This document shows, piece after piece, positions 1-64,000 of a stretch of 64,000 nucleotides of DNA. The DNA comes from Bacillota bacterium. Its GTDB lineage: Bacteria > Bacillota > SHA-98 > UBA4971. Position numbers and translations under genes: made by a program. The stretch covers positions 8,735 to 72,734 of the forward strand of contig JASEJE010000005.1 of the NCBI GenBank assembly GCA_030024085.1, given 5' to 3'. Numbering within the stretch: position 1 is the stretch's first letter; every line of letters begins with the position of its first letter. Below the pieces are notes generated by a model. It was not told where the DNA came from. It saw only the letters and a program-made list of their open reading frames with translations, and made no database searches.

Positions 1-917
1 AGGGCGTCGTCGATACTGGTGGAGTTTCCGACGCACTCGAACACGAGGTCCGCCCCGCCCTGGACGATCCTCTTGCCCACCATGGGCTTCAGCACCTTGC
101 CGCCGAGGACGTCCGCGAGGTCCTTGAAGTAGTCGTCGCTCTCTCGCGAGCAGATTACGGCATCAGCTCCGAAGCTACGCGCAAGCTCCGCCTGGAACGG
201 GTACTTCGCCATCACGACCACCCGCGCCCGGCTCTCGAGGGCGCGCAGGGCGGCCACCACGGATATCCCGATGACTCCGGCTCCCATCACGAGGCAGGTG
301 TCGGAATCGTCTGGGAGATTGCGGAGGACCGGGTGGAGTGCGGAGCAAAACGCGTCCACCAGGGCCGCGTCTTCGAATGTTATGTCGTCATCGAGCGGGA
401 TGATCTGGGACCTGTGGGCGACGAAGCGCTCGCTCCAGCCACCCCCGGTGTCGCGACAAAGGCCTATGGCGAAGCCGGGCGACACGATTCCCTCGGTGAA
501 GTTCTGGCATAGCGAATAGTCGCCCCGCTTGCAGAACTCGCACGGCTCTGCTATCTCCCGCGGGCCGCAGGACAGGACCGGGTCCACGAGCACCCTCTGG
601 CCGACGCGGATATCGTCCACGTTGGCGCCCACATCCACGACGGTGCCGCAGTTCTCGTGGCCGAACGTGAACGGAAACGACACGTACGGGGATGAGCTTG
701 GACTATCGTGGAGCAGGATGAGGTTCAAGTCGCTCCCGCATATCCCAGAATAACGGGTCTTCACCTTCACCCAGTTGGGGCTGGGAAGCCTCGGCTCCCC
801 CACCTCGCCTAGGACCACCCCGGACAGCGGGCCGTAGAAAGCCTTCTCCGTGAGCGTGCCGGCCGCCTTGGAAAAGAGGTATCTGGGGACAGTGCCGAGG
901 AACTGGACGGCCTTCAT
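1..917 (-). CDS. tdh: Zn-dependent medium-chain dehydrogenase, L-threonine 3-dehydrogenase-like; the CDS is truncated at the window start (its 3' end lies before position 1)
   Basis: I translated the minus strand from the ATG at 915-917 (MKAVQFLGTV...). It carries the GHE catalytic-zinc motif (FGHENCGTV) and a Cys-rich structural-zinc loop (CGPREIAEPCEFCKRGDYSLC). Its start overlaps the kbl stop as ATGA. The kbl-tdh pairing is the classic threonine-degradation arrangement. Confidence 0.6.
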   Translation of the reverse strand, partial: MKAVQFLGTVPRYLFSKAAGTLTEKAFYGPLSGVVLGEVGEPRLPSPNWVKVKTRYSGICGSDLNLILLHDSPSSSPYVSFPFTFGHENCGTVVDVGANVDDIRVGQRVLVDPVLSCGPREIAEPCEFCKRGDYSLCQNFTEGIVSPGFAIGLCRDTGGGWSERFVAHRSQIIPLDDDITFEDAALVDAFCSALHPVLRNLPDDSDTCLVMGAGVIGISVVAALRALESRARVVVMAKYPFQAELARSFGADAVICSRESDDYFKDLADVLGGKVLKPMVGKRIVQGGADLVFECVGNSTSIDDA

Positions 918-2188
918 ACGGCGGTCCTCCTCGCCCCGATGACGCCGAGCTGCTGGCCGGCACGCTCGAGGCACTCCAGAGCGAAGTCGATGTCCTCATC
1001 GGTGTGGGACGCGAGCACGTTCGCCCGGAGCCTGCACGTCTTCGGCGGAACCGCAGGCGGCAGGATCGGGCAGATGAATATGCCCTCGTTATGCAGGAGC
1101 ATGGTGAGCCTGAGCGTGGTTTCCTCGTCGCCGATGACGATGGGGATCACTGAACTCTTCGTGTTGAGCGTGTTGTACCCAAGCTCATTGAGCCCCCCCA
1201 CGAACCTCTCGATATTGCGGCGGAGCTTGCCGATGCGCCACTTTTCCTCCTCGATGATGTCGAAAGCCTCGCGCGCGGCCGCGACTGCAGCAGGCGGAAG
1301 CGCCGCGGAGAACACGAACCCACGGGCGTTGTGGCGCAGGAACGAGATGAAGTCGGCCTTGCCGGCGACATACCCTCCGACAGCCGGGATGGTCTTTGAA
1401 AGGGACCCGGTGAGGATATGTATTGCCCCCGCGGGAAGCCCGAAATACTCCTGGATGCCATGGCCCGTCTCGCCAAGAACGCCAAGGGAGTGAGCCTCGT
1501 CCACGAGCAGCCACGCGTCGTACTTGTTCACGAGGTCGATGAGTTCCGGCACCGGCGCCACGTCGCCGTCCATGCTGTAGACGGCGTCGACGATGACCAG
1601 CTTGCCGCGGTACTTGTCCTTTGCGTCCGCGAGGATGCGCTCCACGTCATCAAGGTTGTTGTGGTCGAACCAGATGAACTCCGCCCCCGAGAGCCTGCAG
1701 CCGTCAACGAGGCTTGCGTGGGACAGCTTGTCGCATATGACGGCGTCGCCTCTTCCGACGAACGACCCTATGGTGGCGACATTGGCGAGAAAACCGCTGC
1801 TGAAGGCGATTGCGTCCTCAGTGCCCATGAACTTGGCCATCCTGCTCTCGAGGTCCACGTGGAGCTTCGTGGTGCCTGCGAGGATTCGCACGCCGTGGGT
1901 GCCCGTGCCGAACGCATCGGTGGCGCGGTTGGCGGCGGCGTTGATCCTGGGGTGGGTGATGAGCCCGAGATAGGAGTAAGACGAGAATATCACCTTCCAC
2001 CTGCCGCCGATCTCCACCCTCGCGCCATCGAGGGCGTCCACCTGCTGGAGGTAGAAGTAGAGGTCATCGTTCTTGACCTTGGAAAGCCTGCTGGAAAAGG
2101 CGTCTATCCTTCTTTGAAGGGAGTTCCTGGATACCGACATGACGTAGCCTCCTTGTGGCCGGGGCGTGGCCGAATTCTGGGAAGACAC
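914..2188 (-). CDS. kbl: Glycine C-acetyltransferase / 2-amino-3-ketobutyrate CoA ligase (alpha-oxoamine synthase family, PLP)
   Basis: 424-aa ORF with the PLP-lysine region SLSKTIPAVGGY and the overall alpha-oxoamine synthase architecture. It lies in an operon with the tdh-like gene. A BioF-type paralogue cannot be excluded from sequence alone. Confidence 0.75.
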   Translation of the reverse strand: MSSQNSATPRPQGGYVMSVSRNSLQRRIDAFSSRLSKVKNDDLYFYLQQVDALDGARVEIGGRWKVIFSSYSYLGLITHPRINAAANRATDAFGTGTHGVRILAGTTKLHVDLESRMAKFMGTEDAIAFSSGFLANVATIGSFVGRGDAVICDKLSHASLVDGCRLSGAEFIWFDHNNLDDVERILADAKDKYRGKLVIVDAVYSMDGDVAPVPELIDLVNKYDAWLLVDEAHSLGVLGETGHGIQEYFGLPAGAIHILTGSLSKTIPAVGGYVAGKADFISFLRHNARGFVFSAALPPAAVAAAREAFDIIEEEKWRIGKLRRNIERFVGGLNELGYNTLNTKSSVIPIVIGDEETTLRLTMLLHNEGIFICPILPPAVPPKTCRLRANVLASHTDEDIDFALECLERAGQQLGVIGARRTAV

Positions 2189-2356
2189 CCTGCCCTCAGT
2201 CTACCACCGGGCAGCGACCGGTGTCAACATTTTTGTGCACAACCATCCACCTCCATCGGGCTGGCGGAATCACCCACCAGTATGGTATGATCGACCCGCG
2301 ACCGCCCAGATCGCCCAGATCGCCGCGGCGTCCGGCGGCTCCAGAGAAAACAGCAG

Positions 2357-3115
2357 GTGGTGACCATTATGCAGCTTTCCCGAATCACGGAGCACCTCGA
2401 TTCTTATCTCCGTATCGCCGAAATCGATGACTCCTCAGTGAACGGGCTTCAGGTGGAGACAGACAGGGACATCACACGCATCGCAGCAGCGGTGGACGCG
2501 AGCCTCGACGCGTTCACGCGCGCACAGGAAGCCGGCGCCGAACTCCTCCTCGTCCACCACGGGCTTTTCTGGGAGAAGACGCCCCTGCGGGGGGCGCTCT
2601 ACCGGCGCGTCAGGTTCCTCATCGAAAACGGTATGGGCCTCTATGCCGCCCACCTGCCGCTGGACATGCACCCTGAGGTGGGCAACAACGCACAGCTTGC
2701 GAGGATGATCGGCCTGGCGAACGCAAGGCCTTTCCTCCGGTACAGGGGATCTCTCATCGGCCTCATCGGCCAGGTCGAGAAGACGAACGTGCAGGATTTC
2801 GCCGCCATCGTCGAGCGTCGCCTGGGCTCTCCAGCGAAGCTTCTCGACTTCGGAAGGCCTGATGTTGCGCGGGTCGCGATATGCAGCGGCGGGGGTGGGC
2901 CGGATCTCGCGCAGGCCGTCGAGGCAGGCGCAGACGTGTACCTCACCGGGGAGACCAGCCACGGGGCGGCAACCCTTGCGCGGGATGCCGCGATCAACGT
3001 CATCTTCGGCGGCCACTATGCCACCGAGACCCTCGGCCCCAGGGCGCTCGCAAAGCACCTCGAGGACACCTTCGGCATACCCACGGTTTTCATCGAAAGC
3101 CCGACCGGCCTGTAG
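2357..3115 (+). CDS. NIF3-family dinuclear metal-centre protein (YqfO/YbgI-like)
   Basis: 252-aa ORF (MQLSRITEHLDSYLRIAEIDDSSVNGLQVE...HHGLFW...), the typical NIF3 N-terminal and HHG motif region. It is divergent from kbl. Confidence 0.75.
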   Translation: MVTIMQLSRITEHLDSYLRIAEIDDSSVNGLQVETDRDITRIAAAVDASLDAFTRAQEAGAELLLVHHGLFWEKTPLRGALYRRVRFLIENGMGLYAAHLPLDMHPEVGNNAQLARMIGLANARPFLRYRGSLIGLIGQVEKTNVQDFAAIVERRLGSPAKLLDFGRPDVARVAICSGGGGPDLAQAVEAGADVYLTGETSHGAATLARDAAINVIFGGHYATETLGPRALAKHLEDTFGIPTVFIESPTGL

Positions 3116-3147
3116 GCTCCCCCAAAACATGTAAAGTCCCCTGTGGT

Positions 3148-3179
3148 GAGGGCGCCCCGCTCGGCCGCGGGGCGCCCTC
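3148..3179 (+). terminator. Perfect 12-bp GC stem-loop downstream of the NIF3 gene
   Basis: gagggcgccccg-ctcggccg-cggggcgccctc, about 30 nt after the stop at 3115. The downstream T tract is weak (attgg). Confidence 0.45.
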
Positions 3180-3241
3180 ATTGGCATGCCCTGGTCATGC
3201 AGAGATCTCTGAGCCCATGATAACTTTTCTTGATCTGGATA

Positions 3242-3270
3242 TTGACATTGTGAAGTGCCGGCTTTATGCT
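3242..3270 (+). promoter_or_regulatory. SigA-like promoter in an AT-rich island: -35 TTGACA (3242-3247), 17-nt spacer, -10 TATGCT (3265-3270)
   Basis: Only AT-rich stretch in this GC-rich neighbourhood. It sits ~60 nt upstream of the small ORF at 3330. Confidence 0.4.
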
Positions 3271-3329
3271 GTTAATGCAAGGCTTAATCTTATTGAGGTT
3301 ACCCAAAACCCCACGCGGAGGTGCTGGCC

Positions 3330-3500
3330 ATGTTCATTGTGCTGGGCGACGTGAGGATCGAGATAACGAGGGTACCACGTCCGAACGCCGAGGAAATGGC
3401 GAGGCGTACATACGAGAAGGTGAAGGCAGCAAAGGCATACGAGGATGCGCGGCGCATGTACGAGGTGAAGGCCCTCCGGTACGCCCCATGGGTCCGCTGA
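3330..3500 (+). CDS. Small hypothetical protein (56 aa, basic, helical)
   Basis: ATG at 3330 is preceded by GGAGGTG (3317-3323) with a 6-nt spacer. The third-codon positions are strongly G/C, as in the real genes. Translation: MFIVLGDVRIEITRVPRPNAEEMARRTYEKVKAAKAYEDARRMYEVKALRYAPWVR. It falls below the 60-aa cutoff of the ORF track. Confidence 0.4.
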   Translation: MFIVLGDVRIEITRVPRPNAEEMARRTYEKVKAAKAYEDARRMYEVKALRYAPWVR

Positions 3501-3606
3501 CGCAGCGGGCCGGGCTATCCCCCGATCTCGAAACAGGCGCGCAGACGAGACAGGGCCGCATGGACAGGAAAGGGCGCCGTCGCGGCCGTCGCGGCGCACG
3601 TAGGAG

Positions 3607-4782
3607 CTACGGCGCCTCGCCCACCGCGACCGTCGCCTTGACCACGCGACCATCCCGGTAAACCTCGAGATCAAGCCGGCCGCCGATTCCGGCGGACGTC
3701 ACGGCGTCGCGGAGGTCGGCAATGGTCTTGACCCTCTTGCCGCCGGCAGAGATGATAACATCTCCGCGACGAAGGCCCGCCGCCGCGGCGGGGCTTTGCC
3801 GCACATAGCTCACGATGGCAAGGCCGCTATCGACCGGAAGACGATAGTCGCGCGCGACATCAGGCGTTATCGCCCACACCTGCGTGATGCCGATCCACGG
3901 CCGCCGGACCTTGCCGTACTCGATTATCTCCGACGCGATCCTCCTTGCGGTCTTGATGGGAATCGCAAACCCTATGCCTTGCGCCTGCGAGATGATGGCG
4001 GTGTTGATCCCGACGACGGCGCCGGTCTCGTCTACGAGCGCGCCGCCGCTGTTCCCAGGGTTGATGGGGGCGTCGGTCTGGATGAGGTTCTCGAGGTATA
4101 TCCCCTGCTCCTCATCGAGGGGGAGAGATCTCCCGAGGGCGCTTATGACCCCGGCCGTCACCGTGTGGTCGAAGCCGAACGGGTTTCCGATCGCCACGGC
4201 GAGACCGCCCACTTGGATGGCATCCGAGTCGCCCAGGCTCGCCACGGGCAGGTTGTCGCCTTTCACCTGCAGCACGGCGACGTCTGTGTAGTAGTCGCCG
4301 CCCACCACGCTCGCAGTGAACTCTCGCCCGTCGCTCAGCACCACGCCGATCTGCGTGGCCTTCTCGATCACGTGATAGTTGGTGAGCACATAGCCTCGGC
4401 GGTCGAAGATGACCCCCGACCCGAGGCCCTCCTCCTGTTGGATCATGCGCTCGAAGAAGAAGTTGTAGAAAACCCTCTCGCGGAGCGTGGATATCTTCAC
4501 CACCGACGGGCCCACGTCTCTTGCGATGGCAGCCACGACAGAGCTCGTCGGTCTGCCCGTCGCCGGAGGCTGGGCGTCCCCGGCGGGCGCCCTGTCGGCC
4601 TGCCCCGCCCCTGCGTCCGGCCCCGGCACCTGGGGCAGGGCGGCCATCCGCCTGTCGACGGCGTTGAGGAGGATGCCACCCACGAGAAGCCCCCCGACGA
4701 CGGCTCCCGCCAGGGCCGCCAGAAAGTACGAGCCGAGAGGCCCGCGTCTCGTTCCGAAGCCGAACGAACTCATTGCCCTCAC
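3607..4782 (-). CDS. HtrA/DegP-family serine protease (trypsin-like domain plus PDZ) with N-terminal membrane anchor
   Basis: Catalytic-serine motif GNSGGAL, His/Asp region, C-terminal PDZ-like segment and an N-terminal hydrophobic stretch. Confidence 0.85.
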   Translation of the reverse strand: MRAMSSFGFGTRRGPLGSYFLAALAGAVVGGLLVGGILLNAVDRRMAALPQVPGPDAGAGQADRAPAGDAQPPATGRPTSSVVAAIARDVGPSVVKISTLRERVFYNFFFERMIQQEEGLGSGVIFDRRGYVLTNYHVIEKATQIGVVLSDGREFTASVVGGDYYTDVAVLQVKGDNLPVASLGDSDAIQVGGLAVAIGNPFGFDHTVTAGVISALGRSLPLDEEQGIYLENLIQTDAPINPGNSGGALVDETGAVVGINTAIISQAQGIGFAIPIKTARRIASEIIEYGKVRRPWIGITQVWAITPDVARDYRLPVDSGLAIVSYVRQSPAAAAGLRRGDVIISAGGKRVKTIADLRDAVTSAGIGGRLDLEVYRDGRVVKATVAVGEAP

Positions 4783-4812
4783 CTCGCGCCGGGCATCACA
4801 TGCTCCTGAGCG

Positions 4813-6249
4813 TCAAGCACGACCTGCCCCGCCGGTTTCGACCATCCGGCGGACGCTACCGAGGATGGCCGAGAGCCGCTCCTCTCCTGGAGCCTCCGCG
4901 TAGATCCTGACCACCGGCTCTGTGCCGGAGGCCCTCACGAGGAACCAGCTGCCGTCGACAAGCCGAGTCTTCACGCCATCTAGAGTCGATACATCCACCA
5001 CAGGCACGCCCGCGACGGCGCACGGAGGGGTGTCGCAGAGTATGCCGATGACCCTGTCCTTGGCCAGCCCGGCGACATGCAGGTCAACCCGGCGGCTATA
5101 GAAGGGGCCTACCTCGTCCATGAGGGCGCGGAGCGTCTCTTTGAGCGGCCGCCCGGTCACGGCGCGCATCTCGGCCACGAGCAGGCATGCAAGGATGCCG
5201 TCCTTTTCCGGCACGTGCCCGCCGATGCTGAGACCCCCGCTCTCCTCGCCGCCGATGACCACCTTCGCGCGCCTCATCTCCGCTGATATGTACTTGAAGC
5301 CGACGGGGGTCTCCCGCACCTCGAGCCCGCAAGCGCGCGCGACGGCGTCCACCATGTGGCTCGTGGCCACGGTCCGCACGGCGACGCCCTTCATGCCGCG
5401 GTTGCGCGCAAGGTGCGCCGTGAGGAGAGAAATGATCTGGTTCGGGGAGAGGAAGGTCCCGTCCTCGTCGATGATCCCGAACCTGTCAGCGTCGCCGTCG
5501 GTCGCAAGGCCGAGGTTCGCGCCGACCTCTCGCATCTTTGAAGCGAGGCCTTGGAGCCTCTTCTCTGATGGATCGGGAGGGCTCCCGCCGAAGAGAGGGT
5601 CCCTCCTATCATTTAGCACGAGCACGTCCTGGCCCTCCAGGATGCGGTCGAGGTATCCCCGCCCGGACGCGCAAAGGGCATCGTGCACGATGCGTAGCCG
5701 CGCGCGCCTGATGGCATCGAGGTCCACGAGGCGCGAAACATGGTCAACGTAGTCGTCCATGGGACTGAAGGACATGACCCCGTCCGCCTCGTCGGCCCCG
5801 CCCGCACCCCCAGCGCGCCTTATTTCGCCTGTGGCCTGTACCCTCGCGATATGCCTCTCGATCCCGTTCGTCACGTCAGGCATCGCGGGACCGCCGTACT
5901 CGGGGATCCACTTTACGCCATTGTACTCCGGTGGGTTATGGCTCGCAGTGAACATGACGGCCCCCGCATGCTTTCCGTGGACCACTGCGTGGGCCGCAAC
6001 GGGCGTCGGGGTATCGCGCGACGTCAGCCAGGCGTTTATGCCGTTCCCGGCAAGAACCGATGCTGCCTCCTGCGCGAACCTCTCCGACAGGAACCGCGCG
6101 TCGTACGCGACCACGACTCCCCTACCTGCCAGGCCCGCCTCGTGAAGGTAGTCGGCAATGGCCTGGATCACGACCCGGACGTTTGGAAACGTGAACTCCT
6201 CGCACATCACGGCACGCCAGCCGTCAGTGCCAAACCTGATGTTCGTCAC
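4813..6249 (-). CDS. Phosphoglucomutase/phosphomannomutase (alpha-D-phosphohexomutase family)
   Basis: N-terminal FGTDGWRA and the active-site serine loop TASHNPPEYNGVK. Confidence 0.85.
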   Translation of the reverse strand: MTNIRFGTDGWRAVMCEEFTFPNVRVVIQAIADYLHEAGLAGRGVVVAYDARFLSERFAQEAASVLAGNGINAWLTSRDTPTPVAAHAVVHGKHAGAVMFTASHNPPEYNGVKWIPEYGGPAMPDVTNGIERHIARVQATGEIRRAGGAGGADEADGVMSFSPMDDYVDHVSRLVDLDAIRRARLRIVHDALCASGRGYLDRILEGQDVLVLNDRRDPLFGGSPPDPSEKRLQGLASKMREVGANLGLATDGDADRFGIIDEDGTFLSPNQIISLLTAHLARNRGMKGVAVRTVATSHMVDAVARACGLEVRETPVGFKYISAEMRRAKVVIGGEESGGLSIGGHVPEKDGILACLLVAEMRAVTGRPLKETLRALMDEVGPFYSRRVDLHVAGLAKDRVIGILCDTPPCAVAGVPVVDVSTLDGVKTRLVDGSWFLVRASGTEPVVRIYAEAPGEERLSAILGSVRRMVETGGAGRA

Positions 6250-6315
6250 TCTCGCCGTCCTTTCGCGCCGCCGGCCCCGCCGTTTCTCCGCCGGCGCCGA
6301 AGCGATGTTCCGTTT

Positions 6316-6948
6316 TCAGTACTCGATCCCGCGCCGCGCCATGACGCCCTGCTCGAAGGGGTGTCTCACCTGGTGCATCTCCGTGATGAGGTCCGCTCTG
6401 TCGAGCACCTCTCGTGGCATGTTCCTGCCTGTGAGCACCAGCTCGACGTGGGGCTGCCTGTGCTCTATCACACCCACGATGTCGTCGACCGATATGAGAT
6501 CGAAATGCGCTGCAAGGGAGATCTCGTCGAGGACGAGTATGTCAGCTGACCCGCTCGCGGCCACATCGTTCGCCATGGCCAGCGCCCGGCGGGCAAGGTC
6601 CCTGTCCTCATCTTTCACCTCGCCCTTCCGCAGAAAGCACTCGCTGCACCCCCAGCATTCTGCGAAGCCCTGCCTTATCGCTGACGCCTTTCGACAGTCC
6701 CGCCCGAACTGGAAGAGCCGGACCTCCGGGTAGAGGCGCTCCAGGGCGAACAGCTCTCCGGTGTAGCTCGCCCCTTTTGCGAACTGGATCACCACCACGC
6801 GTAACCTGTGCCCCGCTGCCCGCAGGGCAAGCCCCAGGGCAGCAGTGGTCTTGCCCTTGCCATCGCCCGTGTACACCTGCACGAGGCCTCTCTCGAGGTC
6901 TGTCGGCGCCGTGCGGGCCTCAGGAAGATCCCTGGTCTTCTCGACAAC
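6316..6948 (-). CDS. Cob(I)yrinic acid a,c-diamide adenosyltransferase (CobA/CobO/BtuR family)
   Basis: P-loop VYTGDGKGKTTAALG and the C-terminal LDEISLA...TGRNMPREVLDRADLITEM...HPFEQGVMARRGIEY match the BtuR/CobO family. The ORF-track N-terminal extension to 7065 is probably not translated; I infer a GTG start near 6948 from alignment to BtuR length. Confidence 0.7.
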   Translation of the reverse strand, partial: VVEKTRDLPEARTAPTDLERGLVQVYTGDGKGKTTAALGLALRAAGHRLRVVVIQFAKGASYTGELFALERLYPEVRLFQFGRDCRKASAIRQGFAECWGCSECFLRKGEVKDEDRDLARRALAMANDVAASGSADILVLDEISLAAHFDLISVDDIVGVIEHRQPHVELVLTGRNMPREVLDRADLITEMHQVRHPFEQGVMARRGIEY

Positions 6949-6986
6949 GCCAAGCCCCAACCGGACTCCCCCCTCGCGCAAACGAC

Positions 6987-7796
6987 TCACCGCACCCCCG
7001 TGAGCGTCAGGCCCGGCACCAGCACCGCCTGGGGCCTCCCGTTCACTGGGTGCGGTCCGACGCACGATCTCACGCCGTATACCTCTTCGATGACCTGGGC
7101 AGTGATCACCTCACCGGGCGTGCCGGACGCCGCAAGATGCCCGTCCCTCAGCATCACTATTCTATCGCAATACTGCGCCGCAAGATTCACGTCATGTAGC
7201 ACGGCCACCACACCCAAGCCCTCCTGCCGCGAGAGGCCCAGGACGAGGTCCATGATCTCCACCTGATGCCTCGGGTCAAGGTGCGACGTGGGCTCGTCGA
7301 GCAGCAGAATCCGCGGCTCCTGGGCGAGCGCCCGCGCCACCATGACCCGCTGTCTCTCCCCGTAGGACAGCTCTGTGATGGGGCGCATTGCGAGACGCGC
7401 CACCTGCGTCGCCTCCATGGCCCGGACCGCAGCCTCGATGTCGCGCTGGGTCTCTCCGGCGAACCTTCCGAGATGAGGCCAGCGGCCCATGAGCACGATG
7501 TCCCTTACGCTGAACGAGAAAGGCGTGTATCCGTTCTGGGGGACGACCGCAACGCGCCGCGCCACGGCCCTTGCGCCCATCTTCCGCACGTCCTGTCCGT
7601 CGAGGGTCACCCTGCCAGCTGTCGGGCGCAGGGCCCCGGCCATCGCCCGCAAGAGAGTGGTCTTGCCGGACCCGTTCGGGCCGAGGACCCCCACGAGTTC
7701 GCCCCCGGCAACCGAGAGCGAAACTCCGTCCAACGCCGTTATTATACCGTACATGCAACGGATGGAAAACACGTCTAATCTCATACGTTTCACCAC
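6987..7796 (-). CDS. ABC transporter ATP-binding protein of an iron-siderophore/cobalamin-type importer (FecE/BtuD-like)
   Basis: Walker A GPNGSGKTTLL, signature LSYGERQRV, Walker B ILLLDEPTSHLD. Confidence 0.85.
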   Translation of the reverse strand: MVKRMRLDVFSIRCMYGIITALDGVSLSVAGGELVGVLGPNGSGKTTLLRAMAGALRPTAGRVTLDGQDVRKMGARAVARRVAVVPQNGYTPFSFSVRDIVLMGRWPHLGRFAGETQRDIEAAVRAMEATQVARLAMRPITELSYGERQRVMVARALAQEPRILLLDEPTSHLDPRHQVEIMDLVLGLSRQEGLGVVAVLHDVNLAAQYCDRIVMLRDGHLAASGTPGEVITAQVIEEVYGVRSCVGPHPVNGRPQAVLVPGLTLTGVR

Positions 7797-7906
7797 GTCC
7801 TGCCATGCCTCATCCAGTAGCTCTGGTCCTGTTCCGCCCTATCACGCTCCAGGCTGGCCGGCCGGGTGCGACCCACCCGGCCGGTCACGGCCTCCCTGCG
7901 CCGCCT

Positions 7907-9028
7907 TCACAGCGCCCCGGAGGTTTTCCGCCGCCTCAGTAGATACAAGAAGAACGGCCCGCCCGCAAGGGCCGTGATCACACCCACAGGGATCTCCCCC
8001 GGCGCGACGACCACGCGCGCAAGGGTGTCCGCGGCCACCAGGAAACCCGCCCCTGCGAACACGCACGCCGGCATGAGGACCTTGTGGTCCGGGCCCAGGA
8101 TGAGCCTCATCGTGTGAGGAACCACGAGGCCGACGAAGCCGATGATGCCGCCGACCGAGACGGCCGCGGCAGTGACGAGGGACGCCGCGAGTATAGCGAC
8201 GCGCTTGAACTCCTCGGGATCGAGCCCGAGGTAGCGTGCCTCCTCGTCGCCCAGGCTGATGAGGTTGAAGTCGCGCGCCAGCACCACGAGGGCTGCGATC
8301 CCTGCCGCCGTGTACGGGAACGCCATCTTCACGTGGGCGTACCCCTTGCCGGACAGGCTCCCCATGAGCCACATCATGGCCTCACGAAGCGTATCGCCGG
8401 ACACGACAAGGAGAAACGATATCACCGCCCACAGGAACGACCCCACCACCACGCCCGCAAGCAGGAACGTGTCGGTGGGGAGCCTGCCCGACACCCGTGC
8501 GATGGAATACACGACCACCATCGTGGCGACGGCGGTGATGAAGGCGAGGATCGGGACTGAGCCGACGCCCAGGACCGAGAGGGGCACGCCCGCCACCATC
8601 GCAATCGTCGCGCCGAGTCCCGCTCCGGCGGACACGCCGGCCACGTACGGGTCTGCGAGCGGGTTTCGAAGCAGGCCCTGGAGGGCCGCCCCGGCAACGG
8701 ACAGCGACGCCCCCACCATCGCCGAAAGCAGGATGCGCGGGAGCCGCACCTGAAGCAGGATTACCTCGTGGGACGCCGGCCACCAGGTAGGCTCGGCGCC
8801 CCTGCTCACAAAGGGTAGCCGTCGGAGGAGGATTCCCGCGACCTCGGCAGGCGGGATATGCACAGAGCCTATTCCGGCCGCAACCGCCATCACCAGGACG
8901 ACGGCCAGCGCAAGGAGGGGCAGATGGGCGGCATGCCAGACCGGGCGCACCCCCCCGGGCGCCCGGACACCGGAGACCCTCGCCGCGCGGGCGGCCCCCC
9001 GAACCTGGCCGGCCGATGCCGGGCCCAT
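7907..9028 (-). CDS. FecCD-family ABC permease (BtuC-like)
   Basis: Polytopic membrane protein with FecCD-family C-terminal region (...GFVGLVVPHTMRLILGPDHKVL...). The ORF-track start at 9172 is probably an over-extension. Confidence 0.8.
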   Translation of the reverse strand: MGPASAGQVRGAARAARVSGVRAPGGVRPVWHAAHLPLLALAVVLVMAVAAGIGSVHIPPAEVAGILLRRLPFVSRGAEPTWWPASHEVILLQVRLPRILLSAMVGASLSVAGAALQGLLRNPLADPYVAGVSAGAGLGATIAMVAGVPLSVLGVGSVPILAFITAVATMVVVYSIARVSGRLPTDTFLLAGVVVGSFLWAVISFLLVVSGDTLREAMMWLMGSLSGKGYAHVKMAFPYTAAGIAALVVLARDFNLISLGDEEARYLGLDPEEFKRVAILAASLVTAAAVSVGGIIGFVGLVVPHTMRLILGPDHKVLMPACVFAGAGFLVAADTLARVVVAPGEIPVGVITALAGGPFFLYLLRRRKTSGAL

Positions 9029-9168
9029 GGTTCGCCTCTTCCCGTCCCCATCCCCGCCCTGCCGGACCACAGCGCCGCCTGGCACCTTGCCGGAACAGTC
9101 CTCATCGCGATGCGCCTGGTTGTCGCCTTTCATGGGAGCTGTCACCGATACACCAACCTCTCCCTGCG

Positions 9169-10101
9169 TCACCTGAAGATCTCAGGATGGAACAGCCTGG
9201 CAAGGGCCTCGAGACCATCCACGAGCCTCGGGCCTGGCCGCACCAGGAGGTCCGGGTGTACCTCGTACACCTTCCCGTCCCTGTACGCCGATATCCGCTG
9301 CCACGCCGGGCGCGCCAGGGCCTCCGCCCTGTTGAAGTTCGTGAGGATGATTATCTCTGGATCGCGTTCTATCACGGTCTCCGGGCTGAACTGGGGCCAC
9401 TCCGAAGGCGCGTCGTGGGCGATGTTCTCGCCCCCTGCCGCCGATACCAGTTCGTCGACGAAAGTCCCCGGACCTGCCGTCATGAGCGGCTCGTTCCAGA
9501 TCTCCACGAACACCCTCGGCCTCTCCGATGTCTTGAGCCCACCGAGCTTCCTCGCGACCTGCTCCATCCTGGCCGAAAGCCTTTTCACCATCTCGGACGC
9601 CCGGTCCTCCTTGCCTGTGGCCTTCCCGATGAGGGTTATGGCCCGGAGGACCCCGTCGATGCTCTTCGGGTCCACCGCAAGCACCGTGACGCCGAGTTCG
9701 GAGAGCCTTGCGATCCCCTGGCGCTGAAGGCTTCCGACCGCCACCACGAGGTCGGGGCGCATGGCGACAATCTTCTCGTAGTCGAGCTGAATGGAGCCTA
9801 CCTTCGGTTTGGCCTTCGCTTCTTCGGGGTAATCGCAGGAATCGGTGACGCCGATGACCTTCTCGCCAAGACCCAGGGCGAACAGGATCTCGGTGTTGCT
9901 GGGGGCGATGGAAATGATGCGCTCAGGCGCGCGAGCGAGCACAACCTTTCTCCCGAGGTCGTCTATGACGCTGATCGCGGTCCCGGCTGATGCCCCGGCA
10001 CCGTGCGGGACGTACGACACGCACACGGCAAGAGCAAGCGCAGCGATGAATGCGAGAGCTGTTCGACGGCGCCGCGTTCGCGCTATCGTAAGTGATACCA
10101 T
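9169..10101 (-). CDS. Periplasmic-binding-protein (class III, BtuF/FhuD-like) substrate-binding component with signal peptide
   Basis: Signal peptide begins at MVSLTIARTRRRRTALAFIAALALA. The start ATG at 10099-10101 follows AGGAGG. The region ISIAPSNTEILFALGLGEKVIGVTDSCDYPEEAK is BtuF-like. Confidence 0.75.
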   Translation of the reverse strand: MVSLTIARTRRRRTALAFIAALALAVCVSYVPHGAGASAGTAISVIDDLGRKVVLARAPERIISIAPSNTEILFALGLGEKVIGVTDSCDYPEEAKAKPKVGSIQLDYEKIVAMRPDLVVAVGSLQRQGIARLSELGVTVLAVDPKSIDGVLRAITLIGKATGKEDRASEMVKRLSARMEQVARKLGGLKTSERPRVFVEIWNEPLMTAGPGTFVDELVSAAGGENIAHDAPSEWPQFSPETVIERDPEIIILTNFNRAEALARPAWQRISAYRDGKVYEVHPDLLVRPGPRLVDGLEALARLFHPEIFR

Positions 10102-10405
10102 GATACTTGCGAGCCTCCTTCCGTTGAACCGAACCGTCTGGTTGGCGCAGGAGAGTATCCCAGGATTCGACGGAGACCAGCCCGGGTCAGGTCGGGTGGG
10201 GTCGGGTCGCGGCATCCTCCTGAAGGCCACGGATTGCCGGCCGGGCCTGTACACTTACGTGTGGCTTCGACACGTCTGGCGCTCCGCTCCATGGACGCAG
10301 CGAGAAACGCGCGCCGGTGCCGGGGCGGAATGATCGCGCCCGCGACCCACCTGCTCTCCAGGTTGCAGCCGGAACCCTGCCACACGCCGCACGTCAGAAC
10401 GGCAA

Positions 10406-10428
10406 GGCCCCGGCCTTCGGCCGGGGCC
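10406..10428 (-). terminator. GC hairpin (ggccccggcc-ttc-ggccggggcc) followed on the minus strand by TTGCCGTTCT, a candidate riboswitch expression platform
   Basis: Located between the B12-box and the btuF-like start. The U-tract is weak. Confidence 0.3.
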
Positions 10429-10487
10429 TGTTGCTCGCGATAAAACAACCTGCCACTCCCCTTCACCGAAGGCGCAAGGTCACGCTG

Positions 10488-10740
10488 ACAGGCAGGTCTC
10501 CTGGCTTCCGGATCGTCGCATCCGCCCTGGGCCTTCCCCCGGCGCGCATCCCTCCGAGGTGCGGGTGACTCGCCGCACCGCCGGGCCTGGACACGCGGAC
10601 CGGAGTGACCGTGCAGGGCTGCTCCCCGGGTACAGTGGCGGGAACCGCGGGCTTGCAGGGCTTGGGATCGCCCTGCCGCCTCTTCCCTATTCTCCCCCGA
10701 TGGGGCACCTGCCAGCTTCAAATCTGGTATCCATTCTGGC
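10488..10740 (-). ncRNA. Cobalamin (B12) riboswitch
   Basis: Read on the minus strand it contains AATAGGGAAGA, GCGGTTCCCGCCACTGTA (core GCCACTG) and a near-perfect B12 box AAGCCAGGAGACCTGCC (plus-strand 10491-10507). It lies in the 5' leader of the btuF-btuC-btuD-btuR-like operon. Confidence 0.75.
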
Positions 10741-10864
10741 TCCATCCTCATTCTACCACGGGATGGCCGACGCAGCAATACCTGCCCCCCCAAGTGAGGA
10801 TGCAGAAGTGCTCCCAACTCTATCCTTCTCAAAGCGCCGCTTGGTGCGTCGTCGCCCAGTGTAA

Positions 10865-10917
10865 CACCGCAATCCCAACAGCCGTTGAAAGACTGGGAGG
10901 AACCAACGAACCCCCAC
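10865..10917 (+). repeat. Copy 1 of a ~50-nt repeated intergenic motif with palindromic core CCAACAGCCGTTG
   Basis: caccgcaatcccaacagccgttgaaagactgggaggaaccaacgaacccccac matches 28765-28816 at ~45/53 positions in the same orientation. Confidence 0.5.
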
Positions 10918-11094
10918 TTAGCCCGCGGAACGCCGGAAGGGACGGCCGGCGCTCATCTATGGGTCACCTACTTCACAGGGCCGCTCATACTATACTACTG
11001 GCCGCCTTCGACTCGGTTGCCCTGGGCAGTCCGCCTCCGAGTGGACAACTGGGCAGAACTGGGGACCGTGGCTGCCCGGAGGGAGAGTCAGCCT

Positions 11095-12321
11095 GTGCCG
11101 ATCCTGGGGAATGGCAACGAAGCGCCCGTCCCGCTTTCAGAGGCGCCCCTGGGCTCCGCGTGCCGCATCGTATGCCTGGTTGCTGCGGGGTTTTCGAGGA
11201 GGCGGCTTCTCGACGTGGGATTCGTCCCGGGAGCGTGCGTCGCCCCAGTGCGCCGCAGCCCTGCCGGCGATCCCACGGCGTATCGTGTGAAGGGCGCCCT
11301 CATCGCGGTTCGGGCGCAGGAGGCGAAGGAGATAATGGTGCACATCTTGCCGCCGGGGCTGCCCGCCGCCGGACGCGTGGTCTGGAACGATTCTCGCACC
11401 CCGGCCGTCGCCCCTGGCCCCGACTTCGACGCCGGCCTTGACCCCGGGTCCGGTACCGCATCTCTGACGGAGGTGAGTCCTGTGAGGTTCATGCACCACC
11501 CATCATTGCGCGTATCGTGCGGTGTTCGCAAGCCCCGGCCCGGCCGGTCGCAAGGTGCGCCCCCGCCTGTCTGCCGCACCGTCGCATTGGCGGGCAACCC
11601 TAACACGGGAAAGAGCACCGTCTTCAACGCCCTCACGGGGCTCGGCCAGCATACCGGCAACTGGCCGGGTAAGACCGTGGTCGTGGCGGAGGGCTTTTAT
11701 ACCCACCGTGGGACGACCTACCGTGTTGTCGATCTCCCCGGCACATACTCCCTCCTTGCCACGTCACCGGAGGAGGAAGTCGCGAGGGACTTCATATGCT
11801 TCGGCGAGGCCGACGCGACGGCCGTCGTGGCCGATGCAACATGCCTCGAGCGCAACCTCAATCTCGTCCTCCAGATCATGGAGATAAGGCCGCGAGTCGT
11901 GGTTTGCCTCAACCTCATGGACGAGGCGAGGCGCAAGGGGATCTCCGTGGACGCGAAAGGGCTTGCCTCGGAGCTCGGGGTCCCCGTCGTGCCTACCGCG
12001 GCGCGGGCGAGGCAGGGTCTCGCGGCGCTCATGGACGCTATAGCGGATGTGGCAAGCGGGCAGCTTCCCACAAGGCCGCTTGAGGTCACCTACAGCCCGG
12101 AGATCGAGGCGCTGGTGGGCGACATCGAACGGCCCCTTGCGGCGATCATGGGTGAGATCGCCCCAGGGATCTCCCTCCGCTGGCTCGCCCTCCGGCTCAT
12201 AGACGACGACCGCGGCCTTATCGAGGCGATCAACGAGAGGGTGAGCAAGAAACGAGCACAGGACACACGATCCAGGCGCGCGGCGCGTCCTGTGGCTGCG
12301 AGGAGCGGGATCCCGGCGTGA
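11095..12321 (+). CDS. feoB: FeoA domain fused in frame to the FeoB N-terminal GTPase plus GDI/helical domain (ferrous-iron transport)
   Basis: FeoA-like SH3 segment (LGSACRIVCLVAAG...VGFVPGACV...AYRVKGALIAVRAQEAKEIMV) and then the G-domain (ALAGNPNTGKSTVFNALTG, DLPGTYSL). The probable start is the GTG at 11095 after GGAGGGAGAG. The ORF-track start at 10885 reads through the repeat motif and is unlikely. Confidence 0.7.
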   Translation: MPILGNGNEAPVPLSEAPLGSACRIVCLVAAGFSRRRLLDVGFVPGACVAPVRRSPAGDPTAYRVKGALIAVRAQEAKEIMVHILPPGLPAAGRVVWNDSRTPAVAPGPDFDAGLDPGSGTASLTEVSPVRFMHHPSLRVSCGVRKPRPGRSQGAPPPVCRTVALAGNPNTGKSTVFNALTGLGQHTGNWPGKTVVVAEGFYTHRGTTYRVVDLPGTYSLLATSPEEEVARDFICFGEADATAVVADATCLERNLNLVLQIMEIRPRVVVCLNLMDEARRKGISVDAKGLASELGVPVVPTAARARQGLAALMDAIADVASGQLPTRPLEVTYSPEIEALVGDIERPLAAIMGEIAPGISLRWLALRLIDDDRGLIEAINERVSKKRAQDTRSRRAARPVAARSGIPA

Positions 12322-13718
12322 CTCGCGTGGCCAGCCGGCAGTTTCTCGATATCGTAGAGCAAGCCCGGCAGGCAAGATCACAGGTGCCGGGCGACGTCAG
12401 GGACCTCATGGTAACCAGGATATACGAGGTGGCCGGGACCATCTGCCAGAAGACGGTGCGCCGTGCGCCTCAACCAGCGCGCGATTGGGATACGCGCCTG
12501 GACGACGTCCTCACGTCGAGGCTTTTCGGGTACCCGTTCATGCTCGCCCTGCTGGGCGTGGTCTTCTGGATAACCCTGGTGGGCGCGAACGTCCCTTCAA
12601 GGCTACTGGCGGCCGCGCTCTTCTGGGGACAGGACCGGCTCCTGGACCTTTTCTCGTGGGCAAGTGCTCCCGCCTGGCTCACGGGCGTACTCGTCATGGG
12701 AGCGTATAGGGCGCTCGCATGGGTCGTGTCGGTCATGTTGCCGCCGATGGCGATATTCTTCCCGTGTTTCGCCCTGCTCGAGGACCTGGGCTACCTCCCA
12801 AGGGTGGCCTTCAACCTTGACGCCCTTTTCAAGCGCGCGGGCACCCACGGCAAGCAGGCCCTGACCATGTGCATGGGGTTCGGCTGCAACGCTGCGGGGG
12901 TGGTCTCGTGCCGCATAATCGACTCACCGCGCGAACGGCTCATTGCCATCCTCACCAACAACTTCGTGCCGTGCAACGGCCGGTTCCCGACCCTCATAGC
13001 CATGTCCGCCATGTTCTTCGGGGCGGGCCTGCGGGGCGGCACTGGCAGGGGTGGCTCCGCCGTGTCGCTCCTCGGCGCAGTGGTCCTCGGCATCGCCGTC
13101 ACGCTCGGCGTGTCGTGGCTCCTGTCGCGGACGTTGCTCCGCGGGGTTGCGTCCTCTTTCGTGCTCGAGCTCCCGTCGTACAGAAGACCCGAGGCCGTGA
13201 GGGTGATCGCGAGGTCCCTCCTCGACCGCGCCCTCTTCGTGCTTGTGAGGGCTGCGACGGTTGCGGCGCCCGCCGGGGCTGTGACGTGGGTGCTCGGGAA
13301 CGTGATGGCGGGCGGCGCAAGCCTGCTCGCCCGCGTGGCAGGCTTTTTTGATCCATTCGCACGCCTGATCGGGCTCGACGGACACATCCTCACCGCCTTC
13401 GTGCTCGGGCTACCCGCGAACGAGATAGTGATCCCCATCCTCCTGATGGGGTACTCCGGTGCCGGAGCCATGGTGGATGTCGGCGGGCTCGACGCCCTTC
13501 GAGCGGTGCTCGTGGCAAACGGGTGGACCCCGCTCACTGCGGCGTGCGTCATCCTGTTCTCCCTGCTCCACTATCCGTGCGCCACGACCCTCTGGACCAT
13601 CTGGCACGAGACCCGAAGCGCCAGGTGGACCGCGGTAGCGGCGCTCCTGCCGCTCGCCGTGGCCTGTGCAGTGTGCTTCACCGCGGCTTCCGCCGCAAGG
13701 CTCCTCGGACTGACGTGA
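12318..13718 (+). CDS. feoB: FeoB C-terminal part (linker plus polytopic gate/membrane domain)
   Basis: The N-terminus aligns to the FeoB linker (DLMVTRIYEVAGTICQKTV...DTRLDDVLTSRLFGYPFMLALLG resembles E. coli ...ARYQCIAAICDVV...DKIVLNRFLGLPIFL). It is followed by multiple TM helices. The GTG start overlaps the upstream TGA (GTGA). Confidence 0.7.
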   Translation: MTRVASRQFLDIVEQARQARSQVPGDVRDLMVTRIYEVAGTICQKTVRRAPQPARDWDTRLDDVLTSRLFGYPFMLALLGVVFWITLVGANVPSRLLAAALFWGQDRLLDLFSWASAPAWLTGVLVMGAYRALAWVVSVMLPPMAIFFPCFALLEDLGYLPRVAFNLDALFKRAGTHGKQALTMCMGFGCNAAGVVSCRIIDSPRERLIAILTNNFVPCNGRFPTLIAMSAMFFGAGLRGGTGRGGSAVSLLGAVVLGIAVTLGVSWLLSRTLLRGVASSFVLELPSYRRPEAVRVIARSLLDRALFVLVRAATVAAPAGAVTWVLGNVMAGGASLLARVAGFFDPFARLIGLDGHILTAFVLGLPANEIVIPILLMGYSGAGAMVDVGGLDALRAVLVANGWTPLTAACVILFSLLHYPCATTLWTIWHETRSARWTAVAALLPLAVACAVCFTAASAARLLGLT

Positions 13719-13750
13719 GGGCCGTCGGCCGCACGCAACCAGACACGCGT

Positions 13751-14947
13751 CTACACTCTCGCCAGGGCCTGGTCGAGGTCGGCGATGACGTCCTCCGGGT
13801 CCTCGAGGCCCACCGAGACCCGCACCAGCGCCTCGCTGAACCCGAACTCGGCGAGCCGCTCCCTCGGATACTCGCGGTGCGTCATGGACGCCGGATGCTC
13901 CACGAGGGTCTCCGCATCTCCCAGGCTCACCGCGATGGTGCACAGTCGCAGGGCGTCCATGAAGCGGACCGCGGCGTTATAGCCGCCCTTCACCTCGAAG
14001 GACACGATGCCTCCGCACCCACGCATCTGGCGCGTGACAAGCTCGCGTTGGGGGAAGTCATCGAGCCCCGGATACAGCACGCGCTCCACGTTCGGGTGGC
14101 CCGCCAGGAACCTCGCCACCGCCAGCGCGTTGCTGGCATGACGCTCCATTCGAATGCCGAGGGTCTTGAGACCCCGCAGGAAAAGCCACGCGTTGAAGGG
14201 CGCCAGCACCCCGCCGAGGTCACACAGGAAGTCGAAGCGCAGCCGGAAAACGTAGTCAGGGTCGCGCGCAACCGCCACCCCGCCCAGAGCGTCGCCGTGG
14301 CCGCCGATGTACTTGGTGCACGAATGCACCACCACGTCCGCCCCGAGAGCAAGCGGGTTCTGGAAATAGGGCGTCGCGAACGTGTTGTCCACGACCACCG
14401 TGGCTCCGCGACGATGGGCTGCCTCCGCGGCGGCGGCGATGTCCACAAGCTCAAGGCTTGGGTTGGCGGGGGTTTCAAGGTACACAACCTTCGTCGCGTC
14501 GGTCAGGCCGGCCTCGAGCGCGCCGGGGCGTGCGAGGTCGGCGAACCTAGCGCTTATGCCATATCGCGGCAGGAAGTGGGTCACCACGTGGTAAGTCGAG
14601 CCGTAGAGCGTGCGCGATGTCACGAGCTCGTCCCCCGCCTCCAGAAGCGACAGCAGTACGGACGAGATCGCTGCCATCCCAGATGAGAAGGCCACGGCCT
14701 TCTCGCCCTTCTCCAGGACGGCCATCTTCTGCTCGAACAGCCGCAGGGTCGGGTTGTTGCCGCGAGTGTACACGTACTCTGCGGACTCCCCCGAGAACAC
14801 CTTCTGGGCATGGGCAACGCTGTCGAACACGAAGGTGGACGTCTGGTAGATCGGGGGGTTCAAAGCGCCGAGGGCATGCTTACCGTCCCATCCGGCGTGG
14901 ATCGCCTGCGTATCGAACCCCAGGTTTCGGCCTGCCTCCTTGCTCAT
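13751..14947 (-). CDS. Cys/Met-metabolism PLP-dependent enzyme (cystathionine gamma-lyase / methionine gamma-lyase / O-acetylhomoserine sulfhydrylase family)
   Basis: MSKEAGRNLGFDTQAIHAG...NPPIYQTSTFVF and the PLP-lysine region HSCTKYIGGHGDALGG. The start ATG is at 14945-14947. Confidence 0.8.
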   Translation of the reverse strand: MSKEAGRNLGFDTQAIHAGWDGKHALGALNPPIYQTSTFVFDSVAHAQKVFSGESAEYVYTRGNNPTLRLFEQKMAVLEKGEKAVAFSSGMAAISSVLLSLLEAGDELVTSRTLYGSTYHVVTHFLPRYGISARFADLARPGALEAGLTDATKVVYLETPANPSLELVDIAAAAEAAHRRGATVVVDNTFATPYFQNPLALGADVVVHSCTKYIGGHGDALGGVAVARDPDYVFRLRFDFLCDLGGVLAPFNAWLFLRGLKTLGIRMERHASNALAVARFLAGHPNVERVLYPGLDDFPQRELVTRQMRGCGGIVSFEVKGGYNAAVRFMDALRLCTIAVSLGDAETLVEHPASMTHREYPRERLAEFGFSEALVRVSVGLEDPEDVIADLDQALARV

Positions 14948-15252
14948 CCCGTGTTCACCATCCCATCTATGTACGGGTTCATGAACCCGCTGGCTTTCTC
15001 CACTTCGCGGCAACGCTGCAGGGTGAAGGTCAGGCGAGGCGCCCCGCCCTAGCAAGCGCCGGCAACCCTAACACCCCCAAGAAAAGTGGCGAAAACTTAT
15101 GGCGCCATACTTAGGCAAAACCAACGGTTTCGTTCAGAGAGTCCCACGAGCTCTCCAGCAGGTTCGGGGCAGCGATCTCAAGACTCACACCCATGCACGG
15201 TGCGGAGGCTGGGTCTTCCAGACGCTGCCTCCGGCCTCGCTCGGGCGTGAAG

Positions 15253-16224
15253 CTACGACACACCGCCACCGAAATCCAGCAGGACCTTGAGGCTTCCCCG
15301 CCTTCCCGCCTCTTCGAACGCCTCTATCGCACAGGCCGCCGGGAAGACGCCATCGATGAGGCTCGCGGTATCGATCCTCCGTTCTTCCAGGAGCCGCATG
15401 GCAGGTGGAAACGGTCCGCACCTGGAGCCGACGCACGTCGCCTCATTGACCACCACCGGCGAGAGGTTCGTAGGGGCCTCGCCGTGAAACGTGCTCTTGA
15501 GGACGATCGTGCCGCGCGGGCGCACAAGAGCCACCGCCTCCGCCAGCCCCGACGGGCTTCCAGTGCACTCCACCACCACGTCAGCCCTCCGCGACAAGGC
15601 CGGGGACCCGGAGAGCGCTGTCTCGATGCCGGCCTTTCGCGCGATGTCCAGTTTCTCCTCGTGTCGTCCGACGAGGATCACGTGGTGCCCCGAGGCGTGG
15701 ACAGCCTGGGCCACGAGAAGGCCGAGCTTTCCGTCGCCGAGCACCACGACACTATCCGACGGGCGAATGTGGACCTGCTCCAGCACTTCCACTGCCGCCG
15801 CGAGAGGCTCGGTGAAGACGGCCTCGCGGTCGCTCACCGACCCCGGGACGGGATGGAGGTTTTCGCACGGCAACACCGTGTAATCAGCGAAGCACCCGGG
15901 CCACGCGCGCATTCCCATGGTGCGGATGCGCTGGCAGTGCCGGGGGTAGCCCATGCGGCACATGGGGCACTCCCCGCAGGGTATGTTTATCTCGCCGACC
16001 ACTCTGTTACCCACAAGGGCCGGCTCATCCGCATCCTCCACCGTCCCGACGAACTCATGGCCCAGGATGCCGGTATACCCGAGGTATCCTCGGGTGATCT
16101 CAAGGTCGGTGTTGCATATGCCCGCGAGCCGCACCCGCACAAGGGCCTCGCCTTTGCCTCTTCCAGGGACGGGAAAGCCGTCTTGCACCAGGAGGCGCTC
16201 ACCGTCGAAGACAACCGCGCGCAC
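15253..16224 (-). CDS. Zn-dependent alcohol dehydrogenase (medium-chain dehydrogenase/reductase family)
   Basis: GHEFVGTV catalytic-zinc motif, a Cys-rich structural-zinc loop (CGECPMCRMGYPRHC) and a Rossmann GDGKLG. Confidence 0.75.
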   Translation of the reverse strand: MRAVVFDGERLLVQDGFPVPGRGKGEALVRVRLAGICNTDLEITRGYLGYTGILGHEFVGTVEDADEPALVGNRVVGEINIPCGECPMCRMGYPRHCQRIRTMGMRAWPGCFADYTVLPCENLHPVPGSVSDREAVFTEPLAAAVEVLEQVHIRPSDSVVVLGDGKLGLLVAQAVHASGHHVILVGRHEEKLDIARKAGIETALSGSPALSRRADVVVECTGSPSGLAEAVALVRPRGTIVLKSTFHGEAPTNLSPVVVNEATCVGSRCGPFPPAMRLLEERRIDTASLIDGVFPAACAIEAFEEAGRRGSLKVLLDFGGGVS

Positions 16225-16252
16225 AAAACCTCACCCTCTCGATCCTTCCGGC

Positions 16253-16996
16253 TCACCCTTCCTCGCCCGCAAGCCGTGCCACGGCGTCAAGGGCGATCTC
16301 GGCCTCGAGCTCGATGGCTTTCGCCACCACCTCGCGGTTGGGATTGTAGGCGTCGCCCTCGAACTCGACAGCCACGCCGTCCACGGCGAGGATCGCACCT
16401 GCGCACACCCCACGCAGCGCCGCCACTATGAGGAGCGCCGAGACCTCCATCTCGACCCCTATGGCTCCCGCGCGGCTCATCTCGGCGTTCGGGAGCGGCA
16501 GGATGCCCGGGTAAAATGCCCCCACCGAAAGCACCACGCCTCTCGAGATCCTCGCGCCGCGCGCAAGACCCACCCCGTAAAGGGCATCTGCGACCCTGCT
16601 GTCGGCAATAGCGGGAAAGGACAGGGGGACAAGCTGGTCCGTCACCCCGTCCTCTCGCACGGCACCCGTGGCCACGATGAGGTCCCCGTCCACGATGGAG
16701 CGGCTCAGCGACCCGGCTGTTCCGACCCTGATGAGGACCCTGGCGCCAGCCTTGATGAGATCCTCGAAACATACGCATGCCCCGGCCGCCCCAACGCCGT
16801 GGGATGCGATCGTCACGGGCGTGCCCCGATACACACCGTTTACAACGCGGTACTCGCGGTTGTACGCAACCTCGCGGGCATCCTCAAGGTGCTTCGCGAT
16901 GACGCGAGTCCTTCCAGGATCACCACAGACGATTGCGTACTGCGAGACCTGGCCCGGGTAGACCTTCAATATCGGTAACATTCTCTCGTTGGCCAT
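16253..16996 (-). CDS. Purine/uridine nucleoside phosphorylase, PNP/UDP family 1 (DeoD-type)
   Basis: GDPGRTRVIAKHLEDAREV (compare DeoD [20 protein letters not shown]) and RVGTAGSL. The start is at MANERMLPIL. Confidence 0.8.
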   Translation of the reverse strand: MANERMLPILKVYPGQVSQYAIVCGDPGRTRVIAKHLEDAREVAYNREYRVVNGVYRGTPVTIASHGVGAAGACVCFEDLIKAGARVLIRVGTAGSLSRSIVDGDLIVATGAVREDGVTDQLVPLSFPAIADSRVADALYGVGLARGARISRGVVLSVGAFYPGILPLPNAEMSRAGAIGVEMEVSALLIVAALRGVCAGAILAVDGVAVEFEGDAYNPNREVVAKAIELEAEIALDAVARLAGEEG

Positions 16997-17183
16997 CTTC
17001 ACCCCCCCAACACACATGTCTTGCACATACATTCTCCGGAGGGCACCCGATATCGCGGGTCAGCCGCATATTCCACGGGTGACCGGCCCGATTTCCCGCG
17101 GGAACCTGCCTGGGGCGGCCCGGCCGGCTCCATCCCGGCTCCGGTCATCGAACCGCCCCAGGCCATGCCGGCTTGTGGCCGGC

Positions 17184-17954
17184 CTACAGAAGACAGCCCA
17201 CTACAAGAGCGATGATAAACGGAACAAGCCCGATCTGAACACCAACGCCGTAGGAGCCTACCCCGAACCCCGCAAGCTTTGCGCCATAGGCCCCCGTAGA
17301 TATCAGAAGGCCTACGACAAGGCCGCCGAAGGCGCCCGCCCACGTGAGGGTCTGCCCCACTGCAGGGCGCCTCACGGGCGAGATGTCGTCCTCATCCATG
17401 ACCTCGGTCCACAGGAGGTCCCACTTCTTGATACGGGGATAGAGAAGCAGGATGAGAGGCGGCCCGAGGATGATGGGCACCGCGGCGTTGTTCAGGAAGA
17501 TGATGCTGCCGAGCACCGCGAACGGGAGCATCCGCAGCACCTCAAGCCCCCAGGCTATGATGGTCGCACACGCCGCGCTGGAAACGATGAGCGCAAGAGC
17601 ATAGTGAAGGAAGTCCTTGCCCGACTTTATGGTCGCCTCTTTCCTCAGCGCCTGCCACACTTTATACAACACGATCCCCTGGAACAGATTGCCGAAGAAG
17701 CCGAAGAAGCTCCCTGGTCCGAGAGTCCCGAAGAAGTCGCCGATAAGGTTCCCGAATGCGAGACCCCACGCGCCGGCGGGCCCGAAGAACAGCGGGAACG
17801 TAGCAGCGATGATCTGCGCCGGGCGGAACTCGGTGATACCAGGGATGATGGGAATGCCTTTGAACGGTATGAGGATGGCCGCGTAAACCGCAGCAGTCAG
17901 GGCCGTGAGCATCACCATCTTCGTGTTCTTCCACATGGTGAACATCTCTCTCAT
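17184..17954 (-). CDS. Polytopic membrane protein, candidate ECF-transporter substrate-capture (S) component
   Basis: 256 aa with about 6 predicted TM helices and Gly/Phe-rich loops (FGPAGAWGLAFGNLIGDFFGTLGPGSFFGFFGN). It is encoded in the same operon as the EcfT and EcfA-A' genes. The family assignment is an inference. Confidence 0.45.
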   Translation of the reverse strand: MREMFTMWKNTKMVMLTALTAAVYAAILIPFKGIPIIPGITEFRPAQIIAATFPLFFGPAGAWGLAFGNLIGDFFGTLGPGSFFGFFGNLFQGIVLYKVWQALRKEATIKSGKDFLHYALALIVSSAACATIIAWGLEVLRMLPFAVLGSIIFLNNAAVPIILGPPLILLLYPRIKKWDLLWTEVMDEDDISPVRRPAVGQTLTWAGAFGGLVVGLLISTGAYGAKLAGFGVGSYGVGVQIGLVPFIIALVVGCLL

Positions 17955-18108
17955 GGTAACAACTCCTCTCCTTTTACGGTTGTTGCATGATCATTTCTGT
18001 CACGTGTCGCATTTCGCTTTCACTCATCGATCCCTCATGCCAGTCGTCTCATGCGACCTAGGTCGCGCCTGTGATACCACCTGCGACATTGCCTACAAGC
18101 CAGACCAA

Positions 18109-19152
18109 TCATTTGCTGTGCTCGACCTCGGCCATCTCCTTCAGGCTCTCCCGGTACGGAGGGCGAGCCACGCCTCTCTCGGTGATGATTGCCGTAACAT
18201 ATCGTGCAGGAGTAACGTCAAACGCCGGGTTGAAGACCGCCACGTGCTGGGGAGCCACCCGATGCCCGAGGATCTCCACCACCTCCCTCGGATCCCTTTC
18301 CTCGATGGGGATATCCCGACCGGTCGCGCAGGCAAGGTCCAGCGTTGAGACGGGGGCCGCGACGTAGAACGGGATCCCGTTCTCCTTCGCAAGCACCGCC
18401 ACGCTGTACGTGCCTATCTTGTTCGCGACATCCCCGTTCGCTGCGATCCTGTCGGCCCCCACGATGACGCAGTCGACCTTGCCAAGGCTCATGACGTAGC
18501 CAGCCACGTTATCCGTGATGAGCGTTACAGGGATACCGTCCTCCACAAGCTCGAACGCGGTGAGCCTCGCGCCCTGGAGATATGGCCGGGTTTCATCGGC
18601 GAAAACGTGGACACGCTTTCCCTGCTCCACCGCGGCGCGCACGATACCCAGCGCTGTGCCGTACCCGGCCGTAGCGAGGGCGCCGGCGTTGCAGTGAGTA
18701 AGCACGGTCACCGGGTCCCCCAGGAGGCTCGCCCCGTTCCTGCCTATCTGCCGGTTGGCCTCCACGTCTTCCTCCTCCGTCTCCCGGGCAGCCGCCTCCA
18801 TAACCTCGGGAATCCTGCACCAATCTGGGCACCCAAGGGCAACGTCCAGCATCTTTCCCACGGCCCACGCGAGGTTCACAGCTGTGGGCCTCGCGGCTGT
18901 GAGATCCCGTGCCGCCTCTCTCAAGCGTTCGATGTACACGGCACGCTCGCCCGCATGGAACTCACGAGACGCGAGGACCATGCCATATGCGGCGCTTATC
19001 CCGATGGCCGGCGCTCCCCGCACCTTCATCGTGCGGATTGCATCGCCTACGTCCCGGTAACTCCTGCAGGTGACATACTCCTTTTCGAGCGGAAGCCGGG
19101 TCTGGTCGAGAAGCTCGAGAGCGCTCCCGTCCCAGACGAGTGCTTTCAGCAT
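18109..19152 (-). CDS. mtnA: S-methyl-5-thioribose-1-phosphate isomerase family (MtnA / eIF-2B-like)
   Basis: [27 protein letters not shown]...[19 protein letters not shown]. The start ATG is at 19150-19152; the ORF-track extension to 19356 is probably untranslated. Confidence 0.8.
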
Positions 19153-19247
19153 GTCGTATTTCCCCCTCTTGCGGTCCGATCTCGCGCTCTGCCGACTCTG
19201 AACCTGCGCCGCAGCAGCAGCACATGAACACCGAGCGCGCGGGCCGC

Positions 19248-20057
19248 TCACTTCATGAGGCCGCGGATAAGCGTCCGCCCGGTCAGCGTGAGATACGTGT
19301 TTGCGACCACCAGGGCGAGGAACAGCCCCACCACAACGGTTTCCCGGGCGGTCCATTTGAATCTCAGGTAAAACGTGCGTTTCGTGGACGCACCGAACCC
19401 CTTCCCCTCGAGCGCCATGGCAAGGCCGTCGCTGCTCCTGATGGCGGTGAGGAATATGGGCACGAGAAGTGGAATGTACTTCCGTACACGCTCGATGAAG
19501 GACCCCGAGTCGATGTCAAGGCCCCTGGATCTCTGCGCCTGGGCGATGGTGGCGCCGGCTCCCACGAATGTCGGCACGAGGCGAAGCGCCGTCGAGAACG
19601 CGAACGCCATCGGATATGGTAGGCCCAGCAATATGAGCCCTTGCGAGATCTCCTCATTCTTGGTGGTAGACAGGAATACCATTCCTGCGATGATCATGGC
19701 GTCCAGCTTCAGGCCTGTGCCGATGCCGTACAGGATGGATTGCCTCGAGACCCGCCAGATGAGGACGTCTGTCCCCTTCGCGAAAAAGGTCCAGACCAGG
19801 GTCGAGAATATGAAGATGAAGAACAGGATCTGCCGTATCCGCCTGAGGTTCTCGAGAGATCTCGCCGCTGCGCCGTATGCCAGGATGACGGCGAAAGCCC
19901 CTGCAACCCAGAGCGGGTGCTGGTTGAGCAGAGGCAGCGCAAATGAGAAGAGAAGCACGAACAGCTTGGCCCTGGGATCCATCCGGTGGATCGGAGTATC
20001 TTTGTCAAGGTACAGGTACAGGTTCACTTCCTTGCCCCCTCTTCCCGTCCCACGCAT
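19248..20057 (-). CDS. ECF transporter transmembrane (T) component (EcfT/CbiQ family)
   Basis: 269-aa polytopic protein with the CbiQ/EcfT-type conserved cytoplasmic loop region ([16 protein letters not shown]). It is adjacent to the duplicated ATPase. Confidence 0.8.
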
Positions 20058-21748
20058 GCCACGAGCTCATCCACGGTGAGAACCGGAAGCCCGAGCCTGG
20101 CGCCGAAGCGCACGATCTGCGGCGGCTTGAGGAACACGTCGGCAAGCTCTTTCTCGCGGACGAACACGTCCCTCACGGGTCCGTCCATCACCACCTGCCC
20201 CTCCTTGAGCACTACGGCACGGTGGGCGTATGCTGCCGTCACCCACATGCTGTGGGTGACAATAATGATCGTGTGGCCCATCTCGTTCAGCCTTTTTATG
20301 AGGTCCATCATGCTTTCTTGCTCTTTGTAGTCGAGGCCCGTAGTCGGCTCGTCGAGGATGATGACTTCAGGCTTCGCTGCAAGCACCGATGCCACGGCCA
20401 CGCGCTGGCGTTGCCCCTTCGTGAGCGAGAACGGATCTTCCTCTTCGCTCCCGGTAAGCCCCACGGCCTCGAGGGCATCGACAACCCGCGCCTTCACCTC
20501 CCCCTCCGGCACGCCGAACAGCCTTGGCCCGTACGCGACCTCGTCAAACACGGTCTGCGCGAAGATCTGGTGGTCCGGGTTCTGGAACACGTAGCCCACC
20601 GTCTTGCTCAGCTCGAACATGCTGGTGGCCCGCGTGTCCCTGGCGTTCACCACGACCTCGCCGCCGGTGGGTGCAAGCAGGCCATTGAAATGCTTGACAA
20701 GCGTCGTCTTGCCGCTGCCGTTCTGGCCGAGCACCGCGACGAACTCTCCTCGCCGGATGGTGAGGTCCACGCCCCTCAAGGCCTCAAGCCCGTTTTCGTA
20801 GCGGTGAACGAGGTTCCTGACCTCAATCACGGGGTCGCCGTAGCCCGCCTGCTGCTGCCGGGTCTTCTCCGACACCAGGGAGTCCAGCCTTCTCCTGTCG
20901 GCGGCGAGGCCCAGCCTCTCCCAGGCAGAGAGGCCCTCCTCCACGGTGAGCGGAAGCTCGCCCCCATCGAGGGATGCCCCTGGCCCGAGGGATGCGAAGA
21001 ACTCCGCAACCTCGAGGGGCTTGACGGAACACTCTTCGAGCAGCGCGGGACTCGCCAGGATGGCCCGCGCGTTCCCCTCTGCCACGATCCGGCCGTCACG
21101 CATGAGGACGATCCTGTCGGCTTTGAGAGCCTCCTCGGTCTCATGCTCCACTATGAGCATGGTCATGTTCTTCTCCCGGCTGAGCTCGTCGGCTACCTGG
21201 AATACGTCGAACTTGCCGATGGGGTCCAGGTCAGTGGTAGGCTCGTCCATGCATATGATCCGTGGCTGGATCGACAGCGCCGAGGCAATGGCGAGCCGCT
21301 GCTTCTGGCCACCGGAGAGCGTGGCGGGCTGTCTCGCCTCGAAGCCATCCAGGCGTACCCTCTTGAGGGTGGCGTGGATGCGCCGCCCTATCTCGTCGGG
21401 GTCAACGCCGAAGTTCTCGGGACCAAAGGCCACCTCGAGCTCGACGTTAGTGGAAAAGATCTGCGTCTCGAAGTCCTGGAAGACAAGGACGATGTCCCTC
21501 GCGAGATCGCTGACCTTGTGCTTCTTGGTAGGTACGCCGAACACTCTGACCTCGCCCGAGTATTTTCCTTTCTTGAAGTTCGGGATGAGCCCGTTCAAGG
21601 TGAGGCAGAACGTAGATTTCCCGGCGCCACTCGGGCCCATCAGAACGACGAACTCCCCGGGGCTTATTGCGAGGTCTACCCCGGAGATGGCCTCGCGCTC
21701 GCTGCCCTTGTACGCAAAGGACAGGCCCTGGACCTCGACAGCGTTCAT
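20024..21748 (-). CDS. ECF transporter ATPase, fused tandem EcfA-EcfA' (two ABC domains)
   Basis: Two Walker A motifs (GPSGAGKST; GQNGSGKTT), two LSGGQ-type signatures (LSGGQKQR; LTKGQRQR) and two Walker B (ICMDEPTTDLD; IILDEPTTGLD). Confidence 0.85.
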   Translation of the reverse strand: MNAVEVQGLSFAYKGSEREAISGVDLAISPGEFVVLMGPSGAGKSTFCLTLNGLIPNFKKGKYSGEVRVFGVPTKKHKVSDLARDIVLVFQDFETQIFSTNVELEVAFGPENFGVDPDEIGRRIHATLKRVRLDGFEARQPATLSGGQKQRLAIASALSIQPRIICMDEPTTDLDPIGKFDVFQVADELSREKNMTMLIVEHETEEALKADRIVLMRDGRIVAEGNARAILASPALLEECSVKPLEVAEFFASLGPGASLDGGELPLTVEEGLSAWERLGLAADRRRLDSLVSEKTRQQQAGYGDPVIEVRNLVHRYENGLEALRGVDLTIRRGEFVAVLGQNGSGKTTLVKHFNGLLAPTGGEVVVNARDTRATSMFELSKTVGYVFQNPDHQIFAQTVFDEVAYGPRLFGVPEGEVKARVVDALEAVGLTGSEEEDPFSLTKGQRQRVAVASVLAAKPEVIILDEPTTGLDYKEQESMMDLIKRLNEMGHTIIIVTHSMWVTAAYAHRAVVLKEGQVVMDGPVRDVFVREKELADVFLKPPQIVRFGARLGLPVLTVDELVACVGREEGARK

Positions 21749-22512
21749 GAGGTTCGAATGCCCCCTTCTGTTCTCATGGCTCTCCTGATGACTGAAAAGT
21801 GGAAGAAATCCGGATGGAAGTAGTCTTCGCCGAACGCCACAGCATCGCCGTCCTCACTATAGTGGACCTGCTCAAGAAGCAGTAGTGGTTGTCCCTCGGT
21901 AAGCCCCAGCTTTCGCGAAAGCGCCCTATCGGCACCGACAGGTCGGATGTCAGCCCTAACCAGCTCCACCTGGATACGCTGGGCGGCAAGCATCCTGAAG
22001 AGCGAACCCGCATACCTTGTGAGAAACTCCTCCGGCGAAAGCAGGCGGGGCACCAGCCTGGCTGGCACTCTGTCCCTTCCGTAGACGACGGGCTGCCCGT
22101 CCGCGGTCCTTATCCGGTCAAAGGTAACTATATCGAGGTCGTCACCAAGCCCAAGCCGCTCCGCAAGCCGCGCGTCCGCGCGCTCCGACCTCACTACAAG
22201 GGAGGTGGTCCCAGGCTGCATGCCCAGTTGCCTGATGAGATCTGTGATGCTCGAAAGCTCCTCGATGCCGCTCTGTATCATCCCGGCGCGGCGTCTCACG
22301 AACGACCCTACGCCATGCTTTCGAGCGATGATGCCCTGGTTCTCGAGCACCCTGAGGGCTTCCCGGACCGTCGAGCGGCTTACGCCGAGCCTAGTGGCCA
22401 GTTCCTGCTCAGACGGCAGCCGGTCACCCGGCTGATGCGCAGCTTCGATCATGGCGACGATTTCATCCTTCACCTGCAGGAAGATGGGTCTTGCCACCAC
22501 CGGCACGGGCAA
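21745..22512 (-). CDS. GntR-family transcriptional regulator (HutC-subfamily-like, HTH plus UTRA effector domain)
   Basis: N-terminal HTH (RLPSEQELATRLGVSRSTVREALRVL). It is the first gene of the operon with the ECF/mtnA genes. TTG or GTG start near 22506-22512. Confidence 0.8.
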   Translation of the reverse strand: MPVPVVARPIFLQVKDEIVAMIEAAHQPGDRLPSEQELATRLGVSRSTVREALRVLENQGIIARKHGVGSFVRRRAGMIQSGIEELSSITDLIRQLGMQPGTTSLVVRSERADARLAERLGLGDDLDIVTFDRIRTADGQPVVYGRDRVPARLVPRLLSPEEFLTRYAGSLFRMLAAQRIQVELVRADIRPVGADRALSRKLGLTEGQPLLLLEQVHYSEDGDAVAFGEDYFHPDFFHFSVIRRAMRTEGGIRTS

Positions 22513-22718
22513 TCCTCCTCTGAAGGCGGGCTCTGCACCATAGGCGCCACTTCGTTACCTCCGAGGCCTTTCGCATGCTCGCCGTTGGAAAGCCTACCGG
22601 GCCTGCCGGGCCTTAAGACCCGCGACCCCGCCACAACCCCAGCCCGTCCGGCCGCGGGCCCTGATGCTGCTATGCCTCTTGTAAGCTCGCGCCACGTGTC
22701 TGGTCCCGTGATGCCTGG

Positions 22719-22735
22719 CGACCAGACGTTGGTCG
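22719..22735. promoter_or_regulatory. Inverted repeat CGACCA-N5-TGGTCG, candidate GntR/HutC-type operator in the leader of the GntR gene
   Basis: Perfect 6-bp arms. The GACCA...TGGTC architecture resembles HutC/NagR-type operators. It lies ~210 nt upstream of the regulator start. Confidence 0.3.
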
Positions 22736-23107
22736 TCCGGCAACTCTGCCTGCACTCCTCTTCGATGCAGCCGGTCACTTTCCTGCTGAATCATAGCACA
22801 TATTTACGATGTATTCGCCTGTTACTATCTGGCACTGACTCCTGACGCTGGCCTCTCCCGAGCTACAACCCGGCCCTGAGGCCTGCGTGCTTTTCGCTTC
22901 ACTTTGGCCTGCCGGCGGCAGGCGGGGACATCCGGGCGTTCCTGCCGCACGCGAGAGGCCCCCGTACGATATCTCAGGCTTCAGCCTCGGCTGTTCCCAC
23001 GATACCGACCATCGCACTGGCGTCTTGAGGTGCCCCGCTCTGACTCAAAGAGACATCCCGGACGAATCCCGGCCTCCTAACTTCCCATCCGCTCCTGCCG
23101 CCGGAGG

Positions 23108-23659
23108 TCACCCGATTCTGTACCTGCGCACGCCCTCTTCGTAAAGGTCGTTCCCGTACATGTCGTTGACCACAACAGCCGGGAAGCCTTCCACGGTGAG
23201 CTTCCTGATAGCCTCGGGGCCGAGGTCTTCGTATGCCACAATCTCCGATGCCTTCACGCACTTGGCGAGAAGCGCGCCAGCACCGCCGATGGCGGCGAAG
23301 TACACTGCCTTGAACCTGACCATGGCGTCCCTGACGGCCTGAGAGCGGCTCCCCTTGCCGATCATACCTTTGAGCCCATCCTCCATGAGAAGCGGGGCGT
23401 ACGAGTCCATTCTGTAGCTTGTGGTCGGCCCCGCTGATCCGATCGGCTTTCCGGGGCGCGCCGGTGCCGGGCCGACGTAGTATATGATCTGCCCCCGGAT
23501 GTCCATGGGAAGCTCTTTCCCCTCGGCAAGCAAGGCCACCAGCCTCTTATGTGCGGCATCCCGCGCAGTGTACAGGACTCCCGATATCCTCACGTTGTCG
23601 CCAGCCTTCAGCCTGGCAACGACTTCATCAGTGAGCGGAGTAGATATTTCGATGGCCAC
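23108..23659 (-). CDS. Fe-S hydro-lyase beta subunit (class I fumarate hydratase / L(+)-tartrate dehydratase beta type)
   Basis: The C-terminal domain family pattern (...GPEAIRKLTVEGFPAVVVNDMYGNDLYEEG) matches the FumB-C/TtdB family. The GTG start at 23657-23659 follows GAAGGAGG. Confidence 0.7.
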   Translation of the reverse strand: MAIEISTPLTDEVVARLKAGDNVRISGVLYTARDAAHKRLVALLAEGKELPMDIRGQIIYYVGPAPARPGKPIGSAGPTTSYRMDSYAPLLMEDGLKGMIGKGSRSQAVRDAMVRFKAVYFAAIGGAGALLAKCVKASEIVAYEDLGPEAIRKLTVEGFPAVVVNDMYGNDLYEEGVRRYRIG

Positions 23660-23685
23660 CTGTGATGCCTCCTTCAACTGGGCGC

Positions 23686-24579
23686 TCAGAGCACAACGGT
23701 TTCGTGCGGGCCGACGTGGCAGTTGAGGTTCACCGCCACGGGCATGCTTGCGATATGGCACGGCGCATACTCGATGTTGACAGCAAGCGCCGTGGTCCTC
23801 CCGCCAAACCCCTGCGGCCCGATGCCAAGATTGTTGATCTCTGTGAGGAGTTCCTCTTCCAGCTTCGCGTACACCGGGTCAGGGTTGTGGGACCCTACAG
23901 GGCGCAGGAGCGCCTTCTTTGCGAGTAGCGCTACGCGGTCAAAGGTCCCTCCGATCCCGACCCCGACCACCACCGGGGGGCAGGGGTTGGAGCCGGCCTT
24001 CTGGACGCGCTCCACGACGAACTTCTTCACGCCCTCCACCCCGGCCGCAGGCGTCAGCATGGCGACGCCGCTCATGTTCTCCGCGCCGCCGCCCTTGGGC
24101 GCCACCGTTATCTTGACATTCGTGCCGGGGACGATATCGACATAGATCATGGCAGGCGTGTTGTCCCCAGTGTTCACCCTCTTGAAAAGGGGGTCGTTCA
24201 CCAGGGACTTCCGAAGGTATCCTTCGGTGTAGCCCTGTCTCACGCCCTCGTTGATGGCCGCATAAAGGTCGCCGCCGACGAAGTGGACGTCCTGCCCTAC
24301 CTCAAGAAAGACCATCGCCACTCCCGTGTCCTGGCATGCAGGGACCCCTTCTTCCCGTGCGATGCGGTGGTTCTCGAGTATCTGCTTGAGGACCTCCCTG
24401 CCCACAGGGGACTCCTCCGTCTCCACCGCGCGTTCGAGCGCGCCTATGGTCTCGCGCGGAACGTTGCAGTTCGCGCTGACACACAACTTCTTCATCGCAG
24501 CTGTGACGTCCGATACATGGATCTCCCGTAACCCGTTGCACCCCATACGATCGCCTCCAATCCGTCCGGATCCGGCCAC
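23686..24579 (-). CDS. Fe-S hydro-lyase alpha subunit (class I fumarate hydratase / tartrate dehydratase alpha type)
   Basis: Cys-containing N-terminal catalytic domain (...ACQDTGVAMVFLEVGQDV...). It sits immediately upstream of the beta subunit. The true start is probably an internal Met (~24546). Confidence 0.7.
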   Translation of the reverse strand: MAGSGRIGGDRMGCNGLREIHVSDVTAAMKKLCVSANCNVPRETIGALERAVETEESPVGREVLKQILENHRIAREEGVPACQDTGVAMVFLEVGQDVHFVGGDLYAAINEGVRQGYTEGYLRKSLVNDPLFKRVNTGDNTPAMIYVDIVPGTNVKITVAPKGGGAENMSGVAMLTPAAGVEGVKKFVVERVQKAGSNPCPPVVVGVGIGGTFDRVALLAKKALLRPVGSHNPDPVYAKLEEELLTEINNLGIGPQGFGGRTTALAVNIEYAPCHIASMPVAVNLNCHVGPHETVVL

Positions 24580-24625
24580 TCCTCATCCCCTGCCCGTCGG
24601 GTGCTTGCAAGGTGGGCACCCGCCC

Positions 24626-25981
24626 TCACTTGCCCGTCACGGACACACCTTCGAGCTGGATGTAAGGCAGCCTCATGTCGCCGATGGTTACTGCTTCTCT
24701 TGATACGGCCACTATGTGTGCGAATAGTTCGTAGATGTTTCCTGCGATCATCACCTCTTTGACTGGCTTTGCGACCTCGCCGTGCTCGACGTAATGGCCG
24801 CCCTTGACCACGCCGGAGAAATCGCCGCTTACGGGGTCGAGGTTGCCCGAGAACCTGTTGACTATGAGGCCCTTCGGGGTGTTCCGGACCATCTCGTCAA
24901 GGGAAATCGTGCCGGGCGCAACGACGAGGTTGGTCGTTCCGATGCCGGGCGTGGTCTGGTCGCTCCCGACCGCGCGCCCGTTAGACCGAACGCCGTCTTT
25001 GCGCGCAGTATAGCAGTTGTAGAGATAGTGTCCAAGCACCCCGCCTCCGATGATCTCAAGCGGCTCAGGCGGCACCCCTTCGCGATCGAACGAGGTCGAG
25101 CCCACGCCCCCAGGAATGCGCGGGTCGTCGGTGACGCGAAGAAGCCCCGACGCCACGTTCGCCCCGAGCTTCCCCGCCCATCGGGACCTTCCGTTCTGGA
25201 CGTTTTCGGCGCTCACCGAAAACACGATGGGCTCCGCGATGAGTTCGCCGCCGGCGTAGGGCGTGATTATCACGGCCCCCTTGAAGCTGGGGATGGTCGT
25301 CGCCCCAAGAGCCTTCACAACCTTCTCGGCGAGCCGCCGCCCGCTCGCCTCCGGGTCGATGTCCGCCAGGACGCACGATCCTGAGTACTCCACGTCGAAC
25401 GACGACACATCGTCGCCGTCGCGGGCGAATCCCATGCCCACACACGACAAACTGGTTCCTCTCTCCGACAGGCGCACGCCCTCCGAGTTCACGATGGCGC
25501 GCTCGCCGACCTGCACGACGAAGCTGGCGGAGTCGATGGTGACGCGACGGTCGTATCCCCTCGCCGACTCCACGAACCTGCGCCCGAGGTCGAGCGCGTC
25601 TTCCAGCGCAAGGCCCTCCGCCCTCTCATCGTAAATCCCGGGCACCGGCCGCGTCTCCGACGGCTCCGGAAGTACGTGGTTCGGGTCCTCCGGCGATGCC
25701 GCCGCTATGGCAAGCGCCGCGCAGATGGCATCGTCCACAGCCTCGTCTGTCAGCACGTTCGTTGCGGAAAACCCCTGTCTTGCGCCGCGGATCACGCGCA
25801 CCCCGACCCCCTCGTAGGTGTCGCCCTTGGGCACCTGGAGGTCGTTCTTCTCGAAGACCGCCTCGAGCTTGCGCGTCCTAAGGTAATAAACCTCGGCCTC
25901 GTCAGCACCCCTCGCCCTTGCGCGGTGCACGAGTTCATCGCAGAGTTCCACGCCCTTCATGCCACGCCCTCCTTCACTCAT
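24626..25981 (-). CDS. TldD/PmbA-family metalloprotease (PmbA/TldE-like)
   Basis: 451-aa protein of the PmbA/TldD fold. It is paired with a TldD paralogue, as in tldD/tldE modules. Confidence 0.75.
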   Translation of the reverse strand: MSEGGRGMKGVELCDELVHRARARGADEAEVYYLRTRKLEAVFEKNDLQVPKGDTYEGVGVRVIRGARQGFSATNVLTDEAVDDAICAALAIAAASPEDPNHVLPEPSETRPVPGIYDERAEGLALEDALDLGRRFVESARGYDRRVTIDSASFVVQVGERAIVNSEGVRLSERGTSLSCVGMGFARDGDDVSSFDVEYSGSCVLADIDPEASGRRLAEKVVKALGATTIPSFKGAVIITPYAGGELIAEPIVFSVSAENVQNGRSRWAGKLGANVASGLLRVTDDPRIPGGVGSTSFDREGVPPEPLEIIGGGVLGHYLYNCYTARKDGVRSNGRAVGSDQTTPGIGTTNLVVAPGTISLDEMVRNTPKGLIVNRFSGNLDPVSGDFSGVVKGGHYVEHGEVAKPVKEVMIAGNIYELFAHIVAVSREAVTIGDMRLPYIQLEGVSVTGK

Positions 25982-27350
25982 GGCGTCCGCCGATGGTCAC
26001 GCGGCACCGGAGGTACGGCCCACCCGCGTCGACCTTCGCAGGTTGCCACTTCCCGCAATGACCCGAACCCAGGTTCAGCTCGAAGTCGCCGGAAACCGCA
26101 TCCACGCTCTTCAGCACCTCGAACGCCTGGCCGGAGATGGTTATGCCCTTGACAAGCTCGCCGACCTTCCCGTGCCTCACCCGGTATGCCTCCGAGATCC
26201 CGAACATGAACTCGGCGGTGGCGTCAGCCTGCCCCCCCTGCCCCATTTCCTTGAGGAAGAAGCCATCCTCGATACCAGCGACCATATCGTCGAGCTTCGA
26301 GGCGCCGGGGAGGATGAACGTATTTGTCATCCTTATGATCGGCTCATCGCGGTAAGTGAACGCCCGCGCGTTGCCACGCGGCACCGTGTCGAATGCAGCC
26401 GCCGACTCGCGGCTGTGAAGGTAGTTCCGAAGGACTCCCTTATCGATGACGACCGTCCGCTCGCCCAGCACGCCCTCGTCGTCCACGAGCGCCATACCTG
26501 CTGCGCCACGCATCGTGCCGTCGTCCACCAGCGTCACGAGGTCGGACGCGACCTTCTCGGCGATCTTGTCCTTCACGACGGACCCGCTTTGTACGAAGTC
26601 TGCTTCGACCGTGTGCCCTATGGCCTCGTGGGACAGCACCCCCACAAGCTGCGGGTCGAGGATGACGGTGTACTGACCGCCCTTCGCATAGCCTGCGTCG
26701 AGTTTCCTTACGGCGAGGTCAACGGCCTCGTCAACCATCTTGTTGAGGTCCCGCTTTCTCATGAGGTCATGCCAGCCGCCGGTGACCCCCCAGCCCTTGG
26801 CGCCGGTCTCGCGCTCATCGCCCCGTCCGACCGTGACGAATACGTGGAAACTGGGCTTGTGGTCCACGATGTGCGCCTCGGCGCCATCGGACGTCACGAT
26901 ATACTTCTCATCTGCATATTCGGTGTAGATCACGATGCTTCCCACAACGAGCGGCGAGACCTCGCGCATGCGTTTCTCGGCAGCCATAACGACTCCAATC
27001 TTCGTAGCTATGTCCGGCTCGTCTTCGCGGGCCTGGTAGATGAACTCCCCTTTCCCGAGGCGGGCCGGCGCAAGCCTCGCCTTCTCCCGCCTCAGGCGGG
27101 CGCCCGCCCTCGCTGCGTCGGACGCCTCGGCGATGGCTTTCACGAGCCCTTCCCGGGTTACATCTGTGGTCGAAACGAACCCCCACGACCCATCGACGAG
27201 GCATCGCACGCCGGCACCCGCCAGGGTGCGCCGCTCCACGCGCTTGAGCGTGCCGTTCCGCGCATCGATGGCTGTCTGGAGCCGCCTGTGGTATCTGATC
27301 TCCGCGTAACCCGGCGCTCCTGCCAGAGCCGACTTCAATAGATCGAGCAT
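25974..27350 (-). CDS. TldD-family metalloprotease
   Basis: HEAIGHTVEAD (HExxxH-like TldD motif) and the overall TldD architecture. The start is at MLDLLKSAL. Confidence 0.8.
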   Translation of the reverse strand: MLDLLKSALAGAPGYAEIRYHRRLQTAIDARNGTLKRVERRTLAGAGVRCLVDGSWGFVSTTDVTREGLVKAIAEASDAARAGARLRREKARLAPARLGKGEFIYQAREDEPDIATKIGVVMAAEKRMREVSPLVVGSIVIYTEYADEKYIVTSDGAEAHIVDHKPSFHVFVTVGRGDERETGAKGWGVTGGWHDLMRKRDLNKMVDEAVDLAVRKLDAGYAKGGQYTVILDPQLVGVLSHEAIGHTVEADFVQSGSVVKDKIAEKVASDLVTLVDDGTMRGAAGMALVDDEGVLGERTVVIDKGVLRNYLHSRESAAAFDTVPRGNARAFTYRDEPIIRMTNTFILPGASKLDDMVAGIEDGFFLKEMGQGGQADATAEFMFGISEAYRVRHGKVGELVKGITISGQAFEVLKSVDAVSGDFELNLGSGHCGKWQPAKVDAGGPYLRCRVTIGGRHE

Positions 27351-27529
27351 GACTCCACCTTCCTTCCTCATCAATCCGGTCCTCGCCAATCCCGGACCTG
27401 GCGGCCTACCGCGTGGGCACCACCCCATGCCAGCATAGACATGGCAGGCCTTCCCCCTCGAAGGGCCCGCCGCCTCTCACTAACGCGCTGCCGCGTGCCT
27501 CGTCCGCCGCGCGAAACCCCTCCCTGTAG

Positions 27530-28399
27530 TCACGGCCCCCCACGCGCCGTATCCACCCGGAACGTGGTCCCGTCCGTGGTGACGACCACGTCGCCGTCAA
27601 CGTCGGTGCGGTACACCCTGTCTGTGTAGTCCGCCAGGTTCAGGAGGGTTATCCGGTGAGGATGGCCGTACGAGTTCCCCGCCCCGACCAGGATCACCGC
27701 AACAGCAGGCTTCGCCGCCTTGAGAAACCATGGGCTCGACGAGGTCCTGCTCCCGTGGTGGGCAACCTTGAGGACCGCCGCGCGAAGGTCCGCCCCGCTC
27801 TTCAGCATGGCGTTCTCTGCGTCCCTCTCCGCATCGCCTGTGAAGAGGAAGCTGACTTTGCCATATTCCAGCCTGACTACGACGGAGCAGTCGTTCATGT
27901 TCTCCGGAAGCGGCTCTGTTGGGTGCAGGATCCTGGCGGCGAACCCGGGGCCGAGATCGATGCTATCCCCCGCCCGCCCCAGGCGGAACCGGATGTTCTT
28001 CTGGTCTATAAGGGTGAGGAATCGCTCGTACGTCGCCGTCGTGTGGACTTTCCCCGAATCCACCACGAGGCCCACCGGGAACGCGCGAAGCACCTCCACA
28101 AGACCGCCTATGTGGTCTGCATGAGGATGGGTGGCCACCAGCACGTCGATCTTCGCGACCTCCTGCTCTTTCAGGTAGGCGATCAGCCGCTCGGACGCAT
28201 CAGCCGGGCCACCATCGATGAGCATCGTCTTTCCCGAGGGGGCCAGGATGAGGATGGAGTCGCCCTGGCCGACATCGATGAAGTGGACCGCAAGACGCCC
28301 AGCCCCGCTTCCGGTGCCCGCACCCGCTGCGTCTGCCCCCATCATGGCAGCCCAGAGCGTCATCGCTGCAAGCGCCACAAGGGCCGCAGCCATCGGCAT
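27530..28399 (-). CDS. Membrane-anchored/secreted MBL-fold metallo-hydrolase (ComEC C-terminal-domain-like)
   Basis: HFIDVGQGDSILI...VLVATHPHADHIGGL and an N-terminal hydrophobic segment (MPMAAALVALAAMTLWAA). Confidence 0.7.
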   Translation of the reverse strand: MPMAAALVALAAMTLWAAMMGADAAGAGTGSGAGRLAVHFIDVGQGDSILILAPSGKTMLIDGGPADASERLIAYLKEQEVAKIDVLVATHPHADHIGGLVEVLRAFPVGLVVDSGKVHTTATYERFLTLIDQKNIRFRLGRAGDSIDLGPGFAARILHPTEPLPENMNDCSVVVRLEYGKVSFLFTGDAERDAENAMLKSGADLRAAVLKVAHHGSRTSSSPWFLKAAKPAVAVILVGAGNSYGHPHRITLLNLADYTDRVYRTDVDGDVVVTTDGTTFRVDTARGGP

Positions 28400-28764
28400 C
28401 CCTGTCGCAGTGCGGGGCAGACGGGCGGCGCGCGTCGGCGCGCCCCCCTGCCGGGTTCCTGGATGAGGGTTACGGTGGCACCTGCGCCGCGGCTGCCCCG
28501 GGCTCGTCAGAATCCCCTTTACGAACGCGGTGGCTCTCATGTGCCAGCCTCCTGCCCTGTGGTGCTGCGCCGCCCTTTTGCATTAGCCCAGCGCTAATAC
28601 TTCATCGCCCGGCCACCGAACTCCTGCACATTCGCGGAAAAGTCGCCGCCTGTTGCAGATGGCAGCGAGCCATGACGCATACCTTGAATGAGGATGGCGG
28701 AGCGCGCTTCGCCAGAATCCAGCCTGTCGGGCAAGTACGCGGATTCTGACACCACTCGCACGGC

Positions 28765-28816
28765 CACCGCGAGCCCAACAGCCGTTGGAAAACGCGGAGG
28801 AGCTAACGAACCCCGA
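28765..28816 (+). repeat. Copy 2 of the repeated intergenic motif (core CCAACAGCCGTTGG)
   Basis: caccgcgagcccaacagccgttggaaaacgcggaggagctaacgaaccccgac. It is exactly 17,900 bp from copy 1, in the same orientation. Confidence 0.5.
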
Positions 28817-28871
28817 CCTGGAGCCAGAGAGGCCGGACAGGCTGGTACGCCCCTTTGAGCGAAACCCACAT

Positions 28872-30362
28872 TCAGCCCAACGCCTGGATCGCGCTCTCCA
28901 GCGCCTGCACCTTCTTCTCCTCGACAACGTACACGAGCCCCCTGCCTGTTGCAGTGGCATAGTGCCCACCACCACCGCGAGCGCCCGCTCCCGCTCCCAC
29001 TTTCAGCTCCAGGACCTTGCCGTCGCCAAGGTCGAGTTCCACGCGGACCCTGGGTCGGTCGAGGCCGTAGCGGGCGTCGTCGGCCCCGGCCACCGCGCCC
29101 TGGACCACCATGGCCACGGTGACGTCGCGCACGGCTGACAGGAGCTTACCCATGTCCTCGGACGAATACCGCTTTTCGCCCGTCTTGAGCTGCCACTTCT
29201 CGCCCTCCTTGACGACCTCGGGCGCCTGCGGCGCGGGCGTGCCGCGAGGCAGTATCCCAGCTGCCGCCCCGGTACCCAGGTCAGGGTGCACGGCCTTCCA
29301 TTCCTTGCCCTCTTTCAGGAAGGCCACGGCCTTCCCCTGGTCCACGCAGGTGACGCGCAGGAGATCGTCATCGTCCCATGATAGAAGGTCCTTCTTGACG
29401 AGGTCAAACACCCCGGTTTCAAGAGGCGAGAATGCCGCCGGGCTCGCCAGGTACACTGAGGGGGAGTCGGAGGTACGCGCGTAAAACCCCTTGCCATCAG
29501 GGCCGGGTGCGCCCACGAACAGCTCGAACGGCGACGACCGCTCAGAGCTGTGAGCGTCCACGCGCAGCCTCGGGCGGTCGAGGCCCCATCTCGCGAGGTC
29601 TTTGCCCTCGTCGTCCACGAACTTGCTGACGCTGAGGCCCGTGAGATCCCAGACGAGGTCACTCACTTTCCACCTGTCGGCCACGTCGTCGAAGGGGTGG
29701 ACGATGCGCCACTCGCCCTCTCCCTCGCCCTTTTTCTCCAGCCTGATATCCTGCCCTCCGGGCGCAACGAGGCGCAGGGCGGTGACGGAATCGCTCGAAA
29801 CCCCCAAGATCTGACGCTCGCGCAGGTCGTCGAGGGTTTTTGCAAGGGCCGACACGGTGCTCGACGCAAGAATATACACAGGATCGCCATCGGCCAGCCT
29901 GGCGTAGCGTGCGCCTCCGACAGGCGTCTCGGCCCCCACGAGAAGGGTCTTTCCCCCCTGCTTTGTGTCGAGGGTGACCTTGAGCCACGGGGACGCAAGC
30001 CCGAACGCGTCGAGATCATCCGCGCCGGCGCTGGCCGTCACCTTCTTCTCGCATTTCAGGTTCCTGGCAGCGTCAACGAGGGCGTCGACAGCGGCCTTGC
30101 TGGCCGCCAGGCGCCTCGGATACGCGATCTCCCACTTGCCCCCTCCGTCGCCCGTGGCGTCGCCCTCGTCCGCGTTCCTCGCGATCTCCACCCGCCCGGA
30201 CGCCTGCTCTATGGCAACGCGCGTCACGTCATCAGCTGGCACATTGACGAGGACCTTATCCGCATCCTTGTCCGGCGGCCTCACGCCCTCAACGAAAAGG
30301 ATGTACGCCCCGAGGACTACCAGCACTGCAAGGGCGGCAAGAGTGCCTGCGAACTTCCTCAT
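28872..30362 (-). CDS. DUF4340-like protein with N-terminal membrane anchor (GldG-associated accessory protein)
   Basis: N-terminal TM helix (MRKFAGTLAALAVLVVLGAYILF), then a large soluble region. Its end abuts the GldG-like gene by 4 nt, as in ABC-2/GldG clusters. Confidence 0.5.
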   Translation of the reverse strand: MRKFAGTLAALAVLVVLGAYILFVEGVRPPDKDADKVLVNVPADDVTRVAIEQASGRVEIARNADEGDATGDGGGKWEIAYPRRLAASKAAVDALVDAARNLKCEKKVTASAGADDLDAFGLASPWLKVTLDTKQGGKTLLVGAETPVGGARYARLADGDPVYILASSTVSALAKTLDDLRERQILGVSSDSVTALRLVAPGGQDIRLEKKGEGEGEWRIVHPFDDVADRWKVSDLVWDLTGLSVSKFVDDEGKDLARWGLDRPRLRVDAHSSERSSPFELFVGAPGPDGKGFYARTSDSPSVYLASPAAFSPLETGVFDLVKKDLLSWDDDDLLRVTCVDQGKAVAFLKEGKEWKAVHPDLGTGAAAGILPRGTPAPQAPEVVKEGEKWQLKTGEKRYSSEDMGKLLSAVRDVTVAMVVQGAVAGADDARYGLDRPRVRVELDLGDGKVLELKVGAGAGARGGGGHYATATGRGLVYVVEEKKVQALESAIQALG

Positions 30363-31936
30363 AGGTTACGCCTCCTCAGCCAGATACCGCCGCCCACCAG
30401 CACGAACAAGAGCGGAAGCCCGACGACCGTGGAGTAGAACACGAAGGCCACCTGCGTATCCGTGAGGAACACCTGATTGTAGCTGGGGGACTTGGCCCGT
30501 ACGGTGATGGACTCCTCCTTACCCACGAGCCAGCTCACGGAGTTCATGAAGAGGTCGATGTTCCCCTGGAACGTCACGACGTCGTTGTCGAGGAAGCTCG
30601 CATTGCCCACCACGAGCATCCTCGCTCTCGACCCGGCGACGCCCTTGCCCGTCGCCTTCTCGCCTGCTTCCTCAGTCGCCCCCTCCGCACCATCGCTTGC
30701 AGGCGCGTCCGACGCACCTTTCGCGCCTTCAACGGCTTCTGCGCCTCCCGCGCCTTCCGCGCCGGCCTTGGCCTCCAGGGTGCGCTCAACAGCGTACGCG
30801 AGCACAAGGGGCCCTTTGATGTCGGTCTTCGCGTCGAACGACACCCGCTTCGCCGCAAGGTCAGTCTCACCCCACGACTCACCGGAGGTTTCGAGGAGCG
30901 CCGTCAGAGTAACGCCCGAGTCTCTCGTGTCCTTCACCTCATACAGGCTCCGGCTCCTCGGCAGCACGCACCCGAGTTTCGCGGTGACGAGTTTCATGGT
31001 GATGTCGTGGTACCGCACCTCGGGAATCGGGCTCCCTGCGTCAAGGAAGTAGTGACTCGCAGGGTCGATGACCACATCATCGTGCATGCCCACGCCCCAC
31101 CTGGCAACCATGGCCTTGAGGTTCGAAAGCTGCCCTTTCTGCCGGAGCGGCTCGGCGAGCACCATGACGCTGCCGCCACGGTTGACATAATCCTGGACTG
31201 CCTCGACCTCTTTCGGCGCAAGGTCCTTTTGAGGGCCCGCTATCACCAGGAGCGCCGCATCCTGGGGGACCTTGCCTTCGGTCGCCAGGTTGACGGTTTT
31301 CGTGGTGTACCCCTCGCCCTCGAGGAACGACCTCGCCTGCCAGTAGTCCTGCACGAGGTCGCGCTCATCGTGACCCACGAGGAAGTAGACGGACTTCTCC
31401 TCCTCCTGAAGCACGCCGATTATCGCGCGAGTGAACGCTTGCTCTCCTGCAAACCCCGGCATCTGGGACTCGCCGCTGTACTCTACGAGGTCGTACTGCA
31501 TCACCTTGCGGGACTCCGACCCCGACTCAACCACGGACGTGCCATATGCAGTGATCTCGTACTGTTTCGCAAGCGACGGGTTCTTGTCCGGATCGACGAA
31601 CGACACGGATATCTTGGGGGACAGCCGCGTGTACTCCTTGAGAAGGTCCTTCACCATCTCGCCCATGGCATCCCCCTCAGGGAAGAAGGCCGTTATCTTG
31701 ATGTCCCGGTCGATCTTGCGAAGGACCTGGCGCGTCTCCTCCGAGAGGGTGTACATCTTGTTTTGCGTAAGGTCCAGCTTGGCCGGGTGACGCGCCACGA
31801 TGAAGTTCACCATGAGAACTATCCCAACCACGGCGCATGTCAGCACCAGAGCATTGGACCCATAGCGCATCCTGCGGCTCAGCATGAACCTGCGCACCGG
31901 GCACGCGCGAGGAATCGCAAGTCTCATGCGCTCCAC
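30359..31936 (-). CDS. GldG-like ABC-type auxiliary component (N- and C-terminal TM helices flanking a large extracytoplasmic domain)
   Basis: Typical start VLTCAVVGIVLMVNFIVARHPAKLDLTQNKMYTLSEET and a C-terminal TM (LPLLFVLVGGGIWLRRR). Confidence 0.6.
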   Translation of the reverse strand: MERMRLAIPRACPVRRFMLSRRMRYGSNALVLTCAVVGIVLMVNFIVARHPAKLDLTQNKMYTLSEETRQVLRKIDRDIKITAFFPEGDAMGEMVKDLLKEYTRLSPKISVSFVDPDKNPSLAKQYEITAYGTSVVESGSESRKVMQYDLVEYSGESQMPGFAGEQAFTRAIIGVLQEEEKSVYFLVGHDERDLVQDYWQARSFLEGEGYTTKTVNLATEGKVPQDAALLVIAGPQKDLAPKEVEAVQDYVNRGGSVMVLAEPLRQKGQLSNLKAMVARWGVGMHDDVVIDPASHYFLDAGSPIPEVRYHDITMKLVTAKLGCVLPRSRSLYEVKDTRDSGVTLTALLETSGESWGETDLAAKRVSFDAKTDIKGPLVLAYAVERTLEAKAGAEGAGGAEAVEGAKGASDAPASDGAEGATEEAGEKATGKGVAGSRARMLVVGNASFLDNDVVTFQGNIDLFMNSVSWLVGKEESITVRAKSPSYNQVFLTDTQVAFVFYSTVVGLPLLFVLVGGGIWLRRRNL

Positions 31937-32637
31937 CTCCTGGAGTCGATGGTCCTTACAGCAAGGAACAGGAAGACGAACACGAAGCTGAGATAGTACA
32001 AGGTGTGAGAAAGGTCTATGATTCCCTTCTGGAAGTCGTCGAAGTGCTTCAGAATGGATAGCATCGATATCGCTTGCCCGACGGGTCCTGTGACGGCCGC
32101 GCTGACCCAGCTCAAGATCCAGAAGAGAAGAAGGATGCCGAACCCCACGATCCCGGCGACCATCTGATTCTCAGTGAGCGCGGATGCAAAAGTCCCCGCC
32201 GCAAGGCAGGCTGCGCCGAACAGGAACATGCCGAGGTAGCCTGAGTAGATGGGGCCCATGTCGGGGCTGCCGTAGTGCCTGAGGATGGCAGGGTAGATGA
32301 GGGTGACCGCCAGGAACACGAGGTAGGTGAGGACGCTCGCAAGGTACTTCCCGACCACGATCGAGGTGATGCTGACAGGAGACGTCAGGAGAAGCTCATC
32401 TGTGCCGAGCTTCTTCTCTTCCGCAAGCAACCGCATGGTGAGCACCGGGGCCACGAAGATGAACGTGACCGCCATGTTTCCGAGTGTCCCCTGCATGCTC
32501 GCGCTCCTCGTCGCGAAGAGGAGGATGGAGAAGAAGTACCCGGAGAGCACGAGGAACACCGCTCCCGTGACATAAGCAATGGGCGAGAGGAAGTATGCCG
32601 CCACCTCTCGCTTGAAGATGGACCATGTCTTAAGCAC
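31924..32637 (-). CDS. ABC-2 family transporter permease (GldF-like)
   Basis: Six-TM permease (IFKREVAAYFLSPIAYV...). It overlaps the upstream ATPase end. The ORF-track start at 32697 is probably an over-extension. Confidence 0.7.
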   Translation of the reverse strand: MLKTWSIFKREVAAYFLSPIAYVTGAVFLVLSGYFFSILLFATRSASMQGTLGNMAVTFIFVAPVLTMRLLAEEKKLGTDELLLTSPVSITSIVVGKYLASVLTYLVFLAVTLIYPAILRHYGSPDMGPIYSGYLGMFLFGAACLAAGTFASALTENQMVAGIVGFGILLLFWILSWVSAAVTGPVGQAISMLSILKHFDDFQKGIIDLSHTLYYLSFVFVFLFLAVRTIDSRRWSA

Positions 32638-33652
32638 TTGCCGCCACCTCCGATGCGTCGTCCAGCTTCTCCTCGGTGGTGAGCCTGAGGAATACATCCT
32701 CGAGGCTGAGGTCGACGAACCTCATCTCCAGGATGGGCCATCCGCGCTCGGCCATTTTGAAGAAGAGCGCCTCACGCACATCCGCCGCAAGTTCCGTCTC
32801 GACAGACAGAACCGCCTCGCCGGCCGGCCCGCCTGGCGTGCCGGCGCCGCTTCCCGCCTCCCCGACCGAGACCGACCTCACGCCGGCAAGCGCGCCCACC
32901 TCCGCCACGACCCCGTCCCTCGGGCCGCGCACGCGCACCGCAAGGCATCGCGATCCGCGCAGCCTGCGCGCCAGGCCCTCCGGCGTGTCGATGGCGACGA
33001 GGCGGCCGTTGTTTATGATCACGACCCTGCCGCACACCATGCTCACCTCGGGCAGAACGTGCGAGCTAAGGATGATCGTGTGCTTGCTTCCGAGGCCGCG
33101 GACAAGCTCCCGGATCTCTATGATCTGCCTCGGGTCGAGCCCCACGGTGGGCTCGTCCAGTATGAGGACGTCAGGGTCTCCGAGGAGCGCCTGGGCAAGC
33201 CCCACCCTCTGCTTGAACCCGCGCGAGATGTTCTGGATGAGACGCCCGTAGACCGGGCCCAGGCCGCACGCCTCCACGACCCTGGCGATGTGCCCCGAAC
33301 GTCGGGACCTGGGGATACCCTTGATTTCGCACACGAAGTGCAGGTAACCCCTGACCGTCATCTCGCGGTAGAGGGGCGGGTTCTCGGGAAGGTACCCGAT
33401 CCTCCGCCTCGCCTCCATAGGGTCCTCGAACACGTCGTACCCCGCGACCCTGACGGTGCCCGAGGTCGCCGCCAGGTACCCGGTTATGATCCGCATCGTC
33501 GTGGTCTTCCCGGCGCCGTTCGGCCCGAGAAACCCGAGGATCTCGCCCTTCTCCACGGAGAATGTGAGATCCTCAACCCCTCTTGCCCTGCCATACGTTT
33601 TGGTGAGGTTCTTCACCTCGATCACAGCAACGTGTTCCCCCTTTCCGTTCAT
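32630..33652 (-). CDS. ABC transporter ATP-binding protein (GldA-like)
   Basis: Walker A GPNGAGKTTT, signature (SRGFKQRV) and Walker B ILDEPTVGLD. It has a C-terminal extension typical of ABC-2 ATPases. Confidence 0.85.
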   Translation of the reverse strand: MNGKGEHVAVIEVKNLTKTYGRARGVEDLTFSVEKGEILGFLGPNGAGKTTTMRIITGYLAATSGTVRVAGYDVFEDPMEARRRIGYLPENPPLYREMTVRGYLHFVCEIKGIPRSRRSGHIARVVEACGLGPVYGRLIQNISRGFKQRVGLAQALLGDPDVLILDEPTVGLDPRQIIEIRELVRGLGSKHTIILSSHVLPEVSMVCGRVVIINNGRLVAIDTPEGLARRLRGSRCLAVRVRGPRDGVVAEVGALAGVRSVSVGEAGSGAGTPGGPAGEAVLSVETELAADVREALFFKMAERGWPILEMRFVDLSLEDVFLRLTTEEKLDDASEVAASA

Positions 33653-33689
33653 TGCGCATCACGGATCATTTCATTGCGCATCACAGATC
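33648..33689. repeat. Tandem 20-nt direct repeat (TTCATTGCGCATCAC[G/A]GATC, 2 copies, period 22) overlapping the start codon of the GldA-like gene
   Basis: ttcattgcgcatcacggatc-at-ttcattgcgcatcacagatc. On the minus strand each copy carries CAATGAA[A/C]; the upstream copy encodes the mini-uORF ATG AAA TGA. Confidence 0.4.
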
Positions 33690-34104
33690 TCGCGCGTCCC
33701 CGCACGTTTCGCGCGCCTCGACCCGAGGCGGCGGTGTCGCGATCCAAGGGGACCAAAAACCCGTCACGGGCGAAGGCGGGGCGCGCACCCACATCCGGGA
33801 CGGGCGGTCGCAACGTGCCTCGCTGGAAGACCACTCCAATAGAACGGTGGAGCGTGGGCGAAAGTTCCAGCCCGCGCGAACCTGCCCCCAGCGTCAGCGC
33901 CTATGCAGATCACCACGAATTCGCGCTGCTTTTCAGCGCGCAGGTCCTCGCCAGGGTTGCCGGTGTTGCCTTCCGGGGACAGCGCGCGCGGTGAGATGCG
34001 TTCGAATTCGGCGCTTTGAGGCCAGCCAGATTCCAGGCGCCCCGCCCCGGCAATCACCGGCAACGCAGCAACTACCGGAAAACGGACCAAGGATCAGCGC
34101 ACCC

Positions 34105-34911
34105 TCACTTGGGGCGTCGTACTTGGCTGCTCAGAACGTACGACGCCATCTCGAAAGCGATGAGGGCGGCTCCGTACGCCCCGGCGAACTGCGCCTCCTC
34201 CGGGACTGTCACCCGACAGGAGAGCCTCTCCTCCAGCGACCTCCTGACGCCGTCGTTCCGGCTCACGCCCCCGGTCATGACCACCCCGCCGCCCAGCCCT
34301 ACCCGGTGCACCATCCCCGCCAGCCTGTCAGCCACCGCGTCACACAGGCCTTTGATTATCGGCTCCGGGACCACGCCACGAGAGAGCAGGCTTATGACCT
34401 CGGACTCAGCGAAAACCGTGCAGGTGCTGGAGATCCTCGCAGCCTCCTTCGCCTTTCGCCACCTCATGCCGAACTCCTCCAGCGGAACGTTCAGCCTCGC
34501 GGCCATCACCTCGAGAAACCTTCCGGTGCCCGCCGCGCACTTGTCGTTCATCACGAAGTCCGCGACCATGCCGTCGTCGTCCAGCCGGATGACTTTCGAG
34601 TCTTGGCCTCCGACGTCCACCACCACCCGCGCTGACGGAACGAGCGCCCGCGCGCCACGGGCGTGGCACGTAATCTCGGTCACCGTCCTCGCGACACCGG
34701 TCACTCTGTCCCTCCCGTACCCGGTCGCCACGAGGGCCGCAAGATTGTCATGGCCTACACCCGCTGCACCGCAAACGATGCGAAGGCATTCGTCCGCCGC
34801 GGCGGCAAGATCCACCCCAGTGGGCATCGCGTGCCTTGCCACACAATTCCTGTCACTCAGGAGGACAGCCTTGGTGGTTGTTGACCCGACGTCTACTCCC
34901 GCGACAAACAC
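34105..34911 (-). CDS. CoA-substrate-specific enzyme activase (BadF/BadG/BcrA/BcrD ATPase family; HgdC/HadI-like activator of 2-hydroxyacyl-CoA dehydratases)
   Basis: N-terminal acetate/sugar-kinase-type ATPase motif MFVAGVDVGSTTTKAVLL, a cysteine region for the bridging [4Fe-4S] cluster, and 268 aa length typical of HgdC/HadI. Confidence 0.75.
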   Translation of the reverse strand: MFVAGVDVGSTTTKAVLLSDRNCVARHAMPTGVDLAAAADECLRIVCGAAGVGHDNLAALVATGYGRDRVTGVARTVTEITCHARGARALVPSARVVVDVGGQDSKVIRLDDDGMVADFVMNDKCAAGTGRFLEVMAARLNVPLEEFGMRWRKAKEAARISSTCTVFAESEVISLLSRGVVPEPIIKGLCDAVADRLAGMVHRVGLGGGVVMTGGVSRNDGVRRSLEERLSCRVTVPEEAQFAGAYGAALIAFEMASYVLSSQVRRPK

Positions 34912-34917
34912 CCTCTG

Positions 34918-36234
34918 TCACCCGCCCCTCCGCGCACCGAGAAGCTCGATAAAGGCCCCTAGCCTGGTGATGGCCTGCGCCTCGCTGCCGCACCTCGCAT
35001 CCACCCCGTCCCCGTCGAGGTTGAGGAAGGGAATGCCCTTTTCCTTGAGTTCCGTGGCCAGGATCGCTGCCCCGCCGTTGGACTGCCTGCACCCCCACTG
35101 TGCGAACTGCACCACACCGTCGATGGAGTACTCGTCCACGAGTCTCGCGATGGCTTCGAGCCGACGCTCGATCGGGCCCCAGCCGAAGTTTGACATCATC
35201 TTCTCCGCAAGGCTCGCGAATGGATCACGGAGGTCGAGACTGGGCCAGTATGCGAAGCTGTACTCCTCGAAAGCCACCGACGAAGCGCAGTCGCCTTCGA
35301 GATACTTGAACACCCCCGTATCATAGTAGGGCCTCAGGTTCAGCCACAGGAGCCTGTGTCGCTCCTCCCGGATGGGGAAGTCACCTGCGGCGATCGTCCT
35401 CTCGAGATGCAGCCGAAGCGCGCGATAGAACGGCGAAAGGCCGGGGCTTCCCCACGACCACAGGAACAGAAGGACGTAGTTCAGCGCCTCGGACCCACGC
35501 CACGGAGCCGGCACGTTTCGCCTCAGTGCCGAGACTCGCTCGTATTCGGCAAGAGCTTCGTTGGAGCGGCGAAGCGCCTGCGCGAGCCCCTCGAGGGAAA
35601 GCCCCGGCACGCGCCGTGCGAGGTCCCCCGCCACCTGCTCGATCTGGGAAGCAAGCCACCGCGTGGCCCGGTCGGAAGGCACGTACGGGACGCCCAGCAT
35701 GTAGAACGGGCATCCGGCGAGCCGGCTGATGTGAAAGAGCGACCTTTTTCCCCCGTCGCACAGGTGGGACGTGACGATGACGGCGGACGGGCGCGGCAGA
35801 AGACCCGCCGCGGCTCCGCCCAGGCCCGCCCGGTGGAAGCTGCAAAGGTCCGGCGAGTACCAGAGGGCCTCGCAGGCCGAGAGGCTCCTTGCGGCAAGGT
35901 CGGAGGCTGCCGCAAGCCCGGCTGCGGCCTCAGGCAGGAACGGCACGCCGCCGAGGCCGTAAACCAGCTCGGTGGGTACGAAGGCGCTCGTGAATATGCA
36001 GGGCCTGCGGCCGAGATAGGCATCGGCGAAATCAGAGAGCACGCATCTTATCGCCGCGACCTGGTATGCCTTCGCCCCGCGCAGCTCAAGCAGAGGAAGC
36101 GCCGCGGAGGCGACCTGGTAGGCCCAGCGCCTGCGCAGCAGGACCTCCGGCCGGGCCACCGCCCACCGGGCCGCTCGCCCGGCCGCTCGGCGGGCCGTCC
36201 GCCGGAGCCTCGATGGGATGCCGAGGTGCATCAT
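34918..36234 (-). CDS. 2-Hydroxyacyl-CoA dehydratase-family subunit (HgdB/HadC-like)
   Basis: ~430-aa Cys-containing protein immediately upstream of the activase with a 4-nt overlap with the partner subunit. The family call is by architecture and context; I did not verify the conserved Cys ligands by alignment. Confidence 0.55.
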   Translation of the reverse strand: MMHLGIPSRLRRTARRAAGRAARWAVARPEVLLRRRWAYQVASAALPLLELRGAKAYQVAAIRCVLSDFADAYLGRRPCIFTSAFVPTELVYGLGGVPFLPEAAAGLAAASDLAARSLSACEALWYSPDLCSFHRAGLGGAAAGLLPRPSAVIVTSHLCDGGKRSLFHISRLAGCPFYMLGVPYVPSDRATRWLASQIEQVAGDLARRVPGLSLEGLAQALRRSNEALAEYERVSALRRNVPAPWRGSEALNYVLLFLWSWGSPGLSPFYRALRLHLERTIAAGDFPIREERHRLLWLNLRPYYDTGVFKYLEGDCASSVAFEEYSFAYWPSLDLRDPFASLAEKMMSNFGWGPIERRLEAIARLVDEYSIDGVVQFAQWGCRQSNGGAAILATELKEKGIPFLNLDGDGVDARCGSEAQAITRLGAFIELLGARRGG

Positions 36235-37493
36235 CCCAGCCCCAACCGTCCTTCCAGCATCTCCCTGAAGGCCGTGACGCGGGTAAGGGTCTGGCCCGAT
36301 ATGGCTGACCCATAATCGCCCTCCAGAAAGAGCATGGGCAGCCCTTCACCCTCGCCCACCTGCCCCTTCAGCTCTGCAAAATCGTAATACGCGTGGTCGC
36401 AAAACTTCGGCGCGAAATATACGATCCCCTGGGCCCCCGATGAACGGGCGAGTGCCCAGAGACGCCGCGCTCGCGCATCTCCCGCGAACATCCTGGGACA
36501 CGCGGGCTTACTGAGGTATGCGCGGGCGAGCACGCGGAACGGATCAGGTCGCGCCCCGCCAGGACCATCCGCGTCCGCGCACGCGCGCGCCCCATCCGCC
36601 CCATTCTCCGTCTCATGAGGGCCTGCGTCCACCGGGACCTCGAGGCCGAAGCTGCGCGACCCGAGGCACGAATCGACGAAAGCCACCGCAAGCCCTGCGT
36701 CCTCGAGGACGCCGAGAAGCGCGGGTTCCAGGAGGCACGTCCCCGAAACCCCAACACGCACGCCCTGGTCCCTTGCACGTCCATCTCCGGTGGCGTCGGC
36801 GCGGTGCATCGTTCTCTCAAGCACGGCCGCAGCTCTCGCCAGCGCCCTGGCAGCTTCATCTCCGTCCCCTAGACCCCTTCTGCCATCTGGCTGCGCGGCA
36901 ATGCGAGGGTCCTCGAGGTCACCCTTCAACTCCCCTCCAAGGGCGTCGTTCACCCCGAGCGTCAGGTACATCGCATCCACAGCCGACATATGGCCGGCCG
37001 CCTGAAGCTCGAACACCCGCAAAAGCCCGCTCCGGAGCCGGTTCATGGAGCGCGTGACGGCAAGAAGCCTCCGCTGGAACGACGGACCGTCCACACTGTC
37101 CACGAGTGTCCCGACCCCACCCCGTTCGCGGCCTGATATCCCCGCAAGACCCTGGGCGAACTCCCTCAGCACCTCGGCATAGTAGGCCTCGGCACCGCTG
37201 CCGCAAGCTCGGGGCACATCTACGAAATGGACCTCTCGGGCAAGGCCGAAGTAGCGCAGCGCATCGCAGGCGCGCCTCATGGCATCGCAGGAACCGGCCA
37301 TGGCGATGCGCTCGTCTTGCAGGTATTCACGGGCGAACGCCTTCGCGTACGAGCAGAAGTCACGCGGAAGATAGGCCTCGCAGGAGGGACCCGGTCCCCA
37401 GAACACGGCCCTCTTCGCTGGCATCCCGAGGGCAAGCGGGATCTCAAGTGGCACATAACCGCACGAGACCAGAACCAATCGAATTCCTCCCAT
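36231..37493 (-). CDS. 2-Hydroxyacyl-CoA dehydratase-family subunit (HgdA/HadB-like)
   Basis: 420-aa partner subunit (MGGIRLVLVSCGYVPLEIPLALGMPAKRAVFWGP...). Same caveats as the HgdB-like gene. Confidence 0.55.
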   Translation of the reverse strand: MGGIRLVLVSCGYVPLEIPLALGMPAKRAVFWGPGPSCEAYLPRDFCSYAKAFAREYLQDERIAMAGSCDAMRRACDALRYFGLAREVHFVDVPRACGSGAEAYYAEVLREFAQGLAGISGRERGGVGTLVDSVDGPSFQRRLLAVTRSMNRLRSGLLRVFELQAAGHMSAVDAMYLTLGVNDALGGELKGDLEDPRIAAQPDGRRGLGDGDEAARALARAAAVLERTMHRADATGDGRARDQGVRVGVSGTCLLEPALLGVLEDAGLAVAFVDSCLGSRSFGLEVPVDAGPHETENGADGARACADADGPGGARPDPFRVLARAYLSKPACPRMFAGDARARRLWALARSSGAQGIVYFAPKFCDHAYYDFAELKGQVGEGEGLPMLFLEGDYGSAISGQTLTRVTAFREMLEGRLGLG

Positions 37494-37674
37494 GAAAGCA
37501 GCCTGTCACTGCGCGTCAGCGGATGAGTCTACTATTCCTCACAAATCGCGCCTTCTCCTGCCGGTCACCCTCAAGCCGGGGCCGCCGCAGCTGACTCAGG
37601 TGAGCGGGCCAGCGTGGTCTCCAGACCGGTACTTTCCGGAAGAGGCATAATGCTGCAATGCTGCAAATTCGCCC

Positions 37675-37702
37675 TTGACAGGAAGGGCCGAACGGGTATA
37701 CT
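37675..37702 (+). promoter_or_regulatory. SigA-like promoter: -35 TTGACA (37675-37680), 16-nt spacer, -10 TATACT (37697-37702), reading toward leuA
   Basis: Consensus -35 and a 5/6 -10 with canonical spacing, in the AT-richer divergent intergenic region. It predicts a ~315-nt leader. Confidence 0.4.
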
Positions 37703-37709
37703 TTAAGGC

Positions 37710-38025
37710 CATATACATACATATGCTTGCCGTTGGTTGGCGACTAGCAGGTAATACACTCGCGTGTGCCGACCATCGCCGCACCCGCTGTGCATATGTA
37801 TGCATCGCGCTAAGTGTGAGTTCAGAAATCCATGCCGGTTTGGGAGAAGATTCCGGGTCGCCGGTGCTTGCTAGGGCGGGGCGTCGAGAATTTGGCCAGC
37901 CTTAAGCGCCAAATTCGAACGAGGCTCACCGCACGCGCCGTCCCCGGAGGGCAACACCGGCAACCCTGGAAAAGTGGCGGTGATTTCTGAACCCACACTT
38001 AGAGAACAAGAGGAGGGAAGAAGCA
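37710..38025 (+). promoter_or_regulatory. Long structured 5' leader of the leuA-like operon (candidate attenuator/riboswitch-like element)
   Basis: Nested long-range inverted repeats. GTTCAGAAATC (37820-37830) is the reverse complement of GATTTCTGAAC (37982-37992), and CATACATATGC (37716-37726) of GCATATGTATG (37792-37802). There is also an internal 9-bp hairpin (37888-37916). No T-box sequence or Leu-rich leader peptide was found. Confidence 0.3.
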
Positions 38026-39174
38026 TTGAATGAGAGAGACAAGAAGGTGCTGATCGTTGACACGACGCTACGTGATGGGGAGCAGACAGCAGGCGTCGTG
38101 TTTGCCCGCACGGAGAAACTGCGGATCGCGAGGATGCTTGACGAAATCGGGGTGGACCAGATTGAGGCCGGGATCCCCGCCATGGGTGGCGACGAGAAGG
38201 AGGCGGTCAAGTCAATCGCCCACGCGGGTCTCGAGGCCAGCATCATGGCCTGGAACAGGGCCGTAATCTCAGACATAGATGCCTCGGTCGAGTGCGGAGT
38301 GGATGCCGTAGCCGTATCCATTTCGGTTTCGGACATACACATCCTTCACAAGCTCCGGGTGACACGCCAGCAGGTCCTTGACGCCATGACACAGGCGGTG
38401 GTTCATGCAGCACAGCACGGCCTGTACATATCCGTGAACGCCGAGGACGCGAGCCGCGCTGAGCCCGCCTTCCTCCTCGAGTTCGCCATGGCGGCGAAGA
38501 GCGCGGGCGCGAACAGGCTCCGCTACTGCGACACCGTCGGCCTGCTGGACCCCTTGACCATGTATGACCGCGTCAAAACCCTTCGCGAGCAGACCGGGCT
38601 CGACATCGAGACCCATACCCACAACGACTTCGGAATGGCGACCGCTAACGCCCTGACAGGCGTGCAGGCGGGTGCCAGGTACGTCGGGGTCACGGTAAAC
38701 GGTCTCGGTGAGCGAGCAGGCAACGCGGCTCTCGAGGAGGTCGTGATGGCCCTCAAGCACATCTTCGGCATCGACCTCGGGATCAAGACCACCAGGTTCA
38801 GGGAGATTTCCGAGTATGTGGCGAAGGCCTCGGGCAGGGAGATACCGCCCTCGAAGCCCATTGTCGGCGCAAACACGTTCGCCCATGAGTCGGGCATCCA
38901 TGCAGATGGAGTCCTGAAGAATCCCAGAACGTACGAAGTCTTCCCGCCCGAGGAGGTAGGGCTCCAGCGGCAGATCATCATCGGGAAGCACTCCGGGAAG
39001 CACGCGCTCAAGGCGAAGTTCCTTGAATATGGCATCAACCTCACAGACGAGCAGGCGGCAGCCATGTTGCCCGCAGTGCGCACCGCTGCGGTAAACCTCA
39101 AGCGCCCCCTCTTCGATAAGGAGCTTGTATACATATACGAGGACGCCATGAGGGACATGTCCGCTCACAGGTAG
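38026..39174 (+). CDS. LeuA/CimA/NifV-family 2-oxoacid:acetyl-CoA condensing enzyme (short form, no C-terminal regulatory domain)
   Basis: TTG start after AGGAGGG. It has the DRE-TIM aldolase motifs (VDTTLRDGEQ; HTHNDFGMATAN). At 382 aa it lacks the LeuA allosteric domain, which is consistent with citramalate/homocitrate synthase-type enzymes. Confidence 0.8.
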   Translation: MNERDKKVLIVDTTLRDGEQTAGVVFARTEKLRIARMLDEIGVDQIEAGIPAMGGDEKEAVKSIAHAGLEASIMAWNRAVISDIDASVECGVDAVAVSISVSDIHILHKLRVTRQQVLDAMTQAVVHAAQHGLYISVNAEDASRAEPAFLLEFAMAAKSAGANRLRYCDTVGLLDPLTMYDRVKTLREQTGLDIETHTHNDFGMATANALTGVQAGARYVGVTVNGLGERAGNAALEEVVMALKHIFGIDLGIKTTRFREISEYVAKASGREIPPSKPIVGANTFAHESGIHADGVLKNPRTYEVFPPEEVGLQRQIIIGKHSGKHALKAKFLEYGINLTDEQAAAMLPAVRTAAVNLKRPLFDKELVYIYEDAMRDMSAHR

Positions 39175-39210
39175 CGAGCGGCGCCAGCGCATAAGGGAGG
39201 CATCGTCAGC

Positions 39211-40467
39211 TTGGGAAAGACCATCGCCGAGAAGATCCTCTCAAGCCACTCGGGCATCGACGCGCGTGCCGGAGACATCGTCCTCGCTGACGTGGACTTC
39301 GTGATGGGGCAGGACGGGACATCGCCTCTCGCCATCAAGGCGTTCCGCGAAATGGGCGGCGAGAGAGTCTTCGACCCCGCGAAGGTCGCCATGGTGATAG
39401 ACCACGGCGCGCCCAGCCCCAACGAAGGCACGGCCAACCTGCACAGGCTCATGAGGGACTTCGCCAGAGAGCAAGGCATCATCCTCTATGACATCGGCGA
39501 GGGCGTGTGTCATCAACTCATCCCAGAGCGCGGGCACGTTCTGCCAGGAGACCTCGTCATAGGAGCAGACTCACATACCTGCACCTATGGCGGCCTCGGC
39601 GCGTTCTCCACCGGGGTAGGGTCCACCGATCTCGCGGCAGCCCTTATCACGGGCAAGACGTGGCTCAAGGTGCCGGAGAGCATGCGGATCGTGTGCAAAG
39701 GCCGGCTGCCGGCGGGGACGTACAGCAAGGACCTGGCGCTACACCTTGTCGGCAGGCTCACAGCCTCCGGTGCCGCATACGTGTCGTGTGAGTTCTGCGG
39801 CGAGGCCGTGGAGCTTCTTGGCGTGGATGGCAGGCTCACGCTCTGCAACATGGCGGTGGAGACGGGTGCGAAGGCCGGGATCATCGCTCCCAGCGGCGAG
39901 GTGCTTGCATGGGTGCGCGGTCGCTCGAAGAAGAAGTTTCGTCCGGTCTTCGCCGACGAAGGGGCTTCCTACGTGGACGAGCGCGAGCACGACGTCTCAC
40001 GTCTCGCGCCACAGGTAGCCCGTCCACACAGGGTGGACCAGGTATGCGATGCGTCGGACCTCGCGGGGACCGAGGTTCACCAGGCCTTCATTGGCACCTG
40101 CACAAATGGCCGTCTGGAAGACCTCCGCGTCGCTGCGACGATACTCGAAGGAAGGAAGATACACCCCTCTGTGCGCCTCGTGGTGGCGCCGGCGTCCAGA
40201 CAGGTCCTCATGGACGCGATGCGCGAGGGCGTGCTGAAGATCCTCCTGGAGGCGGGTGCCGCAGTAGTGGTCCCCGGCTGTGGGCCGTGCGTCGGCACGC
40301 ATGCCGGCGTGCCCGCGGGCGGCGAGGTCGTGATATCCACCGCCAACCGCAATTTCAAGGGAAGAATGGGCAATTCCTCGGCCGAGATATACCTCGCCTC
40401 ACCCGCGACGGTGGCGGCCTCGGCCATCACAGGAAAGATCACGGACCCCAGGAAGTTCCTCGGGTAA
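39211..40467 (+). CDS. leuC: 3-Isopropylmalate/(homo)aconitase-type dehydratase large subunit (LeuC/HACN family, ~418-aa type)
   Basis: MGKTIAEKILSSHSG...VMGQDGTSPLAIKAF and the aconitase-family Cys ligands (GTCTNGRLEDL, VVPGCGPCVG). Confidence 0.85.
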   Translation: MGKTIAEKILSSHSGIDARAGDIVLADVDFVMGQDGTSPLAIKAFREMGGERVFDPAKVAMVIDHGAPSPNEGTANLHRLMRDFAREQGIILYDIGEGVCHQLIPERGHVLPGDLVIGADSHTCTYGGLGAFSTGVGSTDLAAALITGKTWLKVPESMRIVCKGRLPAGTYSKDLALHLVGRLTASGAAYVSCEFCGEAVELLGVDGRLTLCNMAVETGAKAGIIAPSGEVLAWVRGRSKKKFRPVFADEGASYVDEREHDVSRLAPQVARPHRVDQVCDASDLAGTEVHQAFIGTCTNGRLEDLRVAATILEGRKIHPSVRLVVAPASRQVLMDAMREGVLKILLEAGAAVVVPGCGPCVGTHAGVPAGGEVVISTANRNFKGRMGNSSAEIYLASPATVAASAITGKITDPRKFLG

Positions 40468-40519
40468 CGGGCAAGAAAAGGCCCGGCCAACGGTTGGTTA
40501 TCACAGGGGTGATGGCTAA

Positions 40520-41023
40520 GTGGTCTTGAGAGGAAGATCCCACAGGTTCGGCGACGACATCAATACCGACTACATCATCGCCGGGAAGTACAAGTTCAAG
40601 ACGCTCGACATGGACGAACTCGCGAGGCACGTGATGGAGGACCTTGACCCTGGATTCCATGCGAGGCTCAAGCCTGGCGACTTCATCGTGGCAGGGAAGA
40701 ACTTCGGGTGCGGCTCTTCCCGGGAGCAGGCGCCGCTTGCCCTCATCCACGCGAAGGTCGGCGCGGTCATCGCAGCATCGTTCGCCAGGCTCTTCTACAG
40801 AAACGCGGTGAACACCGGACTGCCCGTGGTGGAGTGCGACACCGGCAGCATTCTCGACGGGGACGAGCTCGAGGTCGACCTTAGCCGCGGCACCGTGCGC
40901 AACCTCACGCGCGGCACCACCGTCAGGGCAAGCCCTCTTCCCCCGTTCATGCAGCGAATCTTCGAGGACGGTGGTCTTGCGGCCCATATCCGCAAGCACG
41001 GGGGATTCCACCTTGGCACATGA
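40520..41023 (+). CDS. leuD: 3-Isopropylmalate/(homo)aconitase-type dehydratase small subunit
   Basis: MVLRGRSHRFGDDINTDYIIAGKYKF and GKNFGCGSSREQAPLAL, the typical LeuD swivel-domain motifs. Confidence 0.85.
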   Translation: MVLRGRSHRFGDDINTDYIIAGKYKFKTLDMDELARHVMEDLDPGFHARLKPGDFIVAGKNFGCGSSREQAPLALIHAKVGAVIAASFARLFYRNAVNTGLPVVECDTGSILDGDELEVDLSRGTVRNLTRGTTVRASPLPPFMQRIFEDGGLAAHIRKHGGFHLGT

Positions 41024-41127
41024 TGTTGCCGTGTCAACCGCACGAAGCCACCGCACCCGCCCACCTGGGGGCTAGGGGTCTTCCGTGGTCATCAATAGCG
41101 TCCGCGTAGCGGGGGTGGAAATAGACC

Positions 41128-42132
41128 GTGTCGCACAGAGTAACGCTCATCCTCGGGGACGGCATCGGTCCCGAAGTGGTCCTCGCGGCAAAGCGAGTGC
41201 TCGAAGCCACCGGAGCCGCGATCGAGTGGGAACAGGTGCAGGCAGGTGCGGAAATGCTGGCGCGCTGCGGCACTCCGCTCCCCGACGAGGTCGTCGAGTC
41301 GGTGCGACGGACCGGCGTCGCGCTCAAAGGCCCCGTCACGACGCCTGTAGCGAGCGGGTTCCGCAGCGTCAATGTGGGTCTGCGTGTTGCTCTCGACCTT
41401 TATGCCAATGTCCGCCCGGTTAGAACGCTGCCCGGCGTGCCCGGAAGGTATGCTCGAGTGGACCTCGTGATCTTTCGAGAGGCCACTGAGGACGTATACG
41501 CGGGCAAGGAGCGATGGGTGGACGAGGACACGGCAGAAACGGTCAAGGTCATTACCCGAAGGGGCTCGGAACGCATCGCCCGCGCCGCGATGGAGTTCGC
41601 CAGGCGCGAGGGACGACGTCGGGTGACCTGCGGCCACAAGGCCAATATCATGAAGCTCACTGATGGGCTTTTCCTCGACTGCGCCTGCACGGTGGCCCGC
41701 GACTACCGGGAGATCGAGTTCGACGATCGCATCATCGACGCCCTGTGCATGCAGCTCGTCATGGCACCAGAGAGCTTCGACGTGCTGCTCCTGCCCAATC
41801 TGTACGGGGACATCGTGTCGGACCTCGCGTCGGGACTTGCAGGCGGGCTGGGACTCGCTCCCGGGGCCAACATCGGGGACGAAATAGCCGTCTTCGAGCC
41901 CGTCCACGGAAGTGCCCCCGAGCTCGCGGGGCGAGGGATCGCAAATCCCATCGCCACGATCCTGTCCGCCGCCATGATGCTGCGACACCTCGAAGAGGCT
42001 GAACGCGCCGCCGCCGTTGAAGCTGCGGTTATGAAGGTGCTGGCCGAAGGCCGCGTGCTTACTCCCGACCTCGGCGGCAAGGCCACCACCGACAAAATGG
42101 CGGATGCCATAATCGCTGCGCTTCCTACCTGA
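41128..42132 (+). CDS. leuB: 3-Isopropylmalate dehydrogenase / isocitrate-homoisocitrate dehydrogenase family
   Basis: [14 protein letters not shown]-terminus and [27 protein letters not shown], the family signature. Confidence 0.85.
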
Positions 42133-44974
42133 CCGGGTCGAAGCGGCGCAACCTGAGGGAGTTGGTCACGACCGACACCGACGAGAACGCCATGGCCGCT
42201 CCGGCGATCACCGGAGAGAGAAGGCCGAAAGCCGCGAGCGGGATGCCAATTACATTGTAGATGAAGGCCCAGAACAGGTTCTGGCGGATGGTTGCCATGG
42301 TGCGTCGGCTGAGGCGGATGGCCGCGGCCACGGCGCGAAGGTCCCCTCGAATGAGCGTGATATCCGCCGCCTCCATGGCTATGTCGGTGCCTGTCCCCAT
42401 GGCAATCCCGACATCAGCCGCGGCGAGGGCCGGCGCGTCGTTGATGCCGTCGCCGACCATGGCCACGACCCTGCCCTCGGCACGCAGCCGCTCCACCTCC
42501 CTCGCCTTGTCGCCCGGGAGCACCTCTGCGAGCACCCTCTCGATGCCCACCTGGCGCGCGATTGCCCGCGCCGTGCGCTCGTTGTCGCCCGTTATCATGA
42601 CGAGGTCCACGCCCAGGGCACGAAGGGCCCTGACGGCCTCCCGCGAAGTCTCCTTCACAGTATCAGCCACGCCGATGACACCGAGGGCCTGTCCGTCCGC
42701 CGCCACGAGCATCGCGGTCTGCCCCTGCGCCTCCATGGAGCGCCGTGCCTCATCAAGACCACAAGGCACGTCCACGCCGTTCTCCTCGAGGAGACGTCGC
42801 GTCCCGACGAGTACGACGGTGCCGTCCACCTGGGCGCGGATGCCCTTCCCCGGGATCGCCTCGAACTGCGTGGGCTCCGCCGGCTCGATCCCGAGGGCGT
42901 GGGCCCGCCGCACGATGGCCGCGCCGAGCGGGTGCTCAGACCGCATCTCGGCCGACGCCGCCAGCCTCAGCATCTCGCGGGCCGGGTCGCACCCGCCGCG
43001 AGGCCCGACCTGCGCCCGTGATGTCGCCGACGCGTTTCCCGCTGCTGCCTGCTCTGCCGTGAGCGCAACCCCAGCTGGGATCCCAGTCGCGGTCGTAACC
43101 TCGGCCGTTGCCGCCGCCGCAGGTGCAGCCGTTGCCGTTGCCACAACCGCGGCTGTTGACGTTCCCGCAGCTTGGGCCGTTGCCTCGCTTACCACCTCCG
43201 GCTCGCCCCTGGTAATGGTCCCGGTCTTATCGAACACCACGGTATCGATCTTGTGCGCCCTTTCGAGATGCTCCGCACCACGGATGAGGATGCCGGCCTC
43301 GGCCCCCCTCCCCGTGCCCACCATGATGGCAGTTGGCGTGGCAAGGCCGAGGGCGCACGGGCACGCGATCACCAGCACCGCCGTGAACGCAAAGAACGCG
43401 CGGCCGGGATCACCCGTGACGATGAGCCACCCTACGAGGGCCACGAGCGCCACCCCGAGCACCACCGGGACGAAGTACCCCGCGACAACGTCGGCGACGC
43501 GCTGGATGGGCGCTTTCGACCCCTGCGCCTCTTCCACCATCCGTACGATCTGGGAGAGAACGGTGTCCCTTCCCACCCTGGTCGCACGGAGTTTGAACGA
43601 CCCGTGCCTGTTGACCGTCGCCCCCGTGACCTCGTCGCCGGGGCCCTTCTCCATAGGAATGCTTTCGCCGGTGAGCATGGACTCGTCCACGACCGAGGTG
43701 CCCTCGAGTATAACCCCGTCCACCGGTATCCTCTCGCCGGGCTTCACGACAACTACGTCGCCCACCCGCACCTCGTCCGTGGGCACGTCCACCTCCTTGC
43801 CATCGCGCACCACGTGCGCAACCCGGGGCGCAAGGCCCATGAGCTTTCTTATGGCCTCAGAGGTTCTGCCCTTCGCCCGGGCCTCGAGGAGCCGCCCAAG
43901 GAGCACAAGGGTGATGACCACGGCTGAAGACTCGTAGTAGACGTGGCCTCGACCCACGAACGTCTGGTATACGCTGAACCCGTATGCTGCCGTGGTGCCC
44001 AGCGCAACGAGCACGTCCATGTTCGGGGAGCGCGCCCGAAGAGCCGCCAGCGCCCCTGTGTAGAACTGCCACCCGGCCACGAACTGCACCGGCGTGGCGA
44101 GGGCGAACTGGAAGAGTGGGTCGGTGAAAGGCGAGGGCAGGTGTACGCCCAAGAGGTGGGAAAGCATGAGAGTGAGGAGGGGCGCCGACAAAGCCGCCGC
44201 CAGGACAAAAAGGGCCCTCTGGCGCCTTATCTCGGCTTCGCGACGGCGCTCTTCCCTGTCCTTCGCGGCACCCGCCTCTTCACCTTCGCGGACCTCGCGG
44301 GCCTCGTACCCCGCATCGTGGACGACTCTCACAAGATCGGCAGGAGAGGTCTCGTCGGGGCTGTAGCGGACCGTGGCCCTCTCGGTGGCAAGATTCACTG
44401 CTGCGTCGATGACGCCCGGGGCGCGCCGAAGCGCCCGCTCCACCCTGGCCACGCACGAGGCGCACGTCATGCCCGAAACAGCGAGGGTGGCAGTGGCGAG
44501 GCCCACGTCGTAGCCAACGTCGCGGACCCTGTCGACGAGCGCGGACGCGCTAGTGCGGGACGGGTCGTACACAACGGTAGCGCGCTCGGTGGCAAGGTTG
44601 ACGCGGGCCGAGAGCACGCCCTCGGACCTCGCGAGCGTTCGCTCGACCCGGGCGGCGCACGACGCGCACGTCATACCGGTGATCCGGAGCGTGATGCGCC
44701 TCTCGTCACCGCGAGACCCGGCAGCCCCCGAGCTCGGCCCCGGCAGCCGTGCCTTCCCTGGCACAGCGCTGTCCTGACCGCCCTCCCTTTGCGCCTCAGG
44801 CAGCATCACGGGGCATTCGTCGGCTGCGCTCCTCACGGGCCCGGACCCGGCGGACGCAGCGTCGCCTGCACCGCCCTCCACCAGTGTGCACTCCTCTTTC
44901 ACCAGTGCATCCTCCTCCCGCGTGATGCTTCGCTCCAGGACCTCTCCCCCCTGGCCTCTCCTTTCCGCTCCCAC
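42125..44974 (-). CDS. Heavy-metal (Cu+/Ag+-type) P1B-ATPase with two N-terminal HMA domains
   Basis: Two GMTCASC(A/V)ARVE metal-binding domains, the CPC motif ([12 protein letters not shown]), DKTGTIT phosphorylation site, TGDN and GDGINDAP. There is an unusual Ala/Thr-rich insertion after DKTGTIT. Confidence 0.85.
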
Positions 44975-44999
44975 GATGGAGTTCCCTCCTCGCCACGGG

Positions 45000-45950
45000 C
45001 TACGCCCAGCGCTTTTCCACCCTCACATCCTTGAAATAGTAGGTGCAGATTTCCTCGTGCCGACGCCCTGCCTTCGCCATGTTGTGGGCGCCCCACTGGC
45101 TCATCCCGACGCCGTGGCCGAAACCCTTGCCGCTCATGCGCACCTGGCCGTCACGAACCTCAAGGCTCGTTATGAAGTTAGACCTCATGCGCATCGGGTC
45201 GAGGGCCACCCGGAGGTCGTTGCCGCCGATCGTGACATCCCCGCCGGAGTGGCGGATGGTTATCGTCTGGGCACGCCCTGAAGGACCCCGCCTTGCTATG
45301 GTCATGCCGGTTATCCCCCTGACCGGGATCCCGATCTTGTTCAGAGCAGCCTCGATCTCGGCCGTGCTGAACGTCGCCGACCAGACGCGGTCCTCGGCAG
45401 GGACGTCCGACGTCATGTCGGGGCTTTTCTTGACCACGGTGTAGGGCGGCTCGGGACCGCGGAAGTTCAGGCCTTCCTTGGCGAGGGCCGTGATACCCCC
45501 GGCGTTCGAGTGGAACCACGCGTCGACGAGCTTGCCGTTGTGGGTGAGCACCTTCCCCCGCGTCTCACGGACGGCTGATCTGATTACGTCGTTTATGTTC
45601 TCCGGTTTGAATTCCTGGGCCTGCTTGAACCCTGCCTGAATGTCCGAACCCATCGGTCCCTTCCCGCGCTTCTCCTCAAGGGTCTTCAGGGCGAACGTCC
45701 GCGCCACGATCGCCTGGGCCGCGAGAGCCTCCCTCGGCCAGTAGTTCCTCATCTCTCCCGCCACCACGGCGGCCACGTACTCCTCCATGGGCATCGCCTG
45801 GACCCGCTTCTGGTCCGCGAGGTAGACCCTTATCGTGGGCTCTTTCGCGAGGGCCGTCCTCCTTCCCCTCGACAACCCGACCACTACGAGCACCACGACA
45901 AGAAGACCGATTCCAAGCCAGAGCAAGCTCCTGTTTCTGTTCCCATCCAC
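45000..45950 (-). CDS. spoIID: SpoIID/LytB-domain protein (stage II sporulation protein D-like lytic transglycosylase)
   Basis: N-terminal TM ([18 protein letters not shown]) and the SpoIID domain (...[23 protein letters not shown]...). The GTG start near 45950 follows GGAGG. Confidence 0.75.
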
Positions 45951-46119
45951 CTCTATCAGCCTCCGTCCTGCGCAACTTGTCTCGTGCTGCCACTTCCCTT
46001 TTGCTCTGTGGCTATTATGCGCAGAACAGAGGACCCATAGCAGCCGTGCTCGGTGGAGATGTCCCGGCTGGCTCTCGGCCAACAAGCACACAGTAGCTCC
46101 GTCTGTAACGAAGCGCATC

Positions 46120-47037
46120 TCAGTCGGCTTCTGACAGGTACCTCTCGCCGCCGTCAGGAAAGATCACGACCACGAGGCGCCCCTCGTTCTCGGGCCGCCC
46201 TGCGACGCGCACGGCGGCCGCAAGCGCCGCGCCCGAGGAGATGCCTGCCAGGATGCCCTCCTCCCTGGCAAGCCTGCCGGCCGTCAGAACGGCGTCAGCG
46301 CTTGACACAGGCACGACCTCATCTATGATGCCGACGTTCAACACGTCAGGCACAAACCCTGCGCCGATGCCCTGGATGCCGTGCCGTCCGGCCGGTCCGC
46401 CCCCGAGCACCCGGGACTCCTCCGGCTCCACCGCAACGACGCGCAGGCAAGGTTTCTTGGCCTTGAGAACTTCGCCCACCCCCGTGATGGTTCCGCCTGT
46501 ACCCACCCCCGCGACCAGCACGTCCACCTTGCCGTCGGTATCCTCCCAGATCTCCCTCGCCGTCGTTCTGCGATGGATGTCAGGGTTTGCGGGATTTGTA
46601 AACTGCTGGGGCATGAACGCCCCAGGCGTTGAACCCGCGATGGCTGCGGCCCGGCGCACCGCCCCGGCCATCCCCTCCCCGGCGGGGGTAAGCACAACCT
46701 CTGCGCCGTAAGCCTCGAGGATCCTGCGCCTCTCGACGCTCATGGATTCAGGCATGGTCACGATGAGGCGCAGGCCGCGCGATGCGCAGAGCATGGCAAG
46801 GGCGATCCCCGTGTTGCCGCTGGTTGGCTCCACGACGACCGACCCTGGTCCAAGCCTGCCATCCTTCTCCGCTGCGAGGAGCATCCCAAGGGCGGTGCGG
46901 TCCTTCACGCTCCCGCCTGGGTTCATGAATTCCAGCTTCGCCGCGATCTGCGCCTGTAGCCCTCCCGCGATCCGACGGATCCTGACAAGGGGTGTCCTCC
47001 CGATGATGTCCTGCACGCTCTCGGCGATTCTTGCCAC
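46120..47037 (-). CDS. cysK: Cysteine synthase / O-acetylserine sulfhydrylase (PLP fold type II)
   Basis: IGRTPLVRI...[15 protein letters not shown] (PLP-Lys), GNTGIALA and GTGGTITG. The ORF-track N-terminal extension to 47163 is unlikely; the GTG start is ~47037-47046. Confidence 0.8.
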
Positions 47038-47289
47038 GACAATCACTCTCCTCGAACGCTCCTGCTGCCGGTGCGCGCCGCCACCAGCCGCAACATGCGC
47101 GCTCCACTCTCCACGCTGCCTTGCAGGCACGCCCCTGCATCCCAGCGCGCGGTCCTGAAACACTCAGCGGCTGTTCTGCCCGCCGACTCCTTCCGGTCGC
47201 GTTCCGCGTAAGCTCGGCCTGCACTCCGCATGCCCTGTCGGTTCCAAAGCCCGGTCCGGCGTCAACCCCTGGCGCACCGCGTCCTCATG

Positions 47290-47298
47290 TGCTATAAT
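47290..47298 (+). promoter_or_regulatory. Extended -10 promoter element TGCTATAAT upstream of cysE
   Basis: TGnTATAAT match in the divergent cysK/cysE intergenic region, followed by the palindrome AATACTAGGGTATT (47316-47329). Confidence 0.35.
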
Positions 47299-47456
47299 AC
47301 AGCAAACCCAAGTAAAATACTAGGGTATTGTGGGGGTGTGCCGGCGCAACCTGTGGACGGGAAGGCGCGCTGTATGGACTTTGTCCGCGTGTCGAGTGCT
47401 GGCCGCCATGGCAAAGCCGCACGGATTCCTGAATTCATAGTTGGGGGGAGCTTCCC

Positions 47457-48122
47457 ATGTTTGAGCGCATTCGCGAGGACATCAAGGTCGTATTCGAGCG
47501 GGACCCCGCAGCCAAGAACGTGCTCGAGGTCATCCTGTGCTACCCCGGGCTTCATGCTGTCATAGGGTACAGGATCGCCCATTTCTTCTATGAGAAGAAG
47601 ATGTTCGTCATCGCAAGGCTCATCTCACACGTGGTGCGCTTCCTGACCGGGATAGAGATCCACCCTGGAGCGCGCATCGGACACCGCCTTTTCATCGACC
47701 ACGGCATGGGCGTCGTGATCGGCGAGACCACGGAGATCGGCGACGACGTCACCATCTACCAGGGGGTGACCCTCGGCGGCACCGGCAAGGAGAAGGGTAA
47801 GCGCCATCCGACCATTGGGAACCGCGTGGTCATAGCCGCCGGAGCGAAGGTACTGGGGTCATTCGAGGTCGGTGATGAGGCGAAGATCGGCGCCGGAGCC
47901 GTGGTGCTGAGGCCGGTGCCGGCCGGTGCGACCGTGGTGGGCGTGCCGGGCAGGGTCGTCGCCAGGTACGGCAAGCGCGTCCCGGGTATTGACCTCAACC
48001 ACCAGAACCTGCCAGACCCCGTCCAGTCGGCGCTTGAAGCCCTCAGCCACAGGATACAGGAACTCGAGGAGCGGCTGGAGAGCCTGGAGAAGGACTCGGA
48101 GGCCCGCTGTCTAATATCGTAA
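47457..48122 (+). CDS. cysE: Serine O-acetyltransferase
   Basis: SATase N-terminal helical domain and left-handed beta-helix hexapeptide repeats ([40 protein letters not shown]). Confidence 0.85.
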
Positions 48123-48337
48123 GGCAAAAGAGAAACCACAGGCAAATGCAAAGGCGCGCCTTCGCGGCGCTCTCCACGTGGTCGCAGCACGCAGGCCACG
48201 GCGCGGCGCGCTGTCGGTCTTGTCGGCCGCCGCGCTGCCCACGCGGCGGCGCGCGACGGGCCGGCGGCACCGCCTCCGGGGAGGCCCCGAGACGGCTGCC
48301 CGTGGCAACGGCCTCAAGTCCCAGGGAGGGGAGCACG

Positions 48338-48748
48338 ATGAACGAGGTTCTGGGGCGGATCAGGGAGTTCCACGGCCATCTTGGTCCGTACGTAGTTATC
48401 GGTTACAGGATGGGGCTCCTTGCCCTCGAACAGCTCCGCGCGAAGAAGTACTTCGGCATCACGGTCGAGTCATTCGCAGGAGATACACCCCCGGTTTCCT
48501 GCATGAACGACGGGCTGCAGCTCTCAACGGGCTGCACGTTCGGTAAGGGCAACATCAGGAACATCGCGTCCGGCGACCCATGCGCAAGAATCACATCTGG
48601 CGGGAGAGCCGTGGTCGTCAGGCTCAAACTCGCTGTACAGCGGTCCCTCCCCGACGTCCTCAAGCATGAAAACGAGGGGGCCGCTGCGGAGCACATCTTC
48701 GGCCTTGCAGACGAAGAGCTCTTCGACTGGGAGCCGGCGACGGACTGA
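48338..48748 (+). CDS. FmdE-domain (formylmethanofuran dehydrogenase subunit E-like) small protein
   Basis: FHGHLGPYVVIGYRMG resembles the FmdE-family HGH...GYR motif. The start ATG at 48338 follows GGGAGGGGAG. The ORF-track extension to 48146 is unlikely. Confidence 0.5.
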   Translation: MNEVLGRIREFHGHLGPYVVIGYRMGLLALEQLRAKKYFGITVESFAGDTPPVSCMNDGLQLSTGCTFGKGNIRNIASGDPCARITSGGRAVVVRLKLAVQRSLPDVLKHENEGAAAEHIFGLADEELFDWEPATD

Positions 48749-48877
48749 ACGCGCCAGGGTCACATACCGCCAGTCACTCACCCGGCCCGCCACTTTGGAC
48801 CGGATCGGGTCGGGTTTACGGCTCGGCGGACAGAGCAGCGTCTACCCGCGATGAACTCCGCGGAACCAGCCTGACCA

Positions 48878-51838
48878 TTAGCTTTCCTCGTGGCTCCTTC
48901 GGAGCACCTCAACGACGCCCCGCCCCCCGTCGACAACTACGAGATCCCCGGTGTGCAGCCTGGTCGTCGCCCCTTCGACCTGCAGCACCGCTGGAATTCC
49001 GTACTCCCTGGCAACCACAGCGCTATGGGACAGAAGGCCTCCCTCTTCAAGCACGATGGCAGACGCAACGTTGAAAAGGGGCATCCAGCCGGGGTTTGCA
49101 AAGGGCGCCACCAGGACCTCGCTTTTCCGGAGGGTGCCCGCCTCGTCGAGAGATCGGATCACCCTGGCGACGCCGCGAACCACCCCTGCCGAGCAGCCCA
49201 CGCCCGTATACGCCTGATGCGCGCTCTCAGCCTCCGTCACGGGAGCAGGCCTGGTATTCTGGCGGTTGAGGTATACCATGGCGACTGTATCCTCCGTGCT
49301 CCGTGCGCGAGGAGCCAGAGAACGCTTTGTGAGAATGCGAGCAGGCCCCGGCTGGATCACAGGTGGAGGGACGAAGTTCCTGTACGCCACGGGGATGCGG
49401 CGCCTTCTCTTGACCGTCTCAAGTACCTTCCGAAAGTCAGCTGACCCCTCAAGCAAGCCGAGCACTTCATCGCGGGACATCCAGAAGATGTCGTCGTCCA
49501 CGCCGAGCATGCCCCTTGCCGCCCAGCGCCTCCCCTGCTCCTTGAGGAAGCGCCTCGTATGGTACCTGGCGCGGCTGAGATACACGCGGGTTTCCTCGCG
49601 CCACCACGCAAGATGCCTCACCAGTTCGAGCTGCGCGCGGAAGCCGCGAAGCCGGAAGGCGTTGAGCCAGGCGGCCCACCCCGGCGACCGCAGCATACAG
49701 GCGGCGACCTCTTCCTCCTCCCTGCGCACCTGCTCCTGGCGGGCTATCTGCAGCCGCGGGTCCTCCCCGACCTCTCCAGACAAACATGCCTGCAGCATCG
49801 AGAGAGGGAGGGCCACGTCCTCGGACCATCTTGGAACAGCGAGGTCCTCGTCAACCTCCGACATATAGCGGAACTGCGAGATGCACGCGGTGAATTGTCT
49901 CCAGAACTCCCCCAAATCGGGCGGCTCGCCGCCGGTGGTACACGAGCCGTCCCCGGCCTCGGCCTCCCATCTTCTGAACACCTCCGAAAGCTCCCGGGGC
50001 GACAGCCTCTTCAGAGTGTCTGCAACCACGGGCCTTGCCTCGGCAAACCTGGCAAGCTCCCAGAGAGCAGCCAGGGGCCTCGCCGTGGCCATTCGGGAGA
50101 TGCCGGTGAGAAGACGGGCCTCGGATACCGCCCTGCCTGCTTTTTTCGCGTGCCTGTTGAGCTTCTCTACCGTGGCATGAAAGTCGTCCTGGGCCTGCGT
50201 CCCGAGGAGAGAGATCACGAGGGCCCAACGGTTGGCCCGCCAGTGCAGGTCGATGGCGAACTTTGCCCACGACTTGAGGTCCGCGTCGTCAAGCGCTTCC
50301 GGCTTGACCTCGTCCCACTTGCGCTCATTTGCGTCGAACCATGAGATAAAACGTCTAGCCTCCTCGACCGCGAGCCGGTAATGCTTCTTCAGAGCGAAAA
50401 GCGAGGGAAGCGCGCGCAGGACCGTCGCAGGCGTCCATGGGGTCACATCTCCGTCCCCTTCATATGAGGGGACGATCCCGACCGTCCGGTCGAAGGCACG
50501 CTCCCTGAAACCTGGGACCCGCGCCGCCACCCGCTTGGCCGCCCCCACGTTCCAGTAGCCGTGGCCGAAGAACGTCGCTGCCCACCTGGTGCCTGCGTCC
50601 TCCTTACGGTACAGCCTTATGCGCTTGAAGACCTCGTCCATCGCTCGGGCAAAATCGTGGTGGAAAGACATGGACTGGCTCAGATAAGAGGCAAACCCAG
50701 GCATCACCTCCCTGAAGTTCGCCGACGTCCACTCACCGAAATCTGCCGCGAAAGAAAAGGCTGTGAGGGGACGCGCCTGAAGTATGAAGATCTCGCTACC
50801 AGACAGGGCCCACTCGATATCTTGGGGCAGGCCATACCCCTCCTGGATCTTCTCGCCCAGTCGGGCAAGGTGTAGCAGAGCCCCGTCATCGAGCGTGCGC
50901 TTCGTCCGCATCTCGTCAGGCACAGGTGTTGGCCCCGCACCACCGGGCGCCACCATAACCTTCTTGTCGCTCACCCGCACATCCACAACCGCTTCGGCCC
51001 AGGTGTCTACCAGGAATCTGTCAGGCGTGGCGAGGCCCGCCACCAGCGCCTCGCCCAGTCCCCAGGTGGCCTCAACCAGCATCTCGTTCTCCTTGCCAGA
51101 CTGGGGATTGAGGGTAAAGAGGATGCCGCTCACCTCCGCGGGCACCTCGAGCTGCACGACTACGGCCATAGCCTGCTCCAAGTGGCCCCGACCACGCCGT
51201 GTCTCGCGATGCGGCGAGTACCCGCGCGTTCTCTCCCCATTCAGCGATCCCCAACAGGCGAGGACGGCCTCGACCAGGGCATCCCAGTCCTCGACTCCGA
51301 GGACCGTGTCGTACTGTCCCGCATGCGAAGACCCCACCTCATCCTCTACGTTAGCAGAGGATCGTACAGCACAAGACGCAGCCGGATGAAAGCGAAGAAG
51401 CTCCTCGTAGGCCTCGCGGACCGCGCTCCACAGCCTGGACGCCATGTCCCGCTGCGGCCCAGAGTCGGCCCCGCACCCGGCATCCGTGGTCGGCAGCTCC
51501 CCGCCCGCGGCGCTTGAGTCGCCTGGCACGCTCATGGGCGAGAGCAACGCTCTGCTCTCGGGCTCCGCTATCCCCCGCGCATCACAGTGGTCCCCTGCCG
51601 CATGCCGAAGATAGGCTGCGGTCGTGATGACAAACCCTCGGGGCACCGGCAACCCTGCGCGGAGCAGCCTGGCGAGGTTGCGCGCCTTCCCGCCCACGAG
51701 GGCATCATGCTCGGGTCCGATCTCGTCAAGCCTCAAAACGTAGGGATCCACCTGGACGTTTCCTCCATGGCCCTGGTCACTTTCAGGGGATGTACGGGGC
51801 CGGCACCCCGGCGGCGACCATGCTCTCCACCAGGTCAA
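48878..51838 (-). CDS. PEP-utilising enzyme of the PEP-synthase / rifampin-phosphotransferase-like family (N-terminal PPDK-type ATP-grasp, central helical domain, C-terminal phosphohistidine swivel domain)
   Basis: N-terminal LVGGKARNLARLLRAGLPVPRGFVIT (PPDK_N) and C-terminal GGLLSHSAVVAREYGIPAV (mobile His domain). The 986-aa length and domain order match RPH/PpsA-like proteins. Confidence 0.65.
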   Translation of the reverse strand: MTWWRAWSPPGCRPRTSPESDQGHGGNVQVDPYVLRLDEIGPEHDALVGGKARNLARLLRAGLPVPRGFVITTAAYLRHAAGDHCDARGIAEPESRALLSPMSVPGDSSAAGGELPTTDAGCGADSGPQRDMASRLWSAVREAYEELLRFHPAASCAVRSSANVEDEVGSSHAGQYDTVLGVEDWDALVEAVLACWGSLNGERTRGYSPHRETRRGRGHLEQAMAVVVQLEVPAEVSGILFTLNPQSGKENEMLVEATWGLGEALVAGLATPDRFLVDTWAEAVVDVRVSDKKVMVAPGGAGPTPVPDEMRTKRTLDDGALLHLARLGEKIQEGYGLPQDIEWALSGSEIFILQARPLTAFSFAADFGEWTSANFREVMPGFASYLSQSMSFHHDFARAMDEVFKRIRLYRKEDAGTRWAATFFGHGYWNVGAAKRVAARVPGFRERAFDRTVGIVPSYEGDGDVTPWTPATVLRALPSLFALKKHYRLAVEEARRFISWFDANERKWDEVKPEALDDADLKSWAKFAIDLHWRANRWALVISLLGTQAQDDFHATVEKLNRHAKKAGRAVSEARLLTGISRMATARPLAALWELARFAEARPVVADTLKRLSPRELSEVFRRWEAEAGDGSCTTGGEPPDLGEFWRQFTACISQFRYMSEVDEDLAVPRWSEDVALPLSMLQACLSGEVGEDPRLQIARQEQVRREEEEVAACMLRSPGWAAWLNAFRLRGFRAQLELVRHLAWWREETRVYLSRARYHTRRFLKEQGRRWAARGMLGVDDDIFWMSRDEVLGLLEGSADFRKVLETVKRRRRIPVAYRNFVPPPVIQPGPARILTKRSLAPRARSTEDTVAMVYLNRQNTRPAPVTEAESAHQAYTGVGCSAGVVRGVARVIRSLDEAGTLRKSEVLVAPFANPGWMPLFNVASAIVLEEGGLLSHSAVVAREYGIPAVLQVEGATTRLHTGDLVVVDGGRGVVEVLRRSHEES

Positions 51839-53162
51839 GCGCCCGGTCCATCGCGTCGAGCACCTCGTCCACTTCGGCAGGCTGTATTATGAGGGGCGGC
51901 ATTATCTGCATCGCCCTCGGGCGAAAGTCGGAGAACACGGCAATTACACCGTTCTTGCCGAGGGCATAAGTCATCATGGCGCCAAGCCTGTCCTCCGCAA
52001 GCTCGAAGGCCATCATCAGCCCGCGTCGCCTCCAGCCCGCCACGGTCTCCGGGTGTTTCCCCTTCAGCCGAGCGAACCCACCCTCGAAACGCAGGCCCAT
52101 CTCCTCCACGTGGTCCAGGAACCCGGGGCGGCAGATCTCGTCAAGCATCGCCAGGGCGCACACGCACCCCAGGTCCGCGCCGCCGAAAGAGGTCAGGTGC
52201 ACAAACGGGTTCCGCTTGAAGAACTCATCCACGTGCTCCCTGTAGCATGCCGCAGATAAAGGGTAAACGCCGCCGCTCATCCCCTTGCCCAGGACCAGGA
52301 TGTCCGGGACCACGCCCCACTCATCGATGGCCCACAGGCGGCCTGTCCGCCCGAGCCCGGCCTGCACCTCGTCGAGGATGAGTAGAGCGCCCTTGCTATC
52401 GCAGATCTTCCTGACAGCCGGGTAGAAGTCGTCAGGTGGAATGATGATCCCCGCCGTGGCCGGGATAGTCTCGAATGTCACGGCGGCCGTAGTCTCATCG
52501 ACAGCACGCCTTACGGCGTCAATGTCTCCGAAAGGCACCTGGGTGAATCCGGGCATGAGCGGCTCAAAGTGCCTCTTGAAGCGGGCATCCCCTGCTGAAA
52601 GAGCAAATCCCGTGTGACCATGGTAACCGTCAATCGCCGAGACGATTCCCGGGCGGCCCGTGTAACCTCGGGCCAGCTTGATGGCGACATCGCACGCCTC
52701 GCCGCCGCTCGGTGTGAAGAAGCTATACGTGATGTCGCCGGGAGTGAGCTCGGCGAGCCGGGCAGCCAGCCTGGCCCGCTGTTCGCTGAGGAGCATGTGG
52801 TCCCCGATGTCGAGAACATCGAGCGCTTCCTTCAGCGCGTTCACCACGGCGGGCGGCCGGTGCCCAAGGTTGAACACGCCGCCGCTCGACCGGCAGTTGA
52901 TGTACCTCTTGCCGTCGAGGTCCCAGACGTACACCCCTTCGCGCCTGCCAGGAACTGCGTCGAACCCGAGGGCCCGGTACACCGCGACTCTGCCCGGCGA
53001 CACAAAGCTCACGAAATCCTCGATTATCGACGCCTGCGGCCTGGCGCCAATGAGGCCTGTCCCATTGTCATGTGTGCGGCATGGCCCCGAGCGTGCCTGC
53101 TTGTTTTTGCCAGGTCGTCCCACATCGATCCCCCCAGAGAAGCCAGCCTGGCGTAAGCTCAT
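51783..53162 (-). CDS. Class-III (omega/ornithine/GABA-type) PLP-dependent aminotransferase
   Basis: LILDEVQAGLGRTGRLWAIDEWGVVPDILVLGKGMSGG (PLP-Lys region). The true start is probably internal (~53060); the N-terminal 35-45 aa of the ORF look untranslated. Confidence 0.8.
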   Translation of the reverse strand: MSLRQAGFSGGIDVGRPGKNKQARSGPCRTHDNGTGLIGARPQASIIEDFVSFVSPGRVAVYRALGFDAVPGRREGVYVWDLDGKRYINCRSSGGVFNLGHRPPAVVNALKEALDVLDIGDHMLLSEQRARLAARLAELTPGDITYSFFTPSGGEACDVAIKLARGYTGRPGIVSAIDGYHGHTGFALSAGDARFKRHFEPLMPGFTQVPFGDIDAVRRAVDETTAAVTFETIPATAGIIIPPDDFYPAVRKICDSKGALLILDEVQAGLGRTGRLWAIDEWGVVPDILVLGKGMSGGVYPLSAACYREHVDEFFKRNPFVHLTSFGGADLGCVCALAMLDEICRPGFLDHVEEMGLRFEGGFARLKGKHPETVAGWRRRGLMMAFELAEDRLGAMMTYALGKNGVIAVFSDFRPRAMQIMPPLIIQPAEVDEVLDAMDRALDLVESMVAAGVPAPYIP

Positions 53163-53368
53163 GTGTACGCCCGCGAGCTTCCCACTCTACCTCCCCACGC
53201 TCTTCCGCCCCATGACGCCGGCCGCACGGGTACAAGACCCGCCCTTGCCGGTGTAGCAACGGCCCGTCTTGCCCAGCAATTGGCTGTGACATGGCGGCCA
53301 CGGCCGGCAGCCTCGACGTCCTCTACCGACGCGTGCTCCTGCTTCCTGGGACCAATGACCGCCAGTGA

Positions 53369-53803
53369 TCACCTTCTCTCGCGCATCGGTTCGGAACGAC
53401 AAGTGGACACACCCGCAACCCACCTGCCGATGACGATCCCTCCCAGGACACACGGGAGCAGCAAAAGCCCGTCGGCCGCCAATGAGTTTCGGAGCGCAGC
53501 GCGCACAACACCAGCCCTCTCAATCGCCGACGCCGGCAGAGCCACGAGGGAAGGTGCCAGTATCGGAGACAGCACCAGGACAACCGCGACGCACCCTATC
53601 ACCTCGTGAATGCTCATCCGGGCAGGCCCTATAGCCACGCCGCCCAGCACGGGGATGAGCAGGCTCCACGCGGAAGGCACAGGGGTGAAGTCCCCGAGCT
53701 GAAGCACGGCTAGGCATATCGAGCCCATGCCAGCGAGAAGAATGGCGCGCACGGCAACCCCAGCAGCTCTCATGCCGCGCCTCGGTGTCTCCTCACGCAC
53801 CAT
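53369..53803 (-). CDS. Hypothetical small polytopic membrane protein (~4 TM)
   Basis: Hydrophobic segments throughout. It overlaps the upstream hypothetical gene by 11 nt, which suggests an operon. No recognisable motif. Confidence 0.35.
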   Translation of the reverse strand: MVREETPRRGMRAAGVAVRAILLAGMGSICLAVLQLGDFTPVPSAWSLLIPVLGGVAIGPARMSIHEVIGCVAVVLVLSPILAPSLVALPASAIERAGVVRAALRNSLAADGLLLLPCVLGGIVIGRWVAGVSTCRSEPMRERR

Positions 53804-54347
53804 CGCCCACTTTCACCTCCCCCTTCACCGGAACGCGCAGCAACTTCCCCCCTCGCGGGAGCGCGACCTCGAGGACAACGTCACCGGCGAATCGCACGCC
53901 GACGCTTTCGCCGTCCGCCTCTCCCGCCGGACGCGCCTCTTCGACGGCGAGCACGCCTGCAACGAGTTCGCGCGGGGCCTCTTTTGTCACGGTGATACGT
54001 GTCCGAGCGCCAGCACCGGCGCCAGCCACGGGCTCAACCACCATCTCTCCGGGCAGCGTGAAGAAATACCCGAGGTGCCTCCCGTCGCGGTCCAAGGTGA
54101 ATTCAACCCTCTCCACCGTACTCCCGAATCCGACCTTCGGCGACTGCATCACGATAACCGCGCGCAGCACGGTGGTCTCCTTCTCTTGCAGGAGGCTCGC
54201 CGTCTCAAGCGAGGCTCGTATCTCGCGTGTCCAGCTTGCATACTCAAAGTACCGGCGCTCGGTGGCTGCAAAAAGGACAAGAGTCCCGATGAACGCAACC
54301 ACGAGCGTCGCCCAGGACCACACCCCGTGGACTTCCCTAGCGGACAC
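53793..54347 (-). CDS. Hypothetical protein with single N-terminal TM anchor and soluble beta-rich domain
   Basis: WSWATLVVAFIGTLVLFAA TM, then a ~150-aa soluble region. No recognisable motif. Confidence 0.35.
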   Translation of the reverse strand: MSAREVHGVWSWATLVVAFIGTLVLFAATERRYFEYASWTREIRASLETASLLQEKETTVLRAVIVMQSPKVGFGSTVERVEFTLDRDGRHLGYFFTLPGEMVVEPVAGAGAGARTRITVTKEAPRELVAGVLAVEEARPAGEADGESVGVRFAGDVVLEVALPRGGKLLRVPVKGEVKVGDGA

Positions 54348-54462
54348 CAGGTCTCACCTCGCCTTCCCAGGGCCGCGCCTCCGGGCTCCCATGGCCGGGA
54401 CGCGAGTCGCCCGCGCACCGGACATCGCTTTACCCACGCACCGACCCGCCTGGCTCCAGGGT

Positions 54463-55476
54463 CTACAGCTGGTGGCACGCAGCAAAGTGGCCACCTGACA
54501 CCTCTCTCGGAGCCGGGTGGTCCTGCTCCGCGCACGTGCTCTTCGCCACAGGGCACCGCTCGTAGAACCGGCACCTGCGCGGCGGGTTTATTGGCTTGCT
54601 TACGCCTCCCTTGATGGTCGGGACAGGCCTCTTCACGGCCGGGTCAGGAACGGGAACGGCCGATATGAGCGCCCTGGTATAAGGATGAAGCGGCTCCTTG
54701 ATGATCTCTTCAGCCTCGGCCACCTCAACGATCTTGCCAAGGTACATTACGGCAATCCTGTCGCAAAGATACCTCGCGACCGCAAGATCGTGGGTGATAT
54801 AGAGGTAGCTGATTCCCAGATCCTCGCGAAGCTGTGCAAGGAGTTTCATGATGCCCGTGCGAATTGATACATCCAGCATCGACGTGGGCTCGTCCGCCAC
54901 CACGAAGGTGGGATTCATTACGAGGGCCCTCGCGATGGCAACGCGCTGCCGCTGCCCGCCCGATAGCTCATGAGGGAACCGGAACAGGAACGCAGAGGGC
55001 GGAGAGATGCCGACCAGGCTCAGCATCTCGGCCACGCGCTGCTCCCGTTCCTCGAGGTTACCCATGCCATTCACGTTCAGAGGTTCCGCCACTATGTCGA
55101 AGATGGTCATCCTGGGGTCCAGCGACTCGTATGGATCCTGGAAGATCATCTGGATCTTCTTGCGGAACTCCGCCATGTCGGCCCCCTGTATCTTCGAGAC
55201 ATCGGCGTTGTCCACGAAAATGCGCCCGGTCGTCGGGAAAGTGAGGCGCGCGATGAGCCGACCCGTCGTCGTCTTTCCGCAACCCGACTCCCCGACGAGC
55301 CCGAGGACCTCGCCTCGTTTGACCTCGAAGCTCACGTTATCGACGGCGTGCAGGAGCAACTGCCGGCGCTGGAATAAGCCTCGCGACACAGGATAGTACT
55401 TACAGAGATGCTCCACGCGCAGGATGGCGTCGGCTGCATCAGCTGTTGCTGGAAGTGCCAAGCTGATCACCTCCAT
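54463..55476 (-). CDS. Oligopeptide/dipeptide ABC transporter ATP-binding protein (OppF/DppF-like)
   Basis: Walker A GESGCGKTT, signature LSGGQRQR, Walker B VVADEPTSMLD and the C-terminal oligopeptide-ABC-type Cys cluster (CRFYERCPVAKSTC). The start is at MEVISLA. Confidence 0.85.
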   Translation of the reverse strand: MEVISLALPATADAADAILRVEHLCKYYPVSRGLFQRRQLLLHAVDNVSFEVKRGEVLGLVGESGCGKTTTGRLIARLTFPTTGRIFVDNADVSKIQGADMAEFRKKIQMIFQDPYESLDPRMTIFDIVAEPLNVNGMGNLEEREQRVAEMLSLVGISPPSAFLFRFPHELSGGQRQRVAIARALVMNPTFVVADEPTSMLDVSIRTGIMKLLAQLREDLGISYLYITHDLAVARYLCDRIAVMYLGKIVEVAEAEEIIKEPLHPYTRALISAVPVPDPAVKRPVPTIKGGVSKPINPPRRCRFYERCPVAKSTCAEQDHPAPREVSGGHFAACHQL

Positions 55477-56482
55477 CGGCCGCTTTCCCTGACCGGACTT
55501 GCCCGACCCACGTGCCGCCGATCTCGACCGGGTTGTGACATGTGCAGTAATGCCCGGGGCAGATCTCCCTCCACATAGGATCTGCCTTGCTGCATTCGGC
55601 GCTCGCCCGGTCACACCGCGGGTGGAACCGGCATCCCGAGGGCGGGTCAAGCAGGTTCGGCGGCTCGCCCGGGATCGTGGCAAGCTCATGCTTCTCCCCA
55701 AGGATGCTGGGGTAAGCCCTCATGAGCGCATACGTGTATGGGTGCCGGGGTCTCTTGAACACGTCGTCTGCCTGGCCCAGCTCGACAAGCTTGCCTGCAT
55801 ACATCACAGCCACCACGTCACTGACCTCGGCAATAACGGAGACGTCATGAGAGATGTAAATCATGCTCATGTTGATCTTTCGCCTTATCTGGTCCATCTC
55901 GCGCAGGATCTTGTCCTGTACTATAACGTCCAGTGCTGTGGTAGGCTCATCGGCGATAATCATCTTGGGGTTACACGCAAGAGCCATTGCGATGACGGCC
56001 CTCTGCTTCATGCCACCGCTGTACTCATGGGGATAGTGGTACATGCGTTCCTTCGGAATCCCCACGAGCTCAAACAATGACCTGACCCTTGCCCAGGCCT
56101 CTTCCTCGCTGGTTTCAGGCTCGTGGGTCACTATGGCCTCTACTATCTGGTTTCCCACACGATACACAGGGTTCAGGGAGTTCATCGCCGCCTGGAATAT
56201 CATGGCGACGCCTTTCCATCGCATCTTTCTAACTTCCCCGTCGGTCATCGAGTAGATGTCGCGGCCCTCGAAGAGGATCCGGCCCCTGACCACCTTCGAG
56301 TTGTAAGGGAGCAGCTTCATTACCGACATGGCAATGGACGTTTTCCCGCATCCGGACTCTCCTACGAGCCCGAGGGCCTGCCCTCGCGCCAGGGATAACG
56401 TCACGCCGTCAACCGCCTGCACCCAGCCGGCCTTTGTACGGTAATGCATGGTGAAATCGTCGAGCTTAAGCAGGGGGTCCAT
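55439..56482 (-). CDS. Oligopeptide/dipeptide ABC transporter ATP-binding protein (OppD/DppD-like)
   Basis: GESGCGKTS, YSGGMKQR, IIADEPTTALD and a C-terminal Cys motif (CRFHPRCDRASAEC). Confidence 0.85.
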   Translation of the reverse strand: MDPLLKLDDFTMHYRTKAGWVQAVDGVTLSLARGQALGLVGESGCGKTSIAMSVMKLLPYNSKVVRGRILFEGRDIYSMTDGEVRKMRWKGVAMIFQAAMNSLNPVYRVGNQIVEAIVTHEPETSEEEAWARVRSLFELVGIPKERMYHYPHEYSGGMKQRAVIAMALACNPKMIIADEPTTALDVIVQDKILREMDQIRRKINMSMIYISHDVSVIAEVSDVVAVMYAGKLVELGQADDVFKRPRHPYTYALMRAYPSILGEKHELATIPGEPPNLLDPPSGCRFHPRCDRASAECSKADPMWREICPGHYCTCHNPVEIGGTWVGQVRSGKAADGGDQLGTSSNS

Positions 56483-56486
56483 CCTG

Positions 56487-57449
56487 TCACCTCTTTCTCA
56501 GCCGCGGATTTACAACTTCATCGAGCCCTCTGCCCACCATATAGAAGGCGGCACAGAACAGCGTGATCGCGAGCCCGGAAGGCAGCCACAACCACCAGTA
56601 CTTGCCGAAGTCGAAGAGGTAACCGGCCGCTTCAGCAGTGTGGATCATCATTCCCCAGCTCATGTCGATGTTCAAGACGCCGAAAAACGACAGGGTCGCC
56701 TCGCTCAAGATGGCCCCGGTGACGTTGAACATCATGTATAGAAACGACAGCGGAAGCACGTTGGGGATGATGTGCGCGCGGATTATGTGGAAGCTGCTCC
56801 CTCCGGCCACACGGGCCGCGTCGATATACGGCCTGACTTTGACGGAGAGCGCCTGCGCCTTCAGGATGATCGTTATGCCCCCGAATCCCCCCAGCACACC
56901 GAGGATTATCGCGAATGGGAAGAAGGTCAGCCGCACCATCGAGCCCACAACCACAAGCAGCGGTATGAACGGAAAGAGCATCATGATGTCGGCCACCCGC
57001 ATGAAGAACGTGTCGGTGAACCCGCCATAGTAAGCAGCCACCGTGCCGATGACGGTGCCGATCACAACGGTGATGAGCGCTGAGAGCACGCCCAGCAGAA
57101 ACTCCCGGCCCGTGCTGAACATGAGTTGGGCCAGGATGTCCCGGCCAATGGGGTCGGTGCCGAGAAGGTGCGCCTTCGTCGGCGGTGAGGGATGGAGTAG
57201 CATAGGATCAAACCCCACCACAGGGTGGTAGATCAGAGGATCCCACACCGTGTTTATCATGATGGGCCAGAGCGCGCCGAACACGCCGAATAACAGAATA
57301 ACGATCAACCCGAGCATGCCGATGCGACTTTCCCGGAACACGGCCCAGTTCTGCGAAAGCCCGCGCATGGTGAGCTTCCACCTTATTCTCCAGAGCGGCT
57401 CCCTCAGGACGGCGGCCTCCGCTTGCGGGCTTGGTGCCAGTTGTCTCAT
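56487..57449 (-). CDS. ABC peptide/nickel-type permease (OppC/DppC-like)
   Basis: Six-TM BPD-transporter permease with the EAA-like region and typical OppC N-terminus. Confidence 0.8.
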   Translation of the reverse strand: MRQLAPSPQAEAAVLREPLWRIRWKLTMRGLSQNWAVFRESRIGMLGLIVILLFGVFGALWPIMINTVWDPLIYHPVVGFDPMLLHPSPPTKAHLLGTDPIGRDILAQLMFSTGREFLLGVLSALITVVIGTVIGTVAAYYGGFTDTFFMRVADIMMLFPFIPLLVVVGSMVRLTFFPFAIILGVLGGFGGITIILKAQALSVKVRPYIDAARVAGGSSFHIIRAHIIPNVLPLSFLYMMFNVTGAILSEATLSFFGVLNIDMSWGMMIHTAEAAGYLFDFGKYWWLWLPSGLAITLFCAAFYMVGRGLDEVVNPRLRKR

Positions 57450-57479
57450 GTTTCCTCACCTGCCTTGCCACACGTCGTT

Positions 57480-58664
57480 CTAACCCTCGGCCGCGGGCTG
57501 TCCCGTGTAGGCGATGCGAGGGTCGAGTACCGCATACAGAATGTCTGCAACAAAGTGCGCTATGAGCAGGAACACTCCCGTGAACGCGAGAGCTCCCGTC
57601 GCAAGCGGATAGTCGTTTGCGAGCGCAGAGTGGAAGAGGACCTGACCCAGGCCCGGCCAGGAGAACATGGTCTCCGTGACAAGGCCGCCGCTCATGGAGC
57701 TCGCCAGGCTGAGCACCAGGCTCGTCACAGTCGGCAGTATCGCGGTCCGCGCAGCATACCTGTCCCTCACGATCGTGTCAGGGAGACCCTTGGCGTGAGC
57801 TGCCATGACGTAGTCCTCCTGCACGGTCTCGAGCATGGAGTCACGCATGAGAAGCATAGTGCCCGCGAAGCTGATAAGCGTGAGCGTGCACACAGGAAGG
57901 ACCATGTGATTGACTATGTCCCAGATATAGACGAGCAATCCTGCGCGCGAAGCCGCCAGCAGGGCTACCGCGACCAGCACAGAGCCCGAAAGCCACGCCA
58001 GCGCCACGTTTCGGCGGGTACGCTTGAGGCCCCGCAGAAAGGCATAGAAGATGAGGAACAGACCTATTGCGACCGCGCCACCCCCGTACACCATATAGCC
58101 GAAAACCGTATTGGCCGAGAAGGGCGCCCCTTGCCATAGCTTGGGCTCTATGAACTGGTTAAGGGGAAGGAGCCTAAGGGTGTAGGCAAAGATCCAGATA
58201 AGCACCAGGGCCAGCAGAGGATAGAAGGCGGTCCAGAATGTTATGCCAACGACTGTTGCAGCATAGTCCACCACCCTGCCGCGGCGCCATGCAATGACCC
58301 GTCCCATGACGTAGCCAACGTAGAACGAAAGAACATGCGCGGTGAGGAAGAGAACGAAGGTCCTCGGCAATCGCTCCATCAAGATATCCCACACCGGCCG
58401 GGGGTAATGGGAGAATGACACCCCAAGCTCTCCCCTGAAGAAGTTCTTGACGTAAGTCAGGTACTGCATCACGACCCCCTGGTCGAGCCCGAGCTGCTTC
58501 CTCAACTCCTCCCTGGCCGCCTGTGGAACCTTGGGATTCGCCAGGTACATCTGGGTGATATCGCCCGGCATGGCCTGGAGCAAGAAGTAGACCAGGGTTA
58601 TGTATATCAGGAGGGTCAGGATGACCTGTCCCAGCCTGCTCAAAACGTATCGGCGCATTTCCAT
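57480..58664 (-). CDS. ABC peptide/nickel-type permease (OppB/DppB-like)
   Basis: MEMRRYVLSRLGQVILTLLIYITLVYFLLQAMPGD, the typical OppB N-terminus, with BPD-transporter-family TMs. Confidence 0.8.
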   Translation of the reverse strand: MEMRRYVLSRLGQVILTLLIYITLVYFLLQAMPGDITQMYLANPKVPQAAREELRKQLGLDQGVVMQYLTYVKNFFRGELGVSFSHYPRPVWDILMERLPRTFVLFLTAHVLSFYVGYVMGRVIAWRRGRVVDYAATVVGITFWTAFYPLLALVLIWIFAYTLRLLPLNQFIEPKLWQGAPFSANTVFGYMVYGGGAVAIGLFLIFYAFLRGLKRTRRNVALAWLSGSVLVAVALLAASRAGLLVYIWDIVNHMVLPVCTLTLISFAGTMLLMRDSMLETVQEDYVMAAHAKGLPDTIVRDRYAARTAILPTVTSLVLSLASSMSGGLVTETMFSWPGLGQVLFHSALANDYPLATGALAFTGVFLLIAHFVADILYAVLDPRIAYTGQPAAEG

Positions 58665-58800
58665 CCCTCGATCTTTGCCAGATTTGGCCCGGTTGACGCA
58701 GCCTCCCCGCGAAACTCAACAAACCAGAGCGGGCCTGGGGCACCCCAGGCCCGCTCGTGAGAGGTCGCAGCTCGACTTGCGCCCGGGATGCGACTTCCCG

Positions 58801-60681
58801 TCAGTCGAGCATCTTGACAGTGCTCGTGAGCGCCCCAACGTACTGCAGGCCGCTCAGGACCTTCGTGTACGGGTACTGGGCACGGTCCGACCTGTAGGCC
58901 TCGATTATTGGGGTGTCAAAGAGCACGACGTAGGGTAGCTCATCCGCGAGGATCTCCTGCAGCTTGAACGCCTTCTGGCGGGCTTTCTCCATGTCGGCCT
59001 CTTTGACGAAGTCGTCCGCCAGCTTATCGAAATCCGGGTTACTGTAGCCCACGGCGTTGAAGCCGCCCGGCTCTGCTTGTTCACTGTGGAAGAAGAACTT
59101 CATGTGATCCGGATACAGGCTCAGGCTCCAGCCCATCATGAACGCGTCGAAGTCCTGCTCATCGAAGACCTTCGAGCTGACCACGTTGAACTCGGTGGGC
59201 ACGGCCTCAATCGGGATGCCGACCTCCTTAAGCCAGGAGGCGATATTCAGACCGAACGTGTAGCGGAGAGGATCATAGCCCGCCGTCATGATCATGAACT
59301 CGAACTCAGGCATCTTCTTGCCGTCCGGCATGATGAGCCCCTTGCCGCGCTTGAGGACCTTGTCCTTCTCAAGATCCACCTGAGGCTCGACTTCCCACTT
59401 GAACCCGGCCTTCTTCAGGAGCTTCACCGCTTCGGCTATCTTCTGAGAGCGGGTAAGCCCCTTCCCCCACTGCGGCACGTCCTTGTTGTACCAGTAAGCG
59501 TTTCCGGGTGGCACGACCGAGTACTGCGGGAACGCGATCCCCTGCAGTACCTTCTCACAGATGTACTCCCGGTCAATGAGGGTAGCCACCGCCTGGCGGA
59601 ACTCCTTGATGTTGAAGGGGTACTTCCGCAGGTTGAAGGCCATGAACCGGAAGCCGTTGACGTTGTTCTCGATCAGCGCCACATTGGGCGCCTTCTTCAG
59701 CTGCTCCTGGAAGCCGCGCTGCAGGCCAAGGGAGTTCAGCACGAAGTCAACCTGCCCACCGGTCAGGGAAAGCACAGCCGCGCTCTGGTTCTGGAATATT
59801 CGGTACAGCGTGCCGGTCGCGTCCGGACCATCGGTGATCTTGAGCTGGACCTTCCCTTCGGGCTTGCCGCTCTGCCACTTAAACCCGGTCTTCGGGTTCT
59901 CAACGGTGACGACGCCGTTCTCATAGAACGTGGTAACCTCACCCTTGCCGCTGTACACAGGGTTGGGCACGTTCTGCCAGAATGCGCCCTTCTCCCAGTG
60001 CCCGAACTTCCACGGACCGGCCGTGGGTTGCTTCTCCGGCTCGTGAGCGAACAGCTCCTTCACGGGATCGGCAGCCTTCTTCGCCTTCTCGAAGATGGGC
60101 TCCCAGTACTTCTTGTTAACGATGTAGTTCTGGAGCACTCCGTACTGCCACTGAGAGAGCCCGGGCTTATCCTTAAGGATGAACTTCACTGTGTAGTCGT
60201 CTACCTTCTCCACGCGCTCGAGAACGGTCGGATCCACGATGCTGGGCCAGTTCCCGCCGAGCTTGTTGGGGTCCATCTCAAGAACGGCATTGTAGCTGAA
60301 CACGACGTCATCGGCAGTGAGCGGAGTATTGTCGCTCCATTTGATGTCTTTACGCATCTTGACGATGGACGTGTAGTAGGTCTTGTCGCCGATCTTCTCC
60401 TCTTTCAGCGGGCTCGGCATATCGGCCGCTGCGGACGGCACGAACGCCCAGGTCGGAGCGGCGTTCCCGTAAAGGGACGTATAGTACTGGCTGTTGGAGA
60501 CAAACGTGTTCCACACTGTCGAGCTCGGGCCTAGAGACGAGTACAGGTTTATGGTGGTGGGATCGGCGAAAATAGCCATCTCATATAGCTTTCCCTGGCC
60601 CGCAAACCCGGTCGAAGCAACGCCTGCCACAAGGAACACGAAAAGCAACCCGGCAAGGATTCCCTTCCAGAATCTCCTCAT
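58801..60681 (-). CDS. Extracellular solute-binding protein, family 5 (OppA/DppA-like), with signal peptide
   Basis: Signal/anchor MRRFWKGILAGLLFVFLVAGVASTGFA. The 626-aa size and motifs fit SBP_bac_5. Confidence 0.8.
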   Translation of the reverse strand: MRRFWKGILAGLLFVFLVAGVASTGFAGQGKLYEMAIFADPTTINLYSSLGPSSTVWNTFVSNSQYYTSLYGNAAPTWAFVPSAAADMPSPLKEEKIGDKTYYTSIVKMRKDIKWSDNTPLTADDVVFSYNAVLEMDPNKLGGNWPSIVDPTVLERVEKVDDYTVKFILKDKPGLSQWQYGVLQNYIVNKKYWEPIFEKAKKAADPVKELFAHEPEKQPTAGPWKFGHWEKGAFWQNVPNPVYSGKGEVTTFYENGVVTVENPKTGFKWQSGKPEGKVQLKITDGPDATGTLYRIFQNQSAAVLSLTGGQVDFVLNSLGLQRGFQEQLKKAPNVALIENNVNGFRFMAFNLRKYPFNIKEFRQAVATLIDREYICEKVLQGIAFPQYSVVPPGNAYWYNKDVPQWGKGLTRSQKIAEAVKLLKKAGFKWEVEPQVDLEKDKVLKRGKGLIMPDGKKMPEFEFMIMTAGYDPLRYTFGLNIASWLKEVGIPIEAVPTEFNVVSSKVFDEQDFDAFMMGWSLSLYPDHMKFFFHSEQAEPGGFNAVGYSNPDFDKLADDFVKEADMEKARQKAFKLQEILADELPYVVLFDTPIIEAYRSDRAQYPYTKVLSGLQYVGALTSTVKMLD

Positions 60682-61290
60682 TGAAGCCTAACCTCCTTCT
60701 TACCTTCCCAAAGTTGTTCTCCGGAACCCTCTGCTCCCGATCTCTGCAAGAGCGCAAGACAGACCGCCAGGCCCTCCTCTGGTAGCCTGCTTACCACCTC
60801 CTTCGCTGAACTAGTCTGCATGACGCACAGTTGTGAGTCGTTGACAGACTGCAAATTGCGGAAGTAATCACTGCATGGGTCTACCCGATGATTCGCCTTA
60901 CCATAATTCGCTCTACTTGTCTGGAATCCTTCCGGATCAGGGTAAACTTGTCGAGCCCGATGCAGTTCTATCTATCCTGCTCCTCCAGAGCCGTCAGTGG
61001 ACTCGCTGCCAGTTCGCCCCAGCCATAGATTCTAGTTCCACATGACTTTCAGTTTTCCTCCCGCCCGGTGCGCCTCCGGTGCGGATTTCGCACCGCTCCG
61101 TCCGGAGCACAGCAAACCCGAGTGTGGGCTGGTTGCCCGGTGCACCAGGAAACCGCCCTTCCCGGGCCGATTCCTGACCCGCTGACTACCATGGCTCCTC
61201 AACGCGCTGGCCAAGCCACAAACTACCATGGTCATCTGTCGCCGCAGGTCGTATAATGGGACAGTGACCTCAAGAGAAAGGAGGATGGTC

Positions 61291-62199
61291 ATGAGAAGCC
61301 GTGCGTACCGCATACTCGGCCTTGCCGTTGTGGTAGTTCTCGTGGGCGCTGCATCGCTGTACTGGGTTGTCTCGATGGGCCACGACGCTCCCGTCGGCAG
61401 CGGTGTCGGCACCGACGCAGTCTCATCGATAGCGCAACCTGATTACAGACCGCTCAAAGCTGAGCTCGAGACGTATATGGGGTCGCAGCCCGCGGTGTAC
61501 GGCGTGTATTTCCGCGACCTCATGTCAGGGACAAGCTTCGGGATCAACGAACGCGAGCCCATTACCGCAGCAAGCACCGTAAAGGTGCCTGCGGTGCTCT
61601 ACCTGAACCACCTCGTCGCCGAGGGCCGGGCAAGCTGGGACGACCGCGTCGTGTACAACGGCGCCACAGACTACCAGGATGGCGCCGGGATATTGCAGTT
61701 CTCAGCGAGGGATGGAGACAGCTACTCCCTTCGCACACTGGCGAACCTGGCCATCACGATCAGCGATAATGTAGCGTACCGTATGCTGGTTCGACACCTC
61801 GGAAAGGACAACATCGCAGCGTTCATGCGGGATCTAGGTGGGCGCACCGTGTTCCCCGATGGGCGCAACATCACATGTGCAAAGGACATGGCGGTATACA
61901 TGCAGGGTGTGCTCGATTTCGAGCGGCGTCATCCGGATCTCGGGTCCCGCCTCCTGGATGACATGGCGCACCCCATCTACCACGTCGGTTTGCCGGGCAA
62001 GCTGCCGCCGCACGTGGTAGTGGCGCACAAGGAAGGCGATGTGTCGGGGGTCGCCAACGATGTCGGTATCGTTTTCGCACGCAGGCCGTATGTCCTTGTC
62101 GTGCTCTCAAAGGACGTTCCCGACATCGACCAGGGTTTCGCCACAATCGCCGAGATCTCGCGAATGGTGTACGACTACCAGAGCAGCGTGGCCGCGTAA
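61291..62199 (+). CDS. Class-A beta-lactamase-like serine hydrolase with N-terminal TM anchor
   Basis: Ser-x-x-Lys AASTVK, SDN loop ITISDNV and HKEGD in place of KTG. The ATG at 61291 follows AAGGAGG. A TGnTATAAT-like element (cgTATAAT) lies at ~61252. Confidence 0.65.
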   Translation: MRSRAYRILGLAVVVVLVGAASLYWVVSMGHDAPVGSGVGTDAVSSIAQPDYRPLKAELETYMGSQPAVYGVYFRDLMSGTSFGINEREPITAASTVKVPAVLYLNHLVAEGRASWDDRVVYNGATDYQDGAGILQFSARDGDSYSLRTLANLAITISDNVAYRMLVRHLGKDNIAAFMRDLGGRTVFPDGRNITCAKDMAVYMQGVLDFERRHPDLGSRLLDDMAHPIYHVGLPGKLPPHVVVAHKEGDVSGVANDVGIVFARRPYVLVVLSKDVPDIDQGFATIAEISRMVYDYQSSVAA

Positions 62200-62225
62200 C
62201 CTCATCTGGTGACCGCGGCGCCCGG

Positions 62226-62248
62226 ACCAGGCACCCGGGCCCACCGGG
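62226..62248. terminator. GC hairpin (gcccgg-N8-ccgggc) in the convergent gap between the beta-lactamase-like gene and the DUF4097 gene
   Basis: Possible bidirectional terminator. There is no clear U-tract. Confidence 0.25.
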
Positions 62249-62294
62249 GAACCGGCGACGGCCGGGCGACCATCGCGCGGCCACCCGGCTCCCC

Positions 62295-63386
62295 TTATAC
62301 CTCCGTTCCACCCGCACGAATCGTCCGCACCCTAAGCTCGCCCGAGCCGACATCCGCGATGATACGCAACTTCACCGGGGCCGTGTCAAAGCGTTCAGAG
62401 TGCTCGAATTCCCGGTCCTGGTAGCGTCGTCCATCGACGTACACAGTGCCCGATCCTTTGCGGCCGGTTATCGTGAACCCCGCTTCCGCAGGTATCCTGA
62501 CCTCAAGCTCCCCAGAGCCAACACCCAATCTCACGTCCACAACCCCTGACACCCACCCCCCGTCGAGGTCCACCCTGGCGCTCCCGGAGCCAACTTTCAC
62601 CTCAACGTCGCGCGGCTTGAAATCGCCTAGCCTTGTGACCTCCACGCTTCCCGATCCCACCTCGCATGTAAAGGCCTCGCTTGGTTCGGCAAGAGCCCCC
62701 GTCGCCCGGCAAGACAGCGTGCCGCTGCCGATATCGAGTCGTAGCTCTCGAACCTTCGTGCGGCCAAGCTCTACGGTGCCGTCTCCCGAGCCAAGATCCA
62801 CGAGGATGTCGGTGGCGACGCCGGAGTCTGCGAGTTGGATCTCGTGCCTGTTCTGGGGATGCGGGAAGCGGATACCGAACGTGCGGCCACCTTTCTCGGC
62901 GTAGTCCAGTACCAACGTCCCCCCTGACATCCTCTGGGAAAGGCGCGGCTCGTCCTCAGGCATGTAGTAGGTCGCCTGCGTGAATAGAAAACCTGGTCTC
63001 TCGCTCTCGCCGATGCTTACCCTGCTGGACCCCAGCGACACGTGCAGGCGGACCGCCTCCGGCTGGTACGCCCCGGCAGGCACCTCGAACGTTCGCGTCC
63101 TTGCCTCGGAGACCCCCCAGAGCCGTCCGCCGGGAGCCCAGCCGCCCGCCGAAAGGGCGACCGCAGCCCCCACGACGAGCAGCAGGACGATGGCTGCGAA
63201 CCACCCGCCACCCGCCCTGGTGCCGCTCCCTTCGAGAATCAGGGACACGCCGAAGAGGACGAGAATGACCGGCCACAGAACGCGGATTGCGTCACCAAGG
63301 CTCCAGCTGATAAGACCCAGGTTATTGGCGAGCAAGACCAGGCCGATCAGAATGAGTACCACGGCGAACACTCGTCTTCCAGACAT
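62295..63386 (-). CDS. DUF4097/'toastrack' beta-helix protein with N-terminal multi-TM region (LiaF-like architecture)
   Basis: N-terminal TMs (VFAVVLILIGLVLLANNLGLI...), then repeated xGSG(x)V/L-E-V strands (IGSGTLSC, VGSGSVEV, LGSGDGTVEL, VGSGELEV). The start is at MSGRRVF. Confidence 0.55.
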   Translation of the reverse strand: MSGRRVFAVVLILIGLVLLANNLGLISWSLGDAIRVLWPVILVLFGVSLILEGSGTRAGGGWFAAIVLLLVVGAAVALSAGGWAPGGRLWGVSEARTRTFEVPAGAYQPEAVRLHVSLGSSRVSIGESERPGFLFTQATYYMPEDEPRLSQRMSGGTLVLDYAEKGGRTFGIRFPHPQNRHEIQLADSGVATDILVDLGSGDGTVELGRTKVRELRLDIGSGTLSCRATGALAEPSEAFTCEVGSGSVEVTRLGDFKPRDVEVKVGSGSARVDLDGGWVSGVVDVRLGVGSGELEVRIPAEAGFTITGRKGSGTVYVDGRRYQDREFEHSERFDTAPVKLRIIADVGSGELRVRTIRAGGTEV

Positions 63387-63713
63387 TCGTACCACCCCTC
63401 GAAGAAGTCGCTGCTTTTCGGCATGCATGCCACGAAGTCCCGAAAACCGCCTTCTCAACTCAGGCGTCGGGGTCGCAGTCGCCTGGCCGCGTCCGCGAAG
63501 GACGTGGCAAGCTCGCGCCACAGTCGTGCGTGCACGTTGCAGCAAGCGCCACGAACAGTGAGCGGCAGCTCTGCCGCTCGACGGTCGAGCGTAGCACCAG
63601 TGATCCAGCGACTGCTACGAAGCTGTCGGAGGTCATCGAGCCCGCAACAGGCAGCGGCGCTGAGCGCCGCCCCGGGCGAGGCTTGTTTCCCTGCGTCCCC
63701 GAGAGTATGTAGT

Positions 63714-64000
63714 TCAATACTGGCGTGGGAGATCCTTTCGAATGTCATGCGAAGTTATGCTTACCGTGTTTCCCCGCCGCTCCACGCGACCGTCCACCAC
63801 AAGGATGGGGCTTGTGAACATCACTCCCCCGCACCGCCTGTACACGTCCTCGAACACCGTCACGTCGATGAGGCCGGTCTCGTCTTCGAGGGAGAGGAAA
63901 ACCACGATCCTGCCGCTTCGCGTGGGTGGGCGGTGCGGCCTTATCACCATCCCAGCCACCCGCACGCCGGCGCCGGGCTCCATCTCCTTCGCGGCTGCGG
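63714..64000 (-). CDS. C-terminal OB-fold region of a DnaE-type DNA polymerase III alpha subunit (possibly error-prone DnaE2/ImuC); the CDS is truncated at the window end (its 5' start lies beyond position 64000)
   Basis: GVRVAGMVIRPHRPPTRSGRIVVFLSLEDETGLIDVTVFEDVY matches the conserved OB-domain pattern at the DnaE C-terminus. The ORF runs off the window. Confidence 0.45.
   Translation of the reverse strand, partial: AAAKEMEPGAGVRVAGMVIRPHRPPTRSGRIVVFLSLEDETGLIDVTVFEDVYRRCGGVMFTSPILVVDGRVERRGNTVSITSHDIRKDLPRQY

Follow-up and report, generated by a model that had tools for sequence, protein, structure and literature searches.

A repeated intergenic motif in an uncultured Bacillota lineage as the probable arm of two decayed MITE-like elements

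Two intergenic regions in a genome of an uncultured Bacillota lineage share a motif of about 50 nt, and the question is whether this motif is a regulatory site, a small RNA, the border of an integrated element or the remnant of a mobile repeat. Both copies lie in the same orientation in the window, the whole stretch of 64,000 nt that was analysed:

10865–10945, minus strand: copy 1, the putative right arm of element E1 with about 25 nt of flank, shared with copy 2.
28765–28845, minus strand: copy 2, the corresponding arm of element E2 with about 25 nt of flank.

The repetition is real. Positions 10865–10917 and 28765–28817 are identical at 44 of 53 bases, where the sequence-only reading had given about 45 of 53, and the weaker downstream similarity that it mentioned is present too, with ungapped identities of 45/56 and, over about 80 nt (10865–10945 against 28765–28845), 59/81. 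A direct-repeat search of the window returns the pair as 73 nt at 75% with a spacing of 17,900 nt. No meaning was found for this round distance. When the two intergenic regions are aligned locally with gaps, the score is 64 against 19.1±2.3 (maximum 28) in 300 shuffles, far beyond chance. It stops abruptly at ...GCGGTG. Further copies of both conserved blocks were not found in the window on either strand with 2–3 mismatches tolerated. The copies could also have belonged to small paralogous genes. However, the ORFs spanning them are mutually unrelated and have no Pfam match, and the differences between the copies fall 8/6/8 on the three codon positions, without periodicity.

Annotation of the neighbouring genes bears out the context first assigned to both copies. 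Copy 1 is found between a cobalamin riboswitch (10474–10727, minus strand) with its BtuF-like operon and feoAB. Copy 2 is found between the stop codon (28872) of a DUF4340 gene and the start (28540) of an MBL/ComEC-like gene, both on the minus strand. Two putative signals lie close by:

10750–10778, minus strand: promoter-like TTGCTG-N17-TAGAAT of the riboswitch operon.
28642–28671, minus strand: terminator-like hairpin followed by TTTTCC, downstream of E2.

The -10 hexamer of the promoter-like site is kept in relatives, and a consensus promoter scan gave no match at 10750–10778. Copy 1 lies upstream of this site and is therefore probably outside the riboswitch-operon transcript. The terminator-like hairpin is found in all relatives, with differing stems. 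Copy 2 is located in the 3' UTR upstream of it and precedes the MBL start by about 225 nt; the block conserved among relatives before the MBL gene (28582–28640) lies away from copy 2.

The most informative comparison is with a TA-flanked MITE family of the same genome. It has three copies in the 64-kb window and at least two more in loci of MAG107, a near-conspecific sister MAG. The copies in the window, and one site that is filled in MAG107, are:

37811–38001, plus strand: full-length family member of 191 nt with its TA flanks, between divergent HGD-D and HMGL-like genes.
33902–34111, minus strand: full-length family member of 210 nt whose ends are degenerate (TA...TG).
15036–15113, minus strand: solo family MITE arm.
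11023–11024: empty site GTTGCCC-TG-GGCAG, filled in MAG107.

The element at 37811–38001 has a 32-nt TIR at 81%, folds into an end-to-end hairpin (DNA fold z=-7.07, 0/200 shuffles) and gives arm-HMM E-values of 1e-14 to 1e-17. The arm at 33902–34111 is the family member nearest to the repeat motif, and the locus of the solo arm holds a full copy in MAG107. More copies are seen at L009 4256–4467 and, in a relative, at L010 608–731 (124 nt). Family members are G+C-rich and range from 124 to 235 nt, with full forms of 190–235 nt and short forms of about 125–130 nt. Flanks of the type C-TA...TA-G are observed at 37811–38001, at L010 608–731 and at an insertion in the feoAB leader of MAG107; the L009 copy has T-TA...TA-G. 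This MAG107 insertion is a family MITE of about 210 nt, GTTGCCC-TA[element]TA-GGCAG, inside which both MAG107 contigs end, and it stands exactly where the window is empty. The filled and the empty site together show the target-site duplication expected of the family, and the difference between them means that the family is mobile. Both the existence of the MITE family and its polymorphism between MAGs are shown. IS630/Tc1-mariner transposases insert at TA, often within CTAG, and duplicate the TA, and by analogy the transposase acting on this family would be of that kind. Against this stands that no transposase was seen in the annotated parts of the window; there were no plasmid matches.

We propose that both motif copies are probably the best-preserved arms of two decayed MITEs:

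10793–10918, minus strand: E1, decayed MITE-like element of 126 nt, flanked by CA (10791–10792) and TA (10919–10920).
28687–28818, minus strand: E2, decayed MITE-like element of 132 nt, flanked by TG (28685–28686) and TG (28819–28820).

Both are non-coding and fall within the size range of MITEs, which reaches about 300 bp. A family-arm HMM, from whose construction the two motif copies were excluded, places copy 1 at 10923–10853 (minus strand) over model positions 3–74 with E=0.015, directly after the true arms, and with E=0.052 after one iteration; values of 0.015–0.05 are marginal. The next non-family matches include an inverted terminus at 10788–10812 (plus strand, E=0.4–0.5), 130 nt from copy 1, and the chance of a second such facing match within 250 nt is estimated at about 3e-4. 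On the minus strand the right terminus of E1 reads TA followed by AGTGGGGGTTCG, and on the plus strand its left terminus reads CA followed by AGTGAGGATGCAGAAGTGC. Copy 1 is probably the right arm of E1, both ends of which match family termini. Full-length E1 resembles the 124-nt TA-flanked MITE of L010 (z=6.8 and 5.3, 0–1/500 shuffles) and E2 (z=11.6). Between the conserved promoter blocks the window has 183 nt, whereas L010 and L014–L017 have 57 nt, and the excess of 126 nt equals the length of E1, which begins 13 nt upstream of the promoter-like site of the riboswitch operon. It counts against the MITE reading of E1 that its arm-versus-arm complementarity is not significant (about 8 terminal pairs are left), the fold is unremarkable (z=-0.6), and the flanks are CA/TA rather than TA/TA.

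E2 is placed in the MITE family on the ground of its clear homology to E1, and its membership is to this extent indirect; the family-arm HMM alone does not recognise copy 2 (E=49). The left terminal 19-mers of the two elements agree at 14/19, with that of E2 exactly at position 28687 predicted from the length of E1. Their right arms are 80% identical and their interiors almost unrelated, which speaks against the MITE reading. So does it that, as in E1, the arms of E2 show no significant complementarity and the fold is unremarkable (z=-1.1), and that its flanks are TG/TG, not TA/TA. Short or mosaic forms akin to the two E-type elements of the window occur in L010 and L019. In L019 the copy-2 locus carries a mosaic relative, in which an E1-left-type terminus (22/25, 0/500 shuffles) is joined to an E2-type interior (score 31 against 9.5±1.5). 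In MAG107, E2 is present but has lost about 66 nt of its interior (window ~28698–28764). The motif is absent from the copy-2 locus of L003, L006 and L018 and from the orthologous regions of L010, L014–17 and L021. Copy 2 is present, with an altered core, in MAG107, and relatives with the same operons that are more distant than MAG107 lack the motif at both loci.

According to the proposed mechanism, E1 and E2 would be outlying members of a MITE family that occurs frequently in this lineage of uncultured Bacillota. The elements would carry no genes, and a transposase encoded elsewhere would act on their terminal repeats and insert them at TA, usually within C-TA-G, with duplication of the TA. 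E1 would have inserted upstream of both the B12-riboswitch operon and feoAB, in the space that separates their divergent promoters, and E2 into the ABC/DUF4340 operon's 3' UTR. The two elements would since have been stripped of most of their terminal complementarity. They are probably immobile now, and we infer that neither is functional.

The sequence-only reading had named a REP/MITE-like element among its candidates, and the MITE-like part is favoured by the match of the element ends to the TA-flanked family and by the absence of the elements from distant relatives. REPs are single imperfect palindromes of about 35 nt in hundreds of copies, without TA flanks and without arms of about 60 nt. 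The elements share with REP/BIME repeats and their RAYT transposases that they are short, G+C-rich, palindrome-bearing and intergenic, often after stop codons; they differ in that the motif's palindrome spans just 5 bp and lacks conservation in the sister genome. Closer systems are known. RUP (repeat unit of pneumococcus) is a 107-bp MITE with a TA target, thought to be mobilised by IS630-Spn1 (PMC2229807). Like RUP, the family is short, non-coding and intergenic, with TA termini and targets and presumed mobilisation in trans, and requires no function. Unlike RUP, to which it has no sequence similarity, it is G+C-rich, comes in full forms of 190–235 nt and short forms of about 125–130 nt and showed no partner IS in the annotated parts of the window, and E1 and E2 have largely lost their terminal inverted repeats. 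The Correia/NEMIS elements of Neisseria occur in forms of about 107 and 155 bp that differ in an internal segment of about 50 bp, and they duplicate TA (PMC2229807). Here too, long and short forms share arms and differ in internal segments, the ends are TA, and insertions are found in 3' UTRs and beside promoters. Neither the organism nor the sequence is related, and Correia elements differ in their well-kept TIRs of 24–26 bp, IHF sites, and documented promoter and RNase III effects.

The palindromic core of the motif, which would be simply a part of the MITE arm, bears on the remaining explanations:

10875–10888: palindromic core of copy 1, CCAAC AGCC GTTGA.
28775–28788: palindromic core of copy 2, CCAAC AGCC GTTGG.

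The inverted repeat is perfect in copy 2 (CCAAC-AGCC-GTTGG) and one pair short in copy 1, where the ending GTTGA loses one of the five pairs on the plus strand; this pair would remain only as U·G in minus-strand RNA. In MAG107 the copy 2 core is CCGATGGCAGCTGG. It differs at 5 of 14 positions, so that four of the five stem pairs are kept only as G·U wobbles, while the roughly 120 nt around it contain only six positions that differ from the window. The five changes are clustered in 13 nt (scan p≈0.05), and at all five the window copy 2 is identical to copy 1.

This patch of identity would fit a tract of about 80 nt copied between the two intergenic regions by ectopic duplication or gene conversion, whether or not older repeats were already there. 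The sharp end at ...GCGGTG and the nearly unrelated interiors of E1 and E2 point the same way. So does the fact that copies 1 and 2 stay similar beyond the terminus proposed here, for about 25 nt (14/25, p≈0.002), which is not predicted by independent transposition. However, such a tract leaves unexplained the match of both E1 ends to family termini, the agreement of the size of E1 with the extra spacer and the likeness of the far ends of E2 and E1. We consider it unlikely as a full explanation, and it is better regarded as superimposed on the MITE reading than as a substitute for it.

An operator shared by the feoAB and B12-uptake promoters and the MBL hydrolase gene, with CCAAC-N4-GTTGG in a module of about 50 nt binding a dimeric regulator, would be suggested by the position of copy 1 between two divergent promoters, by the 14-nt core common to both copies apart from its last base and by a right arm far better kept than the remainder of each element. 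We regard this as improbable. In MAG107 the core of copy 2 is changed at those five positions. Copy 2 is not in a promoter: a stop codon precedes it and a terminator-like hairpin follows it, and the conserved block upstream of the MBL gene is elsewhere. Relatives keep the same operons without the motif at either locus. When JGI metagenomes and viral contigs were scanned for exact patterns of the GGGGTTCGT...TCCTCC block, none of the results was a true copy. A palindrome conserved in orthologous regions and located at a promoter is not what is seen, and the operator candidate finds no support.

A small structured or cis-regulatory RNA on the minus strand is very improbable. Both copies do lie upstream of minus-strand genes, the riboswitch operon and the MBL gene, and, with G·U pairs admitted, each of the three sequences can be drawn with a small hairpin. 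But Rfam gave no match to the motif at the gathering score or at E≤10. The fold z-scores of the motif (-1.17 to +1.08) are not significant, and the covariation term is ≤0.01, a value that has little power with only three distinct sequences. No promoter or terminator consensus was found in or beside the motif. The motif does not behave as a structured RNA.

Two repeats in the same orientation 17.9 kb apart might also be attL/attR enclosing an integrated element, a reading of almost no remaining probability that was doubted from the start, rightly, and is contradicted by synteny: the interval holds housekeeping genes (feoAB, a Cys/Met PLP enzyme, ADH, PNP, QueT, an IF-2B-family protein, an ABC ATPase, fumarase and TldD/PmbA) with no integrase among the annotated genes and no tRNA, and relatives without the repeats keep the gene order across both junctions, with one contig carrying both loci.

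As probable worn MITE arms, the two copies would be an ordinary finding and not a new regulatory site or RNA. A less ordinary role for the arm of about 80 nt, for which we see rather little probability, would be that the host has co-opted it from a MITE, for instance to bind one of its own factors or a domesticated transposase, and that selection or templated patch repair keeps it alike at the two loci. If true, co-option would account for an arm that remained 80% identical while the rest of the elements decayed, for the similarity that overruns the element end, and for the palindrome patch in which copy 2 of the window equals copy 1.

The repeated motif is probably the conserved arm of each of two decayed transposable elements of the miniature inverted-repeat type (MITEs), E1 and E2, which would be distant members of a TA-targeting family active in this lineage. 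Its two copies (copy 1, 10865-10917; copy 2, 28765-28817) have the same orientation and agree at 44 of 53 positions. Without gaps the identity is 45/56, or 59/81 when the copies are extended to 10945 and 28845. A repeat search of the window (G+C 64%) finds the pair independently (direct repeat D4, spacing 17,900), and when the two intergenic regions are aligned locally with gaps the score is 64, where shuffles give 19.1 ± 2.3 (maximum 28). This confirms the two same-orientation copies of a ~50-nt motif reported in the sequence-only reading. The palindromic core placed there in both copies, CCAAC-AGCC-GTTGG, is perfect in copy 2, while copy 1 is short of one pair on the + strand. No further copy of either conserved block is found in the 64-kb window with 2-3 mismatches allowed. 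A scan of a genome collection with the copy-2-type pattern (TTTC, where copy 1 has CTTT) returns only the ortholog of copy 2 in MAG107, a near-conspecific sister MAG; the source genome lies outside this collection, and the scan says nothing on copy-1-type copies. In JGI metagenomes the corrected core pattern gives two matches, which are put down to chance because their flanks do not match, and in viral contigs the core pattern gives none.

Both copies lie where they had been placed before, copy 1 between the B12-riboswitch operon and feoAB and copy 2 between the end of the DUF4340 gene and the start of the ComEC-like MBL hydrolase (MBL) gene. The features around them are as follows.

10474-10727, - strand: cobalamin riboswitch heading a BtuF/FecCD-type uptake operon, on one side of copy 1
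10778-10750, - strand: TTGCTG-N17-TAGAAT block of the riboswitch operon, conserved in relatives
10962-10996: GGTCACC...TATACT block ahead of feoAB, conserved in relatives
28671-28642, - strand: terminator-like hairpin with TTTTCC, after the DUF4340 gene

The other neighbour of copy 1, feoAB on the + strand, probably starts at the GTG at 11095. Copy 1 would thus occupy an untranscribed spacer between two conserved promoter blocks, a placement that we infer from conservation, since a simple consensus scan detects no promoter there. Copy 2, on the - strand, follows the stop codon (28872) of the DUF4340 gene, the last gene of an ABC-transporter operon, and precedes the terminator-like hairpin and then a conserved region ahead of the MBL gene (start 28540). 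The two copies thus share no placement with respect to promoters or transcripts.

Some features of these genes are recorded in their own right. The hairpin at 28642-28671 is missed by a consensus terminator scan because its T-run is short; its counterparts in four relatives (L003, L006, L018, L019) have different stems (GGCCCGC...GCGGGCC). In the window one ORF (11095-12321) encodes FeoA joined to the FeoB G-domain, and a second ORF that overlaps it (12318-13718) encodes the membrane part of FeoB (Gate/FeoB_C); FeoA is a stand-alone gene in L010, L014-17 and L021. Elsewhere, a 104-nt direct repeat (44370-44473 and 44574-44677, 70% identity, 204-nt spacing) in the 949-aa ORF 42125-44974 probably reflects an internal protein repeat.

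The closest relative, MAG107 (GCA_050261335.1), has FeoAB 99% and MBL protein 88% identical to those of the window. It carries both copies, copy 1 being identical and within a ~98% identical region, and at its copy-2 locus ~66 nt adjoining the motif are absent. The divergence between the two genomes (MAG107 loci L001, L009 and L013) is uneven: identity is ~98% at the copy-1 locus and 99% for the FeoAB protein, against ~92% at the copy-2 locus and 88% for the MBL protein, a pattern suggestive of mosaic binning or of recombination between populations.

The TA-flanked MITE family shows up in the feoAB 5' leader of MAG107. There the feoAB contig breaks off 280 nt upstream of feoAB, the btuF-like contig ends on the opposite side, and the two ends overlap as reverse complements. 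When joined (L009 1-215 / L013 1-125), they form a ~210-nt insertion, TA-AGTATGGCGCC...GATCTACT-TA, whose counterpart in the window at 11023-11024 is GTTGCCC-TG-GGCAG. The leader site is filled in MAG107 and empty in the window, and the dinucleotide is duplicated in the filled state. Further members are listed here.

37811-38001: family MITE, 191 nt, with 32-nt TIRs; end-to-end DNA hairpin z=-7.07, reached by 0/200 shuffles
33902-34111: family MITE, 210 nt, with degenerate ends
15036-15113: family solo arm
L009 4256-4467, outside the window: family MITE
L010 608-731, outside the window: family MITE, short form, 124 nt

All copies are intergenic with TA...TA flanks, mostly within C-TA-G. A TA or CTAG target is typical of IS630/Tc1-mariner transposases. 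The family terminus is TA-AGTGTGGGTTCAGAAATC and the arms begin TA-AGTGTGGGTTCA....; the long form measures 190-235 nt and the short form ~125 nt. In MAG107 a second, truncated arm (L009 4467-4507) directly follows a family MITE, beginning at the CTAG that lies within the consensus of the family (GCTTGC-TA-GGGCGG); this suggests that family copies insert into each other. Bacterial MITEs are small and non-coding, with TIRs, 5'-TA-3' termini and target duplication (PMC2229807), and by these criteria the family is a MITE family. The standard example of a TA-targeting, IS630-type MITE is RUP of S. pneumoniae (PMC2229807).

Several lines of evidence connect the motif to this family. Read on the - strand, copy 1 opens with TA-AGTGGGGGTTCG...., and a MAFFT alignment shows copies 1 and 2 running colinearly with all arms, starting at the terminus and reaching as far as the block GGG.TTGC.GGTG. 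A profile of the two copies gives weak matches to family arms (L008 6459-6522, E=0.003). Conversely, a profile built from family arms only, without copies 1 and 2, places copy 1 next after the complete set of true arms, at 10923-10853 (E=0.015, model positions 3-74), closely followed by an inverted terminus-like match 130 nt away (10788-10812, E=0.5); one more iteration gives E=0.05 and 0.4, respectively. Judging by E-value and search space, we put the chance of a facing second match of that strength within 250 nt at roughly 3e-4. The matches at both ends delimit E1, with copy 1 as its right arm, and homology to E1 together with a far-end match delimits E2.

10793-10918: E1, 126 nt, flanks CA and TA
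28687-28818: E2, 132 nt, flanks TG and TG

Full-length E1 aligns to the 124-nt element of L010 with z=6.8 and 5.3, a score reached by 0-1/500 shuffles. Independently of this, the conserved promoter blocks stand 183 nt apart in the window and 57 nt apart in L010 and L014-L017, a difference of 126 nt. These results, with the profile match of copy 1, favour the REP/MITE-like candidate of the sequence-only reading. E1 and E2 align over their full length with z=11.6. The far end of E2 (28687, AATGAGGATGGCGGAGCGC) matches the left terminal 19-mer of E1 at 14/19 positions, exactly where the length of E1 predicts (binomial probability 3e-5 per position, over 93 positions). Given these boundaries, the ~66 nt missing in MAG107 are an internal deletion keeping both ends. 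A related mosaic occupies the copy-2 locus of L019: an E1-left-type terminus starts in the stop codon (22/25, 0/500 shuffles) and the interior is E2-type (score 31 against 9.5 ± 1.5). The copy-2 3' UTR was therefore occupied before these lineages split, and this homologous interior speaks against a recent insertion of copy 2 that is confined to the clade of the window and MAG107. In the same intergenic region L022 has a non-significant arm-like match (E=0.29). With the MITE and with E1 as queries, BLASTN against plasmids finds nothing.

Within E2 a hairpin at 28713-28748 (CAGAATCC...GGATTCTG) is deleted in MAG107; L019 also has it, in a form with a compensatory change (CAAAATCCGGCC...GGCCGGATTTTG). 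It may serve the 3' UTR as an RNA-stability or terminator-like element, or be nothing more than MITE interior.

Several observations stand against the MITE origin. Arm-to-arm complementarity within E1 and within E2 is not significant, and neither folds better than shuffles. The family profile alone fails to recognise copy 2 (E=49). In strict-scoring pairwise alignments the copies match single MITE arms weakly (z≤3.5), and support for the family link comes only from the profile and full-length alignments. The flanks (CA/TA for E1, TG/TG for E2) differ from the expected TA/TA; single transitions could account for them, if one assumes such changes.

Ectopic gene conversion or duplication between the two arms is a rival and a possible overlay on an older MITE origin, although we regard it as rather unlikely. 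Copy 2 of the window and of MAG107 differ at 11 positions in 136 nt, five of which cluster in a 13-nt stretch at the palindrome (scan statistic p≈0.05), and at all five the window copy 2 agrees with copy 1, unlike that of MAG107. The similarity of copies 1 and 2 also extends ~25 nt beyond the proposed right terminus (14/25, p≈0.002), and the right arms of E1 and E2 are 80% identical while their interiors are almost unrelated. These features suggest that conversion shaped the visible repeat on top of an older MITE origin; the data do not separate the two. That the host has co-opted the arm and keeps it similar at both loci seems improbable.

We see no sign of a regulatory or RNA function. The shared operator proposed earlier fares poorly: the 14-nt palindromic core reads CCGATGGCAGCTGG in copy 2 of near-conspecific MAG107, and other members of the clade lack the motif. 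The same flanking genes occur without the motif in L003, L006 and L018 (copy-2 locus) and in L010, L014-L017 and L021 (copy-1 locus), which is unlike an operator for these operons. A better operator or promoter candidate for the MBL gene is the palindrome ATTAGC-N5-GCTAAT at 28582-28598, ~45 nt upstream of its start. It lies in the block TGTGCAGGAGT..GATGAAGTATTAGCC..GCTAAT, which is kept in L001, L003, L006 and L018 while the surrounding intergenic DNA has diverged.

The small structured RNA finds no backing either. Rfam, scanned over the window at gathering thresholds and permissively (E≤10) over both loci, yields only the cobalamin riboswitch and chance-level matches, with nothing for either copy, in line with the earlier statement that no known RNA family matches. 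Folding of 91-nt windows on both strands gives MFE z-scores between -1.17 and +1.08, none of them significant. The fold and covariation check suggested earlier, run with RNAalifold on both strands, gives a covariation term ≤0.01 from three distinct sequences, which offer little power. Consensus scans for sigma-70, ECF and sigma-54 promoters within the motif are empty, and inspection by eye reveals nothing convincing. A coding origin is ruled out by the codon phase of the differences between the copies (8/6/8, no periodicity) and by overlapping ORFs that have no Pfam match and are mutually unrelated; three - strand frames and a + strand TTG frame were inspected by eye. An attL/attR pair, doubted already in the sequence-only reading, and likewise a tRNA fragment or att site, are excluded by the absence of a tRNA and by the same gene order at both junctions in relatives (GCA_012516125.1 has both loci on one contig), and the pair also by the gene content of the 17.9-kb interval (feoAB, Cys/Met PLP enzyme, ADH, PNP-family phosphorylase, QueT, IF-2B-family protein, ABC ATPase, fumarase, TldD/PmbA, MBL protein).

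The TA-targeting MITE family, undescribed so far, belongs to a clade of uncultured, high-G+C Bacillota found in digester-type metagenomes and is still polymorphic between closely related MAGs. The importance of this is slight outside annotation. The repeats of the family break assemblies, two MAG107 contigs ending inside one, and they leave behind, in promoters and UTRs, palindromes and seemingly conserved blocks that can readily be misread as operators or RNAs. Recognising the family prevents such misreading and provides markers for strain-level comparison of these MAGs.

Follow-up and report, generated by a model that had tools for sequence, protein, structure and literature searches.

How is a feoB gene that occupies two overlapping open reading frames to be understood? 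In the window, that is, the whole stretch of 64,000 nucleotides of Bacillota DNA that was analyzed, a first-pass annotation had described one ORF with FeoA and the FeoB GTPase (G) domain and a second one with the membrane domain, and had left two alternatives: a fresh inactivation by frameshift or a natural FeoB in two pieces. Our comparisons suggest that the locus encodes a Feo system that is functional and split by nature, with FeoB produced as two polypeptides from two translationally coupled genes, a reading to which we give a probability of about 0.9.

Two reading frames and the domains of FeoB

Both ORFs and their overlap by GTGA, as first described, were confirmed from the sequence. The features of the region are given below, where L081 and similar labels stand for loci of relatives.

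11078-11087, + strand: Shine-Dalgarno-like GGAGGGAGAG, 5' of the ORF1 start (sequence reading)
11095-12321, + strand: ORF1, 408 aa, soluble subunit with FeoA, linker, FeoB G domain, helices 1-3 and C-terminal tail (Pfam)
11128-11340, + strand: FeoA (SH3-like) domain, ORF1 aa 12-82 (Pfam PF04023, E 7.5e-16)
11341-11577, + strand: Pro/Gly/Ala-rich linker of ~79 aa (comparison with L081, L083 and L084)
11469-11484, + strand: conserved GGAGGTGA-N5-GTG module (DNA alignment with L087, L081 and L083)
11578-12042, + strand: FeoB G domain (GTPase), ORF1 aa 162-316 (PF02421, E 3.7e-58, profile positions 2-156 of 156)
12091-12261, + strand: helices 1-3 of the five-helix helical (GDI) domain (Pfam FeoB_Cyto, alignment to fused relatives, AF2 model)
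12244-12318, + strand: ORF1 C-terminal tail SKKRAQDTRSRRAARPVAARSGIPA, conserved in the clade and holding the ORF2 ribosome-binding site
12300-12305, + strand: GAGGAG, ribosome-binding site of ORF2 inside the ORF1 3' end (comparison of tails in the clade, Shine-Dalgarno enrichment across split loci)
12318-12321, + strand: GTGA overlap, with the ORF2 start GTG (12318-12320) over the ORF1 stop TGA (12319-12321) (read from the sequence)
12318-13718, + strand: ORF2, 466 aa, membrane subunit with helices 4-5, pre-TM helix and Gate-FeoB_C-Gate TM domain (Pfam)
12318-12527, + strand: cytoplasmic N-terminus of ORF2, with helix 4 RQFLDIVEQARQARSQ, helix 5 GDVRDLMVTRIYEVAGTICQKTV and pre-TM helix DWDTRLDDVLTS (alignment with fused relatives, P0071 model)

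The frame of ORF1 is open from 10885, and its start is likely the GTG at 11095, which is annotated identically in the independent genome L087; a database match of 408 aa (P0121) is 99% identical. That FeoA lies in frame with the G domain in a single ORF, as the first-pass annotation had stated, was supported by Pfam, with no stop between the two domains. The translation contains the G1 (GNPNTGKS), G3 (DLPG) and G4 (NLMD) motifs and matches NFeoB structures in the PDB, with 3k53 at E 8.7e-54. Residues 333-389 match only positions 1-55 of the 90 of the FeoB_Cyto profile, and the conserved RWLALRLIDDD helix is part of helices 1-3.

ORF2 ends with a stop at 13716-13718 and is 100% identical to a database protein of 466 aa (P0001). 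It contains Gate (PF07670, two stretches, E 1.2e-28) and FeoB_C (PF07664, E 4.4e-14), and its N-terminus, previously regarded as real FeoB, indeed carries helices 4-5 when aligned to fused relatives. Stand-alone homologs of the membrane piece have a mean column identity of 72% and many invariant residues; the invariant permease residues are kept in ORF2, including C190 (GCNAAG) and C219 (PCNGR), both invariant among these homologs. A PDB sequence search (phmmer) with ORF2 gave no match.

In the PRK09554 profile, with 772 positions, ORF1 covers 5-216 and ORF2 227-518, and positions 247-594 of TIGR00437 are covered by ORF2. ORF1 and ORF2 score 186.9 and 170.7 bits on complementary parts of TIGR00437, each below the curated cut-off for a single-polypeptide FeoB (315.65 bits; 683 bits for PRK09554), and neither reaches the FeoB equivalog score individually. 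ORF1 and ORF2 thus complement each other on the FeoB profiles, no part being lost or duplicated, and the domains characteristic of the family are present: the G domain, the helical (GDI/S) domain, divided between the chains, and the membrane domain with its conserved cysteines.

Alignments, the model of a fused relative and NFeoB crystal structures locate the cut inside the five-helix helical (GDI) domain, after helix 3 and before helix 4, and not in a linker; the first-pass annotation had spoken of the helical/linker region. In the AF2 model of the fused relative (P0071), helices 1-3 span residues 199-215, 221-230 and 233-245, and helix 4, helix 5 and the pre-TM helix span 249-266, 271-293 and 303-313. 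The alignment of 3k53 to ORF1 stops at residue 228 of 271, and the crystallized NFeoB runs ~43 residues further. The top 50 Foldseek matches listed for the fused model were all NFeoB, with no full-length FeoB structure among them.

Compared with single-chain FeoB, the N piece has a tail of ~25 extra residues and the C piece a head of ~6-10. The tail had been taken as unconserved, what holds only against single-chain FeoB; within the clade it is conserved in the ORF1 frame (ER.S.KR..D.R.R..A.PVAARSGIPA*; L081, L083, L084 and L086), in relatives whose membrane piece is 74-97% identical. An RV(A)S motif reported at the junction in both ORFs lacks conservation among relatives (L081 has ERRSQK and TGHPER) and is therefore a chance resemblance. 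The tail and head regions at the junction are fast-evolving.

The junction and its conservation in other genomes

Relative to ORF1, ORF2 is read in the -1 frame, which in the window is open upstream to about 12156. The spacing between GAGGAG and the ORF2 start is long (12 nt), so that initiation may depend on termination-reinitiation. Of 30 split loci, 22 have a Shine-Dalgarno motif of at least 5 nt ahead of the membrane gene, compared with 7% of control windows, and 13 have one of at least 6 nt, compared with 1% of controls. Scanning positions 10700-13800 revealed no terminator-like or promoter-like site between the ORFs and no promoter-like site elsewhere in that interval, and no Fur box (TGATAATNATTATCA, up to 3 mismatches) was found near the feo promoter. 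One terminator-like site inside ORF2 was at chance level.

The locus L087 (GCA_050261335.1) comes from an independent assembly and has the same ORFs of 408 and 466 aa. It aligns with positions 11025-15037 of the window at 98.78% identity, with 49 mismatches and no gaps over 4,013 nt. Synonymous and non-synonymous differences between the two genomes (5/6 in ORF1, 8/9 in ORF2 and 8/9 in a neighboring gene) are too few to show purifying selection by themselves; the feo ORFs merely follow the same pattern as the neighboring gene. The contigs of L081-L086 are from other samples (Logan, ENA and NCBI), and in L086 (97% identity), L083 (84%), L081 and L082 (80%, syntenic) and L084 and L085 (74%) the stop of the N piece and the start of the C piece likewise overlap by 4 nt. 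An (A/G)TGA junction is common to L081, L083, L084, L086, L087 and 11 more distant split loci.

All of the closest relatives that were fetched are thus split identically, and the break is not private to the window genome. It had been proposed that relatives with the same two-gene arrangement would speak for a natural split, and they were found at 97, 84, 80 and 74% identity. Of the two original alternatives, then, the natural two-piece FeoB held, whereas the fresh frameshift did not, the junction in relatives being the same and without indels. A sequencing error of 1-2 nt at the junction, which had also been considered, found no support in L087, whose reading frames are identical. The closest fused homolog has 68% identity and appears to be a secondary re-fusion with deletion. 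P0012 and L007 have the look of re-fusions.

Among 80 species-representative loci, FeoB was fused in 49 and split in 30 (one of these ambiguous because of masked N). Split carriers span Bacillota, including isolates, Acidobacteriota and Gemmatimonadota; among the cultured ones are Pelotomaculum terephthalicicum JT, Aneurinibacillus thermoaerophilus, Moorella thermoacetica and Paenibacillus spp. Their junctions comprise overlaps of 4, 8, 11, 13 and 23 nt as well as gaps of 3-14 nt, and each of the three relative frames occurs; the junction class of the window (adjacent, co-directional genes with the start overlapping the stop or a few nucleotides from it) is common to 29-30 other loci. In the alignment of the 30 split and 49 fused sequences the split site is constant, after the RW(V/L)ALRLLDGD helix plus one more helix and before the (I/L)RDxIVxxIYxxAE helix.

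About 105 of the best 120 database matches of ORF2 are membrane-only proteins of 442-471 aa, some of them from isolates (Desulforamulus, Pelotomaculum and Desulfotomaculum), and no membrane (Gate) domain was found among the best 120 matches of ORF1. Neighbor-joining trees of the G domain and of the membrane domain, which carry no support values, are broadly congruent; in them split forms cluster, and 3-5 switches between split and fused states are needed. On this comparative evidence, we show that the two FeoB halves have co-evolved and that the split arrangement, its position and its putative coupling signals are conserved across many species, these signals being a start codon at or near the stop of the preceding gene and a Shine-Dalgarno motif within the 3' tail of that gene. 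With adjacent genes, the helix 3/4 site, conservation and an embedded ribosome-binding site, the window locus is an ordinary member of an under-described class of split FeoB.

A lineage-specific fusion of FeoA

In L081, L083 and L084, FeoA is a separate gene. Neither the relatives with 74-84% identity nor any of the 30 other split loci has the FeoA-NFeoB fusion, which L087 shares as one ORF with no intervening stop. This distribution points to an in-frame fusion that is young and lineage-specific.

Comparison with the unfused relatives shows how the fusion was formed. The GGAGGTGA-N5-GTG module is the ancestral Shine-Dalgarno and start of a stand-alone NFeoB gene, still intact and now enclosed in ORF1. 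Its GTG (11482-11484) is in frame with ORF1, with the next ATG at 11491-11493, and the N-terminus of NFeoB in L083 (MGSMRHLSLHV) matches VRFMHHPSLRV of the window. In L081 the feoA stop codon is the TGA of the GGAGGTGA motif; the gene was fused in frame to that of NFeoB because this stop was lost from the frame, so that FeoA became tethered to the G domain through the ~79-aa linker. The linker itself stems from a lengthened 3' end of feoA and from what used to be the intergenic and leader region between feoA and the NFeoB gene. The retained internal Shine-Dalgarno and GTG may yield an untethered NFeoB of 279 aa as well.

Alternative readings, proposed function and known Feo systems

A recent indel of 1-2 nt might have inactivated feoB, in which case the tail of ORF1 would be out-of-frame junk and ORF2 an untranslated remnant. 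The residues at the junction without counterpart in single-chain FeoB and the scores of both halves below the curated cut-off agree with such a history. Strain-level breaks may also exist, since B. cereus ATCC 14579 has feoB-N (BC0708) and feoB-C (BC0707) and ATCC 10987 a single gene (table in PMC4896950); given the single gene in the sister strain, the two-gene state there may be a break of this kind. Nevertheless, inactivation is very improbable for the window, as relatives with as little as 74% identity have the junction and the conserved tail, the break falls at one site in 30 of 80 species representatives and their junctions have diverged in geometry, the membrane gene is preceded by Shine-Dalgarno motifs far more often than control windows contain them, its product shows high conservation and the halves co-evolve. 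The chance that the true sequence is one uninterrupted feoAB gene, broken by a sequencing or assembly error, is smaller still. The window does come from a metagenome-assembled genome (P0001 and P0121 are labeled "MAG: Bacillota bacterium") and the region is GC-rich, where indel errors occur, but the gapless alignment with L087 despite 49 substitutions, the same ORF structure in contigs from other samples and the split form in isolate genomes all argue against it. Programmed -1 ribosomal frameshifting, or other recoding, would produce one FeoAB polypeptide, possibly beside separate products, and the overlapping -1 frame with its open upstream stretch would permit it. No X XXY YYZ slippery heptamer, however, precedes the stop (GGG ATC CCG GCG TGA), and in L081, L083 and L084 the ORF2 frame is interrupted by stop codons no more than ~30 codons ahead of its start. 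The relative frame varies among split loci (0, +1 or +2), and some of them have gaps with stops in between; a single recoding mechanism could not be conserved. The Shine-Dalgarno motifs indicate independent initiation, and we regard recoding as scarcely credible.

Somewhat less improbable, though still quite unlikely, is that the two products have become uncoupled, the soluble FeoA-GTPase acquiring a new regulatory role and the membrane piece acting as a GTPase-independent permease. Physical separation would permit this, and the fast evolution of tail and head is compatible with it. On the other hand, in every split locus examined the two genes are immediate neighbors with apparent translational coupling, the trees of both halves are congruent, and the membrane piece has kept at its N-terminus the conserved helices 4-5, which belong to the G-protein-associated helical domain. 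An intein or trans-splicing was rejected because the tail (~25 aa) and the head (~6 aa) are too short for any intein domain.

We therefore return to a functional, naturally split FeoB, whose function we infer from conservation only. The soluble subunit (ORF1) would contribute FeoA, the G domain and helices 1-3 of the helical/GDI domain, and the membrane subunit (ORF2) helices 4-5, the pre-TM helix and the whole Gate-FeoB_C-Gate permease. ORF2 would be translated by coupling or re-initiation at the GTGA. The chains would then assemble non-covalently, completing the five-helix bundle (3 + 2 helices) and docking the G domain on the permease, and GTP binding and hydrolysis would govern Fe2+ uptake in the way known from single-chain FeoB. 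It is doubtful, if conceivable, that split FeoB constitutes a widespread type of the transporter that is distinct in function, with the GTPase module (and here FeoA) as a dissociable subunit; it would dock through the 3 + 2 bundle, and nucleotide state or iron, for instance, could then regulate the association itself. Were this the case, it would be a heteromeric "G protein plus effector" system, in contrast to canonical FeoB with its covalent tether, and the Feo literature searched would have overlooked the split form or ascribed truncated sequences to sequencing errors (PMC8980893).

For annotation, such gene pairs should be treated as one two-subunit FeoB, and not as pseudogenes or as a "nucleoside recognition domain-containing protein". 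Nor should FeoA-NFeoB proteins that lack a TM region be written off as errors of sequencing. For studies of mechanism, a natural cut inside the helical domain, with soluble module and permease separate, offers a ready-made test of contacts and of nucleotide-dependent docking. Both points apply to the whole split class and not to the window alone. The young FeoA fusion of the window lineage, in turn, is a natural tethering experiment for the function of FeoA.

Split FeoB is present in annotations and essentially undiscussed in the literature that we searched. In that literature, which covered openly available full texts, we found no description of it beyond the table in PMC4896950 and a remark in PMC8980893. 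In the latter, Sestok et al. (2022) noted 75 TM-less FeoA-G or FeoA-NFeoB sequences and suggested that they were possible sequencing errors; in L089, a TM-less protein of the FeoA-NFeoB type is followed by a membrane-only FeoB gene. An H. pylori paper uses "split" in another sense, for a separation of feoA from feoB at the operon level.

Compared with canonical single-chain FeoB (E. coli FeoB, PRK09554/TIGR00437; 3k53, 3a1s, 3hyt), the window has the same domains in the same order, with the G1-G4 motifs, the five-helix domain, Gate-FeoB_C-Gate with conserved cysteines and FeoA directly upstream, but the FeoB chain is cut after helix 3. Every crystallized NFeoB construct includes helices 4-5, which in the window sit on the membrane chain. 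Like the FeoAB fusions of Bacteroides fragilis and Porphyromonas gingivalis (PMC8980893), the window has FeoA tethered to the N-terminus of the G domain. Those fusions include the TM region in one polypeptide in ~92% of cases (PMC8980893), whereas here it is on a separate chain: ORF1 ends at 12321, before any TM segment, and is not a four-domain FeoAB. The window fusion also differs in being young and in keeping the ancestral internal Shine-Dalgarno and start. Further counterparts are the two-gene FeoB systems of, for example, Pelotomaculum, Desulforamulus, Moorella, Paenibacillus, Aneurinibacillus, Virgibacillus, Acidobacteriota and Gemmatimonadota, annotated as a "FeoB small GTPase domain-containing protein" plus a "nucleoside recognition domain-containing protein". 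They share with the window the position of the break, the gene order and the adjacency, but in them FeoA is separate.

Reading frames and the junction

The FeoB locus comprises two overlapping ORFs, as the first-pass annotation had described it, the stop of the first and the start of the second sharing the sequence GTGA.

Features of the locus
10885 onwards, forward strand: open frame of ORF1
11078-11087, forward strand: GGAGGGAGAG, ahead of the ORF1 start
11095, forward strand: likely GTG start of ORF1, annotated likewise in the independent genome L087
12319-12321, forward strand: TGA stop of ORF1
12318-13718, forward strand: ORF2, GTG start at 12318-12320

ORF1 has Pfam matches to FeoA (aa 12-82), FeoB_N (aa 162-316) and positions 1-55 of the 90 of the FeoB_Cyto helical domain, ORF2 to Gate-FeoB_C-Gate, and the catalytic and permease motifs are retained across the pair. 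On NCBI curated profiles the coverage is complementary (PRK09554, 772 positions: 5-216 and 227-518; TIGR00437: 1-152 and 247-594). Each half scores under the TIGR00437 cut-off of 315.65 (187 and 171 bits), which accounts for the generic names they bear in databases, "FeoB small GTPase domain-containing protein" for the one and "nucleoside recognition domain-containing protein" for the other.

An assembly artefact was rejected, because the contig of L087 (GCA_050261335.1), a different assembly, aligns with positions 11025-15037 without gaps and with 49 mismatches (98.78% identity), and the 4-nt overlap recurs in relatives L081-L086; L087 encodes the same 408-aa and 466-aa ORFs. It had been left open whether the gene was freshly frameshifted or naturally split, and here the relatives decide for the latter: every contig with the closest ORF2 homologs (L086, 97% identity; L083, 84%; L081/L082, 80%; L084/L085, 74%) carries the same 4-nt overlap of N-piece stop and C-piece start. 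L081 and L082 are also syntenic with the window, with FecCD and Peripla_BP_2 genes divergent upstream and a Cys/Met-metabolism PLP enzyme downstream. Stop codons interrupt the ORF2 frame just upstream of its start in L081, L083 and L084. The end of ORF1, formerly taken as unconserved, is conserved within the clade in the ORF1 frame.

ORF1-type tails, each followed by the stop
Window: ERVSKKRAQDTRSRRAARPVAARSGIPA
L081: ERRSQKRTLDARLRRRAHPVAARNGIPA
L083: ERVNRQWPQDTRPRSAARSVAARSGIPA
L084: ERMEAVRVGGSRAQGSSRRVVAGSGMPA

In the annotated frames, substitutions at codon positions 1/2/3 number 96/67/109 in the tail and 112/63/133 in the ORF2 head, so that position 2 is the least and position 3 the most substituted in both, under weaker constraint than in the core (93/97/278). 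The motif RV(A)S, once noted in both ORFs, is not conserved in relatives and is a chance resemblance. We consider it very probable (about 0.9) that the two genes encode a natural FeoB of two subunits, conserved and coupled in translation, and are neither a pseudogene nor an assembly artefact.

Division of the helical domain and translation of ORF2

The alignment of ORF1 with the P. furiosus NFeoB structure 3k53 (271-residue construct) stops at residue 228. The AlphaFold2 model of P0071, a fused relative (mean pLDDT 74; 70-89 over the helical region), whose first ~280 residues superimpose on NFeoB crystal structures along the whole length of the latter (TMt 0.78-0.85), has five helical-domain helices (199-215, 221-230, 233-245, 249-266 and 271-293), followed by a pre-TM helix (303-313) and TM1. 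By alignment, ORF1 ends past helix 3 (DRGLIEAINERV), and helix 4 (RQFLDIVEQARQARSQ), helix 5 (GDVRDLMVTRIYEVAGTICQKTV) and the pre-TM helix (DWDTRLDDVLTS) come from ORF2, so that what is classically the soluble NFeoB domain is divided between the two chains as 3 + 2 helices. The two chains would join by completing the five-helix bundle, and the assembled complex would act like single-chain FeoB. A phmmer search of PDB sequences with ORF2 gave no match, and the 50 Foldseek matches listed for the P0071 model were all NFeoB; neither search yielded a full-length FeoB structure.

Four-nucleotide (A/G/T)TGA overlaps occur in 11 split loci besides the window, the other junctions being overlaps of 8, 11, 13 and 23 nt or short gaps; all three relative frames are represented. 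Of the 30 split loci, 22 have a Shine-Dalgarno (SD) match of at least 5 nt at 4-20 nt ahead of the membrane-gene start, and 13 have one of at least 6 nt; in control windows taken inside the same genes the frequencies are 7% and 1%. That of ORF2 is GAGGAG (12300-12305). Its spacing of 12 nt from the start is long, so termination-reinitiation at the GTGA, where translation of ORF2 appears to be coupled, probably contributes. Our scan between the ORFs found no terminator or promoter signal.

Distribution of split FeoB and the FeoA fusion

Among 80 species-representative loci, 49 are fused, 30 split (one ambiguous, with masked bases) and one is without a G domain within range. Split loci span many Bacillota lineages, including Bacilli (Paenibacillus, Aneurinibacillus, Virgibacillus), as well as Acidobacteriota and Gemmatimonadota. 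Aligned with fused sequences, all have the identical split site, 3' of the RW(V/L)ALRLLDGD helix and the next helix and ahead of the (I/L)RDxIVxxIYxxAExI helix; N-piece tails are divergent, 15-35 aa long and peculiar to each piece. About 105 of the 120 best ORF2 matches consist of the membrane part alone (442-471 aa, with identities as low as 57%), some from isolates (Desulforamulus ferrireducens, D. putei, Pelotomaculum propionicicum, P. terephthalicicum, Desulfotomaculum), and the 15 fused ones (~576-718 aa) are interleaved with them. None of the 120 best ORF1 matches has a membrane domain, most being stand-alone NFeoB of 231-342 aa (Moorella, Neomoorella, Calderihabitans, Pelotomaculum, Limnochordia).

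NJ trees were built for the membrane domain and for the G domain. Split forms cluster, with fused L007 nesting among them, and matching sub-clades appear in both trees; 3-5 split/fused switches would be needed, a picture only suggestive since the trees are without support values. The closest fused ORF2 homolog among the 120 best matches, P0012 (676 aa, 68% identity), is nearer to split forms than to other fused ones and is without the RWLALRL helix, the next helix and the tail. It has the look of a split pair that was secondarily joined again when ~45 aa were deleted in frame.

All 30 other split loci, and likewise L081 and L084, encode FeoA in a gene of its own. The feoA stop of L081 is a TGA inside a GGAGGTGA motif that doubles as the NFeoB SD, the NFeoB start lying 5 nt further, and this GGAGGTGA-N5-(G/A)TG module is conserved in the window, L087, L081 and L083. 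The 3' end of feoA in the window and in L087 is longer and not homologous, and it crosses GGAGGTGA in the NFeoB frame (ACG GAG GTG AGT), giving the 408-aa FeoA-linker-NFeoB ORF. Since FeoA is separate in relatives and feoA reads through the conserved ancestral module, the fusion is young. The ancestral internal start is intact (GTG 11482, ATG 11491), and untethered NFeoB may therefore also be made. TM-less FeoA-NFeoB proteins make up 23 of the 120 best ORF1 matches, at 41-50% identity; locus L089 encodes one of 378 aa and, after a 21-nt gap, a 485-aa membrane piece that matches ORF2 from end to end at 49% identity. A distant one, P0128 (374 aa, 50% identity, 91 member sequences), lies on JGI contig Ga0499530_000010 (1-4281; L088), where ABC_tran, FecCD and Peripla_BP_2 genes are divergent on the opposite strand, as in the window; 17 nt past P0128 another gene begins, its first 46 aa similar to membrane-piece helices 4-5, and there the contig ends.

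Genomic surroundings and published record

A cobalamin riboswitch (10474-10727, reverse strand), matching the full RF00174 model at 62.1 bits (gathering score 31.5), is situated in the long intergenic stretch ahead of the divergent Peripla_BP_2-type binding-protein gene (9169-10254, reverse strand), so this operon probably encodes a B12 (BtuF-like) ABC importer rather than an iron-siderophore system. The feo promoter must be located within 10728-11094. A 53-nt stretch directly ahead of the feo operon (10865-10917) is repeated ~18 kb away at 28765-28817 (83% identity). The convergent PLP-dependent enzyme gene 32 nt downstream of ORF2 (13751-15055, reverse strand), conserved in L081 and L087, resembles methionine gamma-lyase / O-acetylhomoserine sulfhydrylase, to judge from the Pfam families of the L081 ortholog. 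The window has at least two copies, 83% identical, of an element of ~170 bp that ends in inverted repeats (GTGTGAGTTCAGAAATC ... GATTTCTGAACCCACAC).

Positions of the ~170-bp element
~37813-37990: window
33951-34064, reverse: window
15040-15068: window, a fragment
46-162: L087, upstream of feoA

A fragment stands exactly at 15037, where collinearity with L087 (98.8%) ends; the element looks MITE-like and marks points at which the two genomes are rearranged.

Sestok et al. (2022; PMC8980893) counted 44 + 31 InterPro sequences with FeoA + G domain or FeoA + NFeoB and no TM region, and raised sequencing error as their possible origin; a B. cereus genomics paper lists BC0708 "feoB-N" and BC0707 "feoB-C" in a table, uncommented. 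An evolutionary survey of Feo (PMC8749426) makes no mention of split FeoB, nor is it described as a natural architecture in the literature searchable without subscription, although it is visible in annotations. Studies of Feo mechanism could profit more from the whole class than from this one locus. Compared with the annotated two-gene FeoB class, the window locus is a further member, with a FeoA fusion that recurs elsewhere too.

Follow-up and report, generated by a model that had tools for sequence, protein, structure and literature searches.

The idea that an ECF transporter imports methylthioadenosine is not new: MtaT has been listed in TCDB (3.A.1.33) since at least 2013. The MtaTUV system pairs a dedicated ECF module with an S component, and its substrate was predicted from co-location with genes for the salvage of 5'-methylthioadenosine (MTA). 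The operon described here lies in a 64-kb stretch of DNA from a Bacillota bacterium (hereafter, the window) and shares this arrangement. In TCDB, the MtaTUV membrane proteins have 6 and 7 transmembrane segments; our model of the S component has six S-type helices and two more. The likeness drawn here is based on the TCDB listing, and public records call the family in the window QueT. In the window, an NP-I phosphorylase replaces MtnP, and a Zn-dependent alcohol dehydrogenase (ADH) and an MGL-like enzyme are added. The MtaTUV prediction reportedly derives from Rodionov et al. 2009.

In its six-helix core, the S component of the window is significantly similar in sequence to QueT (PF06177), the match covering residues 15–172 at 65.6 bits (gathering score 33.7). 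It differs in that its subfamily is approximately 90 amino acids longer than the 141-position profile, in its two extra helices and own ECF module, and in its context, which is that of MTA and S-adenosylhomocysteine (SAH) genes with no preQ1 riboswitch or queuosine genes nearby.

The known components of the DHAP shunt are MtnP or MtnN plus MtnK, MtnA, and Ald2, with drdK/I/A in Bacillus. In other systems, the shunt is established, as is the ability to grow on exogenously supplied MTA or 5'-deoxyadenosine (PMC6079011, PMC12632272, PMC13474568). Loci related to ours have in common with it a class II aldolase alongside the phosphorylase and the MtnA-type isomerase; the window itself has no aldolase, and its phosphorylase comes from a different clade. 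Moreover, it has an ECF importer where only sugar-type transporters are noted in the published clusters, and its ADH and MGL-like enzyme are extra, the published pathway being still without an identified aldehyde reductase.

The phosphorylase resembles that of Plasmodium falciparum (PfPNP) in its hexameric NP-I type, its phosphate and ribose ligands, its Asp206, Val66, and Val73, and its lack of a Udp-specific insertion, but has Ile for His7 and Phe for Tyr160. The MGL-like enzyme matches MGL from Citrobacter freundii (PDB 2RFV; ~460 bits) over its full length within the Cys/Met PLP fold family; it differs in that YGC has become YGS, as in most S-linked homologues, and in scoring below the NCBIfam equivalog cut-offs for MGL. 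Taking the locus as a whole, we consider it probable, with moderate confidence, that the operon supplies both a dedicated (group I) ECF importer for MTA-type nucleosides and the enzymes for the first steps in processing them.

Organization of the operon

Eight co-oriented genes were confirmed on the minus strand (Table 1). A sequence-only reading of this DNA had proposed the order of six of them, from the GntR gene to the phosphorylase; these ORFs are present, and all six have strong matches to Pfam or NCBIfam profiles. The ADH and Cys/Met-type genes that it placed downstream are likewise real.

Table 1. Features of the operon and spacing of its genes. Starts used for the spacings were chosen by homology and ribosome-binding sites.
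Feature	Position or spacing	Strand	Basis or remark
Possible extended -10 promoter element, TGcTATGAT	22790..22798	-	upstream of palindrome; read from sequence
Candidate operator, perfect palindrome GACCA-N5-TGGTC	22720..22734	.	operon's 5' region
GntR/HutC regulator (winged-helix and UTRA effector domain), first gene	21745..22512	-	Pfam
GntR/EcfAA' junction	4-nt overlap
Fused EcfA-EcfA' ATPase (EcfAA'), energising module	20024..21748	-	two ABC domains, TIGR04520/TIGR04521
EcfAA'/EcfT junction	4-nt overlap
EcfT transmembrane coupling component, CbiQ family	19248..20027	-	Pfam CbiQ
EcfT/MtnA junction	95 nt
MtnA, 5-methylthioribose-1-phosphate (or 5-deoxyribose-1-phosphate) isomerase	18109..19152	-	TIGR00512
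MtnA/S junction	154 nt
ECF S component, QueT-like subfamily of ~260 aa; predicted capture subunit for MTA-type nucleosides	17184..17954	-
S/NP junction	187 nt
NP-I (hexameric-type) phosphorylase (NP), Plasmodium-PNP-like clade; candidate MTA/MTI/5'-deoxyadenosine phosphorylase	16253..16996	-
NP/ADH junction	28 nt
Zn-dependent medium-chain ADH; candidate 2-(methylthio)acetaldehyde or acetaldehyde reductase	15253..16224	-	Pfam
ADH/MGL junction	305 nt
MGL-like PLP enzyme, Cys to Ser at MGL active site ("YGS")	13751..14947	-	Pfam, NCBIfam

Several gene starts merit comment. The likely true start of the GntR gene is the GTG at 22506, downstream of an AGGAGG site; the short GTG start of EcfT has a ribosome-binding site and agrees with 259-aa homologues; and the ATG of MtnA at 19152 is preceded by a ribosome-binding site. 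A listed MtnA start at 19356 is spurious, and a phosphorylase start at 17032 is probably too long. The earlier estimate of gaps under 160 nt was close but not quite exact. A consensus scan for terminator-like sites came up empty in all of the cluster's intergenic spacers; its one minus-strand hit within the cluster (19393–19375) falls inside the coding sequence of EcfT, and overall such sites were no more numerous than in shuffled sequence. Because the gene order recurs in a near-identical strain (locus L086) and, in modified form, in a 72%-identical relative (L082), the arrangement is no chance juxtaposition.

The ECF transporter

The energising module is readily recognized. EcfAA' has two Pfam ABC_tran domains and exceeds the cut-offs of both TIGR04520 (474.5 bits; cut-off 315) and TIGR04521 (468.5 bits; cut-off 330), and EcfT matches Pfam CbiQ (9.3e-29).

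Is the 256-aa membrane protein its substrate-capturing partner? The sequence-only reading had named it as the only candidate S component while seeing in it no resemblance to classical vitamin S components. The assignment is upheld by the QueT match, the predicted fold, and the ECF genes adjoining its homologues; the lack of resemblance is not. The AF2 model (pLDDT 90.8) had low-rmsd Foldseek matches to ECF S components only (RibU, FolT, ThiT, NikM, PanT, and BioY), and thus the modelled fold is that of an ECF S component, with its two extra helices at the C-terminus. The A21xxxA25 motif in helix 1 is conserved. The closest named relative is a Moorella protein (73% identity). We found no transport or enzyme assay of any family member in the searchable literature.

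Gene neighbourhoods of S-component homologues

Comparative genomics, an approach that the sequence-only reading had suggested, was carried out on 83 loci carrying a homologue of the S protein, with neighbours counted within 8 kb of its gene. Homologues of EcfAA' were near S in 74 of these loci and those of EcfT in 65. An MtnP or MTI-phosphorylase type was found in 34, MtnA in 29, an amidohydrolase of the MTA/SAH/5'-deoxyadenosine deaminase type in 18, and a class II aldolase in 17 (L082 and 16 others). AhcY immediately adjoins S in 13, including that of Moorella, and an MGL-like homologue was near S in 19. Roughly 35 of the 83 loci, mainly from NC10/Methylomirabilota and Deltaproteobacteria, had only S, EcfAA', and EcfT with no MTA gene nearby, which counts against an MTA-related cargo. 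The association with MTA genes recurs, with differing gene orders, in separate clades of the S tree: Moorella with the window, Chloroflexi, Rubrobacter, and Clostridia with Spirochaetes. These recurrent enzyme genes make up a DHAP-shunt context.

Gene order in L086 is as in the window. In L082, the closest relative of the same order, the cluster reads EcfAA'-EcfT-MtnA-S-NP-ADH-aldolase-MGL and has no GntR gene. Three syntenic relatives (L091–L093) carry the MtnA-NP(-ADH-MGL) core without GntR, ECF genes, or S, which indicates that the transporter has been gained or lost as a module. No aldolase is present in the window or in these three; the operon is an aldolase-less variant of the homologous cluster. 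The reported absence of MtnK/B/C/D, a RuBisCO-like protein, and an aldolase held across the 64 kb (tblastn, and Pfam on 30 further predicted genes, most of the remainder), and tblastn found no MtnP, deaminase, or AhcY there. With aldolase, MtnP, deaminase, and AhcY all absent, the genes of the window provide the ADH with no obvious substrate.

Enzymes of the operon

MtnA scored 451.9 bits on TIGR00512 (cut-off 279) and 482.6 bits on NF004326. The phosphorylase had been called DeoD-like, a label that does not fit: its best solved relatives are Plasmodium PNPs (~150 bits), which cleave methylthioinosine besides inosine (PMC3885546). It is 38% identical, in alignment, to the 3FOW triple-mutant chain, and keeps the catalytic R27, R45, R88, E184, and D206. 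In PfPNP, exchange of the 5'-OH ligand His7 for Phe or Ser moves preference towards methylthioinosine, and Tyr160 is the most important residue for the use of that substrate (PMC3885546); here the change at His7 favours an MTA-type substrate, and the Phe at Tyr160 speaks against it. A hydrophobic residue at the His7 position is general in the bacterial clade (103 of 120 homologues), which also counts against reading it as a mark of MTA use. L082 and L083 have, at the equivalent place, genes whose products are 67–71% identical to the phosphorylase, and in L091–L093 MtnA and the same phosphorylase type stay adjacent without a transporter (as called in L092, the two genes overlap by 4 nt). This retained pairing ties the phosphorylase functionally to MtnA.

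The ADH has Pfam ADH_N and ADH_zinc_N domains, and homologues are found in the equivalent clusters of L082 (~65% identity), L091, L092, L086, and L031 and L063 (46–47%). The MGL-like enzyme matches Pfam Cys_Met_Meta_PP (4.6e-145). True MGLs are its best solved relatives, and it reached 515–520 bits on the NCBIfam MGL models. The YGS motif is common to 14 of 18 S-linked MGL-like homologues from the related loci.

Regulation

The first gene product matches Pfam GntR (2.6e-19) and UTRA (2.6e-27), and homologues of 32–38% identity head equivalent clusters in 12 of the 83 loci. The candidate operator is the sole exact match to GACCA-N5-TGGTC in the window; tolerating one mismatch raised the count to 5, not significantly above the 2.5 expected, and the palindrome is kept only in the near-identical strain. 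We take its half-sites to be similar to HutC-family operators. The possible extended -10 element was not reported by the consensus scan. A HutC-type protein would probably repress the operon, with relief when an intermediate of the pathway, for which a phosphorylated sugar is a plausible candidate, binds at the UTRA domain.

Alternative explanations

Might the S component be a true QueT whose cargo is a precursor of queuosine (preQ0, preQ1, or queuine), set among functionally unrelated neighbours? Its Pfam score says as much, as does the name "QueT transporter", which NCBI and UniRef give to the family, MtaT never being used in public records. However, Rfam reported no preQ1 riboswitch in the operon, nor any other match even at E ≤ 1, and none was found in eight related loci; a search of 86 loci for homologues of tgt and queA gave none up to 10 kb from S, and none turned up anywhere in the window. 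The length of the protein, its extra helices, and the prevalence of a dedicated ECF module also argue against this function, which we regard as very improbable. The sequence-only reading had named a queuosine S component as an outcome contrary to its proposal: the profile match is indeed there, but no queuosine genes or riboswitch were found near the members examined, and the family clusters with MTA/SAH genes. The location of the S gene, between MtnA and the phosphorylase rather than at the operon edge, also speaks against a mosaic without common function, in which a GntR-ECF-S cassette for some micronutrient inserted by chance into an existing MtnA-phosphorylase operon. The transporter-free cores of L091–L093 could be read in this way, as could the differing nearest relatives of the two operon halves (L086 from GntR to NP, L091 for ADH and MGL). 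Still, several distant phyla have S homologues alongside MTA genes, in varied gene order, for which a single accidental insertion is insufficient; a mosaic is hardly to be expected.

If the operon is an import and breakdown module, which nucleoside does it serve? A general purine-nucleoside module would take up inosine or adenosine and convert it to ribose-1-phosphate, then ribulose-1-phosphate through the MtnA homologue, and finally, through an aldolase, DHAP and glycolaldehyde, the latter being reduced by the ADH. Inosine is used well by PfPNP-type enzymes (PMC3885546), some bacterial members of the phosphorylase clade adjoin ordinary (Bmp-type) nucleoside ABC transporters without MtnA, and a model of the haloarchaeal ribulose-1-phosphate aldolase (cut-off 300) gives the L031 cluster aldolase a sub-threshold 203 bits. 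We nonetheless judge such a module quite unlikely: MtnA exceeds the equivalog cut-off for the MTR-1-P isomerase, the phosphorylase is without the 5'-OH ligand His, and the recurrent neighbours (MTA/MTI phosphorylase, deaminase-type amidohydrolase, AhcY, MGL-like) are specific to sulfur-containing by-products of S-adenosylmethionine. A spermidine-synthase-like gene, identified by eye from sequence, adjoins S in four loci. The cluster has no phosphopentomutase or ribokinase, though a PGM/PMM-family mutase is encoded ~8 kb away (4813–6249). Alternatively, SAH may be the main cargo; the cluster would then recover carbon and sulfur derived from homocysteine, and the MGL-like enzyme would be a gamma-lyase for homocysteine or S-substituted homocysteine. 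The AhcY genes directly beside S and the MTA/SAH deaminase family of the associated amidohydrolases point this way, as does the MGL-like gene, for which the classical DHAP shunt has no step. The absence of AhcY and deaminase from the window points elsewhere, and the trio of MtnP, MtnA, and aldolase typifies the processing of MTA and 5'-deoxyadenosine. SAH is also not a known substrate of MTAP-type phosphorylases. SAH as the main cargo thus appears rather unlikely; since the family may accept both nucleosides, this reading overlaps with our preferred explanation.

Proposed import and breakdown of MTA-type nucleosides

Our preferred explanation is that the cargo is most likely MTA itself; deaminated MTA, 5'-deoxyadenosine, and SAH are less likely candidates. 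The proposal of an ECF importer with phosphorylase and MtnA for a 5'-thionucleoside gains support from the comparative neighbourhood evidence. We infer the following sequence of events. The QueT-like S component would bind the nucleoside extracellularly and topple against EcfT, powered by ATP hydrolysis by EcfAA'. The Plasmodium-PNP-like phosphorylase would then release the purine base and 5-methylthioribose-1-phosphate, which MtnA would isomerize to 5-methylthioribulose-1-phosphate. In relatives, the DHAP shunt would follow, the cluster-encoded class II aldolase cleaving this product to DHAP and 2-(methylthio)acetaldehyde; here, an aldolase may be encoded elsewhere in the genome, outside the cluster, or the pathway may stop or differ. 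The ADH could reduce the aldehyde to 2-(methylthio)ethanol, and the MGL-like Cys-to-Ser enzyme might assimilate methanethiol into methionine or catalyze gamma-elimination of methionine or homocysteine. A DHAP-shunt-like fate of the sugar, with roles for the ADH and the Cys/Met enzyme, had been offered as speculation; the comparative evidence now supports it.

Where AhcY is the only such neighbour, some family members may take SAH instead. MTA and its relatives are waste nucleosides of S-adenosylmethionine metabolism, and it is these that the operon would import and begin to break down.

Gene organization of the operon

The sequence-only reading had placed on this strand a GntR-controlled operon that couples an ECF transporter to MtnA and a nucleoside phosphorylase, and had proposed that it serves the uptake and salvage of methylthioadenosine (MTA). 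The gene cluster itself was confirmed: eight minus-strand genes share one orientation, and each has a strong match to a protein family. The S, T, and A genes of the transporter lie together in this one operon. Gene starts were set by homology and ribosome-binding sites; as first listed, the ORFs of MtnA (19356), the phosphorylase (NP; 17032), EcfT (20057), and the Cys/Met-family PLP enzyme (“MGL-like”; 15055) had overlong starts. From 5' to 3', the junctions comprise two 4-nt overlaps followed by gaps of 95, 154, 187, 28, and 305 nt. A scan with little power located no terminator-like site in any cluster spacer, and the sites returned by the promoter and terminator scan were no better than those in shuffled sequence (the G+C content of the window is 59–68%). 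NP is 100% identical to a protein from an uncultured Bacillota MAG.

The rest of the window encodes housekeeping functions: FeoAB, a BtuFCD-like system with a B12 riboswitch, TldD/PmbA, a class I fumarase, a 2-hydroxyacyl-CoA dehydratase, LeuA/CD/B-like genes, CopA, SpoIID, CysK/CysE, and Opp.

Coordinates of the operon genes and of other features in the window
Feature	Position	Strand	Evidence or remark
HutC-type GntR regulator (GntR + UTRA)	21745-22512	-	Pfam GntR, UTRA
Fused EcfA-EcfA' ATPase	20024-21748	-	two ABC domains; TIGR04520 and TIGR04521 above cut-offs
EcfT (CbiQ family)	19248-20027	-	Pfam CbiQ, 9.3e-29
MtnA	18109-19152	-	TIGR00512, 451.9 bits vs. cut-off of 279
S, 256-aa membrane protein	17184-17954	-	Pfam QueT
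NP, PNP_UDP_1 phosphorylase	16253-16996	-	Pfam PNP_UDP_1
Zn-dependent alcohol dehydrogenase (Zn-ADH)	15253-16224	-	Pfam ADH_N, ADH_zinc_N
Cys/Met-family PLP enzyme (MGL-like)	13751-14947	-	Pfam Cys_Met_Meta_PP
Candidate operator, GACCA-N5-TGGTC	22720-22734		perfect palindrome; sole copy in window
Possible extended -10 element	22798-22790	-	
GC-rich leader, if the -10 element is real	22513-22790	-	~270 nt before GntR start; no Rfam match
feoAB	10885-13718		adjoins the cobalamin-riboswitch operon
Cobalamin riboswitch	10474-10727	-	62 bits; upstream of the BtuF/FecCD/ABC-ATPase-type uptake operon
BtuF/FecCD/ABC-ATPase-type operon, three genes	9169-10254, 7907-9172, 6987-7796		
2-Hydroxyacyl-CoA dehydratase	34105-37493	-	two HGD-D subunits and BcrAD/BadFG-type activator
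Homocitrate/isopropylmalate-synthase-like, aconitase-like, and isopropylmalate-dehydrogenase-like genes	38026-42132	+	strand opposite to the dehydratase

The membrane protein and the queuosine question

The 256-aa membrane protein S had been described as resembling no classical S component. A profile search showed otherwise: residues 15–172 match Pfam QueT (PF06177) with 65.6 bits, above its gathering score of 33.7. An AlphaFold (AF2) model calculated from 22 homologs had a pLDDT of 90.8, and its only low-rmsd matches in Foldseek were solved S components, namely RibU, FolT, ThiT, NikM, PanT, and BioY (probabilities of 0.8–0.99, with 0.60 for PanT; target-normalized TM scores of about 0.4–0.6; weak E-values of 0.08–0.9). 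Helix 1 carries a conserved AxxxA motif (A21xxxA25), and two extra C-terminal helices, also conserved in the family, follow the core. Its profile match and its predicted fold place S among the ECF S components of the QueT superfamily. The sequence and structural hallmarks of a group I ECF system are found here: the EcfA and EcfA' domains, EcfT, the S fold with its AxxxA motif, and co-location of the genes. At 256 aa vs. the 141 positions of the QueT profile, S is too long for a compact QueT. Its well-conserved family of ~262-aa proteins comprises at least 1677 clusters at 90% identity from anaerobic Firmicutes, Chloroflexi, Actinobacteria, Spirochaetes, NC10, and Deltaproteobacteria.

Is S therefore a true QueT? 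The Pfam match and the public names of the family (“QueT transporter family protein” or plain “ECF S component”) would favor this reading, which we nonetheless regard as very improbable. A search of 86 loci found no homolog of tgt or queA at a distance of up to 10 kb from S; the window has none either, and no preQ1 riboswitch lies near S. The queuosine function implied by the name is thus unsupported. A permissive Rfam search (E ≤ 1) over 13700-23200 returned no match, and the cobalamin riboswitch was the sole match in the whole window at the gathering score. Eight related loci had no preQ1, SAM, or SAH riboswitch; their sole hits were a T-box and a TPP element, both outside the clusters. Control of the operon by a SAM, SAH, or preQ1 riboswitch was rejected on these grounds. 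A T-box leader (115 bits; 12445-12742 of the related locus L031) lies directly downstream of that cluster’s MGL-like gene.

Genes that accompany S in related loci

We examined the neighborhood of S in 83 loci that have an S homolog (80 genomic and 3 metagenomic). Neighbors were analyzed in two ways, by unbiased clustering of ORFs and by tblastn with a panel of queries, and representatives were named by NCBIfam. The counts rest on the tblastn results.

Gene types found within 8 kb of S by tblastn
Gene type	Loci
EcfAA'	74/83
EcfT	65/83
Trimeric MTA/methylthioinosine (MTI)-phosphorylase type	34/83
MtnA type	29/83
MGL-like	19/83
Amidohydrolase, MTA/SAH/5'-deoxyadenosine deaminase type	18/83
Class II (fuculose-phosphate-type) aldolase	17/83
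Adenosylhomocysteinase (AhcY)	13/83
GntR	12/83
Same Zn-ADH as in the window	3/83
Phosphorylase type of the window	2/83

In a neighbor-joining tree of S proteins, the associations with MTA and S-adenosylhomocysteine (SAH) genes recur in separate clades and with differing gene orders: Moorella plus the window, Chloroflexi, Rubrobacter (AhcY only), and Clostridia plus Spirochaetes. In the NC10/Methylomirabilota and deltaproteobacterial clades, S-EcfAA'-EcfT mostly stands alone. From these data, we conclude that the genomic context of S is that of SAM-derived 5'-thio- and 5'-deoxy-nucleosides.

Several smaller groups of loci have neighbors of their own. Spermidine synthase is an MTA-producing enzyme, and a gene resembling it by eye lies on the strand opposite to S and directly upstream of it in four deltaproteobacterial loci (L025, L033, L051, and L075); some of these have an NYN-like gene beside it, and none has MtnP or MtnA nearby. 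In five others, from NC10/Methylomirabilota and one Baltobacteraceae genome (L005, L006, L009, L015, and L018), a HIT-family-like gene, likewise called by eye, adjoins S on the opposite strand, and the loci otherwise hold S-EcfAA'-EcfT only. Three spirochete loci (L026, L044, and L046) have two MtnA paralogs and two phosphorylases, one MTAP-like and one PNP-like; on top of GntR, they have a DeoR-family-like regulator (by-eye call) beside the aldolase. The E. coli repressor of the DHAP shunt, MtnR, is a DeoR-family protein (PMC12632272).

A probable DHAP-shunt cluster without an aldolase

The DHAP shunt converts MTA to DHAP and 2-(methylthio)acetaldehyde, and 5'-deoxyadenosine to DHAP and acetaldehyde (PMC6079011, PMC13474568); it lets E. 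coli grow on exogenous MTA or 5'-deoxyadenosine (PMC12632272). The shunt’s trio of phosphorylase, MtnA, and class II aldolase is complete in L082, the closest relative of the same gene order (EcfAA'-EcfT-MtnA-S-NP-ADH-class II aldolase-MGL), whose S is 72% identical to that of the window and whose cluster proteins are ~65–75% identical. The window contains no homolog of the class II aldolase (Ald2/DrdA), which is present in L082 and in 16 other related loci. A decayed copy between the ADH and MGL-like genes was considered and rejected: with the L082 aldolase as query, tblastn detected no trace of one in the 305-nt spacer (E > 0.05), and this spacer is unconserved among the window, its near-identical strain L086, and the syntenic relative L092. 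The L086 spacer likewise has no aldolase.

No MtnP, deaminase, or AhcY was found in the window by tblastn, and no MtnN or MtnK family appeared in Pfam scans of most window genes. MtnB, MtnC, and MtnD (or MtnW/X) and a transaminase are absent from the cluster and, by Pfam, from 38 window genes, which make up most of the window; among these, the 30 genes scanned beyond the cluster yielded no other MTA-salvage enzyme. The sequence-only reading had noted that the aldolase and the rest of methionine salvage are absent, and Pfam and tblastn agree. The slot of MtnP is held by NP, an NP-I phosphorylase of a clade that resembles Plasmodium PNP (PfPNP) and that is paired with MtnA in relatives.

Three syntenic relatives, L091–L093, share the flanks of the window, with fumarase upstream and FeoB downstream. 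L091 and L092 have MtnA-NP-ADH-MGL, and L093 has MtnA-NP only; none of the three has GntR, ECF genes, S, or the aldolase. In L092, MtnA and NP overlap by 4 nt as the genes are called there. Because MtnA and NP are kept in all three, they form the conserved core of this lineage, and the absence of GntR, ECF, and S genes points to a modular gain or loss in which S was inserted between MtnA and NP. Repeats around S occur at chance level only, with no insertion scars. Since the aldolase is usually absent from the cluster in this lineage, either it is encoded elsewhere or the fate of methylthioribulose-1-phosphate differs. We conclude that the context of the cluster is the DHAP shunt, of which the window probably presents an aldolase-less variant.

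The relatives also differ in the make-up of individual segments. From GntR to NP, the window is 98–100% identical to L086, and ADH and MGL are only 87–88% identical; compared with L091, ADH and MGL are 93–98% identical, and MtnA and NP only 82–86%. This mosaic pattern of sequence identity is suggestive of recombination, with a breakpoint close to the NP/ADH junction. The ADH-MGL spacer of L091 (~950 nt) harbors, at 11004-11411, seven copies of a 14-bp palindrome like GTGAYGTRCRTCAC, ~60 nt apart, an array that Tandem Repeats Finder missed; the window has no such array and shares with this spacer only ~80 nt at the MGL-proximal end. In L086, a Uma2-family endonuclease gene (14266-14859) stands between the MGL-like gene and feoB, which in the window are 32 nt apart with no Uma2 gene.

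The phosphorylase

NP had been taken for a DeoD-type enzyme, an assignment that did not survive comparison with curated models. All of its scores fall below the cut-offs (DeoD, 80–97 bits vs. at least 230; Udp, 146 vs. 280), and the DeoD-type histidine is an isoleucine. Among solved structures, the hexameric Plasmodium PNPs come closest (~150 bits; 38% identity with the 3FOW chain); these enzymes cleave 5'-methylthioinosine besides inosine (PMC3885546).

We aligned NP with PfPNP 3FOW (a triple-mutant chain, with wild-type residues according to PMC3885546) and with E. coli DeoD and Udp (MG1655 record). NP keeps the phosphate ligands R27, R45, and R88 (PfPNP numbering), the ribose and substrate ligands M183 and E184, the general acid D206, and V66 and V73 of the 5'-methylthio pocket; the insertion by which Udp recognizes uracil is absent. 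Two positions differ: His7, the 5'-OH ligand (DeoD His4, Udp His8), is Ile, and Tyr160, the most important residue for MTI use, is Phe. In PfPNP, His7Phe and His7Ser move preference toward methylthioinosine, and Tyr160Phe lowers it about tenfold (PMC3885546). The residue evidence is thus mixed. Could the His-to-Ile change mark phosphorylases linked to MTA? We rejected this idea, as a hydrophobic residue occupies the position in 103 of the 120 closest bacterial homologs; the trait is shared throughout the bacterial clade, also by two homologs that adjoin ordinary Bmp-type nucleoside ABC transporters and have no MtnA. Because the change is so general, the best argument for a role of NP on 5'-thio- or 5'-deoxy-nucleosides is its pairing with MtnA, not its residues.

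The alcohol dehydrogenase and the MGL-like enzyme

Homologous clusters in L082, L086, L091, and L092 contain the Zn-ADH as well, and so do, at 46–47% identity, two Caldanaerobacter-type loci (L031 and L063), both of which also have the aldolase. According to a 2026 review, the enzyme of the DHAP shunt that reduces 2-(methylthio)acetaldehyde has yet to be identified (PMC13474568); the Zn-ADH is a reasonable candidate.

By sequence, the MGL-like enzyme is nearest to genuine methionine gamma-lyases (C. freundii MGL, 460 bits), at a score below the NCBIfam MGL cut-off (TIGR01328, 514.9 vs. 549.7 bits). The active-site cysteine of MGL (C. freundii Cys115) is a serine in the window enzyme, which converts YGC to YGS, a change common to L082 and to 14 of the 18 S-linked MGL-like homologs. 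The enzyme may assimilate methanethiol into methionine, the step with which sulfur salvage downstream of the DHAP shunt is known to end (PMC13474568); alternatively, it may act as a gamma-lyase on methionine, homocysteine, or an S-substituted homocysteine.

Regulation

The genes for GntR and EcfAA' share a 4-nt overlap, and GntR homologs head equivalent clusters in 12 loci from Clostridia and Spirochaetes; on these grounds, GntR is probably the regulator of the operon. UTRA domains of the HutC family usually bind effectors of a phosphorylated type, and by analogy the effector here may be a phosphorylated intermediate of the pathway. The palindrome that the sequence-only reading offered as an operator recurs only in the near-identical strain L086, and so this operator stays a guess.

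Substrate of the transporter and relation to known systems

What does the system import? On balance, we favor the prediction that it takes up and processes MTA-type by-products of SAM. The earlier interpretation is thereby supported in its main thrust, through the context of SAM-derived nucleosides around S and the DHAP-shunt genes in relatives. A version of the import system centered on SAH is unlikely: the AhcY loci speak for it, and the MTA-phosphorylase and MtnA types near S speak for MTA. We give slightly less credit still to general purine-nucleoside catabolism, with which the NP homologs beside nucleoside transporters are compatible and against which the recurrent MTA and SAH genes near S argue. 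An accidental mosaic is hardly credible; the modular presence of GntR, ECF, and S genes might suggest one, but the MTA/SAH associations recur across S clades.

A further, hypothetical pathway, improbable in our estimation, would add a homocysteine branch to the DHAP shunt, with the ECF system importing SAH besides MTA. SAH would undergo phosphorolysis, in relatives after deamination; an MtnA-type isomerase and the aldolase would then yield DHAP and S-(2-oxoethyl)homocysteine. The conserved Zn-ADH would reduce the latter compound, from which the YGS enzyme would gamma-eliminate the thiol to give 2-oxobutyrate and ammonia. If true, this branch would account for the gamma-lyase-like enzyme and the ADH that travel with the cluster, for the paired MtnA and phosphorylase paralogs of the spirochete loci, and for the replacement of these genes by AhcY in other lineages.

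Returning to the import of MTA-type by-products, the closest precedent is MtaT, a predicted methylthioadenosine ECF family that reportedly stems from a 2009 comparative-genomics paper by Rodionov and co-workers. It is listed as TCDB 3.A.1.33 in a 2013 survey. Like MtaT, the present system pairs an S component with A and T genes of its own beside MTA-utilization genes; the S family is probably the same as MtaT. The searchable literature yielded no further paper that links ECF transporters with methylthioadenosine, no entry for MtaT in the TCDB-paper supplement, no experimental test of an MTA ECF transporter, and no description of a characterized ECF-type importer for MTA, 5'-deoxyadenosine, or SAH. 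The DHAP shunt is well described. Particular to this locus are a Plasmodium-PNP-like phosphorylase where MtnP would be expected, an ADH and a YGS MGL-like enzyme within the cluster, an absent aldolase, GntR-ECF-S genes that come and go as a module at a conserved chromosomal site, and a family name, QueT, that misleads.

To our knowledge, any cell that uses SAM produces MTA, 5'-deoxyadenosine, and SAH. The first two can support the growth of bacteria that have the DHAP shunt. If the prediction is true, a large and widespread group of proteins labeled QueT bears a misleading public name. The clusters would also point to the conserved Zn-ADH as a candidate for the missing aldehyde reductase of the DHAP shunt, to an MGL-like subfamily without an assigned role, and to a Plasmodium-PNP-like enzyme that has taken the place of MtnP by non-orthologous replacement. 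The transporter family would then provide a molecular handle on the cross-feeding of SAM waste in anoxic communities.
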